Shown here one piece after another: positions 1-64,000 of a stretch of DNA of 64,000 nt. The first letter of the stretch is position 1. Each line of letters starts with the position of its first letter. The position numbers were made by a program, and so were the translations under genes. A model generated the notes under the pieces. The model was not told the DNA's origin, did no database searches, and saw only the letters and a program-made list of their open reading frames with translations. The stretch is from Adineta vaga (lineage: Eukaryota > Animalia > Rotifera). The stretch spans positions 18,228,001-18,292,000 of the forward strand of contig CP075492.1 in NCBI GenBank assembly GCA_021613535.1, given 5' to 3'.

Positions 1-951
1 TTCCATCGGAGTCTGAACATCTTCTTTCGTCAACATTTTCGTCTTATCATGTGTGTCCATTATCTTGAAATATAAAAAATTCTAATCATCTATCATAGGA
101 ATAATGTAACTCGTATTTAAAAAAAGGATTTGAGTTTTTTCACAACTACACTGAACAATATTTTTAAGTTTCTTACAATCGTTCCATTCATATATATCAG
201 AGACCTGTAGAATCATACTTGTTTGACTCCAGCTTCGACTCTGAAAATCTCTGAAAATTTTCGTCCTAGTACATTAGTAACAACTTATGCTTACTAAATT
301 ATAATGCAAGCTGTAATTAGTATCCTGTTATATATAAAATATCATTTGAGATCATTCAGTTAACATCTCACCGAATGTTTAACCATTAGTTAAATTATCT
401 GTTCCAAAACTGATTATGCAATATTTAGTTGATTTATTAGAGTATTGTAAGAGTACAAACAGATTAATTGTATCTAGAACGACTACGAAACTCTTGCTCA
501 GAGAAAAATGTCGAATTTAATAAAAGAAGAAGAAGAGCTTTGTGTTTGTCTATATCATGTTTCTCCGATATTAAATTGATATTTTTTGTTTAGTTAAATA
601 TTATGATCGGATTTGATCTCCTGGATATGACACGTTCCAGTTTCATTATTGAGTTTTCTGTCACTATCGTCGCAGTATCAGTGTTTCCGCAATTTATGCG
701 AATAAATTGTGTTAGATGCAAATCTTTCGGACATTCTTTTGAAATACTTGTTACTTTCCATTTCAGCCTAAAGTTTCTGCTCAAATGATGCAAAATATCA
801 CTTAATTCATACAATAAAATTAGGTTTTGCAAAAAAAATCCCATAGAATAAGATAGCTTCTACTGACCCTCGCTAATTCGAAAGTTGTTACTATTTCATG
901 GTCTGTTCTTAAATACGAAGATACTGTCTATGAGTGTAAACGATGCAAACA

Positions 952-1168
952 CCCAGGTCGAACGATCTTTGCTACAGGATTCCGGTGCGGATTTCATCAG
1001 ATTTTGTCGGAATCCGTTAAAATCCGACAGGATCATCATCGGAAATGCTAGGAATTCGGTCGGAACCGGCATTCGGAATCCTGTAGCAAAGATTCCGGCA
1101 CAACTCGATAGGATCAGATTGAAATTACTCGCGTCCGACAGGATCCGATGTACCCGTTTGGACCTGGG
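952..1168. mobile_element. MITE with CCCAGGTC...GACCTGGG termini
   Basis: Terminal inverted repeat cccaggtcgaacg / cgtttggacctggg, CA on both flanks (possible 2-bp TSD), GC-richer interior with repeated GGATCCGA/GGAATCC/TCGGA motifs, no coding capacity. Confidence 0.75.
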
Positions 1169-1616
1169 CAACTGAATAAAATATAAAAAATATACATTTT
1201 CTCCTCGTATATTATTGCAATGATTATTCAAGCATAATTTATTATTATATTATGTTCATGAAGAAGAAGCAGGCAGCTAAATGCACGTGTTTATAGGTAA
1301 TACCTTTTTCTATCTTCTAAACAAACCTAAGCTCACGTGTAATTAATGTACGAACAGGACAAAAACAATGCATCAATCAACTTTCTCATATCAACGAAAT
1401 ATGTGTAGGCATATCTATATAAAGTATTTAGACGGCCATTTTTTTCTTTTCTTTTCTTTTATATTTCATATTCCTTTGTTGATATATTTTAGCATAGGAT
1501 GAAAGATTAAACAGTACAAGCACAAAATAATCTTATGCTCTTTTCTGAAACAAAGGGTTATAGGCTCGTAAAAGAAGCTCTTAAAATCATTAAATTTTGT
1601 ATGTTTGTTTGTCGAA

Positions 1617-2300
1617 TAGTGTCCTGCGGGAACAATATTTTCCCCTAAGTTTCCCATTCCCATGGAAATTCCCATTTATTTTTAGGGGATAGGAACATGG
1701 GAATTATTTTTGATAAATTGTCTTATTCATACACAATTGACAACATCATAAATATCATCGTCTTAAGGCGCATCACTAATATCTACTGAATATTTTCTCT
1801 TTTTGACTTGTTCAATAGATTATGGAAATAATTCTCTTAACAATGATACACTTCGACGTATAAATAGTAATTGATTTACTTTACTTGTTTGTAAATGTGT
1901 ATGACGATTTGTAATTGTGTTTCCACTTTCAGAAAAAAGTCTTTCAACTGAAGTATTGGTTGCTGGTATGGATAAAATACGTTTTTCTATTTGAGTTTAA
2001 GTTGGATATCATGTTTCTTTTTATCCTTCCAATAGATTAGTACATTCATATTTTAAGGAATTTTCGTTTTATCTTCTGGATATCTGTCAATTTCTGTTGT
2101 TGCTTCTACTCCATCCGATAATTCATCAGGTGATGGTGATTGAGAATGAGACTCTTGATATTTTTCAAATTCTAATTGTAATAATGTTTCTGCATGATAT
2201 CGTTGCTGTGGTGTATAGTCAAAACTTTTCAGATTTGGATGTAACATTGTAGCAATATAATGAAGACTAATTCTACCACAATGAACACCTTCAACGTAAA
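1617..2300 (-). mobile_element. hAT transposase 3' remnant with subterminal repeats
   Basis: Minus strand ~1850-1980 translates to ILSIPATNTSVERLFSESGNTITNRHTHLQTSKVNQLLFIRR (hAT C-terminal dimerisation motif); upstream MLHPNLK fragment; frameshifted; CCCATTCCC/GGGAA subterminal motifs at 1625-1705. Confidence 0.8.
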
Positions 2301-2385
2301 AAATAAATAATATAGGTGAAGTGTTATCTCAAGAAATAAAATAAATTTACCAGTTATTTTAGCAGTCCAAAAATACGTCGTAATT

Positions 2386-3820
2386 CAGAGATGGACAAGT
2401 CATTTGAAAAAAACTTCTGTCACTTTTTGCAGATGGAGCATATGATTTTAGTTCTCATTTGATCAAATTCAGAGGGTCTAGGACAGTTGCTCGTATGGAC
2501 AGTTGCGCGTGGACAGTTGCGCGTGGACGGACATTTGCTCGCTCGGATATTTACGCGCTAGGACACTTGCTCGATAGGACATTTGCTCGTTATGACAATT
2601 GCTCGCTCGGATATTTGCTCGTACAAGAAACTATTACAAAAAAATATGAATAAAATAATGAAAAAGAAACTAATAAAGCAAATTGATATTCGATTGAAGA
2701 ATGATCATCTTAAGCAACAAATTGGCTTAAATTTTGTCCTGTTTCTTTGATTGATAATTTGAACTTAATAATAAGCCATATTGAATAAAAGATATTTATC
2801 TATAAATGAGATATGTAACAGTCATTTCACTAAAAGAGAAATGTCTGTCACTATAACAAAAACGTCTAAAAATAAACCTTTATTAATATATAATGGTTAT
2901 TCTTATACGATTGATCATAAAAATGAAACAAAGATTTTGTGGAAATCTATTTATGCAAAAAATATGTTTGTCATGGTCGATTACATACAAAATTAAATTC
3001 TGCTTTTCAATGTTGTCATCCAACTTTATGGCATTCTTAGACAAATTAATCAGAGATTAAGAAAATAAGGTTCATGTGGATATTATTAATGCTATGATCG
3101 GAAGACGACCACCTGCAGGAAAACACGAACAATTCAACAGACGCCTTCAAGAACTTGTAGAAAATCCGTATCAAAATATATATGATCAAATAACATACAT
3201 TGGACGTTTGTTGTCTCTACAATATCTAAACTTTTTCTTTACATACTCTGTAATTATTTGATATCATTGTTGAATATTTCTTGTAATATTGTTCAATGTT
3301 CCATAATATAATTTATTTCTTGTCACTACACATCATCTCTATTTTACATTATGCGAGCAAATATCCGAGCGAGCAATTGTCCTAACGAGCAAATGTCCTA
3401 TCGAGCAAGTGTCCTAGCGCGTAAATATCCGAGCGAGCAAATGTCCGTGCGCAACTGTCCACGCGCAACTGTCCACGCGCAACTGTCCGCGCGAGCAACT
3501 GTCCGTTTCCCAATTCAGAATCTTTCTAGCTAAAAAATGATATATTATGGTTAATGGTTTTCTTCATGAAAACTCCCACAATACCTTTAATAAATCATGA
3601 CGTAACTTGACCTAACAGTTTTTAACTATCTTCTATAACTCATGACTTTTTATAGGTATTACAGGTGGTTTCTTAAAGGAAACCCTTAACTATAATATTT
3701 CATTTTGCAGCTAGAAAGATGTTGGACTTGGCACAATGAGAACCAAAATCATATGTTACATCTGGAAAAAGTGACAGAAGGTTTTCCTAAATGACTTGAA
3801 AAATGACTTGCCCATCTCTG
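2386..3820. mobile_element. Foldback MITE (~390 bp, CAGAGATGG termini, hAT-like) split by a nested insertion
   Basis: 2386-2459 is the inverted complement of 3735-3820; 3520-3605 pairs with ~3635-3720; no clear TSD. Confidence 0.8.
2474..3511 (+). mobile_element. Internally deleted MULE-like element with tandem-repeat TIRs
   Basis: 8-bp TSD AATTCAGA (2466-2473 and 3512-3519); ~150-bp TIRs built of GGACAGTTGCGCGT/GGACATTTGCTCG units; interior has a FLYWCH-like start (KPLLIYNGYSYTIDHKNETKILWK) and a transposase C-terminal remnant (HPTLW...DIINAMIGRRPP). Confidence 0.85.
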
Positions 3821-4543
3821 TCCAAAAGCAATAGAAGACTACATCTACGTAATTTGTGCATGGAGCTGATCGACTCAACCAAAGAATATCTTGTTATACT
3901 TTCGATCGAAAGTCTACAAGAAAACTATGGCTTCTGTGAAAATTACAAGAAAAAGATGTGCTTACTGTAGCACTAAGTAAACTGAAGTTCAATCTGACAT
4001 CGAGTGCAGGCGTATAGTTTACAATATGATGAAAATATTGATAATCATAACTTAACGTTCTTTTTAGTACGTACATAGTTTTGAAATAAAATTCATATTT
4101 AATCCAAAAGCTCTTTCTTTTACCATCAAAAAAAAATAACACTTAAACTTATTAATACGATTGACCTTCTATAGAAATAAGTATGAACATAATTTCATTC
4201 ATATTCTCCAACGAATATTGATTAATTATATTTTATTGGAAATTACCTTTATATTTTCTACTGTCGCCAATACATCATCATCGACAACTAACATTATATA
4301 AACCTTATAGTTTTTTTCTTTTGTATTTCATATTATGTTCATCAATGGTGCTCGTATAATTTCCATGTGATAAGCAATTAAGATAAACACAAGAAATGAA
4401 ACATCAACATTATCATAGTAGTCATAATTCTCATAATTCAAACGATAATTAAAAATATCTATCATCGATATCAAATTGTTAAATAAACATAATAAATACA
4501 CATTCTTCAATATATAAAATATCTGATTATATCATTTAGTATA

Positions 4544-5654
4544 ATGAAAAAAAGAACTTTACAATTTGAAGATCTTAATAATGAACTTATTTATGAAATA
4601 TTTGATTATCTTGATTATTTTCATATTTATAAAAGTGTTTTTAGTTTCAATTCTCGATTTCGATCAAATTTTCCATTGCCAATTAATATTAAGTTTATAT
4701 CTCAATCAAAATTTAAACATTTTAATCAAGATATAATTATTCCAAATACACAACGAATTCATATTCTTTGAATATCAAATTATTTTTTGTTTCATCATAG
4801 TTTACTGATGTTAGCACATAAAACATCTCTACGAACACTTATTCTTGAAAATATTCAATCAAAACATTTGACGAATGTTATTCATCAATTACAATTATTA
4901 TCAAATCTTTCTTCATTGACTATTGCAACTCTCGATTTGGATGGATAAAACATATTTCAGTTGTCTTCATTAAGATATTTCAAATTATATCATTAGGAAT
5001 GTCGAGTTTTAGAAATTTATCATCTAAGACAACAAATGAATTTAGTTCAATTGAACATTTAATTCTTGACAATGGAATAGATTTGAATGATTTGTGCAAT
5101 TTATTATCATATATTCCTAATCTTCGTTATTTTTCAACATGTTTATTTGGGGAACATGATTCTGCACCGATAAAATTACCTTATTTAATCTTAAATCGTT
5201 TGACACATGTTTCTTTCACACGAAATTGTGGTATAACATTCGATGATTTGGAACCAATTTTCATCAATTACTTCGGTTCCATTCAAGTTTTAGATCTTAC
5301 AGTAGATAGTAAATGTATGAATGCAAATAGATGGAAACAATCAATATCTTCATATTTACCAAAGTTACGTGTTTTTGATATTCTTTTCGAATCTATTTTG
5401 GACTAAATGACAATGGTTCTCTGACTATTTATTTGAACAGAAATATGATAATAATATTATGATTTCCTCTTTCGAAAATCCATATAGGTAAGTAATGGTA
5501 GGATTTATAATATAATTATATGAATATATTCGAATTTTTAGAGAAAAAGATTATAAATTATGCAAACAATAGAATGAATTAATTGTTAGAAATGAAAATA
5601 GAAGAGTTTTGAAATTAGTTGATTATGTTCGTACTGAAGATGAAAAAGCATTAA
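4544..5654 (+). pseudogene. F-box/LRR protein pseudogene
   Basis: F-box start FEDLNNELIYEIFDYL, LRR-like repeats, stop at 4769 and frameshifts, intron ~5488-5540; coding-like sequence ends at a telomere-like cassette. Confidence 0.75.
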
Positions 5655-5707
5655 GTGAATGTATGGGTTTGGGTGTCTCTTCGTCCATATCAATCCTCAC
5701 CCGCAAG
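5651..5707. repeat. Telomere-like inverted cassette (degenerate)
   Basis: tgggtttgggtgt - spacer - cctcacccgcaag. Confidence 0.5.
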
Positions 5708-6011
5708 GATATTACGTAAGAGTGATATAATGTAACAGCGGTGTGTCTATCGACCCAATGACCGCTGCACAAGAAAAGAAAAGAAAGAAAATCTTTTATG
5801 AGTAGTAGTCGTATATGTAGTTTTTTTCTTTCTCTAAATAGAAAAAGAACATACTGGTAGTGTCGTTTGTTCTTTTCTTTCCTCTCGTCACGTTGACTTA
5901 CACGAGCGAGAACAGATGGTGTGAAAGAAAAGAAAAATAGTGCTTTTTCTTTCTCATTCATTCATTCATTCGTTCACTTCATATCCACATACATACAAAC
6001 AAACTTACAAA

Positions 6012-6254
6012 ATGTCTCAGACACTCGGAGAAGACCCAGTAATTGGCGTGGAAAGTGGTACAAAGGCGGAACAATTAGCCTGTTTGGGCGGATCAACATC
6101 GGGTGCAACTCCAGAATCTTTTCGTTCAACGGGCGATTCAACAGCCGGTCTCGATGAAGCTGACATACACGGTCGACCAGGGCAAACAACACATGAAGCT
6201 CAATCGGGTACAGTCACATCGGGCAATTCAGAAACAAGCGACAAGTCGAAATAA
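6012..6254 (+). CDS. 80-aa hydrophilic Gly/Ser/Thr/Glu-rich protein (hydrophilin-like)
   Basis: ATG in CAAAATG context, GC-richer than flanks, MSQTLGEDPVIG...SETSDKSK, disordered composition. Confidence 0.6.
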   Translation: MSQTLGEDPVIGVESGTKAEQLACLGGSTSGATPESFRSTGDSTAGLDEADIHGRPGQTTHEAQSGTVTSGNSETSDKSK

Positions 6255-6727
6255 AACTCCTTCTACTCATTTTATGGTGTAAAACATATTTTTAGTTGGT
6301 GGTTGAATAAAGAAGAAGAATAAAGAGCGCAATGTCACAATGATAAAAAAAGGAAAAGAAAAAAATATTTTCGTAACAGCATTAATTCATTTTAATACAT
6401 TGAGCACGATTCAGTTTTCTTATGAAATTTCTGCACGATGTTATTATCATGAATAGTTCATTTCTAATAAAATGCACGGAATAACCCTTTCGTTACTTTC
6501 TACTCATTATTGATCGTTCTCTTTCTTGTATTACTATATGATACATCATTTCTCGCGAGTAACTAAAATTGCCTGAGTCAATTGCTCGTTCTTTGTTCAT
6601 GTTATATATAACATATGCGAGAAGAAAGAGGACAATTCCAGGTTTTTCTATATTATTCTTATTTATCTGTCGTTTTACTATATATAAAGACGAGTGAATT
6701 TTTGGAATAGCACATATGTCATTCGAA

Positions 6728-6773
6728 GAGGATGGGTGTGGGTATATCTTCTTCACTCACAACTACACCCACA
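6728..6773. repeat. Telomere-like inverted cassette
   Basis: gaggatgggtgtggg-tatatcttcttc-actcacaactacacccaca. Confidence 0.75.
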
Positions 6774-7807
6774 GATTAAATTCGAGTTGCATTTCTTTCT
6801 GTACGAAGTGACTATATATGATAAAAAAGTTTCAATTAATTTCAAGCAAAAATTTATATAACATCATACTTTGAAAAATCTCTCTACAATAGGAATAGGA
6901 ATAGCTTGTCGATGACGAAATATTCATGGTCCCAGCTGTGTGACTAACTTTCCTACATACAGTTGAGCTATACTATTCAAATATCTAGAAGTTACTTTTG
7001 CACCGATCGATATCTTTTCTCCAATAGTTCATCAGCAATAATATGTGGATTTTTCACTAAATCAAATAATGTATGCACCTTTGTTCTCTTCTTCTACCAA
7101 TAGCTTCATTAATGGTTGATAATGATAATTATAAATCTTTTTTATGAAGTTGATTAAGAATTTATTAAATAAATCAAAAAAGAATACAAAGTCTCACATA
7201 TGATAAGTAAAATTAAAGTTCAAACTTCTTTATTTTAGAAAGGTTCTTAACTTTTCTAATTATTGGATATTAATAATCGATATTTTCATGTGACCGAATA
7301 TCTCGATTAGACTGATTTATATTTGTATAATCTGAATTGTTTTCACTAGTTCCTGTAATAGCATTTTTGATTCTATTAAAAGTATATTGGATGCTGTCGC
7401 GTATCGACTATATAGGAATAGAAAATTTATGAATGATAAAAATTTATTCTTATCAAACTTATTCTTACGCAACCCATAACTACAGTCAGAATTATGAAGA
7501 ACATATAAGCACCATTACTAGGTTCAGCCATCTTTGTTTCTAGTTAATATTTTTGCAATTGAAAGAAGAAAAAAAATATTGTTTTTTTCATTTTTTTTCT
7601 CTATTGATTCATACAATATTTTTCATTCGTATTCAATAATTTAATTCTAAACAGTGAAAAAAAGAAAACGTTGAACGAGAAAAATTTTGTATGAAGCGCA
7701 TTATAGACGATTGATTGGCAAAGAAATTGACACTATACCGACTATCCACATCGATCTAATCAAATTCAAGCTATAGAGAAAAAATCTGTTAATGCTGTAT
7801 TTAAAAC

Positions 7808-7847
7808 TGTGGTTGTATTTTATATTCACCCACACTCACACCCATCC
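7808..7847. repeat. Telomere-like inverted cassette
   Basis: tgtggttgt - spacer - cacccacactcacacccatcc. Confidence 0.65.
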
Positions 7848-8852
7848 GTTTCAGCAAAAATAGTCACTAAGTTTGGTTTGATTAATCTTTCAGACGAGGG
7901 TCGAGCAAGTCACCCTCGGCGAGCGTTACTTGTTGTTAAGGATCCGGAGTTGTCCGGGACGACTGTCTTTTATTTTTCTCTGAGAAAAAGAAAAATCTAT
8001 TGTACAAAAGAAATATATAAAAAATGACTAGGTAAAGAAAAAGAGAGAAGAGAGACGAAGGATCGTCCATCTGATATAGATGGCGATCCTGACACTATTC
8101 AAGTCAAAAAAATATCTGTTCGCTTGTACTTCTGTGGTCATGTTCATTGGTATGAACGTCTTTATCCAGTCGACCATAATGGATTGTTTGTGATAAACAA
8201 TTACACTAATCAAACGCCGACCTAAGTCATATTACGACTGGAGCTGGTGGAGCTCCAGAAGGAGCTAATATTGCTAATATGGGAGGCGTTATCAAGGTTT
8301 CGCCCAAAACTATAAGCAAGTACGGTTATGCACGCCTTGAAATAAAAGATTCTTCCGATGAGCCTTATTCACAATTCGTTTATTGTCTACGAACATGCAT
8401 AGAGAAACCACGTCATATATCTGATATATCAGTACAGGTGATTTTTTCTATCGTGTGTTCTTTTCACTTTTTTAGTCGTTTTGCTAGTTCGGACTAGCAA
8501 AGATATTGAAAAAGAGAAAAGGACACATGAGAAACAAAGACCACCCTGTATCAGCATATCAAATATCTTACGTGATGGCTTTTATGCCAAATCATCATAA
8601 ACAAGCGGATCGTTAGTAAGGTCCATAGTAAAATCGTTTTTTCCGAGTCGTGTGCAACTGTATCTATTTATAATCTTGTCCGAAGCATAAGTGATGTCCG
8701 TCATATCAACAGCATTAGCGTCTTCTGTAGCTCCATCACTTCCAGTTTGTACATGAACTAGATCGATATGGTTAGTGTCATTCTTCATCCAGGACTGTTC
8801 ATTACGACGGACTGGATAAGATGTTCGTACTATGAACATGATCACAGAAGTA

Positions 8853-9056
8853 CACTGGGAAAAAAAGGTTCGGCATAGATGTAAAAGTCTCCATATACCT
8901 CCAAATTCTAAAAAAACGACTTTTCAGATCTATGAAACCTTTGACGTTTCTAGGATAAAAAAGTTAGAGGTTTCATAGATCTGAAGAATCGTTCCTATAA
9001 GCATTTGGAGGTATATGGAGACTTTTTCATCTATGTCGAACCGTTTTTTAAGGGTG
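8853..9056. mobile_element. Palindromic MITE (CAC...GTG type, TA on left flank)
   Basis: aaaaaaggttcggcatagat...tcagatctatgaaacct pairs with aggtttcatagatctga...atctatgtcgaaccgtttttt; right end runs directly into GGGTGT repeats. Confidence 0.8.
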
Positions 9057-9116
9057 TGGGTGTACAGGCACGTGTGAGAGATTATCTGCATCTCATACTG
9101 ACACTCACACCTTTAA
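9048..9116. repeat. Telomere-like inverted cassette
   Basis: ttaagggtgtgggtgt ... acactcacacctttaa. Confidence 0.85.
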
Positions 9117-9117
9117 G

Positions 9118-9450
9118 ATGCCCAATTTTTGCGGGAACACCAGATTGACCTTGGCGTCATTTTGATTTACAAGTCGCATGCAATCGAGGCCCTTCTCTAT
9201 AATGATACCTTCGACTGGATCTTCAATAATATGATCTAGCCTTTGTCTTTGTCCCGCGGAACATGTTCAATTGATTGTTATTCTTGTTGTATTGGATTTG
9301 TTTCGTAAAGTTAATAATGGTGTCTCCATCAATTTTCACTTCTGGCTGCTTTTTGTTATATCGATCTTCCAAAATTTTGTTTTCGACATCATCATACTTT
9401 TACCAATCATTCTCTCGTCTCGATGCAGCGTTGTGTGATTTCCAATATCA
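9118..9450 (-). pseudogene. WWE-domain (probably WWE-ART) pseudogene fragment
   Basis: Minus frame Q*YWKSHNAASRRENDW*KYDDVENKILEDRYNKKQPEVKIDGDTIINFTKQIQYNKN resembles a WWE domain; in-frame stops; cut off at the 9048-9116 cassette. Confidence 0.55.
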
Positions 9451-9910
9451 TTGAGAGTTGTGAGGATGCTGAAGAATCGGAGTGATAATTGACACAGAAA
9501 CTGTTTGAAAAGCTCTGTCTCTTTCAAGTTCCACAAAGGAGAAAAAGATATGCCGATAGCCAATATTGTTTTCAATACTACGTTAAGTGAAACTTGCTTT
9601 ATTACTTTTTAGTTATTTATACATTTTTTTTATTAGAGAGAAAGAAAAAAAACGTCGTCAATAAAAATGCGCAGGTACTCTTGTTAGATGAAAACTTTTT
9701 CTCTCAAGCACTTTCGTATGCCGACTTGATTTTATTTTCATCTACGATACGATTAATCAAAGATAAGAACAAAAAAATGAAAAATGTAATACGTTGTGAG
9801 AGAAAATGATAAGAAACCGTTGTTTTGAAAAAAGAAAAAAACTATATGAGACTATACCAAAACATCGTCAGTAGTATCAAACTTGAAAGTTGAATTCAAT
9901 TATTCAAGTT

Positions 9911-9993
9911 TTGAGAGTGTGGGTGGATGTGGGTGAGGTGAGGATGTTAGTGGGTGTGATCATTCTACCTTTAACCAACACCCACACCCATCC
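9911..9993. repeat. Telomere-like inverted cassette
   Basis: ttgagagtgtgggtggatgtgggtgagg ... acacccacacccatcc. Confidence 0.85.
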
Positions 9994-10438
9994 AGAAAGT
10001 TTCAAACGATTTGGTGAATGTTGTGTTTTTTGTCACAAGTACCATGGAAATAGCCAGAAGAATACCAGAGAAATGTCTTTTGTATAGTATAACGCGTTTT
10101 ATATCAAAAACTAATCCAATATAGTAGAACAACAAGGATTGGTACTTTCAGAATAAATTATTCTTTTAAAAATTAGTATCTGTGTAACATATTAAGATGA
10201 TATTCAACAATAAGTTTTTTTCTCTTTTTTGCAAGAAACGAAGGTATTCTTTGTGAAAGGTTCTATTGGCAAAATATTTTCTCTTTTCTTTTTTTCATTG
10301 AAACATTAAATCAAACTTGTGAATTCGATCATTCTTGAAATCATTATAGCATAAAGATTTTCTTCACTTCGCAACACATTATTATTCATCAACAGACAAT
10401 CCGTAACGTTCATTCAATTGATTTCCTTTTTCATCTTC

Positions 10439-11481
10439 TCAGCGTTCATTATTTATATTTACAGGTGTTACACGATTTCGATTTTTGCAAAAACACCGTT
10501 TGACTTGTTGACGAAAAGTACTTGAAACAATAATAAATATATAGAAAGTAGCCTTTTAAAAAGCAAAATTTAATTAACAAAACGATTAAAAACTAATATT
10601 TGACTTACTCCATAAAGGAGACCAATTAAAGTATTGACAATATTGAAAATAAAATAATCGATACCTTTCTCTCCAGCTGTTTCATTTATAGAAATTGCTG
10701 ATGATGAGTATAGCAGGAAAAAGGCAGTAGGTATAATAGGAATAATAGTTGCCATTACTTGTCCACAAATCATATACGTAAGTTGTCGATCAGCTCCTTG
10801 AAGTTGATTTAAATTTGTTAAATTGTGCATATTTCGATATGTAAGAATACCAAATAGAACACAAAGAATTAACGGAACTATTGTGAATAAAAACCAATTA
10901 TTAATATAATTAAAATAAATTTGCCAAAATTGATTATAAATTGCACAAACATTTGAACTAAAAACATAATAAATATCTGTTAAGTTTGTTTTCTCTTAAA
11001 AATAACTTTCAAAAACTGACTTTAAATCGACAAAAATTAAACATGGGATATTTTGAAGTAACCAAAAAATAATGAAACCAACACTAATACGATGAGTCAA
11101 TTTAATATTACTCAATCGTCGTAGTTTAACTTCTTTTGATGTCACTAAAAATTGATTAATTGTTGCTAAACATTCACATGTCATTGCTATACCTAGACAA
11201 GTATTAATTATATAATATCTCACTTTACACCAGAAAAGTGAAACAAGTGTCAAATCGATATGAAAGATAATAGCAAGACCTCGTGATAATCCTGTATTCA
11301 AAATATGTATACATCGAACAATGGCTGAGATAAGTAAAAAGAATGTACATGATTGACAGCGATACATATCAACAGTTGAAAATATAATTATATTCATTAT
11401 ACAACCAATTAAACTTATAATGAATATTATAGGAGCTACGTAGGATAAAAATATTTGAGTTATATATAACCATGATGCCAT
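10439..11481 (-). CDS. Rhodopsin-like orphan GPCR (3 exons)
   Basis: GCIMNIIIF in TM1, CKVRYY, hydrophobic helices, ATFYIFIIVSSTFR in TM7; introns ~10962-11020 and ~10554-10608. Confidence 0.85.
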
Positions 11482-11948
11482 AATATATTTTTCTCTTTCG
11501 ATAATAAATCTACTATACAAATATCCATTTTGATCTAGATGGAAATAATAATCTTACTTACCCAAAATATCTCTACTTCTTTTCAATAATTTCTTGTTTG
11601 TCTATCTCAAGTAAATTTCATCGTTTTTTGAAACGTCTTTTTTCTTATTTTTCGAAGCTAAATAAGAAAATTCTTATGATATTTTCTGCTTTTTATCGTC
11701 TATTCATCTATTCAAAATAGCATAATTAATTTAATTTGTCGTTTCAAAACAAAATGCAGTACCCGATAAAAAGCCTTGAACTCTACTATATCATTTTGAC
11801 ACTTGATTAACTCTTTCAATACGAATTCTATTTTATGATGTTTACTAAGTAGTTGAGAAAACAAATTAATATATAAGTATTTTATTTGATTATGTTGTTG
11901 GTCGAATAACATTCTTTTTACGAAAAAATATTTCGTTGATAGATAATA

Positions 11949-12033
11949 GGGTGTGGGTGTGGGTGTGGGTGGGGTGTCGATGAGTGTGAGTCAGGCTATA
12001 TATTCTTAACCGTCACACACCCACACCCTTCAA
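11949..12033. repeat. Telomere-like inverted cassette
   Basis: (gggtgt)3gggtggggtgt ... cacacccacacccttcaa. Confidence 0.9.
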
Positions 12034-12093
12034 TTGATAATGAGATTAGTCCATGTTTAATTAACATTCTCGTTGATTTGAAGAGTATGATTA

Positions 12094-13077
12094 TCAATGT
12101 CGAGAAAAATAGCGGCATGTGAGAACGCTTTTCACTCCTTGTCGAAAGGTTTTTGAGACGAGAAAATTAGTATAACAGCTAATACAAAAGGGAATATAAG
12201 CGCCGAAGCTAGCTGTACTTGCCAGAAAACTGTCGAGACGCGTTTGAACAGTACTTCTTGATTGATATTGAGTAATTTGCTGGTACATAAGAATAATAGA
12301 TGGCATCAAACTGAAGATAAGATAAATACTTACGTCAACAAGTAGGATTTGAATAAGTTGATGATCTTTCGAACGAGCAGAACGTAAAGTAGCAGCAGTC
12401 GGTACTGATTCACTTGCTAAGATATTATGAGTAGGAGCAACTCGACTGATGTACCGCACATTTTTCACTGTCCATAATCCCAAAACAAGCATGCTTAAAG
12501 GTATAAGAATTCCTTTGACAATCAATGAATAATAACTGATCAATGTTAAATAAGTGCCAAGCTGATGGAAACAAACAAAATAACCCGGTGCGAATTGTAT
12601 AATTTGTGTAAAAGCCAATGCATGACTATGGCATAGTATCCAAAATACGGTACTAGAGATAATACATTGGTAAGCAAATCGCAGAGTGCTTTGTTGCCTT
12701 GTCCGAGCATTTGTTGATGTGATCAGCACTCGATCGATAGAAGCGAAAATGAGAAAAGTGGGACTGAGCACATCGAAAAGCAGAATGGTATATATGCGAC
12801 AACGACAAAAGAGAAGATTGTATACGCCCGGATCGACATTATAACCATTTCGTAATACTGTTGACAAGAGGGATGTAAAGATAAGTAATAAATTCGCAGT
12901 ATTCACCGCCACAAAGTAAACTGAACATGGATTCTTACGCAGGTCTCTCTTAGTAAAAACAATCAGACTAATCGCACTGCCTAGAGTGCCTAAACCTATG
13001 AGAAAAGTCCCACCAAATTTATATAAATTCGTCAGAACCAATTGTAACGATGCAATGAAATCAAGTTCTGACGACAT
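12094..13077 (-). CDS. Rhodopsin-like orphan GPCR (intronless)
   Basis: Seven hydrophobic segments, LRKNPCSVYF, ASIDR, VSKTFR; ATG at 13077. Confidence 0.9.
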   Translation of the reverse strand: MSSELDFIASLQLVLTNLYKFGGTFLIGLGTLGSAISLIVFTKRDLRKNPCSVYFVAVNTANLLLIFTSLLSTVLRNGYNVDPGVYNLLFCRCRIYTILLFDVLSPTFLIFASIDRVLITSTNARTRQQSTLRFAYQCIISSTVFWILCHSHALAFTQIIQFAPGYFVCFHQLGTYLTLISYYSLIVKGILIPLSMLVLGLWTVKNVRYISRVAPTHNILASESVPTAATLRSARSKDHQLIQILLVDVSIYLIFSLMPSIILMYQQITQYQSRSTVQTRLDSFLASTASFGAYIPFCISCYTNFLVSKTFRQGVKSVLTCRYFSRH

Positions 13078-13428
13078 TCGAATTAATTTATGTAAAAAGA
13101 AATTCAATATTATTTAGTGCGCAACAATCTATCCTTCGCTTTTTTCTAACACTATTAACGGATTGTTGGTTGCATATTATGTATGCGTATATATATATAT
13201 ATATATTTATATATGATGCGCATTATAATAATTATTTTACATCTGTAAGGAAGATCGAGGTAAAAACTATAGACGTTCGTTTATTATATCTTAGAGAGGT
13301 GGATGAAAGTATATTAAAATATTTATCGTATACTTTTATGTCATGAGAAAAAGTTCATTTCGGCGTAAACTCAATGCTCTTTTAATTAACAATGACAGTC
13401 ATCGAGCATTGGACAACAGATACCCATT

Positions 13429-13470
13429 TTGAGGGTATGGGTGTGTCTTATGGTCAGAAGAATACCCACA
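13429..13470. repeat. Telomere-like inverted cassette
   Basis: ttgagggtatgggtgtg ... tacccaca. Confidence 0.7.
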
Positions 13471-14022
13471 TCACTATCACCAATGTTTTCATAGTAACTG
13501 TTTAGATCCAAAGAAAGATTAACATGATCTTAGTATTACTAAGAAGAACCAGAGAGAGAGAGAGATCTAGTTGAATTTCACCCAATTCATCTTTCTATTG
13601 GTTAACATTATCAAAGTCATTACAAATATCTTAGATAGTATAAGGTGTAGAAATATATGTAAAAACGCAATTCTGTTAAATGGTAGGCTTCAATTAAATA
13701 TATTCAAAGTATCAACAATATGAAACGTCTAACTTTCTGTCCTATATGGAAAAATTGAGCGCACTAGTACAGTCAATTTCCCAAATAACGACGCAAAATG
13801 AGTACATCATTTTGTTTTTGCTTGCGTTCATCTATTTTAAGATCGATCTCTAATAATTTTATATTTGGAAAATCTTTCGATGACGCTCTTTCTAATGATG
13901 AATATTTTGTTGAGTTTCGTCCATGTTTTGATAGAGATATCACCGGTCTACGGCAAGGAAATCTTAACATCGCTATTTAGTATCACTTCCGTAATAACGA
14001 CGGCCAGCTAATTTTCTTCCCT

Positions 14023-14082
14023 AATCTTGAGGGTGTGGATATTCGATAGATGTAATACTAACACACCCACACCATCAAGATT
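14023..14082. repeat. Telomere-like inverted cassette
   Basis: aatcttgagggtgtgg ... ccacaccatcaagatt (15/16 inverted match). Confidence 0.9.
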
Positions 14083-14575
14083 TTTGACCGTTTCAGTGAG
14101 AGAAATGCATTTGAACGCTTTTGCTTCGATTCAGAAAGAAGTTAAATTGATAATACAGACACATTTAGTCTGTGTTTCGTAGTTATACGGGAGGCATTAA
14201 TGAAGGTAATCATGGATCGATGTGATTTTCATACATACATTTTTTTTCTTTTCTACCATCATACAAGCACACCCACACTTTTTCTCTAGATGCAGCCAAA
14301 AGAAAGTGAACGATGCAGAAAAAATGACGGATATTTGCAACGCAACATATATACATACAGAGAAAGAACAATACAAAAGACACAATACTTTTCTCCTTCA
14401 CAATACTTGCGTGAGTGAAAGATGCAACAATCAATAGAATATAATACGAAATATTCGCATCTCATCCGATGATTTTAACGAAAAAAAACACGATCATTCA
14501 ACATTTAAAGTTATTCAAAACTACCAATGTAACTGTGCAAGTGAAACATATATGGTATCTCACATCTAATTGACT

Positions 14576-14620
14576 AGGGTGTGGGTCACATTACTCATTT
14601 TCAATTACACCCACACCCTC
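14576..14620. repeat. Telomere-like inverted cassette
   Basis: agggtgtgggt ... acacccacaccctc. Confidence 0.88.
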
Positions 14621-14937
14621 TATCTTTAATTAAAAGATTATTGTGTAAAATCAGTTCCTGACTAGTTTTTATTTTATCTTATTTCTTATGTGTCTGTATG
14701 AAGTATGAAATGTACTATATTCGACTCTATCATGCGTGAGTGTCATATTTAAAATTTTTTCTCTGTGTCATACGATAATGTATATAGATAGTATATTTTT
14801 TTTTCATCTTTTCTCTTTCACCGTTATTAGTGTATTTTCTTTAGATAGACGCTCCAAAGTACGTCTCATTTGAGTGAATACACGTGCAAATGAACTAGAG
14901 TGAAAGTAAAAACGGAAATAACGCAGTGATATTGAAA

Positions 14938-15909
14938 ATGTTTGGCAGCAATAATAACAAAGTAATCATATTTTCTATGATTACAATCGTTTGTTTTCTT
15001 ATGATATATATGGAGTCAAAAATAAATTATATTTCACAATTATGGGACGATCGTATTTTATTATATAATTCTAAAAGATGTGTCATTATTTTACGTGAAC
15101 TCTATGGTCGACTTGGCAATACTTTGTTTCAATTTGCTACTGCTTATGGTTTATCACGTCATCGTTCATGTCGATTGTATATTGATTCGGGATTTATCGA
15201 TGAACTCAATGAATTATTCGATATTAATTTAAGTAATCTAATAACAGAATCTCAATTGAATTATTATTTTTATTATAATCCAAATTCAACTGAAAGAATC
15301 GACAATCATTGTACATTTTATCCTCATCTATTGAATCCAAACTATACTCATTCAATCGAATTATATGCATATTGGCAAGTATATAAATATTTCATCGATT
15401 ATAGAGAACAAATCAAACAACAATTACGTTTTAAACAAACAACTTTAGATCGAGTGAATCAATTTCTCAATAAAACTATCAATAGACATAATTTAACTCT
15501 CGTAGGAATACATATTCGTCGAACTGATTTTATATTAAAAAATCGACCTATTTCATCAGATAAATACATATTTAATGCTATGTCCTATTTTCAAACTAAA
15601 TATGGTTTAGTAACATTTGTTTTTGTATCAGATGATAAACCATATTGTCAAAAATCATTTGGTCAAATAAAGAATGTTTTAATAACACCAAATACTTTCC
15701 AAGCAATTGATGATTTAGCTATATTAACTTTATGTGATCATCTTATTCTTACAGTTGGTACATTTGGATGGTGGGGTGGATTTCTTTTACGTAATAAAAT
15801 AGGTGAAATAATAACTGATTCTAAACCAGATCATTCTCCTCTCGATGTTGATTGCCGACAAGAAGATTATTTTCCACCTTGGTTTTCATTTTTGAATCAA
15901 ACTACCTGA
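14938..15909 (+). CDS. GT11 alpha-1,2-fucosyltransferase, type II membrane
   Basis: N-terminal TM; motifs GRLGN, GIHIRRTDF, VSDD, GTFGWWG; intronless. Confidence 0.92.
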   Translation: MFGSNNNKVIIFSMITIVCFLMIYMESKINYISQLWDDRILLYNSKRCVIILRELYGRLGNTLFQFATAYGLSRHRSCRLYIDSGFIDELNELFDINLSNLITESQLNYYFYYNPNSTERIDNHCTFYPHLLNPNYTHSIELYAYWQVYKYFIDYREQIKQQLRFKQTTLDRVNQFLNKTINRHNLTLVGIHIRRTDFILKNRPISSDKYIFNAMSYFQTKYGLVTFVFVSDDKPYCQKSFGQIKNVLITPNTFQAIDDLAILTLCDHLILTVGTFGWWGGFLLRNKIGEIITDSKPDHSPLDVDCRQEDYFPPWFSFLNQTT

Positions 15910-15980
15910 ATGAATTCTCAATCATAATTTATTTGATGAAGAAACGATTAAAACTCTTTCCTGTTTTTTTTTTCTAGAAT

Positions 15981-17018
15981 ATGACTGAAGATACTAACCA
16001 CCGTAGTCATAAAAATATTTATCTACTCATCGTATTTATCACCATTGGAATCTTTCTTATCTATACAGTTTGGCATTATTCATATTCTTTTTCTTATTAT
16101 AAATTTTTTTCAAAGAAATCAAATAAGAAAACAATAACAATTGTTACGGCTTATTTTCCTTTTCCAAAAGCTAAACATAGTCAATCGGATTATTTATCAT
16201 GGTTAGAAAATTTGTTCTCATTCTGTCAATCACCAATGGTTATATTTACCTCTCCTGAATTCTATCCGATTCTCTATCGACTAAGAAAAAATGGATCATT
16301 ACCATCATATTTCATTCTCGTTTATAAAACTCCTTTACAAATGCCTCCTATTACATCGCTTATATCTACTTTCGAACAACAATATCAAATAGATCCAGAA
16401 CGTGCTTATCATTCCGTTGATCTTTATGCTGTATGGTGTGCGAAATCATTTATGTTGAATCGTACTGCTGAACTCAATCCATTTCATACAAAGTTTTTTC
16501 TTTATGTGGATTCTGGAGCATTTCGATCACCAAAGTATCGATTTCAAGCATGGCCAGATGCATCCACTCTCAGTAATATATTCAATACTAATCGATTTCT
16601 TCTTGGTATGATTACTCGACTTCCCCATCGATTTTGTTCTTTTAAATATCAAATAACCAATGGTCCACTCAAAATAAATCTCTTCCAAGCTGGTTTTATG
16701 GGTGGTTCAATTGATACTATTCGTTGGTGGACTTCAGTTTTCTATGAGACAATTAATGATTATCGTCGAAGAAACTTTTTCATTGGAAAAGATCAACATA
16801 TAATGAATACAATTGCATTAGTATATGCTACTCGTATTAATGTACTTCTACCGTTTCTAACCTCATGTGGTGATGTCTGGTTTGATTTTGGACCACTATT
16901 TTCAAACAAATATGAAAGAGCGAACTTGTCATACTCGGATTATTGTCAGGAACAGAAATTATCTGAAATTGTTATTCCTTTCGATAAGATCTGTAAAAAC
17001 TTCAAAAATCTTTTATAA
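15981..17018 (+). CDS. HtrL/YibB-like putative glycosyltransferase, type II membrane
   Basis: N-terminal TM; TIVTAYF, VWCAKSFML, NPFHTKFFLYVDSGAFR, AGFMGG, IGKDQ motifs; intronless. Confidence 0.7.
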   Translation: MTEDTNHRSHKNIYLLIVFITIGIFLIYTVWHYSYSFSYYKFFSKKSNKKTITIVTAYFPFPKAKHSQSDYLSWLENLFSFCQSPMVIFTSPEFYPILYRLRKNGSLPSYFILVYKTPLQMPPITSLISTFEQQYQIDPERAYHSVDLYAVWCAKSFMLNRTAELNPFHTKFFLYVDSGAFRSPKYRFQAWPDASTLSNIFNTNRFLLGMITRLPHRFCSFKYQITNGPLKINLFQAGFMGGSIDTIRWWTSVFYETINDYRRRNFFIGKDQHIMNTIALVYATRINVLLPFLTSCGDVWFDFGPLFSNKYERANLSYSDYCQEQKLSEIVIPFDKICKNFKNLL

Positions 17019-17574
17019 TATATTGATAATGAGTTGTTTATATCAACACTTACATTCGTAAAAACCGAAGAATCTTTCTTTATGTTGTATATTTCAGATT
17101 CTATCTATGAGAATTCATCTCAGAAATTGTTTATTATTTTACAATAGCTGATTATAAATAATTCATTCTTGTAATGAACAATCAAAGCACTCTCACCCTT
17201 GAATTATACTGTCAGGAATTACAATGTTGAAATATTCGTTTTATATCCATCTTTTTAGCATTATGTAACATTCAGATACGATGAAGAAAAGTGCATTTAA
17301 TGTTTAAAATAAATGCTTTATATAGATATATAAAAATGATTTTTCGAATAATGATGTATATTTTCTGTTAAAAATATCTTTTTGCAAAATTCTGAAAAAT
17401 ATTTTATTCGTTTGATAAATATAAAATAACATTTATAATAAAAAAAAAAGAACTCGTTAATTTGCTTCTTATGTAGATAAATTAACTTATAAAAGATAAA
17501 AATAATACGTTTTATTTGATATAAAATGCAATAGTAAAAATACGTTATTTCATAATCTACAAACTATTATCATC

Positions 17575-18304
17575 ATGTCACAAACAACATTTGAACGTTT
17601 TAAATATCTGACTATTATTCATGTTTTTCATTCATTTGATCAATTCAATTATCGATTCAATATTCTCATTAGAAGCATTCCATTTGATTTAACTAATCAA
17701 AATATACAAAAGAAATTTCAATGTGAAGAAACACTTCGAAATCAACTTTACTCATTACATTTATTCAACAAAGAAACATGTTATTCAGTTCGTTTATTTA
17801 TTCTTTCACAGTTTTCACTTTTACAATTTCCTCATCTTCGTTCATTAACTTTACACAAAATAATTGAAGATTGTCATCAATAAGTGAATTATCTTGTTTT
17901 CGAATGATCGGTTGTCGTAGATTATATCAGATGATATAATATCTCAATTATCGATGTCATAATTACAAATATTGAAATCTGCAATACAATTAACATCATT
18001 AACTATCAATTTATCTCATTTAGTACGTTGGTTCGATGATGACGAATTATGCAAATATTTCAATAAATCTATTAAAAAATCGGTGATCTGTAATCGATCA
18101 TTTGACAATATTGAACAACTTGAATGTACTGCAAATGAATCGGATATTTTATTCTTAATCAAACATTTATTCAAATTAAAGTATCTAAAAATTTATAGGT
18201 GTTCAAAGAATTCTGCAATATCTTGGGTTAAAAACGAAGTAGAAAAAATAGGATTAAATGTAACTGTTGATTTCGATGACAAAATAGATTTTTTATCACG
18301 ATAA
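17575..18304 (+). pseudogene. Degenerate F-box/LRR gene
   Basis: MSQTTFE...VFHSFDQFNYRFNILIRSIP F-box-like start, FPHLRSLTL LRR, stops and deletions. Confidence 0.65.
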
Positions 18305-20130
18305 GCATAACTCAGCATCGCTGATCTTCTCTATAGTATAGTAGTCAAGTCATTGTTTATTATTAACCATTGTTTTCATTTGTTCAACCATCGCATCATC
18401 ATCATTGAAAACTAATGAGATGGTTCAGCTATTGATCATTAAAGGAAATCGTTAAGTCAGTAATATTTGTTAAAATTAGAATATAACTTAGATTATCATC
18501 TAAAACCTTATCAGTATGACAAAAGTTTCGACTAAAATTGATTATACCAACGTGTTTGAGTTGTATGGAATATGGAACATGGTTCCATTCGATAGGGAAA
18601 CAATGAAAATATCTATGTGCAAAAAATCATCGTCTTTCGATGCAAAATCGATTATTTCCATTCATAAATATCGGACAGGGTGGTCTCGTGATCAATCCAG
18701 ATGCGTAATAGTTCAGGTCGAGAACCAACGATTGTAATAAAGGATGCAAATCGATCAAATGAGAAACTACAATAACGAAGAAAAGATGTTCTGCAAGGCG
18801 GATACCATATCGTCTTTGATCAAATAAGATTTTTTCCATTTGACACTTCTATGTAAAATAATCTTGAAGATAAGGAAAAGAGCGAATTGATGTACTAAGA
18901 TCACACATTCACCATCACTGTCGAGCGCATTTGATCAGACAATAAGAAGGAGAGGAGTATAGACGAAAGCATCTCTCTTCACTTACAAGAGTTCACATCG
19001 GTGAAGATGTTAAAATTTTTGTTATATTTTTCTCTCTCATCTGTAAATTGCGACTCATAGAATTTCATAATCAACAGTAAAAAGTAAATAATTTTGTTAT
19101 TATCTAAAAAAAATAAACAAATAATGTTAATTGGTCTTATGTTTCACGATGTCCAAAATATAATTGGATTCCAAATCAAGAATCTTTATGATAATGTGAA
19201 AAACAATGGTCAAATCATAATGATTGGTATAAGAAATAATTTACTCATGATTTTTTTTTTGATTTTTAATAATGTAAAAGAATAAAAATATCGATTTCTT
19301 CTGGATTCATACGCTCTAGTTTCATTCATCTTCTTCAATGACCAAACTTCCGTTCATCAAAATCTTGGGTAAAAAGAGACATTAAGGATAGATGTGATTG
19401 AATATGTAAAAAGCCTAATTCACACCCGTGCTAACACTCTCATCCTCGACACACTTGTGATTCTGATAGAATGGCATAAAATTACATAACAATGAATTGA
19501 TCCAGTATTTGTTATAGAAGAATATACAGTTATTCAAATGATCCCTTTTTTATTTATTTAATTATCGAGATCAGTAAAAAATAATATGAGGAACGTGGAT
19601 AAGCGAGAATGTTGCTTTTGAAAGGAAAATCTCAGAGACGCCAACATCATTAAGATGGTTGGTCGTTTTTGTGTTCATACGGAATGATAAGTGAAAAAAA
19701 GCGCTTTTACTATTTTATGATTCCCACAAACTTTCAGGAAAGTGTTTTTCACTTATCACTTTCATCTCATACGTAATGACTAAAAAAAGAAAGCTTTTAT
19801 TTATTTTCCCACATTGATAGAGAAGTATTCCACACTTATTGTATATATTCATCACCAACAAAAAATATGGGAACATATTTTCTGGTATGTGTAAAGTCTA
19901 TACGCTGCTTCTTTTCATTGCTTTGATTATATCACAAAAGGAATCAGGAATATATTTACTTTTCGCTTCCTCAGCCTTCTATCTGAAGCAAAGTATGAAA
20001 AAAGATCGAATGACACTACAAGTCACTTGCGTGTGAGAAGTTTCTCGACTGTTCATATTATTTTCAGAAGATTAATTCCATTTCGATCAATTTTTAGATA
20101 TATCATTTTCATTTAATTACTAAAGACATA

Positions 20131-21838
20131 ATGTTTCGACAGTATCTGGTTCTGATGAGTATTTGTATAGTATCAACTGTAAGAGTTGGAGAAATTTTCC
20201 AAGCCATCTATGTGCAACAGTCGATGAACATCAATGCTTCGTTCATGTTTCAATTTTCAAGTAGTTGTAGCGAATGTTTATGTTACGCAATTGAATCAAT
20301 CCAGATTTATAATATTATCAATTGTGTAAAAGACACACGATGGTGTTATTTTTATACAAACTTTTCCACAAACTATACTTTTCATGCAAATAACAATGTT
20401 TCTGTTTATTTATTTCAAATACCTACGGTACCTCCGACAACAACAACAACAACAACAACAACCACAACCACAACCACAACTACAACCACAACCACAACCA
20501 CAACCACAACAAAAACAACAACAACAATAATAACAACAATGTCCTCTCCAGAAACTTCGATGGTCACAACTACAAAGGCAGCAATAACCAGTGTTGGATC
20601 CATGAGTAAGTGTTTTTTTTAAAGGTGAAGATGAGTTTGATGAGAAGAGACTTACATATGAGTATATTGAAAAAAATATTTATCACTAAAATTGACCAGA
20701 GAAATGGAGCGATCACAGGATCTCTTCTCGCTTCAGATCAGGACAAAAAATTCTTTTCAATATAATCTAGAAACTTTCTCACTGCTTGTTTATTTCAGGT
20801 ACGTATAACGCCAAAAGTGTGACTACTCAACCATTAATATCGAATGCATGGGTTCGAACACAAAATATGACAGTGGCAAGAATGTATCACACAGGAATAT
20901 ATATACCTGAAACAAACAATGTGTTAATTGCAGGTGGTTCAGGAGTTATATCGATGGAATTATTTATTTCCTCGAATAGATCATTCAGAAAGACGGTAGA
21001 TATGACACAGACAAAACTAATGCATTCAGCTGATCGCCTTGATACACATACTATTTTAATCGCTGGTAATACGACTGCTGATTTCTACGATCCTATCGCA
21101 GATATCATTAATAGAACTATGAGTATAAGTGCACCTCGTTTCTATTTTACCTCAACAGCTATCGAAGTAAATGGCACCACGAATGTATTTCTCTATGGTG
21201 GAGTTTCAACCACATCAGGAACCACTTATCTGTCAACGGTGGATGTGTATAACAGCAGCACAAAAAGTTTCTCTTTAACAAGAATGTCATTTGCTCGATA
21301 TTATCATACGGTCACAAAACTTCCCAATGGTAATGTTATTATTGCTGGGGGTTCACCGGCAAAACCTACCATTCTTAACAGCTTGGAAATGTACAATAGT
21401 AGTTCAAATTCATTTGTGAATTTGACTGCTCGTATGTCAAGTCTACGCTATTATCATAGTGCTACATACATTCCTTCACTCCAGTCAATTCTTTTCGCCG
21501 GTGGATCTTCTACCACAAGCAACAGTTTAAAAACGTTTGAATTATTCAATGTGACCACTCTTAAATTTGTACGTAATGGTACATTGCGTGAAACAAGAAC
21601 CGCTCATACAGCGACTCTTCTTAATAATGAACAAGTTCTCTTTGTCGGTGGTGATCCCGCAACGATAGCAACGGAAATTTTTGATCCAACTACATTTACT
21701 ACCCGTTATGCAGCCAATCTGTCCGTAGCTCGTAGTTATCATTCAGCAACATTACTCGGCAATTCAGGTCAAGTGCTCATTTGTGGCGGTAAAGATAGTG
21801 GCGTCGCAGTAAATAGTTGTGAAATTTACTATCCCTAA
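20131..21838 (+). CDS. Secreted Kelch-repeat protein with Cys-rich N-domain and poly-Thr stalk
   Basis: Signal peptide, CSECLC..NC..C domain, (ACA/ACC)n Thr tract, phase-1 intron 20606-20798, repeats R-x-x-H-T/S-x-T-x-L...AGG. Confidence 0.88.
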
Positions 21839-22039
21839 ACATATTCTATTCATTTATCTATTGATTTGACATTGGTATTCAACAACAGTAGATTCAAATG
21901 GTTAAGTCAAGGAGCATTGCAAGTGTGATTAATATATATCGTAAAAGATTGATTCATATAAAAATTACATAGGAAGAACTTCAAGAGTGAGTGAGAATTA
22001 CTCTTTTTTTTGTGTTTTGAAGATCTTATCATAGACATT

Positions 22040-23212
22040 TTCATTATTGATTAAAATAAACATTTATTAGATGATATACAAAATCAAACATAAATTTTTA
22101 AATATTTCTACAAAAAACGTACCAATTTTGGAAATCAAATAAGTAAATAAATGAAATTTTGATAAATATATCGAGTTATAATTATCAATGGATGATGAGA
22201 GAATTTGTATGTTAATTGATATCAATAATAGCCTCGTCGTAGTGGAAAATGAATAGTTCGCCAAGATTTTCGTATCTAAATGAATATATTCAAGTAAATG
22301 ATAAAAGATAATTGAAATTCGATCTGTTTTCCAATCCAAAGACTAATTTCATAGGATGAATTATCTATTAATAAACGATGCATTTGATAAATATTCAAAT
22401 CCATCAATTAATCGAATGAAATTTCTTCTTATAAATATAATATTGACATACGTAAATATTTTGTTGAACTTTCAATTTCTAACATTCGAATTTGTTTTGT
22501 TCGATTATTTTTTGCATATTTAATAAAATCTTCTGTTAATTTTCCATTAATTGAACACATTAAAGACAATTCTTCAAGATTATGTAAATAATATAATATT
22601 GAATATTCAGATTCTGTTTTAAGAATATGTTCACATGTAGAAGTAAAGTAAGGAAATTGTGAAAAGATAATGATTATCATAAATAAGATACCATTGTTTG
22701 GTAGAAAGCCAATATGTACTACGAAATGAATTAATATTATCAATATTGTTAATAAGAAATTTAAAATTTAATTTAATTAAATCTTTACTTAAAATTTCCC
22801 ATCGATGACTATTAATGAGATCAATATTACCTTTTAAATCCAATTCTAAATATGTTAAATTAGGTAAATCAGATAAAAAATATTCGACTCTATCCATTGT
22901 TATCGGTGTATCTAGAAATTTCCAAATAAATAATGATATTTTCTATTCTTATATGAGTATACTCACCATTTATTTTTAATCTAAGTTAGCGTAAAGAAAT
23001 ATCAACAATATTTGATGTCGTAATTTCAAGATTTATATTTAAATAAATTAATTGTGACATTTTTGATAAAATCTTTTCTAAATTTTCAATAAAACATTTT
23101 TCGTGTGTTAAACAACGAAGATTTATTGATGGACATGAACCTTGAATTTGTAAATTGAGTAAATAGTTATTATGTACTTTTAATTGTAAATATTTTTGAT
23201 TGATCAGGTGTA
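22040..23212 (-). pseudogene. LRR (F-box/LRR family) pseudogene, 5'-truncated
   Basis: LPNLTYLEL, HRWEIL, SFRSTYW, LFTIS, LEKILSKMSQLIYLNI segments with frameshifts; coding-like sequence stops at the cassette starting 23213. Confidence 0.7.
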
Positions 23213-23273
23213 TTGAGGGTGTGGGTGAGGGTGTGGGTGAAGAGAAGAGTCTTTCTTACACCCACACCCTCAA
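23213..23273. repeat. Telomere-like inverted cassette (cleanest copy)
   Basis: Perfect 15-bp inverted repeat ttgagggtgtgggtg / cacccacaccctcaa around gaagagaagagtctttctt. Confidence 0.95.
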
Positions 23274-23426
23274 GACTATAAACTTTTTTCGATCATGAGG
23301 TACTTCAAAAATGGAAAAAAGGTTTATTATACGTTGAAAATTCATAAACCTTTCTTTTCTTTAGCGATACATCCTATCTATTATTGTGAATTCTGTCTCG
23401 CGAACATGTGAAAGAAAAATTAGGAC

Positions 23427-23505
23427 GGGTGAGGGTCCGGGTGTGGATGAGGATGGATAACACTGGTGATATATATGATATACCTACCCAACACCCACAC
23501 CCTCA
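23427..23505. repeat. Telomere-like inverted cassette
   Basis: gggtgagggtccgggtgtggatgagg ... acacccacaccctca. Confidence 0.85.
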
Positions 23506-23638
23506 CACAAGAATACATGGCTCTCACTATTGGGAAGCTGGAATGTCTGTTTTTATCGGGTACGGATTATTATATATATATATATTAATGTAAAATAATA
23601 AACAATAATGTAATCTCAGACTGTCAATTATTTAATGC

Positions 23639-26600
23639 TTAATTCTGTTGATGCTGGGTTCCATCGAGATATTGTTGAATAAAAGGTTCAACAGTTTTCC
23701 AAAGCTAAAATAAATATATAAGACAATTCAATCATTGAAATTTATCTGATTGTACTTACAATGCCAGATTTGATGAGACGAATTGCTTCTTCCATAAGAG
23801 GCGCCATGAATCGATCATCATCCCATTTACTATATCAATAAAATATCATTTTTACTGTAAAAGAAAAACTTTTTTACGTACTCAATAGTTTGTCGAACCA
23901 ACTTATGAATAGCTTCTAGTGGAGGTGTTGTCGTTTCAGGATGCAATAAATCAATAGCTTGACAAGCCATGAGAAGCTCAATTGCCAAAACTAGATAAAA
24001 TATATTCGTATATTCATATTCAAGCCAGAACATAGACTTCGGCTGAAATTACTTTTTTCAACATTCTCGACTACCATTAGCGCTTTACGAGCTGACCAGG
24101 CACCCATAGAGACATGATCCTCTTGTCCAGCACTTGTTGGAATACTGTCAACCGATGATGGATGACATAGAACTTTATTTTCGGATACTAAAAAAAAATA
24201 GAAATCGTTCATCTAATTAATCGTACCCATATATTGTATTTCATAGAGAATGAATACAAAAAACGCGATATTTTGCTCAACATTTGCAAAAGTTCTATTT
24301 CAAGTTTATGAAATCTAAGTGATTGATTTTCACTCAGAATTATAAGATTTCTATCCGTTTTTGAAGAGTGCAAATTTTAACAAATCACTCTAGTATTAAT
24401 AATAATAATAATTCTCTGTATATTACCTAAAGCAGCTGCCGCATATTGAGGAATCATAAAACCCGAATTGAGACCACCATTATTAGTGAGAAAAGGAGGC
24501 AATTTACTCATGGTTCCTGTAACAAGTAGTGTCGCACGACATTCACTCATACTACCAAGTTCATGCACACCAATTGCCAAATAATCCAAAGCCTTGAAAA
24601 TAAAAATAAAAAGATCAAATAGACAAAACACATAGGATATAGATATAGCACACTTTAGCAGGATATTCGCCGTGAAAATTGCCACCCGAGACAATGTCAT
24701 TTGTGTCAATCATGACAAGTGGATTATCAGTAGCACTATTCATCTCTACTTTAATCAAATTTTTGGCAAACATAATTGTATCCCATGCAATACCATGAAC
24801 CTTTATATCGATAGAAAACTATGTGAACATGCAATAAAAAAAACTTATTTAAATTTCAAACCTGTGGAATACATCGAATAGAATACGGATCTTGTACTTT
24901 TTCACACACTTTATGCTTTTCATAAATCTCAGACGAATGAATTGTGGAATGAAGCAATGAACGCATTCGTTGTGCGACCAAATTCTGACCTACATAAGGT
25001 CGTGATGAATGGATACCTTAATAATTAATAAGATGATATTTACAAAGAATTTGTGAGTAAAAACTGACCTGGATGGAATGCACGAACGGTGCCACGTAAT
25101 CCTTCGACACTTAATGCTGCAATGACATCTGCTTGACGTGCTAATGAGACTGCTCGTTCGATAGCTAGACGAAAAATGAGATTGAATATTGAATGATTTG
25201 TTTCATTTCGTTTCTCCTACCTTCTGCTCCCAAGGCAGTGATGAATTGTGTTCCATTGACCATAGCTAAACCCTACATTGAATGATAGTATGAATAGTAA
25301 ACAACGGAAATTATTGTTCAGACAAATCTTGCTCTATTATTTCGTACTAAAACCCATTTTCTTCAAACTATCTTCAAAAAAATTAATTTTGTTTGAAAAT
25401 TAATACTGCTAATAAACTGAAAAACCGTTGGAAATACTACTAAAAAAACAATCACTTTTCATTATATCTAAGCGTTATAACATGAAGATAAGATATTCTT
25501 ATTCCTATTCGATCTATTATATGATATTTCTTACTTCTTTCGGTTTGTAAACAATTGGTGTCAGTCCATTCCGTTCAAGAACATCCTTTGCATTTCCCCA
25601 GCCAGTTGTCGGTGACCACATTCGACCAGTACCCATCAGAGCTACAAAGGATATCATAAGCACAAACAAACAAACAATACTTATTGGTAGACAAATTTGA
25701 AAAAAAAGAACGCGTCTGTTAGACTTGTCTGCCTGAACAATAGTACGTCAAAAATGATTTATACATACCTGCACTTAAATGAGCTAACGGTGCTAGATCA
25801 CCAGAAGCACCTACTGAGCCTTGACAAGGAATCTCAGGTACGCATGATTCTAAGATTAGATATAATTATAATCCACAATATGTGTGTATACACATATATG
25901 ACTTACTGTTGAATATTGCAATTGCTTTGCGTAACGTTTCTTCCGAAACACCTGAGTAACCCTTAGAAAGAACGTTGATTCGTAAAGCAAAAACCATTCG
26001 AGCTCGTTCGTTTTTTAATGGTTCACCAACGCCCGCACAATGCGAAAGAATCAAGCGAGATTGCAGTTCGCTATATTATAATACAAAAGAAACTATAAAA
26101 ATTTATAACGCGAATAGGAGTTCGATTTAGTTATTTCTATACTTTTATATTTCTTTATAAAACTATTACTCAACATCGTAGCTTCTATAGATCCTTCAAA
26201 GATTTTCGAGCCGAATGGTTTATAAAAACAAGGGTATATTACCATGAAAGTTAGTGACAAACATCTTCTGTGCGACCGATAAAATTCCCTCAATATGATA
26301 TTGTTCATATAGGGTTCCAAAATCTGCGGAAAAAGGTATTTTGTTCTTCGATTATCCATAAAGAGTTTCCGATTTGTCCGGCTTAAGATTTTTTAACTTT
26401 TATGAAATACTTTGTACGTTAATAAACCCATGAAGGGTTATGTATTGTGCGCCTTTTTTTTACAGTCGACAGTATCACGAAAACATTACGGTCATTAAAA
26501 ATGTTGTTTTTCAATTGTACATGGAAATTTCTTTTTTTCTTCAACTCTTTCACATATTCTGATAGACCTCGATAAAACATAAATGCATCGATAAGTGAAC

Positions 26601-27937
26601 AAAAGGCAAACATCTACTTAAAAGTAGTTTCAGAGTAGAAATTTTAGTTCTAGATTATTGAATTAAGATAATAAAATCTAAATATCAAATAAAAACACTA
26701 TGTCGAAAGATCTGTTGTATTTTAGTATTAGTTTCTAGTTGAGCATAGCTATTCTCTTCCATAATACTGAATATTACAAATTCAGTTCTGTTCAATTCTG
26801 ACGCAAACTATTAACCATTAACATATTGAAATTCGTCGACAATTAACTAGTTATGTACATTACTGAAATCCCTAGAGTTCACTCGAACCTAAATTTCTTC
26901 CTATTCTGCTTCGGTCTAGCTCTCGAATTTGGTTCTGGCATTGCTTCTCGCTATTATACTCATGTTTCGTTGTGTGGTCAAATGTTAGTCTTTAGACGTT
27001 CACATTGGTTAACATTGCGGAATACAAAACATTTTCATCTTTATCTGTTCAAATATGTGTTTCAAGACAGACTCACTAAAGTTGGTCATCAGGAATGATC
27101 GTTTTTGCAAATGGACCGAAACCAGTATTGATTCCATATACAACTATATGCCAAGGAAATATACTATTATTTATTTTGAAGGGAAAAAATAAACCTTTTT
27201 TCTCGCTGATAATGTTATCAACAACTTGTCGTCCTCGTCGAATCAATTCCCATGTGTCTGATGACAACTAGAGAATAAATAGTTTTAACAGAATTCAGAA
27301 CAACATTTTTATTTTATGAAAACCTCAATCTGATATTCACCAGACCCAAGACGAACAAGATCACTAGGTGTCATGTTCAAACCATCAATTGTTACGACCT
27401 GTTAATGTATGTGTGAATTTTTACCATCATATTCGACGCATTGTATTTTAATCTTACCTTGCGCTCTTCATCTCTATCAAATGATAATAGATGAAATAGA
27501 TACTCATTTTTTTATGAAAGAAAACTTACGTGATGATGCTATTGGTTTGTTGGTCATCGAAAGCTCTCATCAAATCTAGATGCAAAATGTACATATCAAA
27601 ATAGTAATAATATTTGATAATATATGAATTTTACCCATCTGTATCAGCTCGTTGTCCTTCAATACTTGTTCGACACAGTCATCTAACCACAAACGACTTC
27701 GATCAGAAACACGTCGAGCCATGAAAAGATGACATACGGATGCATCAGAATATATTTTTGTATATCTTGTAGTAATGTATTTAAAACACGTTGTACTATA
27801 CACAAGATTTTTTAAATTTATAATTACCTTGCATATGCAGTTCTGCAAATCCATTCAATGGTCTCTTTGCCTGTTTGGCATGGAATGAGAAATGTTTCAT
27901 CTGTATGACTAATTTTAACCGGAATACAGAATACCAT
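23639..27937 (-). CDS. HAL: Histidine ammonia-lyase (multi-exon, animal type with N-terminal extension)
   Basis: [22 protein letters not shown] motif [44 protein letters not shown]; start MVFCIPVK at 27937; last exon LWKTVEPFI...QQN*. Confidence 0.95.
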
Positions 27938-28046
27938 AGCTTTTCTCCTAGCAGATAACAAAAAGGAAAAACATAAATGCATTCTAAAGTCTGTGATGTT
28001 TCGAGTGTTGTCACATATTACGCAGATCGGGGATGCCGAAAGATGA

Positions 28047-28172
28047 CGGATGGGTGAGAATGTGAGTGTGGGTGTGTGGTTGTAGGTGTTAGTATTACAT
28101 CTATCTAACACCCACACCCATCCTCACTCTCACCCAGAACCAGAACTACACCCTCACCCACACCGACACCCT
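28047..28172. repeat. Telomere-like inverted cassette (long arms), ~110 bp upstream of HAL start
   Basis: Degenerate G arm, spacer tgttagtattacatctatc, C arm cacccacacccatcctcactctcaccc... Confidence 0.9.
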
Positions 28173-28382
28173 GTTCTATAGTAAGTTTCAATTTTCGTTT
28201 TGCTTATGCACTTAACTATGATGACTTTCCACTTAAGTAACAATGCATGTGATTTGATCGTCCTACCTGTTTTAGTTTTTGTATAACAAGATCAATACAA
28301 TAATGAGAAATGTTATTTTAGTTTGTTAATGTTCCTTTTATAGGCCTACTTTTATATATTGATATTTTCCAATCATGATATC

Positions 28383-28465
28383 TGCTTGCTTTTAGTCAGC
28401 GTGCTAAGTCATATTGCTTGATTTTAGTCAGCGTGATAAGTGATATCGTCTGATTTTAGTCAGTC
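28383..28465. repeat. Short tandem repeat (~32-bp unit, ~2.5 copies)
   Basis: ttttagtcagcgtg(c/a)taagt(c/g)atat repeated. Confidence 0.6.
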
Positions 28466-30447
28466 TTGTATGCAATGTTTTGATAAAGACTGGGAAAAAA
28501 TGCAAAACGCATAGTTGGTAATTTTTATTTTTATCTTTTATTGCGCCGTTTTTAGAAAGTGATCGAGTTTCTCGATTATTTTAGGGTGTGGCGGAGGTGG
28601 GATTAAATTGCTGTCATATCGGCCAAATTAATTCGCGGATAGTCGATGTTATTCCTGCCGACTTGCTGCGAAAATGCTTGGCAAAAAGGATGGGGACATT
28701 TTATAGGAACTTTGACCCAATTAGAAAGTAAAGGTAGTTTGATGTGAAACTATCAGCAACTGTAGAGCCCACAGTTAGAAGTTATCTCTATAGGTTCCAG
28801 CTCGATCGGTCAAACCTTTCCCTTGGTTCGATACTCATCCAAATAGTCTTTCTTATGACTATTAAGGGTAAAACAATTGTTTATTTTCAAAAGAGTTTTT
28901 ACATGGTTCGGTAGTCAGTTTATATAACATTCCATAGAGAATTTAATTCTGAATAACACTATATAAATGCCTTTAAATCAAAAGTCAAAAATTGATTACA
29001 AAATGTTTGTGATACCATCATCCTGAAATCATACATAGGCACAGCCAGAATATTATGTATCTTCGTTCTCATCTATTTGCTCCAAATCCAGAGCTATTTT
29101 TTTGAGCATGACTGGGAAACATAAGGAACTACAAAGACAAGCCGTTGCGAAAAATCTACTACCTTACTATTATATAGGACGTTGTAAATTGACCCGAAAC
29201 TTTTCAGCGATGACTAGTCCTAATGAGATACATCTCTGTTAAAAATTTTAGCTCGAGAGACCGTACTAAATCAGAGTTATGACTGATTTACGACCGTTTT
29301 TTGGGATCGAAATAACTTCCTCTAGAAACATGCTAGCGAGCTCTGGCTGGTATCAATTTGAAGCAAGTGTCTGTGCGCAACTTTTCATCGGGCAGAATTT
29401 TGAAAGTCTATCCCATTTCTTTTTTATGAGTTTTTCGTAGCATAGACTGCGAATCTGAGTGGAAAGACGATAATAAATGGCACTTTTCTTAGCCCAAGAA
29501 TTGACTTTAAAAAAACGGGTCGATGACAAATTTATACACATTGAGACCTTCAGAACAAAAAGAAATTTGAATATTGGCTTAATCGGGAGGAAGTTATTTC
29601 AATTTTTCTAATTAAAAACCATGTTTTGAGAAAACTGTTGAAGAAATTTCAGAAACTGTTTTTTTAACCCAAACCCATGAAAATACTCCATTCAGTGCTG
29701 CCATAAGTGGCTGCTGAGTCTTTGTTAAACTCAAAAATTACAGCAATTTTTCGTAAAAAAATGAGGTTAAAGAGATCAAATTTTTTACTGATAAGTCTAT
29801 GAAAATCTGATCTTATTGCGAAATGCTACCTATATTCGAGAAAAGGAAGCTTCGCCGCATCTTCCTATGTAAAAAAACTCAGTTTTAATCTTTTTCGGAA
29901 AAAGTGAGTTTATAGAAACACGATGGCAGTCAAGAGAAATTGATTGATTCCGAGCTTCAATCACTATCAGAAAGTAAATCGATGATGTCGACATTGCTTT
30001 GATTATTGATGAAAGTTCGAACTCGATAGCAGACTGTAATGCACAAATGATTCGAAAAATATCTTGCTTTTCTCCTTTTTACAATGAACAATAGTAAAAA
30101 TCAATCTGATTCGGTGCTATTGAAACATTCTAAGGCTAATATAGTGAAAATTTGCCTTTTTTGAACTGGATTAATGCGTTTTTCGCATATATGGAACATT
30201 TCTCACGGTTTAGCCAAGAATCATTTAAATACTCTTTTCCTCGGTAACTCGTCTGCTTGAATTGGTAGGGACATTTCTTTTATTAGAGCGATTCATCGTT
30301 CGCATTGTTTCATAAACTCTGGATTAAATAGGTAAAATAAGAAAAAAGAAAAGCCGATGATTAATAATGAGATCAAGTGTTCTTTAGTCAACAGACAGCA
30401 TAAAACTATATATAGAATTGTATTTCGTCGAGTAGTGAAAATAACCA

Positions 30448-33400
30448 TTAATTGCTGTCTTGTGATGCTGCAGTCGTTACTGATTGCCGTAATTGTGTAA
30501 GACGAGCTAGAAGTTCAGTCGCCAGTTGGTCACGTGATACTTGGAACTAATAGACGAGAAAGCAATGCTTATAAAGACAAATAATTCCACTCTCACTGTC
30601 AAACGCACATATAATGTCTTTTATGAATTTTTGTTATACTTTTGAATGTTCAAATACCTATTGAACTGATAGTCTGACTAATTGGACGAATGAGGCTTAT
30701 CCTGTCTATTTCTATTCATTCTTTTAAATTTTCAGGTCGATTTTCCTCCCTAATCTCGAAAAAAATTATTTTAAACTATCTAAAAATTTTGCAAATAATT
30801 TATTAAAACATAATGTCCACCAATTTTCAACCTCGAGATAAAACTATAAATATTTTAATACAATTAAATTCAATATCCAGAATTATAGATCAAAACACTG
30901 GGATATTATCAGTTCTAAAGAATAAAACTATTGCATTTAGTAAACACTTTATTACTCTAAAAAACATGAATGCAGAAGTCATCGACTGTATGATAAACAT
31001 ACAAAAACAATATGCATACAATCATCTTTTTATTAAATAAAAGTATTCGATGTCTGTTACGTCTTGGTTAATCACTGTATCTGATGTGGAGAAAGAACTT
31101 ACACATTAATATATTTATTTATGAACCGGCTTTTACGTCCTTTATTAACATTGGCTTTGTATTTTGTTAACGTTTATTTACTATGACAGAAATCAGTCAG
31201 ATTACGGTAAGAGGTTTGTGCTCGTCTACAAATCAAAGTCTCAGCATTGATGGTATGTATGATATTGTACGAGTCTCAAATTTTCGAGATTTAAGCGGAA
31301 GAAAATTGAAGTTATTTATATAAAACTAAGTGAAGTTTTCGGAACTGCGTAAAAGAAATATTGTTTCGAAGTTTTAAAAAACATTTTTTGCTATAAGAAC
31401 TAGAAGAAAGATTTTGTTTTAAATTTACAGAAAAAATGAGTAAAGTTTGGATACTAAAGCGATAATCTATTTTCATTTCTTTGGCGAAGCTGGAGGAATG
31501 GTTCGTCTTAATTACGTGGGTGTGGATTTTTAACTTAAATCCAAAAGCAAATTCTCTAAGATCTTTAAAATGATGAAAACATTCTGAACTTCTGTACATC
31601 ACTAGATATTGGAAAGACGACACAGATGAATATTTTGCGCATTTCAGAGTAGAGAAGCATAAATTAATACAAACCTCTTCTCGAGTGGGCACATTACGGA
31701 TTTTGACATTGCCGGATTTCAATTCAGACTCGCCAATGATAACACATAATTCGATTCGACACTTTTCACAATACTGGAATTGATCGAGCAACTTTGGATT
31801 TTCTTTCATTGACATTTCTGCCTATAATAAAAACATTTGAATCTGGTGAGCGAACAAAATTTCATACTTTGAATCCATTTTCCCACAAATAGGCGCATAA
31901 TTTCATCCGTTCTTCAAGTAACCCACTATGAGCCGAGGCAACATATACTTCAGTTTCAACAGTTTTTGATTGAGTATTCGAATTCTAAAACAAGTTATGA
32001 AGAAAGAAAACACACGAAAGGAGCAATATATCTACAGTAAGTTGATGTTCTTTGATGGAAAAAATGCGTTCAACGCCGATGCTCATACCAATACAGGGTA
32101 CACGACTTTGGCGTGAATCGATCTTGTTTACGAGTTCATCATATCGACCACCACCTGCCACACTTCCTACTGCTACTTGATCTTCACCTAATGTTGGATC
32201 ATATTGATAAGAATTGAGTGTAGCTTCAAAGATGACACCAGTATAATAGTCCAGACCGCGCGCTAGTTTCAAATCAAACACGATCTAGAAAAAAAGAAGT
32301 GTATCAGTCATAAAATGTTGATGTTTCTTACTTTGTCCATCACACCGTACAATTTCAAATAGCGAAAGAGTAATTCAAGTTCATTGAGCGCTTCGATAGC
32401 CGTTGATTGTGCGCACAATTGTGAATCATTTCGAAGTTGGTCGACCAGTTCGGCACCACCTATTAAAATAATCCAATCGAATCGATAAAGAAAACGAGAA
32501 GATACAAACCGTGTAACTGTACATATGACCAAATTTTGTCGGCTATGTCACCTTGTAAACCTTTTTCTTTGACCATTTCATTCCGAACAGTATCCCATGG
32601 TGTCTGCAAAATAGTATCGATGGATATTTTCAAAATAAAAAGAAACGAAAATACAAACTTTATCAAGTTTATCCACCGATGAACTAATCGGACGAAATAG
32701 TGCTTCAGGTACACCGCACACAGCAAAAATCGCATCGAGCAATTTTCGATGATTGAGCTGAAAAATAAGAAAAAGTTCTTTTTTTTAGAAGGAAAGTCTT
32801 TCAAGAAAAATATATGTTGCCTATGCTGATTAATCTCCATCTCAAACTATAAAAGAGCAGCGAGATTTATTTAGAAATCACAACGTTCAAAAAGACCAAG
32901 ACTAATCCGAGATTAAAATGGATACGAATGCAATTAAAAATCCATTCGATGTATCCAACTCACAAATTCACTATTGGAAATAATCTTCTATAGTTACGTT
33001 TCTTTTAAATATGCTACCTTCATCCACACCCACACTCTCAAATTGACTTACATAGACACGAAACGGTCCGAGCGCAAGTTTGTCAAGAATTTCGACAGTT
33101 ATTTTAAGACACTCGGCATCAGGTACCATCGATGCATAGTCACCGGCAATATCAAAATCACACTGGTAAAACTCACGATATCGACCTCGGGTCATTTTTG
33201 GATTATCCCGTCGATAAACTTTACCAATGTGATATCGTTTCATGTGCGAAAGCTTGTTTTGAGCAAGATAACGAGCAAATGGAACAGTCAAATCGTATCT
33301 TAATGCCAACTGTTCAGCTCCACCTTGATCTTTAAGCTCATAAATGAGCTTAGAATCTTCGCCATACTTTTCCGTGAGTAGAGGCTGGAATAAAAATCAA

Positions 33401-34264
33401 AGAAAATATTGAGACAAAAACAAAATATATGAAACAAAATATACTTTGAGTTCTATGACGGGCGTATCAATTGTTTCGGCTCCGTGCTGTTTAAAACAGT
33501 CGGTAATTGTACGAAAAACCTCTTCACGAATTCGCATCTGAGCTGGATGATAATCTCGCGTTCCCTACAAAATTCATAAAGATAATATGAATATCAATCG
33601 GCGTGCTAGGAAACTACTTACTCGAGGCGTTTTGATGACAAACCCAGTATCTTCTTCATTAGGTGTCATTTTTGCCATAGCATCGTTAATCTAAATTAAA
33701 CCAAAAGAAGATATTATTTTTTTTCATTGACTAAAAAAACAAGCAAATGAAATTTTTATCCTTTCTCTCTTTACCATCCTTTATTGAACAAGGAGCGCTC
33801 GCTCGAGGACTCTCTTAGCTCTTTCTCGTAGAAACTGCTAAATTACAACCAAGTCATTTATTAATACATGTTTAAAAACTAATCATCTTGATGGTGGGTG
33901 TAGATAAAGGCCTCTAGTATTCACACGCACACCCACCCACACCCTCAATTATATTAGAAACTGTCTAGAAGCGAATCAGAAAAGGAAATACTCGAATCGG
34001 TTGATAGAATATCTTACGTATAATTTACTGTCCAATAGTGACTGAGAAAAATAAGTTTCCCACGATTAGGGAATTATATCGACGGACATCTGTGCGAAAT
34101 GCTAGGAAATAATAACATAAGTCATCAGGACATACCTGTTCAGTTAGTTGACGAATAAGAGCACTCTGCGTTCTGATCAAATCCTTGGGATCGTTATTGT
34201 TGAGTGCTTGAGAAGTCGATGTATTCGACGCCAAATCCGACGAGGCATTCGTGTTTGCAGCCAT
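30448..34264 (-). CDS. HARS: Histidyl-tRNA synthetase (multi-exon)
   Basis: [63 protein letters not shown], anticodon domain IIGESEL; last exon FQVSRDQL...DSN* at 30448-30546. Confidence 0.96.
33015..33041. repeat. Single C-rich arm in HARS intron
   Basis: taccttcatccacacccacactctcaa. Confidence 0.7.
33885..33948. repeat. Telomere-like inverted cassette in HARS intron 1
   Basis: atcttgatggtgggtgt ... cacacccacccacaccctcaa. Confidence 0.88.
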
Positions 34265-34868
34265 GTGTCAAAGCGAGCAACTACCAGAAATGTATCACAT
34301 GAAGTGAAAATAACTGAAAATTTAAGGTAATATAACCAAGAATAGAGAGTCTGATGCAATGCAGGCTTTTGTAGACAGTCTGATGCAATGTACCGAAAAT
34401 AAACAGAACGGAAAAAATTACCGGCTAAAAAAGGACTCCAGTGTTGGATGAGGGTACTCATTCAACAATGGTTTGCTCTTTAACCAATAAGTTTTTTCTA
34501 TTCTGTCTTTACATATATAAATAGTGATGATGTGCTCATTCTATGCATGTATCATAAAAAGAATGATCTGGGTAGAACAAAAAAACGAAGAGTACGAAAA
34601 GAGGGCGCTAGTTTCTTGTTTCATTCAGTCAACAATATGTAGTTCTTGTTCACTCTGCTAGCTATACTAACTTAAGCACAAGTTTACATCACTGTCGCTG
34701 TTAGCATTATTCTTAACGGTTATTTTATTCACATTATCCAAAAACCAAGGCATGTTTCATGTCGAATGGGTGTCTAGACTAGACGATAGTCAGATGCACC
34801 ACTGGATAAGATAAGATGAGAGGTAATTTTTTACAATAAAACAGAGTAATACATATATTTATAACTCG

Positions 34869-35036
34869 CACTCACCCACACCCACACTCACCCACACCCA
34901 CACTCACCCCACACCCAAATACAGACTTTTCTGACTATGAACACTAGTACGAGGATAAATCTAGGTGTGGGCGAGGATGGGTGTGAATGTTAGGATGAGA
35001 GTTTTCCCGTCGTCTCTAAACTGCACACTTATACAC
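34869..35036. repeat. C-rich telomere-like tract followed by a second cassette
   Basis: (cactcacccacaccca)n at 34869-34916; ggtgtgggcgaggatgggtgtg ... cacacttatacac at 34964-35036. Confidence 0.8.
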
Positions 35037-35671
35037 TTTTCCCTTTAGTTCTTTCGAAAACCCAAAGTCTTTCCATTTTGATGCATAAGCATTCGTTTAA
35101 TATCTTACTTTAGTGTATTACACAATAGTCTCATCACTTTTAAACAAGTTAGTCGTCGTTTGACGAAAACAAAACATATTGAATTTAAAAGATTATTTCT
35201 AATAACAACGCAATACTTTTGTCGCTTTTCTTATGTTTGTCAATAGGATATAAAAAAAGCCATATGTCATATATTTTCGCTTTCACATAAGCAAAAAACA
35301 ACATTTGCATCGTTCTTTTTTTATATGAAATCAAAAAATAAAATCATACATCTACTCGTTCTTTGGTGACATCCATGATATTCTTAACTAAAATAATCAC
35401 TTGATCTCTTATTTCACAATTTCGCGAAAAGTATTTTGGCAAAGATATATATATATATCAGTGGCTGCGCGATGAAAGTCTCTGTTTTGCGAATAGATAG
35501 ACATTATTAACCAGAAGCTGTGTCGAATCCGAACCTCTACAGTTTTCATTTATTTCGAATTCCTAGTAAAGTACTTGAAAAATGTCAAAAAAAATCAAAA
35601 ATCGGTTTCAGTACTAACACACATCATCATTCGGTCGTCATAAGTTCGTAGGATAAATATTTTTTCGGGAC

Positions 35672-35718
35672 GAGGGTGGGTGTGGGTGTCTGCTCTTCTT
35701 TCATACCCACACCCACAC
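35672..35718. repeat. Telomere-like inverted cassette
   Basis: gagggtgggtgtgggtgt-ctgctcttctttcat-acccacacccacac. Confidence 0.9.
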
Positions 35719-35873
35719 GTAATGAACGTTTCTCTCTTCAAAATTAAATGTAAAAAATAACAGGCACACATTATTAGTTACCAGCACTCATCGTTGTAAC
35801 TATGAATAAAAATAAAAAGAACGGTATAAGGGATAGTTAGTTAAACTGATTCCAAATTGTATGGTGGTAAATC

Positions 35874-36566
35874 TTAGTAGTCGAATGGAAGTGCGGACGA
35901 CGGATATATTTGATCTTGATCAGTATTTGCTTGTTCAATTTCTTCTCGTTCGATTGGTGTATCAATAAATTCATATGTATAATTATTTGAAGAATAATCT
36001 GAAGGATAAGAACGCATTTTTAATTTGTTGTCTTGCCTTCTAAACTTCATATCAGGCTTATGAGATTTATGAAAACGATAGTAAAACCACAGGATTATTA
36101 TAGCTATTGATATCAATGCTAATATGCATAATATTAGAGAAAACCAACGTTTTAAAAATGATAGATGACATCGATTAGGTGATGATTTCGTTGATGAGTC
36201 TATCAATAAGAAGGATACACATTTAAAGTGAGTTCGATGACACCGATTAGATAGGCAAGACTCGTGAATTACGCAATTTTCACCATTTTGTTTCCGTTTT
36301 CGACACGTGAAATCTTGTTTATAATCACACCACTGTCCAGGGCCGCAGTCATGTGGGTGTTTAGGGTAGCCTTCATAGCTATGACATTTTCTATATAGAG
36401 GTGTTTTATTTTGGCATACATTCGATTCACAATAATATTCACAGTCATTATCATTATCACATGGACAACTAATACACATTCGTTCAGTTGCAGATGAACT
36501 CATGATTAGCTATGAGCCAATGCATATTATTGAGAAAATACTAGCGAATGAAACAAGTATGACCAT
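35874..36566 (-). CDS. Cys-rich single-pass membrane protein; signal peptide interrupted by in-frame TAG
   Basis: Cys-rich ectodomain, TM (WFSLILCILALISIAIIILWFYY), acidic tail; upstream in-frame MVILVSFASIFSIICIGS*LIM. Confidence 0.65.
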
Positions 36567-36830
36567 GTTATATGACTGTAAAAAATTAAGAATAGTAGTG
36601 CAGTTGAATTAGTTACAGTCGAATACTGTAAATCTTTATCTGAAACAAAATAAATCGATAGATATTATTTAAATTAAACTGATTTCATTTCGTTTTTCAT
36701 CGCTTATAAACTGTCTGTAAACGTACGAACAACTATCAAAATGTAATAAAGTGTAAAATCAAATCAATGATATTATACCGAATATTTTCATTTTTTATTG
36801 AATTGTATCTTCTTTGATTAGTTTACGATT

Positions 36831-36908
36831 TTGAGGGTGTGGGTGTGGGTGTGGGTGGTTAAGAATAAGATATAAAACTTACACCAGCACCCACACCCAC
36901 ACCCTCAA
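36831..36908. repeat. Telomere-like inverted cassette
   Basis: ttga(gggtgt)3gggtg ... cacccacacccacaccctcaa; 21-bp perfect inverted repeat. Confidence 0.95.
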
Positions 36909-37499
36909 GATATAATCAGAATAGATTATGATACAATAATTATTGATGTTTTCCTATATAAACGTGAATGTCTCATTGACTAAAAAGATTTAATGTTACA
37001 CTTTATGCATTTTTTAGTTCATTTCTTGCAAATATTATCAATAAATAAAAATAAAACATCGAAAATTCTATTCATTTCTATCGTTATTTATTTTCTTTTT
37101 CTTCTTACATAATAACGAATGAAAACCATCAATCAAATCGACAAATAACTTTCTTCTTTATATATATAAATAGATAGAAGATGTTGAAACTTTATCATTT
37201 TGCAGTACGGTAGTTATTAAACGAACTTTTTCACTCAGTATGAGAGAAAAGGTAATATTTATCTACTTAAACGAGTTCTTTATCGGATTTCTCGTCAGCC
37301 AACTGAGAATAAGATTTTTTTCTAATCTTTCTTCCCATCAAGAGAATTAACTTTTTCGTAGAATATATTCCGTCGTGTATGGTTATCACTCACTCATTTG
37401 TATTTACTAACGTCGTAAAAAGAAACTAGGTATATAAAGAGTACACACAGTGTTGTAAAAAACACTTCTTTTCTTTACTTATACTAAAGTGAATATATC

Positions 37500-38165
37500 A
37501 TGCAAACTCAAACTATGCTTATAGTAGTTTTTATTGGAATTCTAGCAAGTATTTCGTATTGTAGTGGAGATACATGCTATTGCAGATGCTGTGCTGGTAA
37601 TTTTTGTACACCAACTTTACAAGGCACCATTTCTATTCCATCATGTGGTTCATCTTGCAAATCACAATGTCAAAGCAAATATCCAACACAATGTACAAGT
37701 GGATCCGGCAGTGCCAATTATCAATGTGTAAGTGGCGGAGGTGGTGGTAGCAGTGAAACTCCTAATTGGATTGGTACATTTTTCGTACAAAATAGATGTG
37801 ACAAATTTTCATGTTGTTGTCCTGCCAGAGAAATCATTCTTTCATCTGTAAATACGAATAAATTGCTTATTCAAAGTCAATTTACATGTCCTGATGCAAC
37901 ATTTTTACTCAATGAAACTATTCCGATTCCTAGTAGTTTCAGTACCATTCTATTCTTTTTTGGAGATCCAATTGAAATCACACTTAGTCAAGATAGTCGT
38001 ACGATTCAACTTAACAATGCAGCATCTTCCGAATGTAGCGAAATTGCTACACGAAATGAGCCTAAACCCACCACAATGATTGGAGCTGCATCCACTGCTA
38101 CCAACAATTTCACATTCGTTTCTCTGGTGGTTAGTTCGATAATCATCTTTTTTTGCTTATTCTAA
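37500..38165 (+). CDS. Secreted Cys-rich protein with C-terminal hydrophobic (GPI-like) tail
   Basis: TATATAAA at ~37431, signal peptide, CxCxCC domain, Gly linker, CCCP domain, hydrophobic C-terminus; intronless. Confidence 0.85.
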   Translation: MQTQTMLIVVFIGILASISYCSGDTCYCRCCAGNFCTPTLQGTISIPSCGSSCKSQCQSKYPTQCTSGSGSANYQCVSGGGGGSSETPNWIGTFFVQNRCDKFSCCCPAREIILSSVNTNKLLIQSQFTCPDATFLLNETIPIPSSFSTILFFFGDPIEITLSQDSRTIQLNNAASSECSEIATRNEPKPTTMIGAASTATNNFTFVSLVVSSIIIFFCLF

Positions 38166-38860
38166 TTTTAATGTGCTTATCGCATGATTCGTCCGTTGAA
38201 TATTCCCGAGAGTGATTTTTTAACGTTTTATATTTTTTTCAAAAATAAATTCATATGTCACGATTATTGATATCTTCTATTACGAACATTACTAGACAAA
38301 TCTCATTCAGAAATGTTGCTCATAGGTGGATTGATGTAACGCACCATATATCTGCTCTTTTTCATCATTATAACATATATTTCGTTTCGAAATATTACTC
38401 GTACAGTGAGAGGGAAAGAATGAAAGATATATCTAATACCAGGTGTGGATATAGAATGCATAAATATCTGTTCTTCTCTTACATCCTATGCCAACAACTA
38501 CTTTCACCTTCAACATGGAAATTACCAACACAATCGTAAAGATTTTTGTGAGGATTAACAGATGATGAACAGCAAATACCAAACTGTTTGTTTTTCTCTT
38601 TAATATGATTTCAATATTCAAACATAATTTAAGAAAAAATTAATCTCATCTCTTGAAGTAAATCATCATTTTTATATGATTTTGTATTACCGATATTTCG
38701 ATACTAAGTTAATGTTATGCCACTTTTCGCGAGTGGGTTGTACCGTTGTAAAATTGCGAAATGAAAAGGAAGTGAAGAACGAAAAATATGGAAATATATA
38801 AAGATGATTATTAAAAGAATTATTGTAAAAGTATCATTTGTGTATTAACATTATTTCAAC

Positions 38861-39390
38861 ATGAATAATTATCGTTTCGATCGTTTACCCACGGAGATTA
38901 TTCACATCATTTATCTGCTCATGATATTCTTCTGACATTTTCTAATCTGAATTCAAATCAATTTTTCGATCTCACTTCGATCTTGTATGTCATCGTGTAT
39001 CACCAAATCATGTGATTTCATTAACATTATCTGATCAAAATGATACACCTCATCAATCTCAATTATTTTTTTCACAATTTCAAATCACAGATTTTCCTCG
39101 ACTTCGATTGATAAACATGTAAGTTTTTTGTTATGACTATATAGCATCATTTATATTTTATTCTTTTATTTAGAAATGAAAATCTTCTCAAGAAAAATAT
39201 TGGTTATTACAACGAGGATATCATTATTATCGTTTCATTGATCATAATATCGTTTACAGATTCTTTCAATACATTGTACTTAAACCAACATGGTATTTTT
39301 GTATCATATATGTTTTATTACATCCTGTAGGACGATGGAGTATTCTATTTATCTCATTCTTATGTGTATATCTCATGGAAAAATTTTTCA
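38861..39390 (+). pseudogene. Highly degenerate F-box gene
   Basis: MNNYRFDRLPTEIIHII F-box start, VISLTLSDQNDTPHQSQLFFSQFQITDFPRLR segment, deletions. Confidence 0.6.
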
Positions 39391-40234
39391 ACAAATACCG
39401 TGGTAATTAACGGTTTATTACTTGCGGTTTTGAACGGTGATTTTGCACCGAAAAAGTCAGACCGGTTATTAGGTTTTTCTACACCAGCCGAAACCACGAT
39501 TATAAACGGTTTTTGAAAAAAATAAATTCATCATATTGATGGTATATTCTTTCTGACATCTATCTGATAATCTTTAACTTTTCTATGTTTGTAACCTATC
39601 CATTATCTAAAGACGGTACTTTAACACCTCAGTCAATTCATTCAATACCACTATATATATTTTTTTCCTCTGATTAGATTCAAAATTTTTACTGAGTGAT
39701 TGCAATCCACTAATTCCATTCAACCATCCGATGATGTTCGTACTAATATCAGATATGATAGTCTAATCTAATCTAATCAGTGATAAAAAATATTCTCATT
39801 TAGATTGATGTTTTATTTATTAGTAGATTTTTACGAATCTTATAATTTTATTGAATTTTCTGAGATATTCATGTTGATGATGTGCTATATGGAATATATA
39901 AAATCTTATTTATCACTCATAGTCATGATTATTAAACTATAAACATAATCTATTCGAATAAAATCATTTCTGGAGACAAATATACATTTATGAGGATCTT
40001 TCGTTGATGAACTGCAGTATCATGTGTTACGACAAAGTCTAACTATTTGAAATATTATTACAGTTCTGCCTATATGTAGGTTTGTACGTCAGAACGCATG
40101 AGAATACTACTCGGCAGACTTATCTTAATTCCATCAGTCGAAAAAACAGATTTATGTCTATTTTTATCTCTGAACTTTTACTATCTCATGAACATATTGT
40201 CACAAATGATCATCTCAACGAAATCTGACTAATA

Positions 40235-40481
40235 CCCACAGAGACAAAATCGATAAAAAACGACGTTCTTATATTGTTTTTTTTTCCAACAAAACGTCTA
40301 TTGACTACGTTAAAAAAGTACACTTCTGTACGCGTAAAAACGATGTTTTTCTTCCCGACACAAATAGTCAATAACGACGTTTGTACGCGCACAAGTGTAT
40401 TTTTTAACGTAGTAAATAAAGATTTTGTTGGAAATAACCAACATAAGAACGTCGTTTTTTTATCGATTTTATCTGCCTGAG
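40235..40481. mobile_element. Palindromic MITE with TA flanks
   Basis: aaaatcgataaaaaacgacgttcttat...ccaacaaaa...actacgttaaaaaa pairs with ttttttaacgtagt...ttttgttgg...ataagaacgtcgttttttatcgatttt; TA on both sides. Confidence 0.8.
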
Positions 40482-41386
40482 TATCTTTAAGATGTATCCA
40501 TGTCTATTTGAATTTAGTTTAATAATTCCTCCTCAATTTGACTTTCAGAGCAAGTCTTTTTTATCTCAACTCATTTCATTTGTCAATAGAAAAAAAACTG
40601 AGTCTAACTTCAATCAGAAATATCTTTTTTTAAATTTAACTATGATTATATGGATTGAAATTGTTGTGATATATCATTATGACAAAATCACATAACAAAT
40701 ATGACCATATTACCGACACGGGAATTATTTAGCACAATGATATCTTCGTACATAATGAGACGATCGCGGTTTGAAATAGAAAGTTCACAGAATATATAAT
40801 GCCGCAACTAATCTATGTCTTATCAAGCTTTTCTGAAACCGCGATATTCAACGGTGCGAACATCGCGATTTTGTTCGAATTTACTGTGCTAAATCGATAT
40901 TGTGATACGAAACACAGCGGTCAAGTGAGGTTTATTTTGCAGACCACGATCTTTCAAGACACAACCGCAACTATTATGAAAAAACTGCGTCTTTCGGCGG
41001 TAGCGACTTAAAGATTGTTCCGTAGGATGTACCGTTTGCCACATCAGATATTTTGATGGATCGATTGTTACGAAATCCAATCACATTTTTGTCAATTTGT
41101 TTATTTACAATATTCAGTTATATGATCGATGGAAATTGGACTTCATTATTTATTTATAATATATATTGTTTCTTCCGTAATCCTTTTCAATTCACAATTG
41201 ATGGAGCTTCGAATTATTTATTAATCAATCTTTGATTATTATTGATCTCGTCGTGGTCTATACGGACTTCTCAATGTATTCAAAATCAATTTCTTTTATC
41301 TATATTATACAAGTTGCGTTCGTTGCCTCGGTTAGAACTGGATTCACATGGGCCACCTCTGTATCTCTTGCGTGCAGCAGCTCTCT

Positions 41387-41455
41387 ATCTTGAGGGAGGG
41401 TGGATGAAGGTATGAGTATTATCTTCATGCCAGACATTCTCATATGCACACCGAC
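41387..41455. repeat. Telomere-like inverted cassette (degenerate)
   Basis: atcttgagggagggtggatgaaggtatgag ... ctcatatgcacaccgac. Confidence 0.6.
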
Positions 41456-42007
41456 AATCCAATACTGGTGTCAATTTTTGATCAAGTGAAACAGCGGGAG
41501 GTAGTTGGATGGAATTGTGAAACTGAAGGCAACATCGACACCGTCAGCTATACCTACCATGATTCTCCTATATACTTAAAATTGCCCGAGTACATTTTAC
41601 CTTTGAATTATTCATTTTGAAACAATAACAAATCACTTGAATTTCATGCATAAACACAAAGAAATTTCGATGAATATATTGAGGTTACTGTTCTAGGTAT
41701 TTCATTCAATCACATAATAAAAACAGATCTTATTCATCGCATTTACGTCACATCATTTTTGTTACAATTATTCACTCGTTGAGAAATGCACGAAAATATT
41801 TACTTTCAGAATGTATTACTCATTTCAACAACCTACTTTAGCCGATTTATTGTAGCTTCCCCAGATTGTTTTTATAAAAACGTTTCACTATATAAAAGGT
41901 GTAGAAATTTCAGAAAATATCAGGTGCTTTCTGTGAACATTGACAAGTGTTATTCAACTACTGTACTGCATCGATAAATCACGACGATTTTAGCAGATTA
42001 ATTCAAA

Positions 42008-42295
42008 ATGAATCAATCAACTTTCGACAACTTGGTCAGCTCAGTGGCGAAAGAGAGTTTTTCTGATGCCAAAGTGAATACGATTAAAACAACTCTCCAT
42101 TGTGCTGGAGTCGTATCATCATCTCAAATGGCAAAGTTGGTGCAAATGCTCTCATTCGATAGTGCAAAAGTCGAAGTTGCAAAAGCAGGTTTTCGATATG
42201 CTATTGACCGAGGTTCTTATCCTGGTGTTGTTGGTGGCGCACTGGTTCATAGTAGTTCAAAAGAGGAATTAAACGAATATATTATGACTCAGTGA
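42008..42295 (+). CDS. Single-domain DUF4476-like protein
   Basis: F..L...VAKESFSDAK...SSQMAKLVQMLSFDSAKVEVAK...D...Y...L..SSSKEELNEYI pattern; TATATAAAAG at ~41890; CAAAATG start. Confidence 0.75.
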   Translation: MNQSTFDNLVSSVAKESFSDAKVNTIKTTLHCAGVVSSSQMAKLVQMLSFDSAKVEVAKAGFRYAIDRGSYPGVVGGALVHSSSKEELNEYIMTQ

Positions 42296-42759
42296 TTTGA
42301 TTCATTATATAATCTTAACTTTTCCATACATATTCCTTTTTCTGAACCAATCTTAACTCCTCCATATACATATTGAAATTTGTGAACTAATCTCGATTTT
42401 TCCCATTTATCTTTTAAAATAAATAATATCAACACCATACAATGAATAAAGGATGAGTCTATATTATAATCTAAAATATTCCAAGCAATCTTACGACCGG
42501 TTTCGTCCTTGCTTAAGGGACTCTCATCACACTCACGCAACTTTGTAAAAATGCACATTGGTTCTTTCCACCAACACACAAAGCTCACCGAATTATGTGC
42601 ACAAACACCCACAGAATGTTAAGAACTATCTTTTGATATAAATAAATGGTATCATCAAACAACTTTTATCCATTAATCTTTCCAAAAATATTTCCAATAT
42701 AAAGAAAATATTTTGTATTATTAAGTCCCGTTGCACAAATAGTCTAACACACAAAGATC

Positions 42760-42816
42760 TAGAGGGTGTGGGTGAGGGTGAGGACTAGTTATAATCATCT
42801 ACACGTACACCCTCAA
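42760..42816. repeat. Telomere-like inverted cassette
   Basis: tagagggtgtgggtgagggtgagg ... acacgtacaccctcaa. Confidence 0.88.
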
Positions 42817-44213
42817 GTGGCGTTCTTTCTGGTGAGTTTATCTCCGATGATCGTAGTGAGAAAAGATTGGAAAGCTATAATCTTACAATGCAACATTCCA
42901 ATGACTGTGGAACAATTTATTAGATTCTTCACAAACCATTGAATTGGTTTCTTTGCATGATGAATTCCGAAGGATGTAACGTTCTGAGAATGAAATAGAA
43001 TATAAAGAACACGCTAGAAGGCAGAATGTATCATTTAAAGGTGTATTGATTTACGATTGGTGAACTATAGTTGCCGTTAGTTGTTCGACTCAATGTGTGA
43101 AGAATTGTTCTCACAAATTCAATGCTTAGATTTTTTTTAAAGTTAAAACAAACATTACTTTTCTTTTTGCTTCTGTTGTGAGCACACGTTGTTCGAAAGA
43201 GAAAGCAACAATACCAAAACACTGATCATGTAAATCTATAAGCATTTTCAATACGGTTTGTCTTTTTCATCTATAAATGAAGTTTTCTTTCAAGGTCTAC
43301 TCATCCTGAATATAATATTTCTTATGTATCGAATCCAATGCATGAGAATGTGAACATGTCATCCAACACGGTGAATCAAATAAATGATGATTTAAATGCA
43401 GTAAGATTTTACCTTTGTAATAAATATTATAAAATGATGATTTGTTTTAATGTTAGGTCAAAATACAAATGACTAGAAATATCGAAGGGATCCTTGAACG
43501 TGGAGAAAACATAGCGACTATAGTACAAAGATCAGGTTAAAGTATTTCGTTATGGTCATTCAATAAAAATGATTTCTCTATTTAGATCAAATCAGCAACA
43601 ATGCACAAATTTTCAGTCGAACTGCACGCGATATTAAGACAAAAATGTGGTGGCAAAATTTGAAAGTAATGATACATATCGGATTCTATATTAATCACTT
43701 GTTTGAAATCGTGTAGATGTGGATTTTTATAGTAGTTATTATTTGTTTAGTTACTATCGGTATTGTTCGTAAGTTTTGTTTCTTTCATTTAAATTTATAA
43801 TCTTTGAACTTTTATAATTATAGTGATTGCGGTACTTCTCAAGAAAAACGACAATTAACTATGTTTCTTCTACATATTACAAACATTGTTTTCTCGATCA
43901 CATAAGTACAATTAAGATAAATAAAATTCGTCATTCTACCTACTCTGATATCATTTGAGAAAGGTTATCTTTAAACGTGATTATATTATGTTTCATAATT
44001 TACTTCATCAAATTGATTTCTTCGATATGGAATAGGTTACAAGAAAGGTGTTAGGATGAGAGTTAAAGGTACAGTCGGGTGTGAGCGAGTTTCAATGAAT
44101 AGATTCAATGCATCGTACGATGCGTTTCGACAGTTGCTTAGACTGCCAATCATCAGGCATGTTCTTAAACAATAGGGTACATAATCATTCAAATGTCACC
44201 TAAATTCGGAAGA

Positions 44214-44417
44214 TGGGTGTGGGTGTGATATTAGCTACCACAACTAGTTTCACCTCGGCTAAGAAGATCTGCGGATGACTAAAATTTCGTTTGATCCGAA
44301 AATCAACAAAATTATCAGTTAAATTTTTGTTGAATGCGTGAAAATTGCTAAGGACAGATTCTTAAGGGTAGGTGTGGGTGTGGGTGCGAAAGAAGAAGGG
44401 ATACACCCACACTGTCA
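44214..44417. repeat. Two telomere-like cassettes (44214-44256 and 44361-44417)
   Basis: tgggtgtgggtgtg...cacctc; cttaagggtaggtgtgggtgtgggtg-cgaaagaagaagggat-acacccacac. Confidence 0.8.
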
Positions 44418-46270
44418 GAAAAATGCAGCAGTATTTACATTTTTAGACAGAGTGGAAGGAAGTCATTGATCGATCAATCCTAGGCGGTTTTGCCTACAGT
44501 GAAGATGTTGTTGTTGCAAGAATAGGAAATAATACTAAAACGTGAGTTAACTTGCAATAAGATTTACTGTGAATCAGGGTATGGATGCCGTTAATTCTAT
44601 CTATTCATATCCATCTTTTACACTTTCAACGATGTCATATAGCGCTATTTAAAGACAGAAAAGTTTGGAAACATATCTCAGACCGAGCGACTCCATTTTT
44701 GGGATGTAAATAGTAACCTCATAGTAGTTCCATCCACTCACACTCTAATAAACAAAAATTTGCCTCTTCATTTCTATACTATTGTACTTTGTATAAAATT
44801 TATTGATGAATCCAGACATGTTTTGAGAGTTTTTTTTAGTATAGTGTATAGTTTATACTGCAATAAAACATTTAAGCCATATATTTACTGTGCAATATAT
44901 TTTATACAAAACATGATAGTACAAGAAATGAAGGGTGAAAGAAATTTGTCCACGGAATTTGTATAAAAGGTAATTTGTTTGTCCATTACTTATGCAAAGG
45001 GAAAAAACAGTTCATGAAAAAATCATTATCATCGATAAATAAAATGGGTATTCTTTGACTATCGAGTAAAGTCTTTTTTTCTCGTTTTTATACCATAAAG
45101 TTAGAATTTTATTCAATTTCGTATATATACGGTGGATTGTGCCTATTATACGTTCTTTTCTTCATCTTGACGAAAGAAACCCCTAGTAGTGTGCGTATTT
45201 GTGAAAAACGTAAAACAAGTTAAAAATTAAACGTAGTGACGGAGTGCTTTGGATTCGTCTTTCTTCTGAACGCTTGATCTTTTTTCTTTTTCGAACTTTT
45301 AGCAAAAAATTCAGATAGATTATTTAAAACTTCTAGAAGAGGTTTTAACTAGTATAGTAAAGTTGTTTTACTCCGCGGAAAATATCATGCTACTTTTATT
45401 GAGAGGTATGTAACCAACAAAGAAAACTTTTATCAGACTGTTTCTGTCGGTAGACTTAAAACTACAGGTTTAGGTCGATGTTAGGAGAAATAAGAGAGAC
45501 TTCGTACTTCCAATATAGTTCCTTACACTTTTATGATATTTCGAAGTAAGAATTCTCGCTCTTTTCACCATTGAGCATCTTATATTTCAAAAACGTATTT
45601 GCAGCGGTTTTTGGGTACTTTAATAAGCTTTTACAGTGAATTTTTAGAAATAAGAAGGTTTCGAGGTAAAAACGAGGCAAAATCTCAAGAATTCATTATT
45701 AATCTTTCGAAAGTTTGTAAAAAGCTCAAAACAACTTTCCTACTTGAAATTTAAAGACCAAATCATACAACATATCAGAAGGCCTCGAGGGTTTCCAATA
45801 CGGAAGGGGGATAATGAAGGGATTAATCATATATGAAAGTCAGTTCGCCTTTTGTTTGAACTCTAAGTGTCGAATCTGATGTTTTCGCGTAAAACTTTCA
45901 TTGAAAGTCTTTTTCTAAAAAAATTGGTTGCCAAGATATCCATTTGATTGAGTTAAATAGTATTCAGATGCATAATCTTTATATTAAAGTAACATGAGAA
46001 ACAGCTTGAAAACTCGATTTCGATTAATTCGTGGTTTACCAGCAGGATTGAAACGTAAAATGCGTTTAGACTGTAACTTCCTGTATCGACTTTCTCCAGA
46101 GAGAATTAGTTTTGAAAAATGGATTTTTATCAACGTTTCCCATTTGACATTTGAACTTCCACCCGGCAATAATCATGCAGGAGACAGTAGTACGTAGGTC
46201 TTACCATCAGTTTCTCATTCTCTTTCTGTACCGATTTAAAAAAAAACATTTAGATCACTATCAATCAAAA

Positions 46271-46564
46271 ATGCCATCCTTTGTTTGTCAAACTACCGGG
46301 TGCAATAATCAATGTGCCGTCGGTAATGGCAATTATACTAATACTGGAGATGATAGATGTGAGAGATGCAGCTACATGCCCGGCGTTCCTTCTATGTTGG
46401 GTGGTGGTATTTTGGGTGTACTGGCTTTTGGCCCTTTGGGTCTTCTTATTCCTCTCGCTAGTGCGGTTGGTGGTATGGCTACTGATTATTATTCTTATCG
46501 CAGTCGTTATAGATGTGGAGTCTGCTGCAATGTTTATTGTGAAACTTGTTGTATTCATCAATGA
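46271..46564 (+). CDS. 97-aa Cys-rich protein with Gly-rich hydrophobic hairpin
   Basis: CAAAAATG start; Cys clusters flank LGGGILGVLAFGPLGLLIPLASAVGG; GC-richer than flanks. Confidence 0.65.
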   Translation: MPSFVCQTTGCNNQCAVGNGNYTNTGDDRCERCSYMPGVPSMLGGGILGVLAFGPLGLLIPLASAVGGMATDYYSYRSRYRCGVCCNVYCETCCIHQ

Positions 46565-47249
46565 TAAAACAGACCAACTTATGTATCTGAGATACAAATC
46601 AATCTGCTGTGCTAAACTTTTGTCTTTTAGTAATCTATTTTTTTATAGTAATTTTAAATGATAACTTCTTTTATTTTTTTTAGTTAATTAAGGCTGAGCG
46701 CGTTTTACCTTTATATTAACCGTCATAATGACTTCCCTATATCCCATCCTCAAAGATATAGTAGAGCAATAATAATTTTTGTCCGAAGGACTTAATAAAG
46801 CTATATTAACAAACAATCTTTTGATTTTGATGAAATTAGATCAAATCTGTACGGTCACTTGCAAAATAATCTTTGAAAAAGGCATCGACAGAACGATGTT
46901 CACTCATAGCTGACGATTTCATGTTACGCTATTAATTAAATTATAATGTTCTTTTTCAGAGAATAGATTATTTTCAATCTAAATTAGGAAAAATAAGGAA
47001 CAGATGAATGAGGTGTGACAATCTCTCTGACATACGCTGTACGCGTAATACGGTTTTTCTCATCTAATGGATTATCCTTATTTATGTACATTCTGATGTA
47101 CTTTGATAGAATATTTTCTTGCGTTCTCTTCTGTAGCGACGAGTATATAAACGCGTGTCTTGTATCAGAACGATGCGATTTACGAGGAAGAAATAAACAA
47201 AGGCGTAGTTCCATCAGCGCATACATCTCTTCCATCAAAAATCGTCACA

Positions 47250-47318
47250 TGAGGGTGTGGTTGAGGTCTATGTGTGAATATGCTAGTCACATTCTTGCCC
47301 ATTCACTCACACCACACA
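47250..47318. repeat. Telomere-like inverted cassette
   Basis: tgagggtgtggttgagg ... cactcacaccacac. Confidence 0.75.
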
Positions 47319-48707
47319 ATATGGATCAGTGCCGAGAGTTGACTGTGAAATGATAAACGAAGCTAGTCGGTAAACTGATCATTTGAAATCACATGCTATA
47401 TCAGCAAAATTTCAATGAAAGAAACAGGTAAAACGAAACCAGCAAAAAAATCTGGAATTTTTTTGAAAAATGGTCCCATATATGAGATACACACGTAGAG
47501 AAAAGTCTTTCTCCCCTCTTTATTTCTGCACTATTATACTTTGTTTAAAATTTATAGCCGAATAAAGATTTGACTTGAGAGTTTTATTGTATTGTGATCC
47601 GTATAACTATACTGAAATAAAACCCTTCAGTCATATCTCTACTCGGTAATAAATTTTATATATAGAATGCCAGCAAAGAAATGAAGAGAGAGAAGACTTT
47701 TGTCCGAGACTGTAGTTTCGAAGAGCACGTATAAGATACCCAACATAAGCCATCTTTTGTAAGTGAATCCCACAACAGATAATTAAATAACCTGTCTTTG
47801 TCACTTTTTTCACGAACTCCACCTTTTGAAAAATTTCAGTTGTAAAATACCCATCTCTATAAACCGGTTAATTTTTTTACACCCGATTCGGTTTCAGTAC
47901 TGATCGAGGGCGATAAATGATGATTTTAAGTAACTAATTATCCGTTCAGTTTCAGTCATGCAGAAGTTTGATGAAATGATAGCAGGAATAGAATGAAAAA
48001 TGATCCTAATGAGTGTCGAGTTCAAAATTAAAATGAAAAACTCCCTGAAATAGTACAGAATTTTTAAAACAAGTTTACTCATAAGAAAAATACAATCGTG
48101 TACACAGTATAAAAAAGACGTAGGAAACGGTTTACACTGTTCTGTTTCGATTCTTTGTCGATTTCTTAAAATTCATTTGTAACACATCTGTTTTGTTGAT
48201 ATTTTTTAATGTACAAATTCGAAAAGAGCAGTAAAATGAACTACATATAATTATTTTTCTGTTTTTTTTTTGTTGTTTCACTCAGTATAACACAGGCGTT
48301 TTTACTACTCGTTTGTTGAAAGTTAAAAATATACACATTTGAGCGTCAAAAGCTTTGGGTTTTCAAAAAAGTACGCGATATTGTCGTATTTTCCTTCTAC
48401 TTTCAAGAAAAATTTTGCTGATTTTTCTCCTGATTTTTAAAGAAAATCTCCTGATCAACTCCTAACTGTTAACGAAAAAACCCGGATTTCTAAAATTTGG
48501 ATTTTGTGGGAGAAAAGTCGAATTTGTGTTTATGATTATTTTCAGAGGATTCGGAAATTTTAATCAGGTAAATTTTTTACTGGGTGCTTCAAGTGTTATT
48601 TCAATTCAATTCTGTGAGTTAACAAGTTTCAAAAGAAACATTTTGATTAGAGCACTCAATGTATTCTTTTTAGAATATATACACGCACAGTACACAATAC
48701 ACGAGGC

Positions 48708-49649
48708 ATGGGTGTCGAAGCTTCAAAAACATCTGAACGATCAGCCCTAAGTAAACTTTGAATTTCTTTTGTATAAAAATACCCACTTCGAAGATTAAAA
48801 AACCCTTGAACGACTTTTCAACTCTGCAGAACACTAAACAAAGACTTCTTTGATAATTTTACTTGCCACAACCTATTTTCTGTTTCCCATTTTTGACTGT
48901 GTACACGCTTGAGTGTAGAGCATTTCGATTCTGCTTTCATGTTTATTATATTGCCTGAATTAAGTGAATTTCTCTCTTACTTAGTAGTTGGCGCTGTTGG
49001 AGTCGACAAGCTGACGAGTCCTTTCTTGCCTCCTTTGATTGCTATGCTAGCCGAGGGTACTGGAAGCCATTTTTATTCTTATGACAGTGCTCGAAAAGAA
49101 TTGAGCTTCAAACTTTTGGAAGAAAATCCATACAAGGAAAAATTGCAACAAGTTTATCCGATTATGATCGACGAAGGCCAATTGACGGACGAAATGTTGT
49201 CTGTCATTAAACAGTATACAGGTAATCATTACTTGAAAACAAACTTAAATTTGTTATCAAATTTTGATATCGATTGGGATTATACGAATAAACTGCGATC
49301 GATCATACGTGGTCTGTATCAATCGGATCTACGAAGTGTTTATTATCGAGGACTCAATTTGTCAGACATTGAAGTCAATTATTATAAGGAGAAGATTGGT
49401 GCATGCTACTACACAAATTCATTTTCATCATTTACGACCGAAAAAGATAAGGCTTTTACGGGTAATGCACTGATCATATTAAAAACAACAAAAAATAATC
49501 GATTAAATATTGCGAACGTATGGAAATGGAGCTGTTTTCCAAATGAAATGGAAGCAATATTATCAATTGCGAGTCGATTACAAATTTTGAATATTTATGC
49601 AAAGGACAATCTTTGGATCATCGAAGTTCAATTGATTGGAAATGAGTAA
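48708..49649 (+). CDS. R-S-E class mono-ADP-ribosyltransferase (VIP2/ART-like), predicted N-myristoylated
   Basis: YT...Y...N, YYRGL, SFSSFT, FPNEMEAIL (ExE); inferred exon 1 48708-48750 (MGVEASK...) splices in phase 1 to 48985. Confidence 0.82.
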
Positions 49650-49805
49650 CAGAAAGCAAGCAGACAAAATCTTACATGCAATTATTTCCATCAAAATTTA
49701 AGACTGAACCTATTTTTTTGGACTAGACATTTGTGATTATGATATCTTATTTCGATAAAATCAGAATGCTTACAAAAATATGTATTGAAAACGCCGAAAG
49801 AAAAA

Positions 49806-49900
49806 AGGGTGTGGGTGTGAGTGTGTATGTTTAGATCTCGAGGGTGAAAAGAAGAGTATTACCTACATCCTCTTTTTGCCAACATCCACACCCACCCTAG
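49806..49900. repeat. Telomere-like inverted cassette (possibly compound)
   Basis: agggtgtgggtgtgagtgt...atctcgagggtg-aaaagaagagtattac...-catccacacccaccct. Confidence 0.85.
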
Positions 49901-51855
49901 ATTACTCATTTTATATCTTTGAGGAGAAATATCTCTTTATTACACGTTAAAAGATTCCGTAGAATCAAATAATACAAAACTGTATAGCTTTGAGTGTCTC
50001 AAATGGTTTTATAAAAAAAAAAGCTTTCGATATATGCCGAGTTCAAGAGTTGATTAACATCATTTTTGAGAATTTTTTCATTAGATACCATATGACGTTA
50101 GTAACGATCTGTGAAGCTAGAACGAAAGAAGCACATACAATAGAAGTGACGAAATACTAGTTAATCAAAGTAGAAAAGACATTTGGTACAAATATATGAA
50201 ACTTGTTCTATTTTCAACTTCTTTATGCCTTTTATATGTTTACAATTTAGATTGACGTATAAGAACTTCGTTGGACAATACCTGTTTTGTATAAATAGGA
50301 CTGACAAATTCAGCCTTCGAAGAATTTTTTCTATGTCGTTCTCATGTATGTGTACTTCTTTCTAATTATTCTACTGCTTAATACCGCATATATTATTACC
50401 CCGTACGCAACTTAATCGTTTTTTGCTTTGCTTTCGGCATTATTTATTCATTTACTGTTGTACTGTCATAACTAATATTCTTCAATACTATATAATAATA
50501 AAGAACCAAAATAAAAAAGAATGTGAATGTTGTAACGATAATGAATTATCTATTGCTCTTCTCTGTCTTTCCCCCTTCGTAAGGGTGTGGAGTGTGAGGG
50601 TGGGATGTGGATCAAAATTAAATATTCATATTGTTAAGGTCCGTATAAGTTGATAATTAATAGTTTATTTGTAAATGTAAACAAGACAACTTCACATAAA
50701 ATCGAGAGCTGTTTATATAGTATGCTAACACACACCTAGTTGGAATATACTAAGTAGATCTTATATGATCTTGTAAAATTCCTAAGATGTTATTACAAAG
50801 AAAGAAACCTAGATGAAGTTCTTTGGAAAATCCCTATTAGGATCGAGAATGAGTGATATCTATAGTAATCATATGTATATGAGAAAAGAAAGAGAACGAA
50901 CATATGGAAAAGACCTATACTATGAGTCATCTTATGGTACGTTGTATTACGTGCCATAACACATATCCACATCTTTATTCACACTCTCAAGATAGAAAAT
51001 ATATGTTCACTTAAGTAATGGTAAAACATATAATAATAATAACATTATACCAATAGAAGACACTGCAGTTTAAGTCGTCGACATCGTTAGCATGTAACAA
51101 AATGGAATAAAATTGACCTGAATCTAGATGACAAATATCTGTAAACAATGAAATCTATTACTTTCTTTTTTTTCATTTAAAATAGAATATCTTATTTATT
51201 TATTATTTATTAAATGCATTTACTCACTTCGAGATAGACCGTCACTTAACAGTAATAAAATTACTCAAAACAATCCAGAATACTGGATTTTTTTGCCAGA
51301 TCATTCGTTTCGTCAAAGATAATAAAAGTATACCGATAAAAAAAATGAGAAAAAAACGAAAGAATGAAGTTTGTTTTTAGTGATAATTCAAACTGGTAAA
51401 TGTAAAAAAAGAGTATCTTCATTTTAAGTTTGTTAACAAATAATAAATAATGAAATATCAACAGTTCATGAACGTATACCATATTAGAATTAATATGATT
51501 TTTCATATTGTCTACATTATGATTAGAAATAACAGCAAAGTTAGGGAATATATGAATGTACTCTTCAACCATACCCGCTGTCTTTCCGATTTTATTGATT
51601 CAATACAATACAAACGTCTGTGATTTAAAATCATATGATCGTGCTAACTAGATTCTTACACTGCCGAGACATTTGTTATTTAACATGGGAAAGATTTATT
51701 AAGAAAAATAATCCTAAAAAATAGATCAATTAAATAACGTTCGTTGATCGGGAAGTAAACATCTGCCATAGTTTTGTTCCAGCTGGAATTTTTTGAAGTG
51801 TGCATGATTACCATGTCATCATACACTTGCTTTTACAATTTGAAAGCCTTTGAGA

Positions 51856-53343
51856 TTATGTATATATTCGAACGAATGCTTTGATTTCTTTCCTACAAAA
51901 AGGACATGTTTTCATTGAATGACCACATGGAACACAAGCAATCAAGTGACCACATGGGATACAAGCTAATTGTTTTTCTTCTGAAAGACAAATAGCACAC
52001 GGATTCAATGATTCTTCATTGTTTCTTGATAAATCTACTGCTTCATTAGGAAGTGCTATTGGCAGTATTGTTTCAAGAGTACGTGGTTGAGCTGCTGATG
52101 TTGTTGTTATTGTTGATAGTGAGAGTATCGTTCCAGACGCATGAGAATTTGTACTTGTACTTCGATTTTGTCGAATTGGTGTCATTTCAGCATCTTGAGG
52201 ATTTAGAATAACTTCATTGTTAGAAGTAATATGATTTAGTTTCTGACGAATTGTACAAGCAATAACAAGATCAAGTTCTGAATGAAAATCTGTCTCTACA
52301 AAAAAAGCAAATTTAAATATAAAAGACTAGAGTTCTTGACGTTTACCTTTAATTCGTAGTTGATCTTCCCAACATTGTGTAGCAATTTCTCGATTGAAAT
52401 TCGTATTCATTAATCTTTGAGATATTGGTGAATCTAATCGAGCAGCAACAAGTCGATTTATAGTATTCGCATCAAATATATTTAAAAGACGATTAATAGT
52501 TAAATCAGTTGTATCTGATCTACTGCCCAAATTGCCATGTTGACACATATTATCTATTCGATGTTGTTCTTGTTGAATTCTTCGATAAAGATCATCGCCA
52601 CATAATTGACGAGCATAAGCACAACGAGGAAACTGTCGTACATGTTCAATTGCAGGATTTCTATTCGATTCGCAATTTTGTAATGATCCATTACAATAAA
52701 AACAGGTAACAATAGTTCTTGTGCCAGCATAGAAAAAGCCAGCTCGAACAAGATCATCAACAGATGGTAAATTTGTAGAAGAGCACGTCCAAAACGATTC
52801 CCTCCGTTTTGTTACTTCAGCGTATTCAGGATGACTGTATGATTTAGGCACTACTCCTTCATATTCAGTAGCAGCATGCACAGTATTTTGCGCGCGAACA
52901 GCTACATTTACTGTTGAACTTAAATTGGCATTTATCACAGGTATTGGTGTTGAAGGTGGTGGCGGCGAAGGTGGTGGCGATGGTGTTGCCTCAAGGCCCA
53001 TTAATTTTGTTTGAACATATCTACACTCAGGTGATATTCTTCTATGAATTTCAAATGGATCATCAATATGTGGTCTCCAATGTTGATGGGTGAAATTACA
53101 TTCGACACAAATAGCACGATCACCATCATTACAGCCATAAAAGCCAGCTTCTACTAATTGATTAATAAATTCAGAAGATCGATGTGGCCAATGAGAAAAT
53201 GTTCGTCGTTGTAATTCTTTCCGAGTTTCATGTTGCAGTACGATTGGAATGTCGGATATTTCATCAGTTGTCTCAACGGAAACCTCAATATCAAACATTT
53301 CACTATCTGCCTCCACTGAAATTTGAACATCATCATCATCCAT
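51856..53343 (-). CDS. Inhibitor of apoptosis (2 BIR + C-terminal RING)
   Basis: Two BIRs (RRTF..WP..AGFY..D.AIC..C...H..C; AGFFY..VTCFYC...H..C), RING CAIC...CIPCGH..C..C..CPFCR; intron ~52297-52346. Confidence 0.93.
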
Positions 53344-55533
53344 ATGTTCGAATTGGTTATCAGATATGGCTGGAACAATAAATATCCGATTTTTTCACTG
53401 CAAATTAAGTGTAATTTATATCTAAAAAAGTTCCATTGTGAACTCACCATAAAAGAAGATCGAAAAATAAATTTCGAATAATTGAAAAAAATGCGATGCA
53501 AATGTATTCTTAGAACTGAAAGGTCATTTATATTACCTTTTACAATTTTTTATTTATCATTCTAAAACATTTTTCGATAAGAATTTATATTCAACAATGG
53601 AATATTTCTTTTACTTTTTCAACGGCTATTTTGTAAACACAACCTCGCATTTCAACTAAAATAAAAACAAATATATTTCTTCTTCAAATTACACATTCGT
53701 TCCTTTATTTAAGTATGAAAGCATAGAATTGTAAATATAACTGTTGTAGGCATGCGTCATCAAAGATTATTTTCTTTATTACCGTACGCATAGCAGATTC
53801 TATTCGTTTCAAAATTATCCAATCTGTTTTCAATTTCTATCGAAAAAAACATTACATAGTAACGATGATTCATTACAAAACCAAGGTTTTGTGTTTGAAA
53901 GAACAGAAGACAAAATATATATTTAAATCAACTCATTTCCGACTATACTTCAAAAAGTAAAATTCTTTCAAGTGCATTCAAACCACATTTATGAGTCTGC
54001 TTTTCAATAGATCATTATAATCATGTTCTACATTTAAAAGAATTTTAAAAAAAGTATCTCTACATTCTATGGAAAATATTAACTTTTGACTTAAATTAAA
54101 ATAAGTAACATTCCTTTATAAAAGAAAAATAAACTGTAGAACGAGTAACATAACGGAGGATACATTTACGTCTTGCATACAACAAGTAAAAACAATGGTA
54201 GAATAAAATATTAATGAAATAGACTTTCGTTCTTTACTTTGATTATAAAACTGAAGAATTGTAAAACTATTGAAAATAAACTCAATAAAATAAGATTTCC
54301 TTTTGTATTAGTAGTATATAATAACATGCACACTTATCAAGTCAGTTATCTACAATAATCAACCTAATAAAATAAGTGTATGTTTTTTGTCGTTTTTGTG
54401 AAAACAAAATTACAAACTGCTAGCGTTCTCTACTGAATAACATCCACTGATAGCGATGAATCATTGTGATAATGCAGCAGTAATTTTTGCGTTTAAAATG
54501 AAGATAAAATAGATGAAATCTAAATTGTATCATGTTCGACTATTTATATATATTATGATAATAAGATTCTCTCAATTCTATTTATATCACTTACACTATG
54601 AATCTAGTTAATCGATAACGTATCAAAACATAGAAATTTCATGATGTATGTGAAATTAAATTATTCAAAAATAATTTATTAGACCATCATCATCTCGACG
54701 ATTAATATTTCATTACAATCATGTTATACATCTACGTTCTATAAAAAAAAAACAACGTATGATTCACTATAAAAAAAACATCGATAAAAAGCCAGCTATG
54801 GCGTGCACCCTTACAATCGTAAATCAGGCAGCCTCTCCAACAACGTGTGAAAGTTACCTATTGAAGAAAAACTTTCCAATCAAAATCATCGATGACAATC
54901 TTACTATATACAAAATGCAATTTTTTTAAAGTTATAAATACACAAAAATTTATTATGATGAAAAAAAGAAATCTAGTAAATTCTGATAATTTTCAATTTA
55001 AATTAATGTTATTGTTTTTTCCTATAAATATGGTTCTCTGATGCATTTGCAATTGACTAAAATATATGTTTTTTTGTCGATAGATTAACGTTGGATTTCG
55101 TAATATGGGGAACAGCTCTAAATACCATCCATGTCGTGCATTTTGACTAATTCAATGTAAATGTTCACGAAGTAAAAGATTAGTAAAACAGGATGTTGAT
55201 GTGCATATTGAATATGAATAAAAGCACAATAAGAATAAAAAACTGCATTAAATGTTTCAAATTTTCGATCCATTGAATATAAGGAAGAAATGAAGCAAAG
55301 AAATGCATCAAGACAAAAGTAATGGAGAAATAATAGATTCAATAGATTGCATCATTCGATAAGTAATAATGACATTAATTATCGTTCGAAGAATCATAGT
55401 GCTAGTTTTAATTAAAAAATATGCTCATAGAATATTAGTGTGATGAATATGGCAATGAGAAACGAATATGTTGAATCTTTCAATTGTTTTTTTAATCCAC
55501 AGGATTATCTGTTATTGATGAATTCGTCAAACA

Positions 55534-55641
55534 GGTGATGAGGGTGGGTGTGAGCGAGGGGTAAAAGTGAGAGCGAGCTGCGAATATGGGTAGTACTTTC
55601 CTCTGGCACACACACACAGTCGCCTACACCTACACCCTTCG
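55534..55641. repeat. Telomere-like inverted cassette truncating an ORF
   Basis: tgagggtgggtgtgagcgaggg ... cctacacctacacccttcgat. Confidence 0.8.
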
Positions 55642-56770
55642 ATATTTTTTTATCTTTATGAAAACAATCGCTATCGACAACAGCAAGGCATCTTTTTATG
55701 ACATCGATTTCTTCTCTGTTATAACAACAACCTCCGCTAAACAATCGAATGACGGCTATAGTATTATTAACTTCTTCTTTGGTTAATTCTACTGTATTTA
55801 TCGGAACCATGGTGGGTCCATTCACATCATCGATATGTGTTAGTCTTACTTCAGGATCCTCTTTCTTACGAAATAACTCACTAAGATGTTGACTCTCAAA
55901 CAACGAAATTATAACAAAACACGCTTCTCCATTTTTTTTATGAATTAATATCATATTAACTGGTTTTAAATAATCGTTTTGATATTGTCTGTTTTTCTCA
56001 TCTATACCTTCGATTGTTTTGATAAAATTATCTGTCACAAAGACTTTATTGTTCCATTTCAAAGTTTTCAGACCATCAATATCAGTAAATTCAAAAGATT
56101 TATTTGACTTTTTTAGTTTTGGGTAACTTTTCTCCTGTCTTAAACCTTTCTCTATAAAATGTTTTTCGAATACCACATCAAAGTTCCAACAAATTTCTGT
56201 GGCCGACTCCATTTCTTTCACAACACTAACCTCAACATGTTTTATTTCTTCAATTTCTCCTTCGTTTTCTTGATCACAGTCCAAGTCAGCATTCGTAGTC
56301 AATACATTGTTAGGAAGTGCGTCATCTACTCTATCAAGTATTCTTTTCATTTTTGGTCTATGGACATCATTCAGATTTATATCAATTTCTTTAATAAAAT
56401 CTGGAAATTTCTTTTTCTTACCCAATTCACCTTTTAGTTTTCGATAAAAATCAGTTAAATAAACACCCATATCTCGATTTAAAAGATCTCTTGGGTTTCG
56501 TTCTTGAAGCATATTTCCATATAACTGTTCTATACTATCCACATTTTCACTAACATACGCTGTGATCAGAGAATCCATAGGACAATCTTTAAGTTTCTTT
56601 TGATATTCAAATGCTCTACTTTTGATTACATATTTTAATTTTTCTTTCGTAACAAGATGTAAATCATTGTCATTCTTTCGAATTGTATTATAAGTTATCC
56701 ATGTCAAAACATGTTTACTTGTTATACTCTTAATATCCGCTAGTTCAATTCCATTTACCATTGCAATTTC
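55641..56770 (-). pseudogene. Fragment of a large protein (DUF3638/DUF3645-family-like C-terminal region)
   Basis: 1.1 kb open frame with Glu-rich DQENEGEIEE, FVIISLFESQHL and IRLFSGGCCY..EE motifs; no natural start or stop; 3' end runs into a telomere-like cassette. Confidence 0.5.
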
Positions 56771-57216
56771 TGCTGAAATTGAAGAAACTATAAAAGCCGT
56801 TGAGAAAGTTGGACGATTCGCTCAAACAGATAGTGAGTATATTTTGCTAATAATATTACAAAAACATAAAAATATGGATTGTTTTGTAGCCTACAATCAA
56901 TATTCAACTAAAGAATCGTTTGATCACAATAGCCTAACACAAACGACGCCCTTCGTGTCTTCAACACCTAGTCTCATCAAACTTAATACAAAATGGCAAG
57001 AACAACTGAAAACTGAGAGAGAACGAGTTAGACGAAATTTAATTACCGGCAATGACCATAAAGTAGATGATGCATCAGATGATGAGAGCATAGATGATAC
57101 AGTTGTAACTCTCATAAATTCAAACAAAAAACATGATACAAGCATATCTATTAATTATAATTCTATATTACCAGTTGCCTCAATAATTAACATCACCTGT
57201 TGCACTCAAAAAGGCA
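56770..57216 (+). mobile_element. Helitron-like Rep/helicase fragment (region just upstream of the PIF1 domain)
   Basis: EETIKAVEKVGRF-intron(~56833-56889)-...KWQEQLKTERERVRRNLITG...ILPVAS..TQK resembles, from memory, rotifer Helitron ORFs; ends at GGGTGAGGGTGTGGG. Confidence 0.45.
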
Positions 57217-57970
57217 TGGGTGAGGGTGTGGGTCTCCGAACAATATAAGACGCTCACATGTATGCCGTTGCTATGGCTGATGATGAATATCAAATTATAA
57301 TCATATTGAAACGCTTAATTTTGATTATTCTATTCTTCTGTTTTATAGTTCAATGTTTGAGAGCCTGAGTATTCATACGAAACCTCTTCGCCCCTTTCGT
57401 CAATAGAACATGTTTAATGCAAGCAATGAGTGTTAGTAGATAAAATAAAATATGCATTGTTAGAGGTAAAGCATGTGAATACAACTTGGATGGACCAGAT
57501 GCTTATATTTATAAATCTTATCTCGATCATATAAATCACCTTGGAATAACATGCTATGCTAATAATTTTTTGTTCTGTACGCCATTTCTTTATTTTATTT
57601 TCATTAGAACAGCACAGTAAAAAGTACCCATACCTTATATCCATTGAATTGAATAGTAGTAGTGATATAGTATCAGCAATATAAAAAGAATTTTTTTCTC
57701 GATAAAATTCAAATATGGAGATTCCCATAATCAGTCAGCACTTTGTGAGTAATGTCATGGTTTCTATATAATCAATAGTAAACAAGCCATCGCTTCTAAG
57801 ACGAGATTTTCTTATTTTTCATTTCAAATCTCTAGACAGAGGTGCTTTTATTTCAAGAGAACTTCTATACATTCCATTATCCAGCCTGTATTGAAATGAG
57901 ATACATTTTCTCTTCTTTAGACATATGTTTTGCTTGCGACAGAAGAATTGAGAAGTATCTGTGAAAATAA

Positions 57971-60134
57971 TATGATGGCAACTAGTATGTGCCAATTTGT
58001 ATTACTATTATTGATGATACTGGCAATTCATGATGGTTTCGTTAGTTCATCGCACAACAACCGACCGGTGTCCACTCAATTATATGTTGTTCCATTTTCA
58101 AGTTTTCTGGGCAATGACGCTGATGGCTCACTCACACATCCATACTTATCGATTCAACAAGCACTTGATCATGTTGAACGTAGCTGTCACCATGACAACA
58201 CTGCAATGCGTAGGACAAAAATCAACTTGTATCCAACTTACCACTTCGCTGGTACTCTCAGATTTAATCAAGCACATAGTCACATACGATTAACAACGAT
58301 GAATGTTGAAGATACTGTCTTTTACGAAGAGTTGGCCGCCAGGGAACACACTTATCAACGATTACCAGCTGCAAGTATAAGTGGTGGAATACCAATAACC
58401 GGTTGGACATTAGCGGGCAACAACACATACAAAGCTGTCGTAGCCCAACCAGTATTTGTCAATCAGCTATTCGTTGAAAATCGCCGCATTGTTCGTACCC
58501 GTATTCCAGTAAATCAATCTGAATATCTTCAATATGCAGCACCATTGCAAGATCCAAATCAGGCACGATATGGTTTTCAATATGCTATCGGACAATTCGA
58601 CTCGTGGTCTTTGGATGATGCCATGGTAGTTGTCTATCATAGTTGGACCACATCGCATCATTACATCGATCAAACTATACCGTCGAATAGAACCGTTTTA
58701 TTTACCAATCCATCTGATCTTCCTATTGGAACATACCCCATTCAGGGACAACGACGATTTCATGTTGAAAATCTTTGTATATCATTAGTACCAAACTCAT
58801 TTTGTTTTGAGAATGCAACAAAAACCGTTTATCTGATGACTGATGGATCCTATGATCCAATGAAAGTACAAGTTATCACTCCAGTGAATGAATTTATTGT
58901 ATTAGTTGCTGGAACTGATGTCACCAAGCCAGTCGAGGATATTGTTATCGATAATGTTGCAATACAACATAGTGCATGGAATATTGGTCGAACCCAACAA
59001 GCTGACTATCAAGCAGCCTCATTTCTTACTTCTGCTCCACTTTATATTGCCAATGCAACATCAATCATCATTTCAGACGTTGAAGTCAGTCATACTGGAT
59101 CATATGGAGTTTGGATTAGAGAAGGAACAACCGATATCAATATTATTAATTCGTTAATCACTGACACTGGTGCTGGAGGTATTCGCATTGGACAAATGAC
59201 AGCACCAATCTTAACACCGACTGCTTCAATACGTATAATATCGAATGAAGTCAGTTACGGTGGAAATGTATTTCCAAGTGGAGTTGGAGTGATAAGTCAT
59301 CGTGCAGTTGATGTTGTCATTGCTGATAATAGTATCCACCATCAACGATACACAGGAATATCGATAGGGTGGCAATGGGGATATGATACATCATATACAA
59401 GCAATGTATTAGTTCAAGGCAATTATATCTACAATACTGGACAACATATTCTTTGTGATCAAGGTGGCATTTATACGTTAGGTATTCAGCCAGGAACGGT
59501 TATTAGTAATAATGTGATTAAAAACGTTTTTAGTTATGCTGCCTATATGTGGGGCATTTATCTGGATGAAGGCTCGTCGAAAATTCTGGTCTCAAATAAT
59601 ATTGTATATAATATTGGCTGGGGTGGTTTGTTTCAACATTATGGTGCTAATAATACCATCATTAATAATGTATTTGCGCGTGCATCAGTAATTCAACCAC
59701 CACAACCTGGTGACCCCATTCCAGACGGTGATCTTCGTATAATGAATACAGAAAATCATCTTTCATGGACATTTACACGTAATATTGTCTACGATACATT
59801 TCAAGGGAATAACCATTCTGCATTCAAATCCGACGCTGCAGACGTCTCTGTATCATTTAGTAATAATGTTTATTATAATCCATATGACACTCCGTTATTA
59901 TTCGGAATACAACAAACATCATTTGCAGAGTGGCAAAAAACTGGACAAGACAACGGCAGTGTAATAGCAGATCCATTATTTGTTGGTGACATCAATCAAT
60001 GCGATTTTTTTACAGTTCAATCCAATAGTCCTGCAGCTAAACTTGGATTTGCAAATATAACTAAACTTTCAAAGTGGACTCCTGGTTGTAGTACGGATGA
60101 TGTGAGTGACAACAATCAATGTTATCGCTGGTAA
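57971..60134 (+). CDS. Secreted right-handed beta-helix protein, GH141-like glycoside hydrolase, bacterial type
   Basis: Signal peptide, G.D.ADGS...PY.SIQQA, ISGG, QLFVEN, YTGISIGWQWGY, DQGGIYTLG, GIYLDEGSS, SVIADPLF; 2.1 kb without introns. Confidence 0.82.
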
Positions 60135-60172
60135 CAGAAATGCTGTTTAGTTTTCCATTCTCATTAAGAGAC

Positions 60173-61443
60173 TGTACACTCTAAAAAAAATAGGAGTTTT
60201 ACCGAACCTGTATCCAGGGGAAGATCCTTTGAGGTTTCGTATCGACTTCCCCAACTAAAAAAAGATCGATGAAGACTCAACCGAATGTTTTTTGCTTCAG
60301 TAAATCGCTACGAAACCTCAAAGGATCTTCCCCTGGATACAGGTTCGGTAAAACTCCTATTTTTTTTAGAGTGTAGAGAATATATTGCATCATTCTCTAA
60401 CCAAAAGGTTATTAAGAACATTTCACTAAATGTTCCTGTTTTTTTCTCTCTCTCGTTCTTCTCATATACATATATATATATATGTATGTTCTATCCTGTT
60501 GTTCTTCTTCTTCTTCTTGCTCGTCTTGTTTGTCTTCTAACTTCTCCTACATCATCATCATCATCCTATTCTGATCCTGTTGTTTCTGTTGTTTCTGTTT
60601 TCTATCGTTCTGTTTACAATAAACAAGAACTCACGTTACACGTTATCCACAACATTTACATTGGCGACGAGGTGATTCTTATTTTTTTTCTCATTCATTT
60701 TACTAATTGGTGTTGATTCAATTATTAAACATTTGATGCCGGAAACACTTGGAACATCAATTCAATCAACAATTCCAGCTTTACATGGATTTGATCCGCG
60801 CACAACAACGTGGGAACGGTACAGAGACCGGGTGTGCTTTTATTTCAAAGCCAACCACATGGAGGAAGACGATGATGATATTAGTTGGAATGAAATTATC
60901 AAGACATTAGATTCACATTATGATGTAAAGAAGAACATTATGACGTCGACCTACGATTTCTATTCTTGCAATCAGAAAGTGGGTCAGTCATTCGCAGAGT
61001 GGAAAGAAGAGCTCTGCGACAAATTACGTCATTGTGGTTTCACATCTTCTACACTTAAAGATAAACCACAGGATCGCGCCTTGGGCGATGCTTACGTCAT
61101 TGGCATTCGCAGTCAAAAAATTAGACAAGCTTTACTCAAGGAACAGGACCCTACTCTTGAAGCAACTGAACGTATTATTCAATTAGCTGAAAGATTAGAA
61201 GCAGATGTTCGACATTTTGGTGAACCTGTTGTTGCTGGTGAAAATGTTGTGTCTAAGGTTTACAAACAACCTTGCAAACGACAAACAACACCATCTACTA
61301 CTACTACTGCTGCTGCACCAAAAGCTGGTCTTAAATCGTGTGAATCATGTGGTTCAACGAAACACATTCGTACAAAATGCAAATATCGTGAATTTATTTG
61401 CAATTATTGCAAAAAACCTGGTCATCTAGAACGTGTCTGTCGA
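60173..61443 (+). mobile_element. Truncated Ty3/Gypsy (Mag-like) LTR retrotransposon: 5' LTR, PBS and gag
   Basis: LTR TGTA...TACA (60173-60660, MITE inserted at its TA), AATAAA at 60618, PBS TGGCGACGAGG at 60662, gag from 60736 with two CCHC knuckles (CESCGSTKHIRTKC, CNYCKKPGHLERVC); no pol or 3' LTR. Confidence 0.85.
60177..60373. mobile_element. Young MITE with ~65-bp perfect TIRs (CACTCTA8...) and TA TSD
   Basis: 60177-60241 is the exact reverse complement of 60309-60373; TA on both sides. Confidence 0.93.
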
Positions 61444-61521
61444 GGGTGTGGGTGTGGATGTCAGTATATCTTCTTCACCGACACCCACACCCTCACCCAC
61501 ACCCACCCACACCCACCCCAC
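61442..61521. repeat. Telomere-like inverted cassette truncating gag
   Basis: gagggtgtgggtgtggatgt-cagtatatcttcttcaccg-acacccacaccctcacccacacccacccacacccacccc. Confidence 0.93.
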
Positions 61522-62035
61522 GTATTTGTTCAACTAACTATAGTAATATGAATTATACGACCTGTATCACTAATGTACAGGCAATATCTTCTCGACCAGC
61601 AAACTTACCAATTTTTGTACCAGAGTTAAGTAACACTATTTCATGTTATATGAGAATAATGGAGATTGGTCTCCATCGATGTTGATATAGGAGGATTATG
61701 AAGTCAAGTTTTATCAATTTCTTTTAATGAATGCTTCAAGAAGTATAGGTCAATTCAACGAGAATGCAACTAGTGTTGTAGTACAATTACAATATTCTTA
61801 TGAAACAGGCCCCTTATCTTTATATGATGTGACTGTTTCTTACTGCACTATAAACAATTGCAATTTCAATCTAGCTACTTGTGTTGCAAGAATTAATAAT
61901 AGTCCTTCTTCATCATCATGTTCAACTCAAGTATCAACTATTGACTATTCGATTGCCATTTCATTTAGTACATTAACAACTGCAACTTCTACAACAATAC
62001 TGAATCGGTTTAAAAGGAGCGTCTCGCACTTGTGA
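61522..62035 (+). pseudogene. 5'-less fragment of a Cys-rich (Ly6/three-finger-like) surface protein gene
   Basis: SYCTINNCN motif followed by Ser/Thr-rich tail; coding-like sequence begins right after the cassette. Confidence 0.35.
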
Positions 62036-62536
62036 TCAATTGTTTCAAAATTTATTCTTACTTATTTTCATCATTATTTTACAAAAACTTATACAGACAT
62101 TCTAACTCATCAATTAGAAGCGATAAATAATATTTCATAACTGTTAACTAAGATTAAAAGTGTAAAACACAACAATCCTATACGACTTGAAAATAAATTC
62201 TAAATAAATCTATAATTTATAATCACAAATTAACTTTTGTCGATTGTGTTCTATTAGAGAATGTATAGGTTAAACTGAATGCCAGGTAAATTATTCATTA
62301 TAGTTTTGATTAATTTGAATCTCTGATGTTATATATTCTCAATTCAAACAGGTTTTCAAACATGTTATGCATTATTTCGTTATGGTAGATATTAAACCTA
62401 ATTCTGCATGTGTTTTTTTCATTCTATTTTATCCAATAATAGTAGTATTAATACAGATTTTAACAAGAAATCACTAATTGAAATTTACAAATGCTGATTT
62501 CTTCGTGTCTGATGAAATGTAATTACATGAAATAAT

Positions 62537-63625
62537 CTATAAATGTTTGGTTTTTTCATTAATAATTTTTTCACTTAATTCCCATAATTCTTGTGCTTTT
62601 TTCAAGTCATAAGCAATAGAACTTGGTTGAGCTACTCGACAATTAGAATGATATTTTCCAGGTTGAGCTTCATCTGATAAAGCACAATATAAACTTGTCA
62701 TTGCTCCTTGGCGTATAGATTTAGAGACTATTTTTAAAAGAAGCGATATAATTAACGTCTTATAAGATTTGTTATCACGAAGTATTCCTGTTGTTCCAAT
62801 TGAACCGGGATTAAGTGAATAAGCTTTAATACCTTGATTACCATAACGTCTTTGTAATTCATTTGCATGTAGAATATTCGCTAATTTTGACTCAGATTCA
62901 GCTTGAAAAGGATCATATGAATTACTTTGAATAAAATCAGTATTTTCTTTAGCAAAAGCATGTCCGAGACTGCTGACATTAACAATACGTCCATTAGATT
63001 TGATTAATAATGGTAGAAGAAGTTGAGTTAAATAAAAATGACCAACTAAATAAAAAACATAAGAATAGAAATATATCATTAAATGATATAATTTACTATG
63101 ATTTGTTCCAAAAGTACATTCTAAACCATCTTTAGTAAATTCTTTTTGTCCTTTCATAACGCCAGCATTATTAATTAAAATATCAACTTTATCTATTTTT
63201 TCAGCAAAGATTTTTACATTTGCTAAATCACTTAAATCTAAATCATAACCAATAACATTTCCATTTGATTCTTTACTTAATTCTTGAGCAATACGTTCTG
63301 CTCTTGTTTGATTACGTATACCAATAATAACACGTGCATGAAGTTTAGCTAATTCAATTGCTGTAATTCGACCAATTCCAGAAGCAGCACCAGTAACAAC
63401 GACAGTTTGATTATTTAAATTCTTTGTCGATATATATGAATGACCAGATCTTAATTGTTCATTTATTATCCGAAAAATAACAATATGAACTATTAAATAA
63501 ATGAATGTATAAGACCATGAATGAACAAAGAACATTATAAATATAAATAATAAAATATTTCCTAAGAGAAACAGTACAGATTTAGGCTCTGGTTCTTTTA
63601 ATACGGTTTTGATTGAAAAAGCCAT
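62537..63625 (-). CDS. Short-chain dehydrogenase/reductase (RDH12/WWOX-like), membrane anchored
   Basis: TGAASGIG, DLDLSD, NNAG, FGTNH(I)GHF, NVSS, SKLAN, PG; 51-nt intron 63046-63096. Confidence 0.92.
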   Translation of the reverse strand: MAFSIKTVLKEPEPKSVLFLLGNILLFIFIMFFVHSWSYTFIYLIVHIVIFRIINEQLRSGHSYISTKNLNNQTVVVTGAASGIGRITAIELAKLHARVIIGIRNQTRAERIAQELSKESNGNVIGYDLDLSDLANVKIFAEKIDKVDILINNAGVMKGQKEFTKDGLECTFGTNHSKLYHLMIYFYSYVFYLVGHFYLTQLLLPLLIKSNGRIVNVSSLGHAFAKENTDFIQSNSYDPFQAESESKLANILHANELQRRYGNQGIKAYSLNPGSIGTTGILRDNKSYKTLIISLLLKIVSKSIRQGAMTSLYCALSDEAQPGKYHSNCRVAQPSSIAYDLKKAQELWELSEKIINEKTKHL

Positions 63626-64000
63626 TCAATATGTTTTTAATTTTATTCAACAAAGATAAAGAATATGAACAATAAGTTAGTTATATGTTTGGTATTTCGT
63701 CATATAACATCGATTGGTGAATAGAATACACCATTGCGTTGTCGATGAAAATATAAACTTGTTATAGAGGACGCTAGTAAAAACTTTTGATATAACGTCC
63801 GATTCAATTTTTTCTATGATTTATTCATTCTGATATGCTTTCTAACTTTGATCTTACTGATTCTAAATAGAACTTCACGAGTATAATTATCTTTGAAATT
63901 TACTTGAATTTGCAAGAACAATAGAGTAATTAATTCAAAGCAAAACATTCCACATTCACAAGATTGAGAGTCTTATTAAAGAGAATATATATTTATGAGT

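Follow-up and report, generated by a model that had tools for sequence, protein, structure and literature searches.

The window, a 64,000-nt stretch of the genome of the bdelloid rotifer Adineta vaga, contains many short cassettes in which telomere-type repeats stand head to head: a G arm is followed by a loop and then by a C arm, with an overall length of 40–160 bp (Table 1). The median arm length is 15 nt on each side, and the loop has a median length of 23 nt (range 7–48). The arms form inverted repeats of the kind found at the termini of MITEs and other TIR DNA transposons, and in 7 of 10 window cassettes folding as a DNA hairpin gave z ≤ −3.9. An earlier note on this DNA listed about 24 cassettes and four lone arms. 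Tracts resembling telomere repeats were indeed found at 24/24 starts, with ~17 cassettes clearly two-armed and ~7 having, by reading, one degenerate arm (5651, 7808, 13429, 34964, 41387, 44214, and 47250); all four lone arms proved to be real.

Table 1. Cassettes and lone arms in the window (window coordinates).
Position	Strand	Feature
5651..5705		Degenerate cassette with both arms weak; loop similar to that of L079
6728..6775		Cassette, family-C loop in TATATCTTCTTCAC orientation; genome match C3:18234738; folding tested
7808..7850		Cassette with weak G arm and clear C arm
9048..9120		Cassette TTAAGGG...CCTTTAAGA, within transcribed stretch
9911..9995		Cassette; flanks multi-copy on both sides, their other copies parting from the window at 9907 and 9995
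11949..12030		Cassette with loop of family A, GTCAGGCTATA..CTTAA; folding tested
13429..13480		Cassette with clear G arm and weak C arm; copied with flanks to locus L023
14019..14092		Cassette, family-B loop, AATCTTGA...TCAAGATT at both ends; folding tested
14576..14622		Cassette; folding tested
23213..23277		Near-perfect palindromic cassette; older L039 copy of right segment continues, cassette-free
23427..23510		Cassette, family-E loop; paralogous segment of at least 8.2 kb starts at C-arm outer end, 23507
28047..28165		Cassette, family-B loop and extra C tract; also in 97% paralogue
28582..28603	+	Lone G arm
33014..33044	-	Lone arm, G-rich on minus strand, start TTGAGAG
33885..33950		Cassette ATCTTGATGG...CCCTCAA
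34869..34990		Long C arm at 34869-34923 and G arm at 34962-34990, together capping a very short piece (~40 bp)
35672..35720		Cassette ~200 bp downstream of 211-codon minus-strand open frame; folding tested
36831..36912		Best-preserved cassette, TTGAGGG(TGTGGG)3...CCCTCAAGAT; hairpin z = −9.7
41387..41460		Degenerate cassette, start ATCTTGAGGG
42760..42820		Cassette; folding tested
44214..44260		G arm and weak C arm
44361..44415		Cassette, loop family-C-like
47250..47325		Degenerate cassette, G arm interrupted by unrelated MITE
49806..49900		Cassette, G side long and composite
50581..50612	+	Lone G arm
55534..55642		Cassette with long loop
57217..57233	+	Lone G arm capping truncated helicase-like fragment 56778-57223
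61442..61521		Cassette with family-C loop and long C arm; folding tested

According to a partial check, it is plausible that no cassette lies inside an intact exon, as had been stated; cassettes 55534 and 61442 lie within the tails of long predicted open frames, whose status as exons is putative. The lone arm at 33014-33044 opens a ~250-bp extra stretch within a HisRS-like gene, one intron of which is longer as a result, and the cassette at 14019..14092 is located ~18 bp past a truncated transposon inverted repeat. The sole cassette covered by RNA-like contigs, 9048, lies in a stretch (9007-9597) that they span unspliced, and no removal from RNA, the behavior of a spliceosomal intron or introner, was seen at this one cassette. 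The cassettes contain no reverse-transcriptase ORF, the window gave no Rfam match of any kind, the hammerhead ribozyme included, and no transposase domain was detected in the 30 long open frames of the window that were scanned.

The G arm precedes the C arm, as claimed earlier: at a pair spacing of 10–70 bp the 64-kb window holds 28 G-then-C pairs versus 0 C-then-G pairs, and the strict pattern GGGTGTGGGTG-N10-60-CACCCACACCC gave 612 matches genome-wide (100.8 Mb) versus 7 for the reversed polarity. The mirrored control patterns gave 6 and 298 matches in the whole genome. The heptamers G(T/A)GGGTG and CACCC(T/A)C occur 39 and 38 times in the window, in comparison to ~1.3 and ~1.7 times in shuffles. 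By extrapolation, the genome contains roughly one to two thousand cassettes. The lengths of the G and C arms are weakly correlated (r = 0.28), which agrees with the proposal that they vary independently.

Five junctions were informative, in that a paralogue shows the earlier state. At all five, homology ends exactly at the outer edge of the arm while the source continues uninterrupted, and the cassettes form the boundaries between DNA segments that are non-adjacent in the source sequence. Window 23507-31733 is 97–99% identical to a segment at C3:19.48 Mb, with the homology beginning at the C-arm edge; at the position equivalent to 23507 this paralogue has no cassette and an unrelated flank. 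At locus L023, a 598-bp copy (97%) of window 13007-13612 stands between two cassettes; the window itself shows no interruption at this place, and the left breakpoint of the copy falls inside a 339-codon open frame of the window. Window 56778-57223 holds part of a helicase-like ORF (99%) and ends in a lone G arm; in the 99% paralogue the reading frame stays open past this point. For the segment beginning at 23278, L039 preserves an older copy without interruption. At the junctions the telomere-type tract sits on the 3′ end of each segment, which accounts for the G-then-C geometry on both strands. Truncated segments bear on their 3′ end the telomere repeat of the species, identified from the literature as (TGTGGG)n; no terminal repeat array was present at the four contig ends read.

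No empty site with contiguous flanks was found, and at the five junctions the source leads into DNA unrelated to the other flank. The earlier statement that a consistent TSD is lacking was borne out: none was detected in 81 cassettes (direct repeats of 2–10 nt; offsets 0, 4, and 7), direct repeats being absent in 70–78 of the 81, with a longest repeat of 4 nt. By the same method, an unrelated 236-bp MITE (47014-47249) in the G arm of cassette 47250 gave the 5-bp TSD TGAGG. Replication of a hairpin-capped end into an inverted duplication was also considered and rejected, since neither flank is an inverted copy of the other (flank-to-flank score 13.3 versus 12.3 in the control).

The arms begin with a nested signature, (CC)ATCTTGA directly before GGG, with a variable start point. 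Among 162 arm ends, A was found in 66%, GA in 45%, TGA in 36%, TTGA in 33%, CTTGA in 18%, TCTTGA in 15%, and ATCTTGA in 12%; TCTTGA was preceded by A in 33/42 cases. The completeness of the motif is independent between the left and right arm ends of cassettes. In at least one cassette, that of L004, the terminal motif is complete on both sides, which is compatible with the insertion of a pre-formed unit. GA before GGG marks the outermost unit in 45% of arms versus 9% among inner units, and the order within a tract is (CC)ATCTTGA, one TGAGGG unit and then TGTGGG units. At two junctions the start motif is missing from the source sequence, and it therefore represents added DNA.

The same start is found in Athena/Terminon elements, which are endonuclease-deficient Penelope-like retroelements of bdelloids (Gladyshev and Arkhipova, 2007; Arkhipova et al., 2017; summarized in PMC6431247 and PMC3846280). 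Terminon tails have been published as (ACACCC)n or (TCACCC)n, and A. vaga deletion breakpoints have been reported to carry neotelomeres and Athena fragments. The C arm followed by TCAAGAT matches the tails of hammerhead-bearing Athena/Terminon copies: at least 5 of the 21 hammerhead-bearing Athena ends sampled terminate in CCCTCAAGA(T), and one antisense Athena copy reads X-TCTTGAGGG(TGTGGG)2, leading directly into the element. The common start at the arms and at the Athena/Terminon tail junctions suggests that one template makes both. The two candidates for this template are telomerase RNA and an Athena-like RNA with its C-rich 3′ tail; the ATCTTGA start could originate in either of them, and an Athena-like reverse transcriptase could make the arms just as well as telomerase.

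The spacers are not unique sequence: the loops recur as families, with 181 related pairs versus 11 among shuffled loops. All 35 genome matches of family-C loops, distributed over all six chromosomes, lie inside cassettes and none (0/35) inside a longer element; inner arm and loop are conserved in all 35, and the flanks differ among the 34 copies fetched. Families A and B also recur with unrelated flanks. With respect to the orientation of the family-C loop, motif completeness is symmetric (n = 34, p = 0.66). The cassette loops showed no match to the linkers between hammerhead and tail in the Athena families sampled (8.21 versus a null of 8.32). The added common start, together with the inherited families of inner arms and loops, indicates that the cassettes are templated copies.

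Both readings offered in the earlier note survive in part. That of a break-repair scar agrees with the junctions, the 3′-end tracts and the missing TSD, but arms and linker did not arise at random or independently of each other. The tiny-element reading, with its telomere-like inverted repeats, is right about family structure, given the inheritance of the families, and wrong about a TSD-making cut-and-paste. Owing to the copied families and the end sequence in common with Athena/Terminon tails, the cassettes look more like templated break-repair scars than like ordinary transposons. We see an even chance that they are junction scars from the joining of two free DNA ends, with the arms and the middle templated, and we class this reading as a variation on known bdelloid telomere-healing and Athena biology.

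In such templated joining, free DNA ends would gain a telomere-type seed, each arm being a short telomere-type tract on the 3′ end of one segment, presumably synthesized by either telomerase or the Athena reverse transcriptase. The G-seeded end would pair with the G arm of any existing cassette and, by the simplest route, copy the inner arm, loop and C arm from this donor, a step suggested by the family structure of the loops. The nascent strand would fold into a hairpin and dissociate, and its new C arm would anneal to the G seed of the second end. With the enzymes and the order of steps that we infer, arbitrary fragments would be joined and loop families would spread, and the long-term product would be a subtelomere of 0.2–9 kb segments, many of them bearing foreign-looking genes. 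A bolder version, which we consider possible but rather doubtful, is that the cassettes are self-propagating repair templates and that any fragment present in the nucleus, foreign DNA included, would be seeded at both ends and stitched into the subtelomere through the copying of a hairpin from an existing cassette.

An unlikely alternative is a hairpin retro-SINE, a small non-autonomous RNA consisting of CCATCTTGA, the G arm, the loop, the C arm and TCAAGATGG, which the Athena/Terminon reverse transcriptase would copy onto a free 3′ end before end joining to the second end. It fits the identity of both cassette termini to the Athena 3′ terminus, the end-to-end inheritance of the loop and inner arms, the existence of complete two-terminus units such as L004, and the absence of TSD; transcription of cassettes is possible, given the contig over 9048, and endonuclease-deficient Penelope-like elements are reported to use free ends as primers. 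However, a fixed RNA strand should have a priming and a run-off side, so the equal completeness of the termini on both sides of oriented family-C loops counts against it. Furthermore, the hammerhead fold that directly precedes the tail in Athena 3′ ends is missing from the cassettes, and the RNA would have to be cut precisely at the base of the hairpin, for which we know of no process. A DNA hairpin unit without TSD, excised or amplified and then ligated as break filler with each end nibbled independently, is quite improbable: nested truncation independent at either end, the missing TSD and the loop families agree with it, but no enzyme or source was found (transposase domain in 0/30 long open frames scanned), and neither the terminus in common with Athena tails nor the difference between outermost and inner units would be accounted for. 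Healing of both ends by telomerase alone, with random filler in the subsequent joining and loop likeness due only to later segmental duplication, is already disfavored and very improbable; the polarity, breakpoints, lone arms and published neotelomeres are in line with it, whereas the recurrence of family C, A, and B loops on all chromosomes with unrelated flanks, and the excess of related loop pairs over shuffles, are not. Hardly credible is an ordinary MITE or foldback transposon, moved by a transposase and later recombined between copies to give junctions with unrelated flanks, since the Foldback-like inverted repeats of tandem units with varying arm length, the high copy number and the subfamilies are opposed by a TSD absent at every offset tested but clean in the true MITE of the window, a source continuous at five junctions, one fragment capped on both sides, and an autonomous partner not seen among the open frames scanned.

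The cassettes, read as templated joints of free ends, may be compared with several known systems. They resemble Foldback elements and MITEs in their short tandem-unit inverted arms, independent arm lengths, hairpin potential and subfamilies, but have no TSD, flanks non-contiguous in the source, and no transposase partner found. LINE-1 insertion without endonuclease and twin priming, both at double-strand breaks, start reverse transcription from free 3′ ends; the insertions are extremely 5′-truncated and without TSD, and two primed ends lead to inverted structures. Free-3′-end priming, the absence of TSD and two-end inverted structures would be common to the cassettes, which differ in the class of retroelement, the telomere-mimicking template tail and the self-similar hairpin family. 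The resemblance to ciliate telomere-bearing elements and to integron attC sites, in which telomere repeats bound segments or imperfect palindromes separate gene-sized units, is one of appearance only: no transposase or integrase is linked to the cassettes, their telomere polarity belongs to the flanking segments, and site-specific recombination is not evident at them. Head-to-head telomere fusion, as at human 2q13, produces G-then-C polarity and repeat arrays; the cassettes have the same polarity, but short arms (median 15 nt) instead of arrays, a conserved loop in between, and a recurrent rather than singular occurrence. Neotelomere addition and short interstitial telomeric repeats at repaired breaks are found in other taxa. 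As in chromosome healing in A. vaga (PMC13564844), telomere repeats on the 3′ end of a broken segment mark a former end, whereas in the cassettes both ends would be seeded and joined head to head, with the fixed non-telomeric start ATCTTGA, a copied family centre and very many sites. Athena/Terminon elements (PMC6431247, PMC3846280) are similar in their C-rich (CACCCA/TCACCC)n tail with the same nested CCCTCAAGAT terminus, their attachment to free DNA or telomere ends, their subtelomeric location, and the host genes caught between units. In contrast, the cassettes have no RT gene, hammerhead or body, consist of two head-to-head tails around the loop of 7–48 nt, and have loops unlike the sampled Athena linkers.

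Bdelloids survive the shattering of their chromosomes and, to our knowledge, have more foreign genes than other animals, mostly in subtelomeric regions. If the cassettes are self-propagating templates, they would underlie the modular growth of bdelloid subtelomeres and the exceptional uptake of foreign genes, and would be the eukaryotic equivalent of cassette arrays, driven by RT or telomerase. The subtelomere analyzed here may be a patchwork of fragments stitched by hairpin-forming cassettes, which would record the joining of fragments and mark their boundaries at base resolution. The start signature points to a specific template that the cassettes have in common with Athena retroelements, and the junctions appear to be copied, not improvised. 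Because of these boundaries, signature and copied junctions, the joining mechanism is open to direct testing in existing irradiated or desiccated lines, and the cassettes may serve as a simple genome-wide marker for past repair and capture events.

All six cassettes of the region 9001-15000 were present in contigs of both DNA runs, with no cassette-free allele and no de novo cassette formation seen in this region. Cassette 9911..9995 is associated with loose contig ends and raised depth in the read-derived contigs. At cassette 14576, the contig of one DNA run has a longer G tract that replaces 14460-14581 (joint 14459>14582).

According to our analysis, telomere-like heptamers are enriched about 25-fold in the window, where they pair in G-then-C order 28 times and in C-then-G order not once. 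The polarity bias claimed for the two-armed cassettes (a G arm, a loop and a C arm) is borne out genome-wide: the strict two-arm pattern gave 612 matches against 7 of reverse polarity, while the mirrored-control patterns gave 6 and 298. This pattern recovers 4 of the roughly 24 cassettes of the window (nine nested matches); the genome total, extrapolated as an estimate and not a count, is roughly one to two thousand, and on contig 1 the hits listed concentrate in the outer few megabases. Polarity alone does not separate a scar from an element, because an inverted repeat with a G-rich start reads G-first on both strands. In a non-redundant set of 81 cassettes, drawn from the window and from other loci, the median length is 15 nt for each arm and 23 nt for the loop; the arm lengths, which the earlier note held to vary independently, are indeed weakly correlated (r = 0.28). 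Of ten window cassettes, seven form DNA hairpins that are far better than those of shuffled sequences.

By sequence comparison, cassettes occupy junctions between unrelated fragments. Five junctions were informative, and each was compared with a paralogue retaining the earlier state. At the first, identity with a contig 3 paralogue starts one base past the C arm of cassette 23427 (cassettes are named by their window start); at that point the paralogue lacks a cassette, and its left flank is unrelated. The second and third are found at locus L023, 45 kb upstream of the window, where the left edge of a copied segment is formed by a cassette and then CAAGATGTT, and its right edge by a second cassette. 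The window counterpart is unbroken and the left breakpoint falls inside a 339-codon open frame; therefore, the window is the source, and the L023 copy is a captured fragment with caps in the order C arm, fragment, G arm. At the fourth, the window holds a partial copy of a helicase-like reading frame; where this copy breaks off, a 16-nt G tract leads into unrelated DNA. At the fifth, cassette 23213 is directly followed by a segment whose older copy (locus L039) runs on leftwards without a cassette. Locus L049 differs too much from the window at 23192 for breakpoint placement.

Two further observations agree with this picture. In assembled contigs, further copies of the repeats on either side of cassette 9911 diverge precisely at its two edges; and a lone arm, i.e., a telomere-type tract without a partner, opens about 250 extra bp within an intron of the HisRS-like gene, a stretch absent from its relatives on contigs 4 and 1. 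The Logan contigs examined showed neither an empty-site allele of the cassettes nor any transcript ends.

Coordinates of the junction segments, repeats and other features (window positions unless a contig or locus is named)
Feature	Position	Copies elsewhere	Remarks
DNA-transposon inverted terminal repeat, 240 bp	13768-14005	Inverted pairs with a gap of 50 bp to 3.5 kb (e.g., C4:810992/811700)	Single repeat, cut short about 18 bp ahead of cassette 14023
Source segment, junctions 2 and 3	13007-13612	L023, 97%	
Non-autonomous element, 1.09 kb	L023:304-1397 (C3:18181516-18182609)	Several, 96%	GC-rich inverted ends (..GTCCCGTCTCGTCCCGCC..); adjoins the captured fragment
Variant in one contig of DNA run X6 (2022)	14459-14582		122 bp replaced by a 29-nt G-rich tract joining an existing cassette; not seen in DNA run X1; could be an allele or recent re-healing at the cassette
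Glycosyltransferase-11 and HtrL/YibB-like open frames	14899-17015		Adjacent, 72-bp gap, no cassette between; both bacterial-type, possibly one captured block
Segment at junction 5	From 23278	L039, 82%	
Duplication at junction 1 (at least 8.2 kb)	23507 to at least 31733	C3:19.48-19.49 Mb (C3:19482001-19490280), 97-99%	Contains an aromatic amino-acid lyase gene as well as two internal cassettes
C arm within this duplication	28108-28171		Length unequal between the two copies
HisRS-like copy	31315-33564, minus strand	Contigs 4 and 1, 67-76%	Third, diverged copy
Lone arm in the HisRS-like intron	33014-33044		The extra stretch also holds a small hairpin
Repeat of about 1.65 kb	39360-41030	At least 25, about 76-84%	Probably a transposable element; internal inverted part 40255-40465
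236-bp MITE	47014-47249	At least 25, 85-98%	Ends TGTGACAATC...CGTCACA
Helicase-like segment, junction 4	56778-57223	Contig 1, 99%	
Near-perfect 200-bp foldback	60172-60378	About 7 further loci, both strands, 81-95%	91-nt arms, 91% complementary; a separate small palindromic repeat family without telomere-like arms

Outside the outermost GGG of 162 arm ends runs a nested series: A in 66%, GA in 45%, TGA in 36%, TTGA in 33%, CTTGA in 18%, TCTTGA in 15% and ATCTTGA in 12%. In 33 of the 42 instances of TCTTGA the preceding base is A; farther out there is a weak preference for C or A, and nothing beyond. The presence of the motif at the left cassette end is independent of the right end, and GA/GGG is the outermost unit in 45% of arms vs. 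9% among inner units. TCTTG(A) is missing from the source sequence at junctions 2 and 5 and therefore belongs to the added DNA, not to a target preference. From the nested series we infer priming at variable registers along one fixed template.

The tails of Athena/Terminon, the endonuclease-deficient Penelope-like retroelements of bdelloids, have the same terminus. Searching for a hammerhead core and, within the next 35 nt, a C tract yielded 55 matches, a number that counts nested ones, vs. zero for the controls. The loci inspected (20 of these matches, plus two from the Rfam hammerhead model) read ...CGAAAC-GCGTC-ATGGCTGCTAGAACA-(CACCCA)n, with CCCTCAAGA(T) as the end of at least 5 of 21 and others breaking off earlier in the same series; one opposite-strand copy reads flank-TCTTGAGGG(TGTGGG)2 and leads directly into the antisense element. 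These termini agree with the Terminon 3' end as published, where a hammerhead is followed by (ACACCC)n or (TCACCC)n pairing with G overhangs (PMC6431247, PMC3846280). Cassette arms and Athena tails have a common terminus, and therefore one template is shared by both; it may be the Athena RNA end, or a telomerase RNA that seeds the end ahead of Athena attachment. A hairpin retro-SINE driven by the Athena RT is a possible explanation of the cassettes as well.

The spacers, or loops, are not unique: 181 of 3240 loop pairs are related, vs. 11 after shuffling, and the loops group into recurrent families in either orientation. In family C (consensus GGGTG-TAGATG-TGAGTG-AAGAAG-ATATA-CCCAC, reaching through the inner arm), GAAGATATACCCAC has a G arm ahead of it in all 35 genome-wide occurrences. 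Copies lie on all six contigs, and the flanks of the 34 fetched all differ, save those of two loci (L151 and L153), which are in common; no longer element containing family C loops was found. The alignments thus indicate that the cassette centre is copied and not improvised. A DNA-level filler unit is a further possible explanation of the cassettes. The loops show no overall similarity to Athena hammerhead-to-tail linkers, so truncation of Athena bodies does not by itself account for them; their reading as severely 5'-truncated Athena copies or hammerhead cleavage fragments was rejected on the same comparison. A few single matches may be real, namely, family A with GTCATGG.CT. linkers and some loops with the GATGAGAC core. 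When family C is oriented by its loop, the complete terminus is equally likely on either side (n = 34, p = 0.66), and none of the 34 carries at least six motif bases on each side. A difference between a priming and a run-off side, hinted at with 11 cassettes, was gone with 34.

We give about an even chance to the general reading that the cassettes are templated end-healing scars joining fragments. Every free 3' end would gain a seed that starts within (CC)ATCTTGA-GGG and continues in TGTGGG units, from a template carrying CCCUCAAGAU (telomerase RNA or the Athena/Terminon RNA 3' end). Two G-rich 3' tails would be unable to pair with each other; a seeded end, in contrast, could anneal to the G arm of any cassette already present and copy its inner arm, loop and C arm, and hairpin folding of the nascent strand would promote its release immediately past the C arm. 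The new C arm, complementary to the seed of the second end, would then close the junction, and lone arms would be ends joined without the copying step. Such a scheme would explain the polarity, the missing target-site duplications (TSDs) and the independent nested termini at the two sides. It would also explain why neither side is favoured when cassettes are oriented by their loops, why the two arms correlate weakly in length, and how loop families are inherited amid unrelated flanks and fragments come to be capped at either end.

Transposition and other origins fared less well. A classical cut-and-paste MITE was rejected on the breakpoint positions and the absence of TSDs; the earlier note had seen no consistent TSD, and direct repeats are absent from the 81 cassettes, at the arm edge as well as 4 or 7 nt outside. 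The same method is able to detect TSDs, since it recovered exact 5-bp duplications in 10 of 12 examined copies of a genuine 236-bp MITE and in its window copy. The latter sits within the G arm of cassette 47250 with TGAGG duplicated, so that its apparent fusion with the cassette is an unrelated insertion; the 5-bp TSD may point to a Transib-like family. A 240-bp multi-copy repeat that ends near cassette 14023 is a DNA-transposon inverted repeat outside the cassette. Hairpin-capped ends replicated into palindromes were rejected, as cassette flanks are not inverted copies of one another, and an intron or introner reading was rejected because an unspliced RNA-like contig spans cassette 9048 and cassettes are located between genes.

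Published work describes short telomeric tracts in bdelloid subtelomeres, the capping of truncated elements, host genes trapped between Athena copies, and neotelomeres and Athena fragments at deletion breakpoints (PMC13564844). A literature search outside the primary Athena/Terminon papers, in which an earlier mention is possible, found no account of hairpins organised systematically head to head, of the ATCTTGA start held in common, of loop families or of captured fragments capped twice.

The window (C3:18228001-18292000, A+T 68%) is part of a 20.35-Mb contig, at about 2.06 Mb from its end, in a 100.8-Mb genome of six contigs. The chromosome-level assembly papers on Adineta vaga give a karyotype of six chromosomes, (TGTGGG)n telomeres, and subtelomeres in which transposable elements, foreign genes and rearrangements are abundant. 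The published assembly is said to extend to telomeric repeats; in contrast, the outermost 1.5 kb at four contig ends (contigs 1, 2, 3, and 5; L065-L068) is without telomere arrays and looks coding. An Rfam scan of the window gave no match, and no transposase domain was found among the 30 long open frames scanned. These frames include glycosyltransferase 11, HtrL/YibB, kelch, aromatic amino-acid lyase, the HisRS-like gene, BIR/RING, a beta-helix protein and a short-chain dehydrogenase, a mix that is typical for bdelloid subtelomere-type regions.
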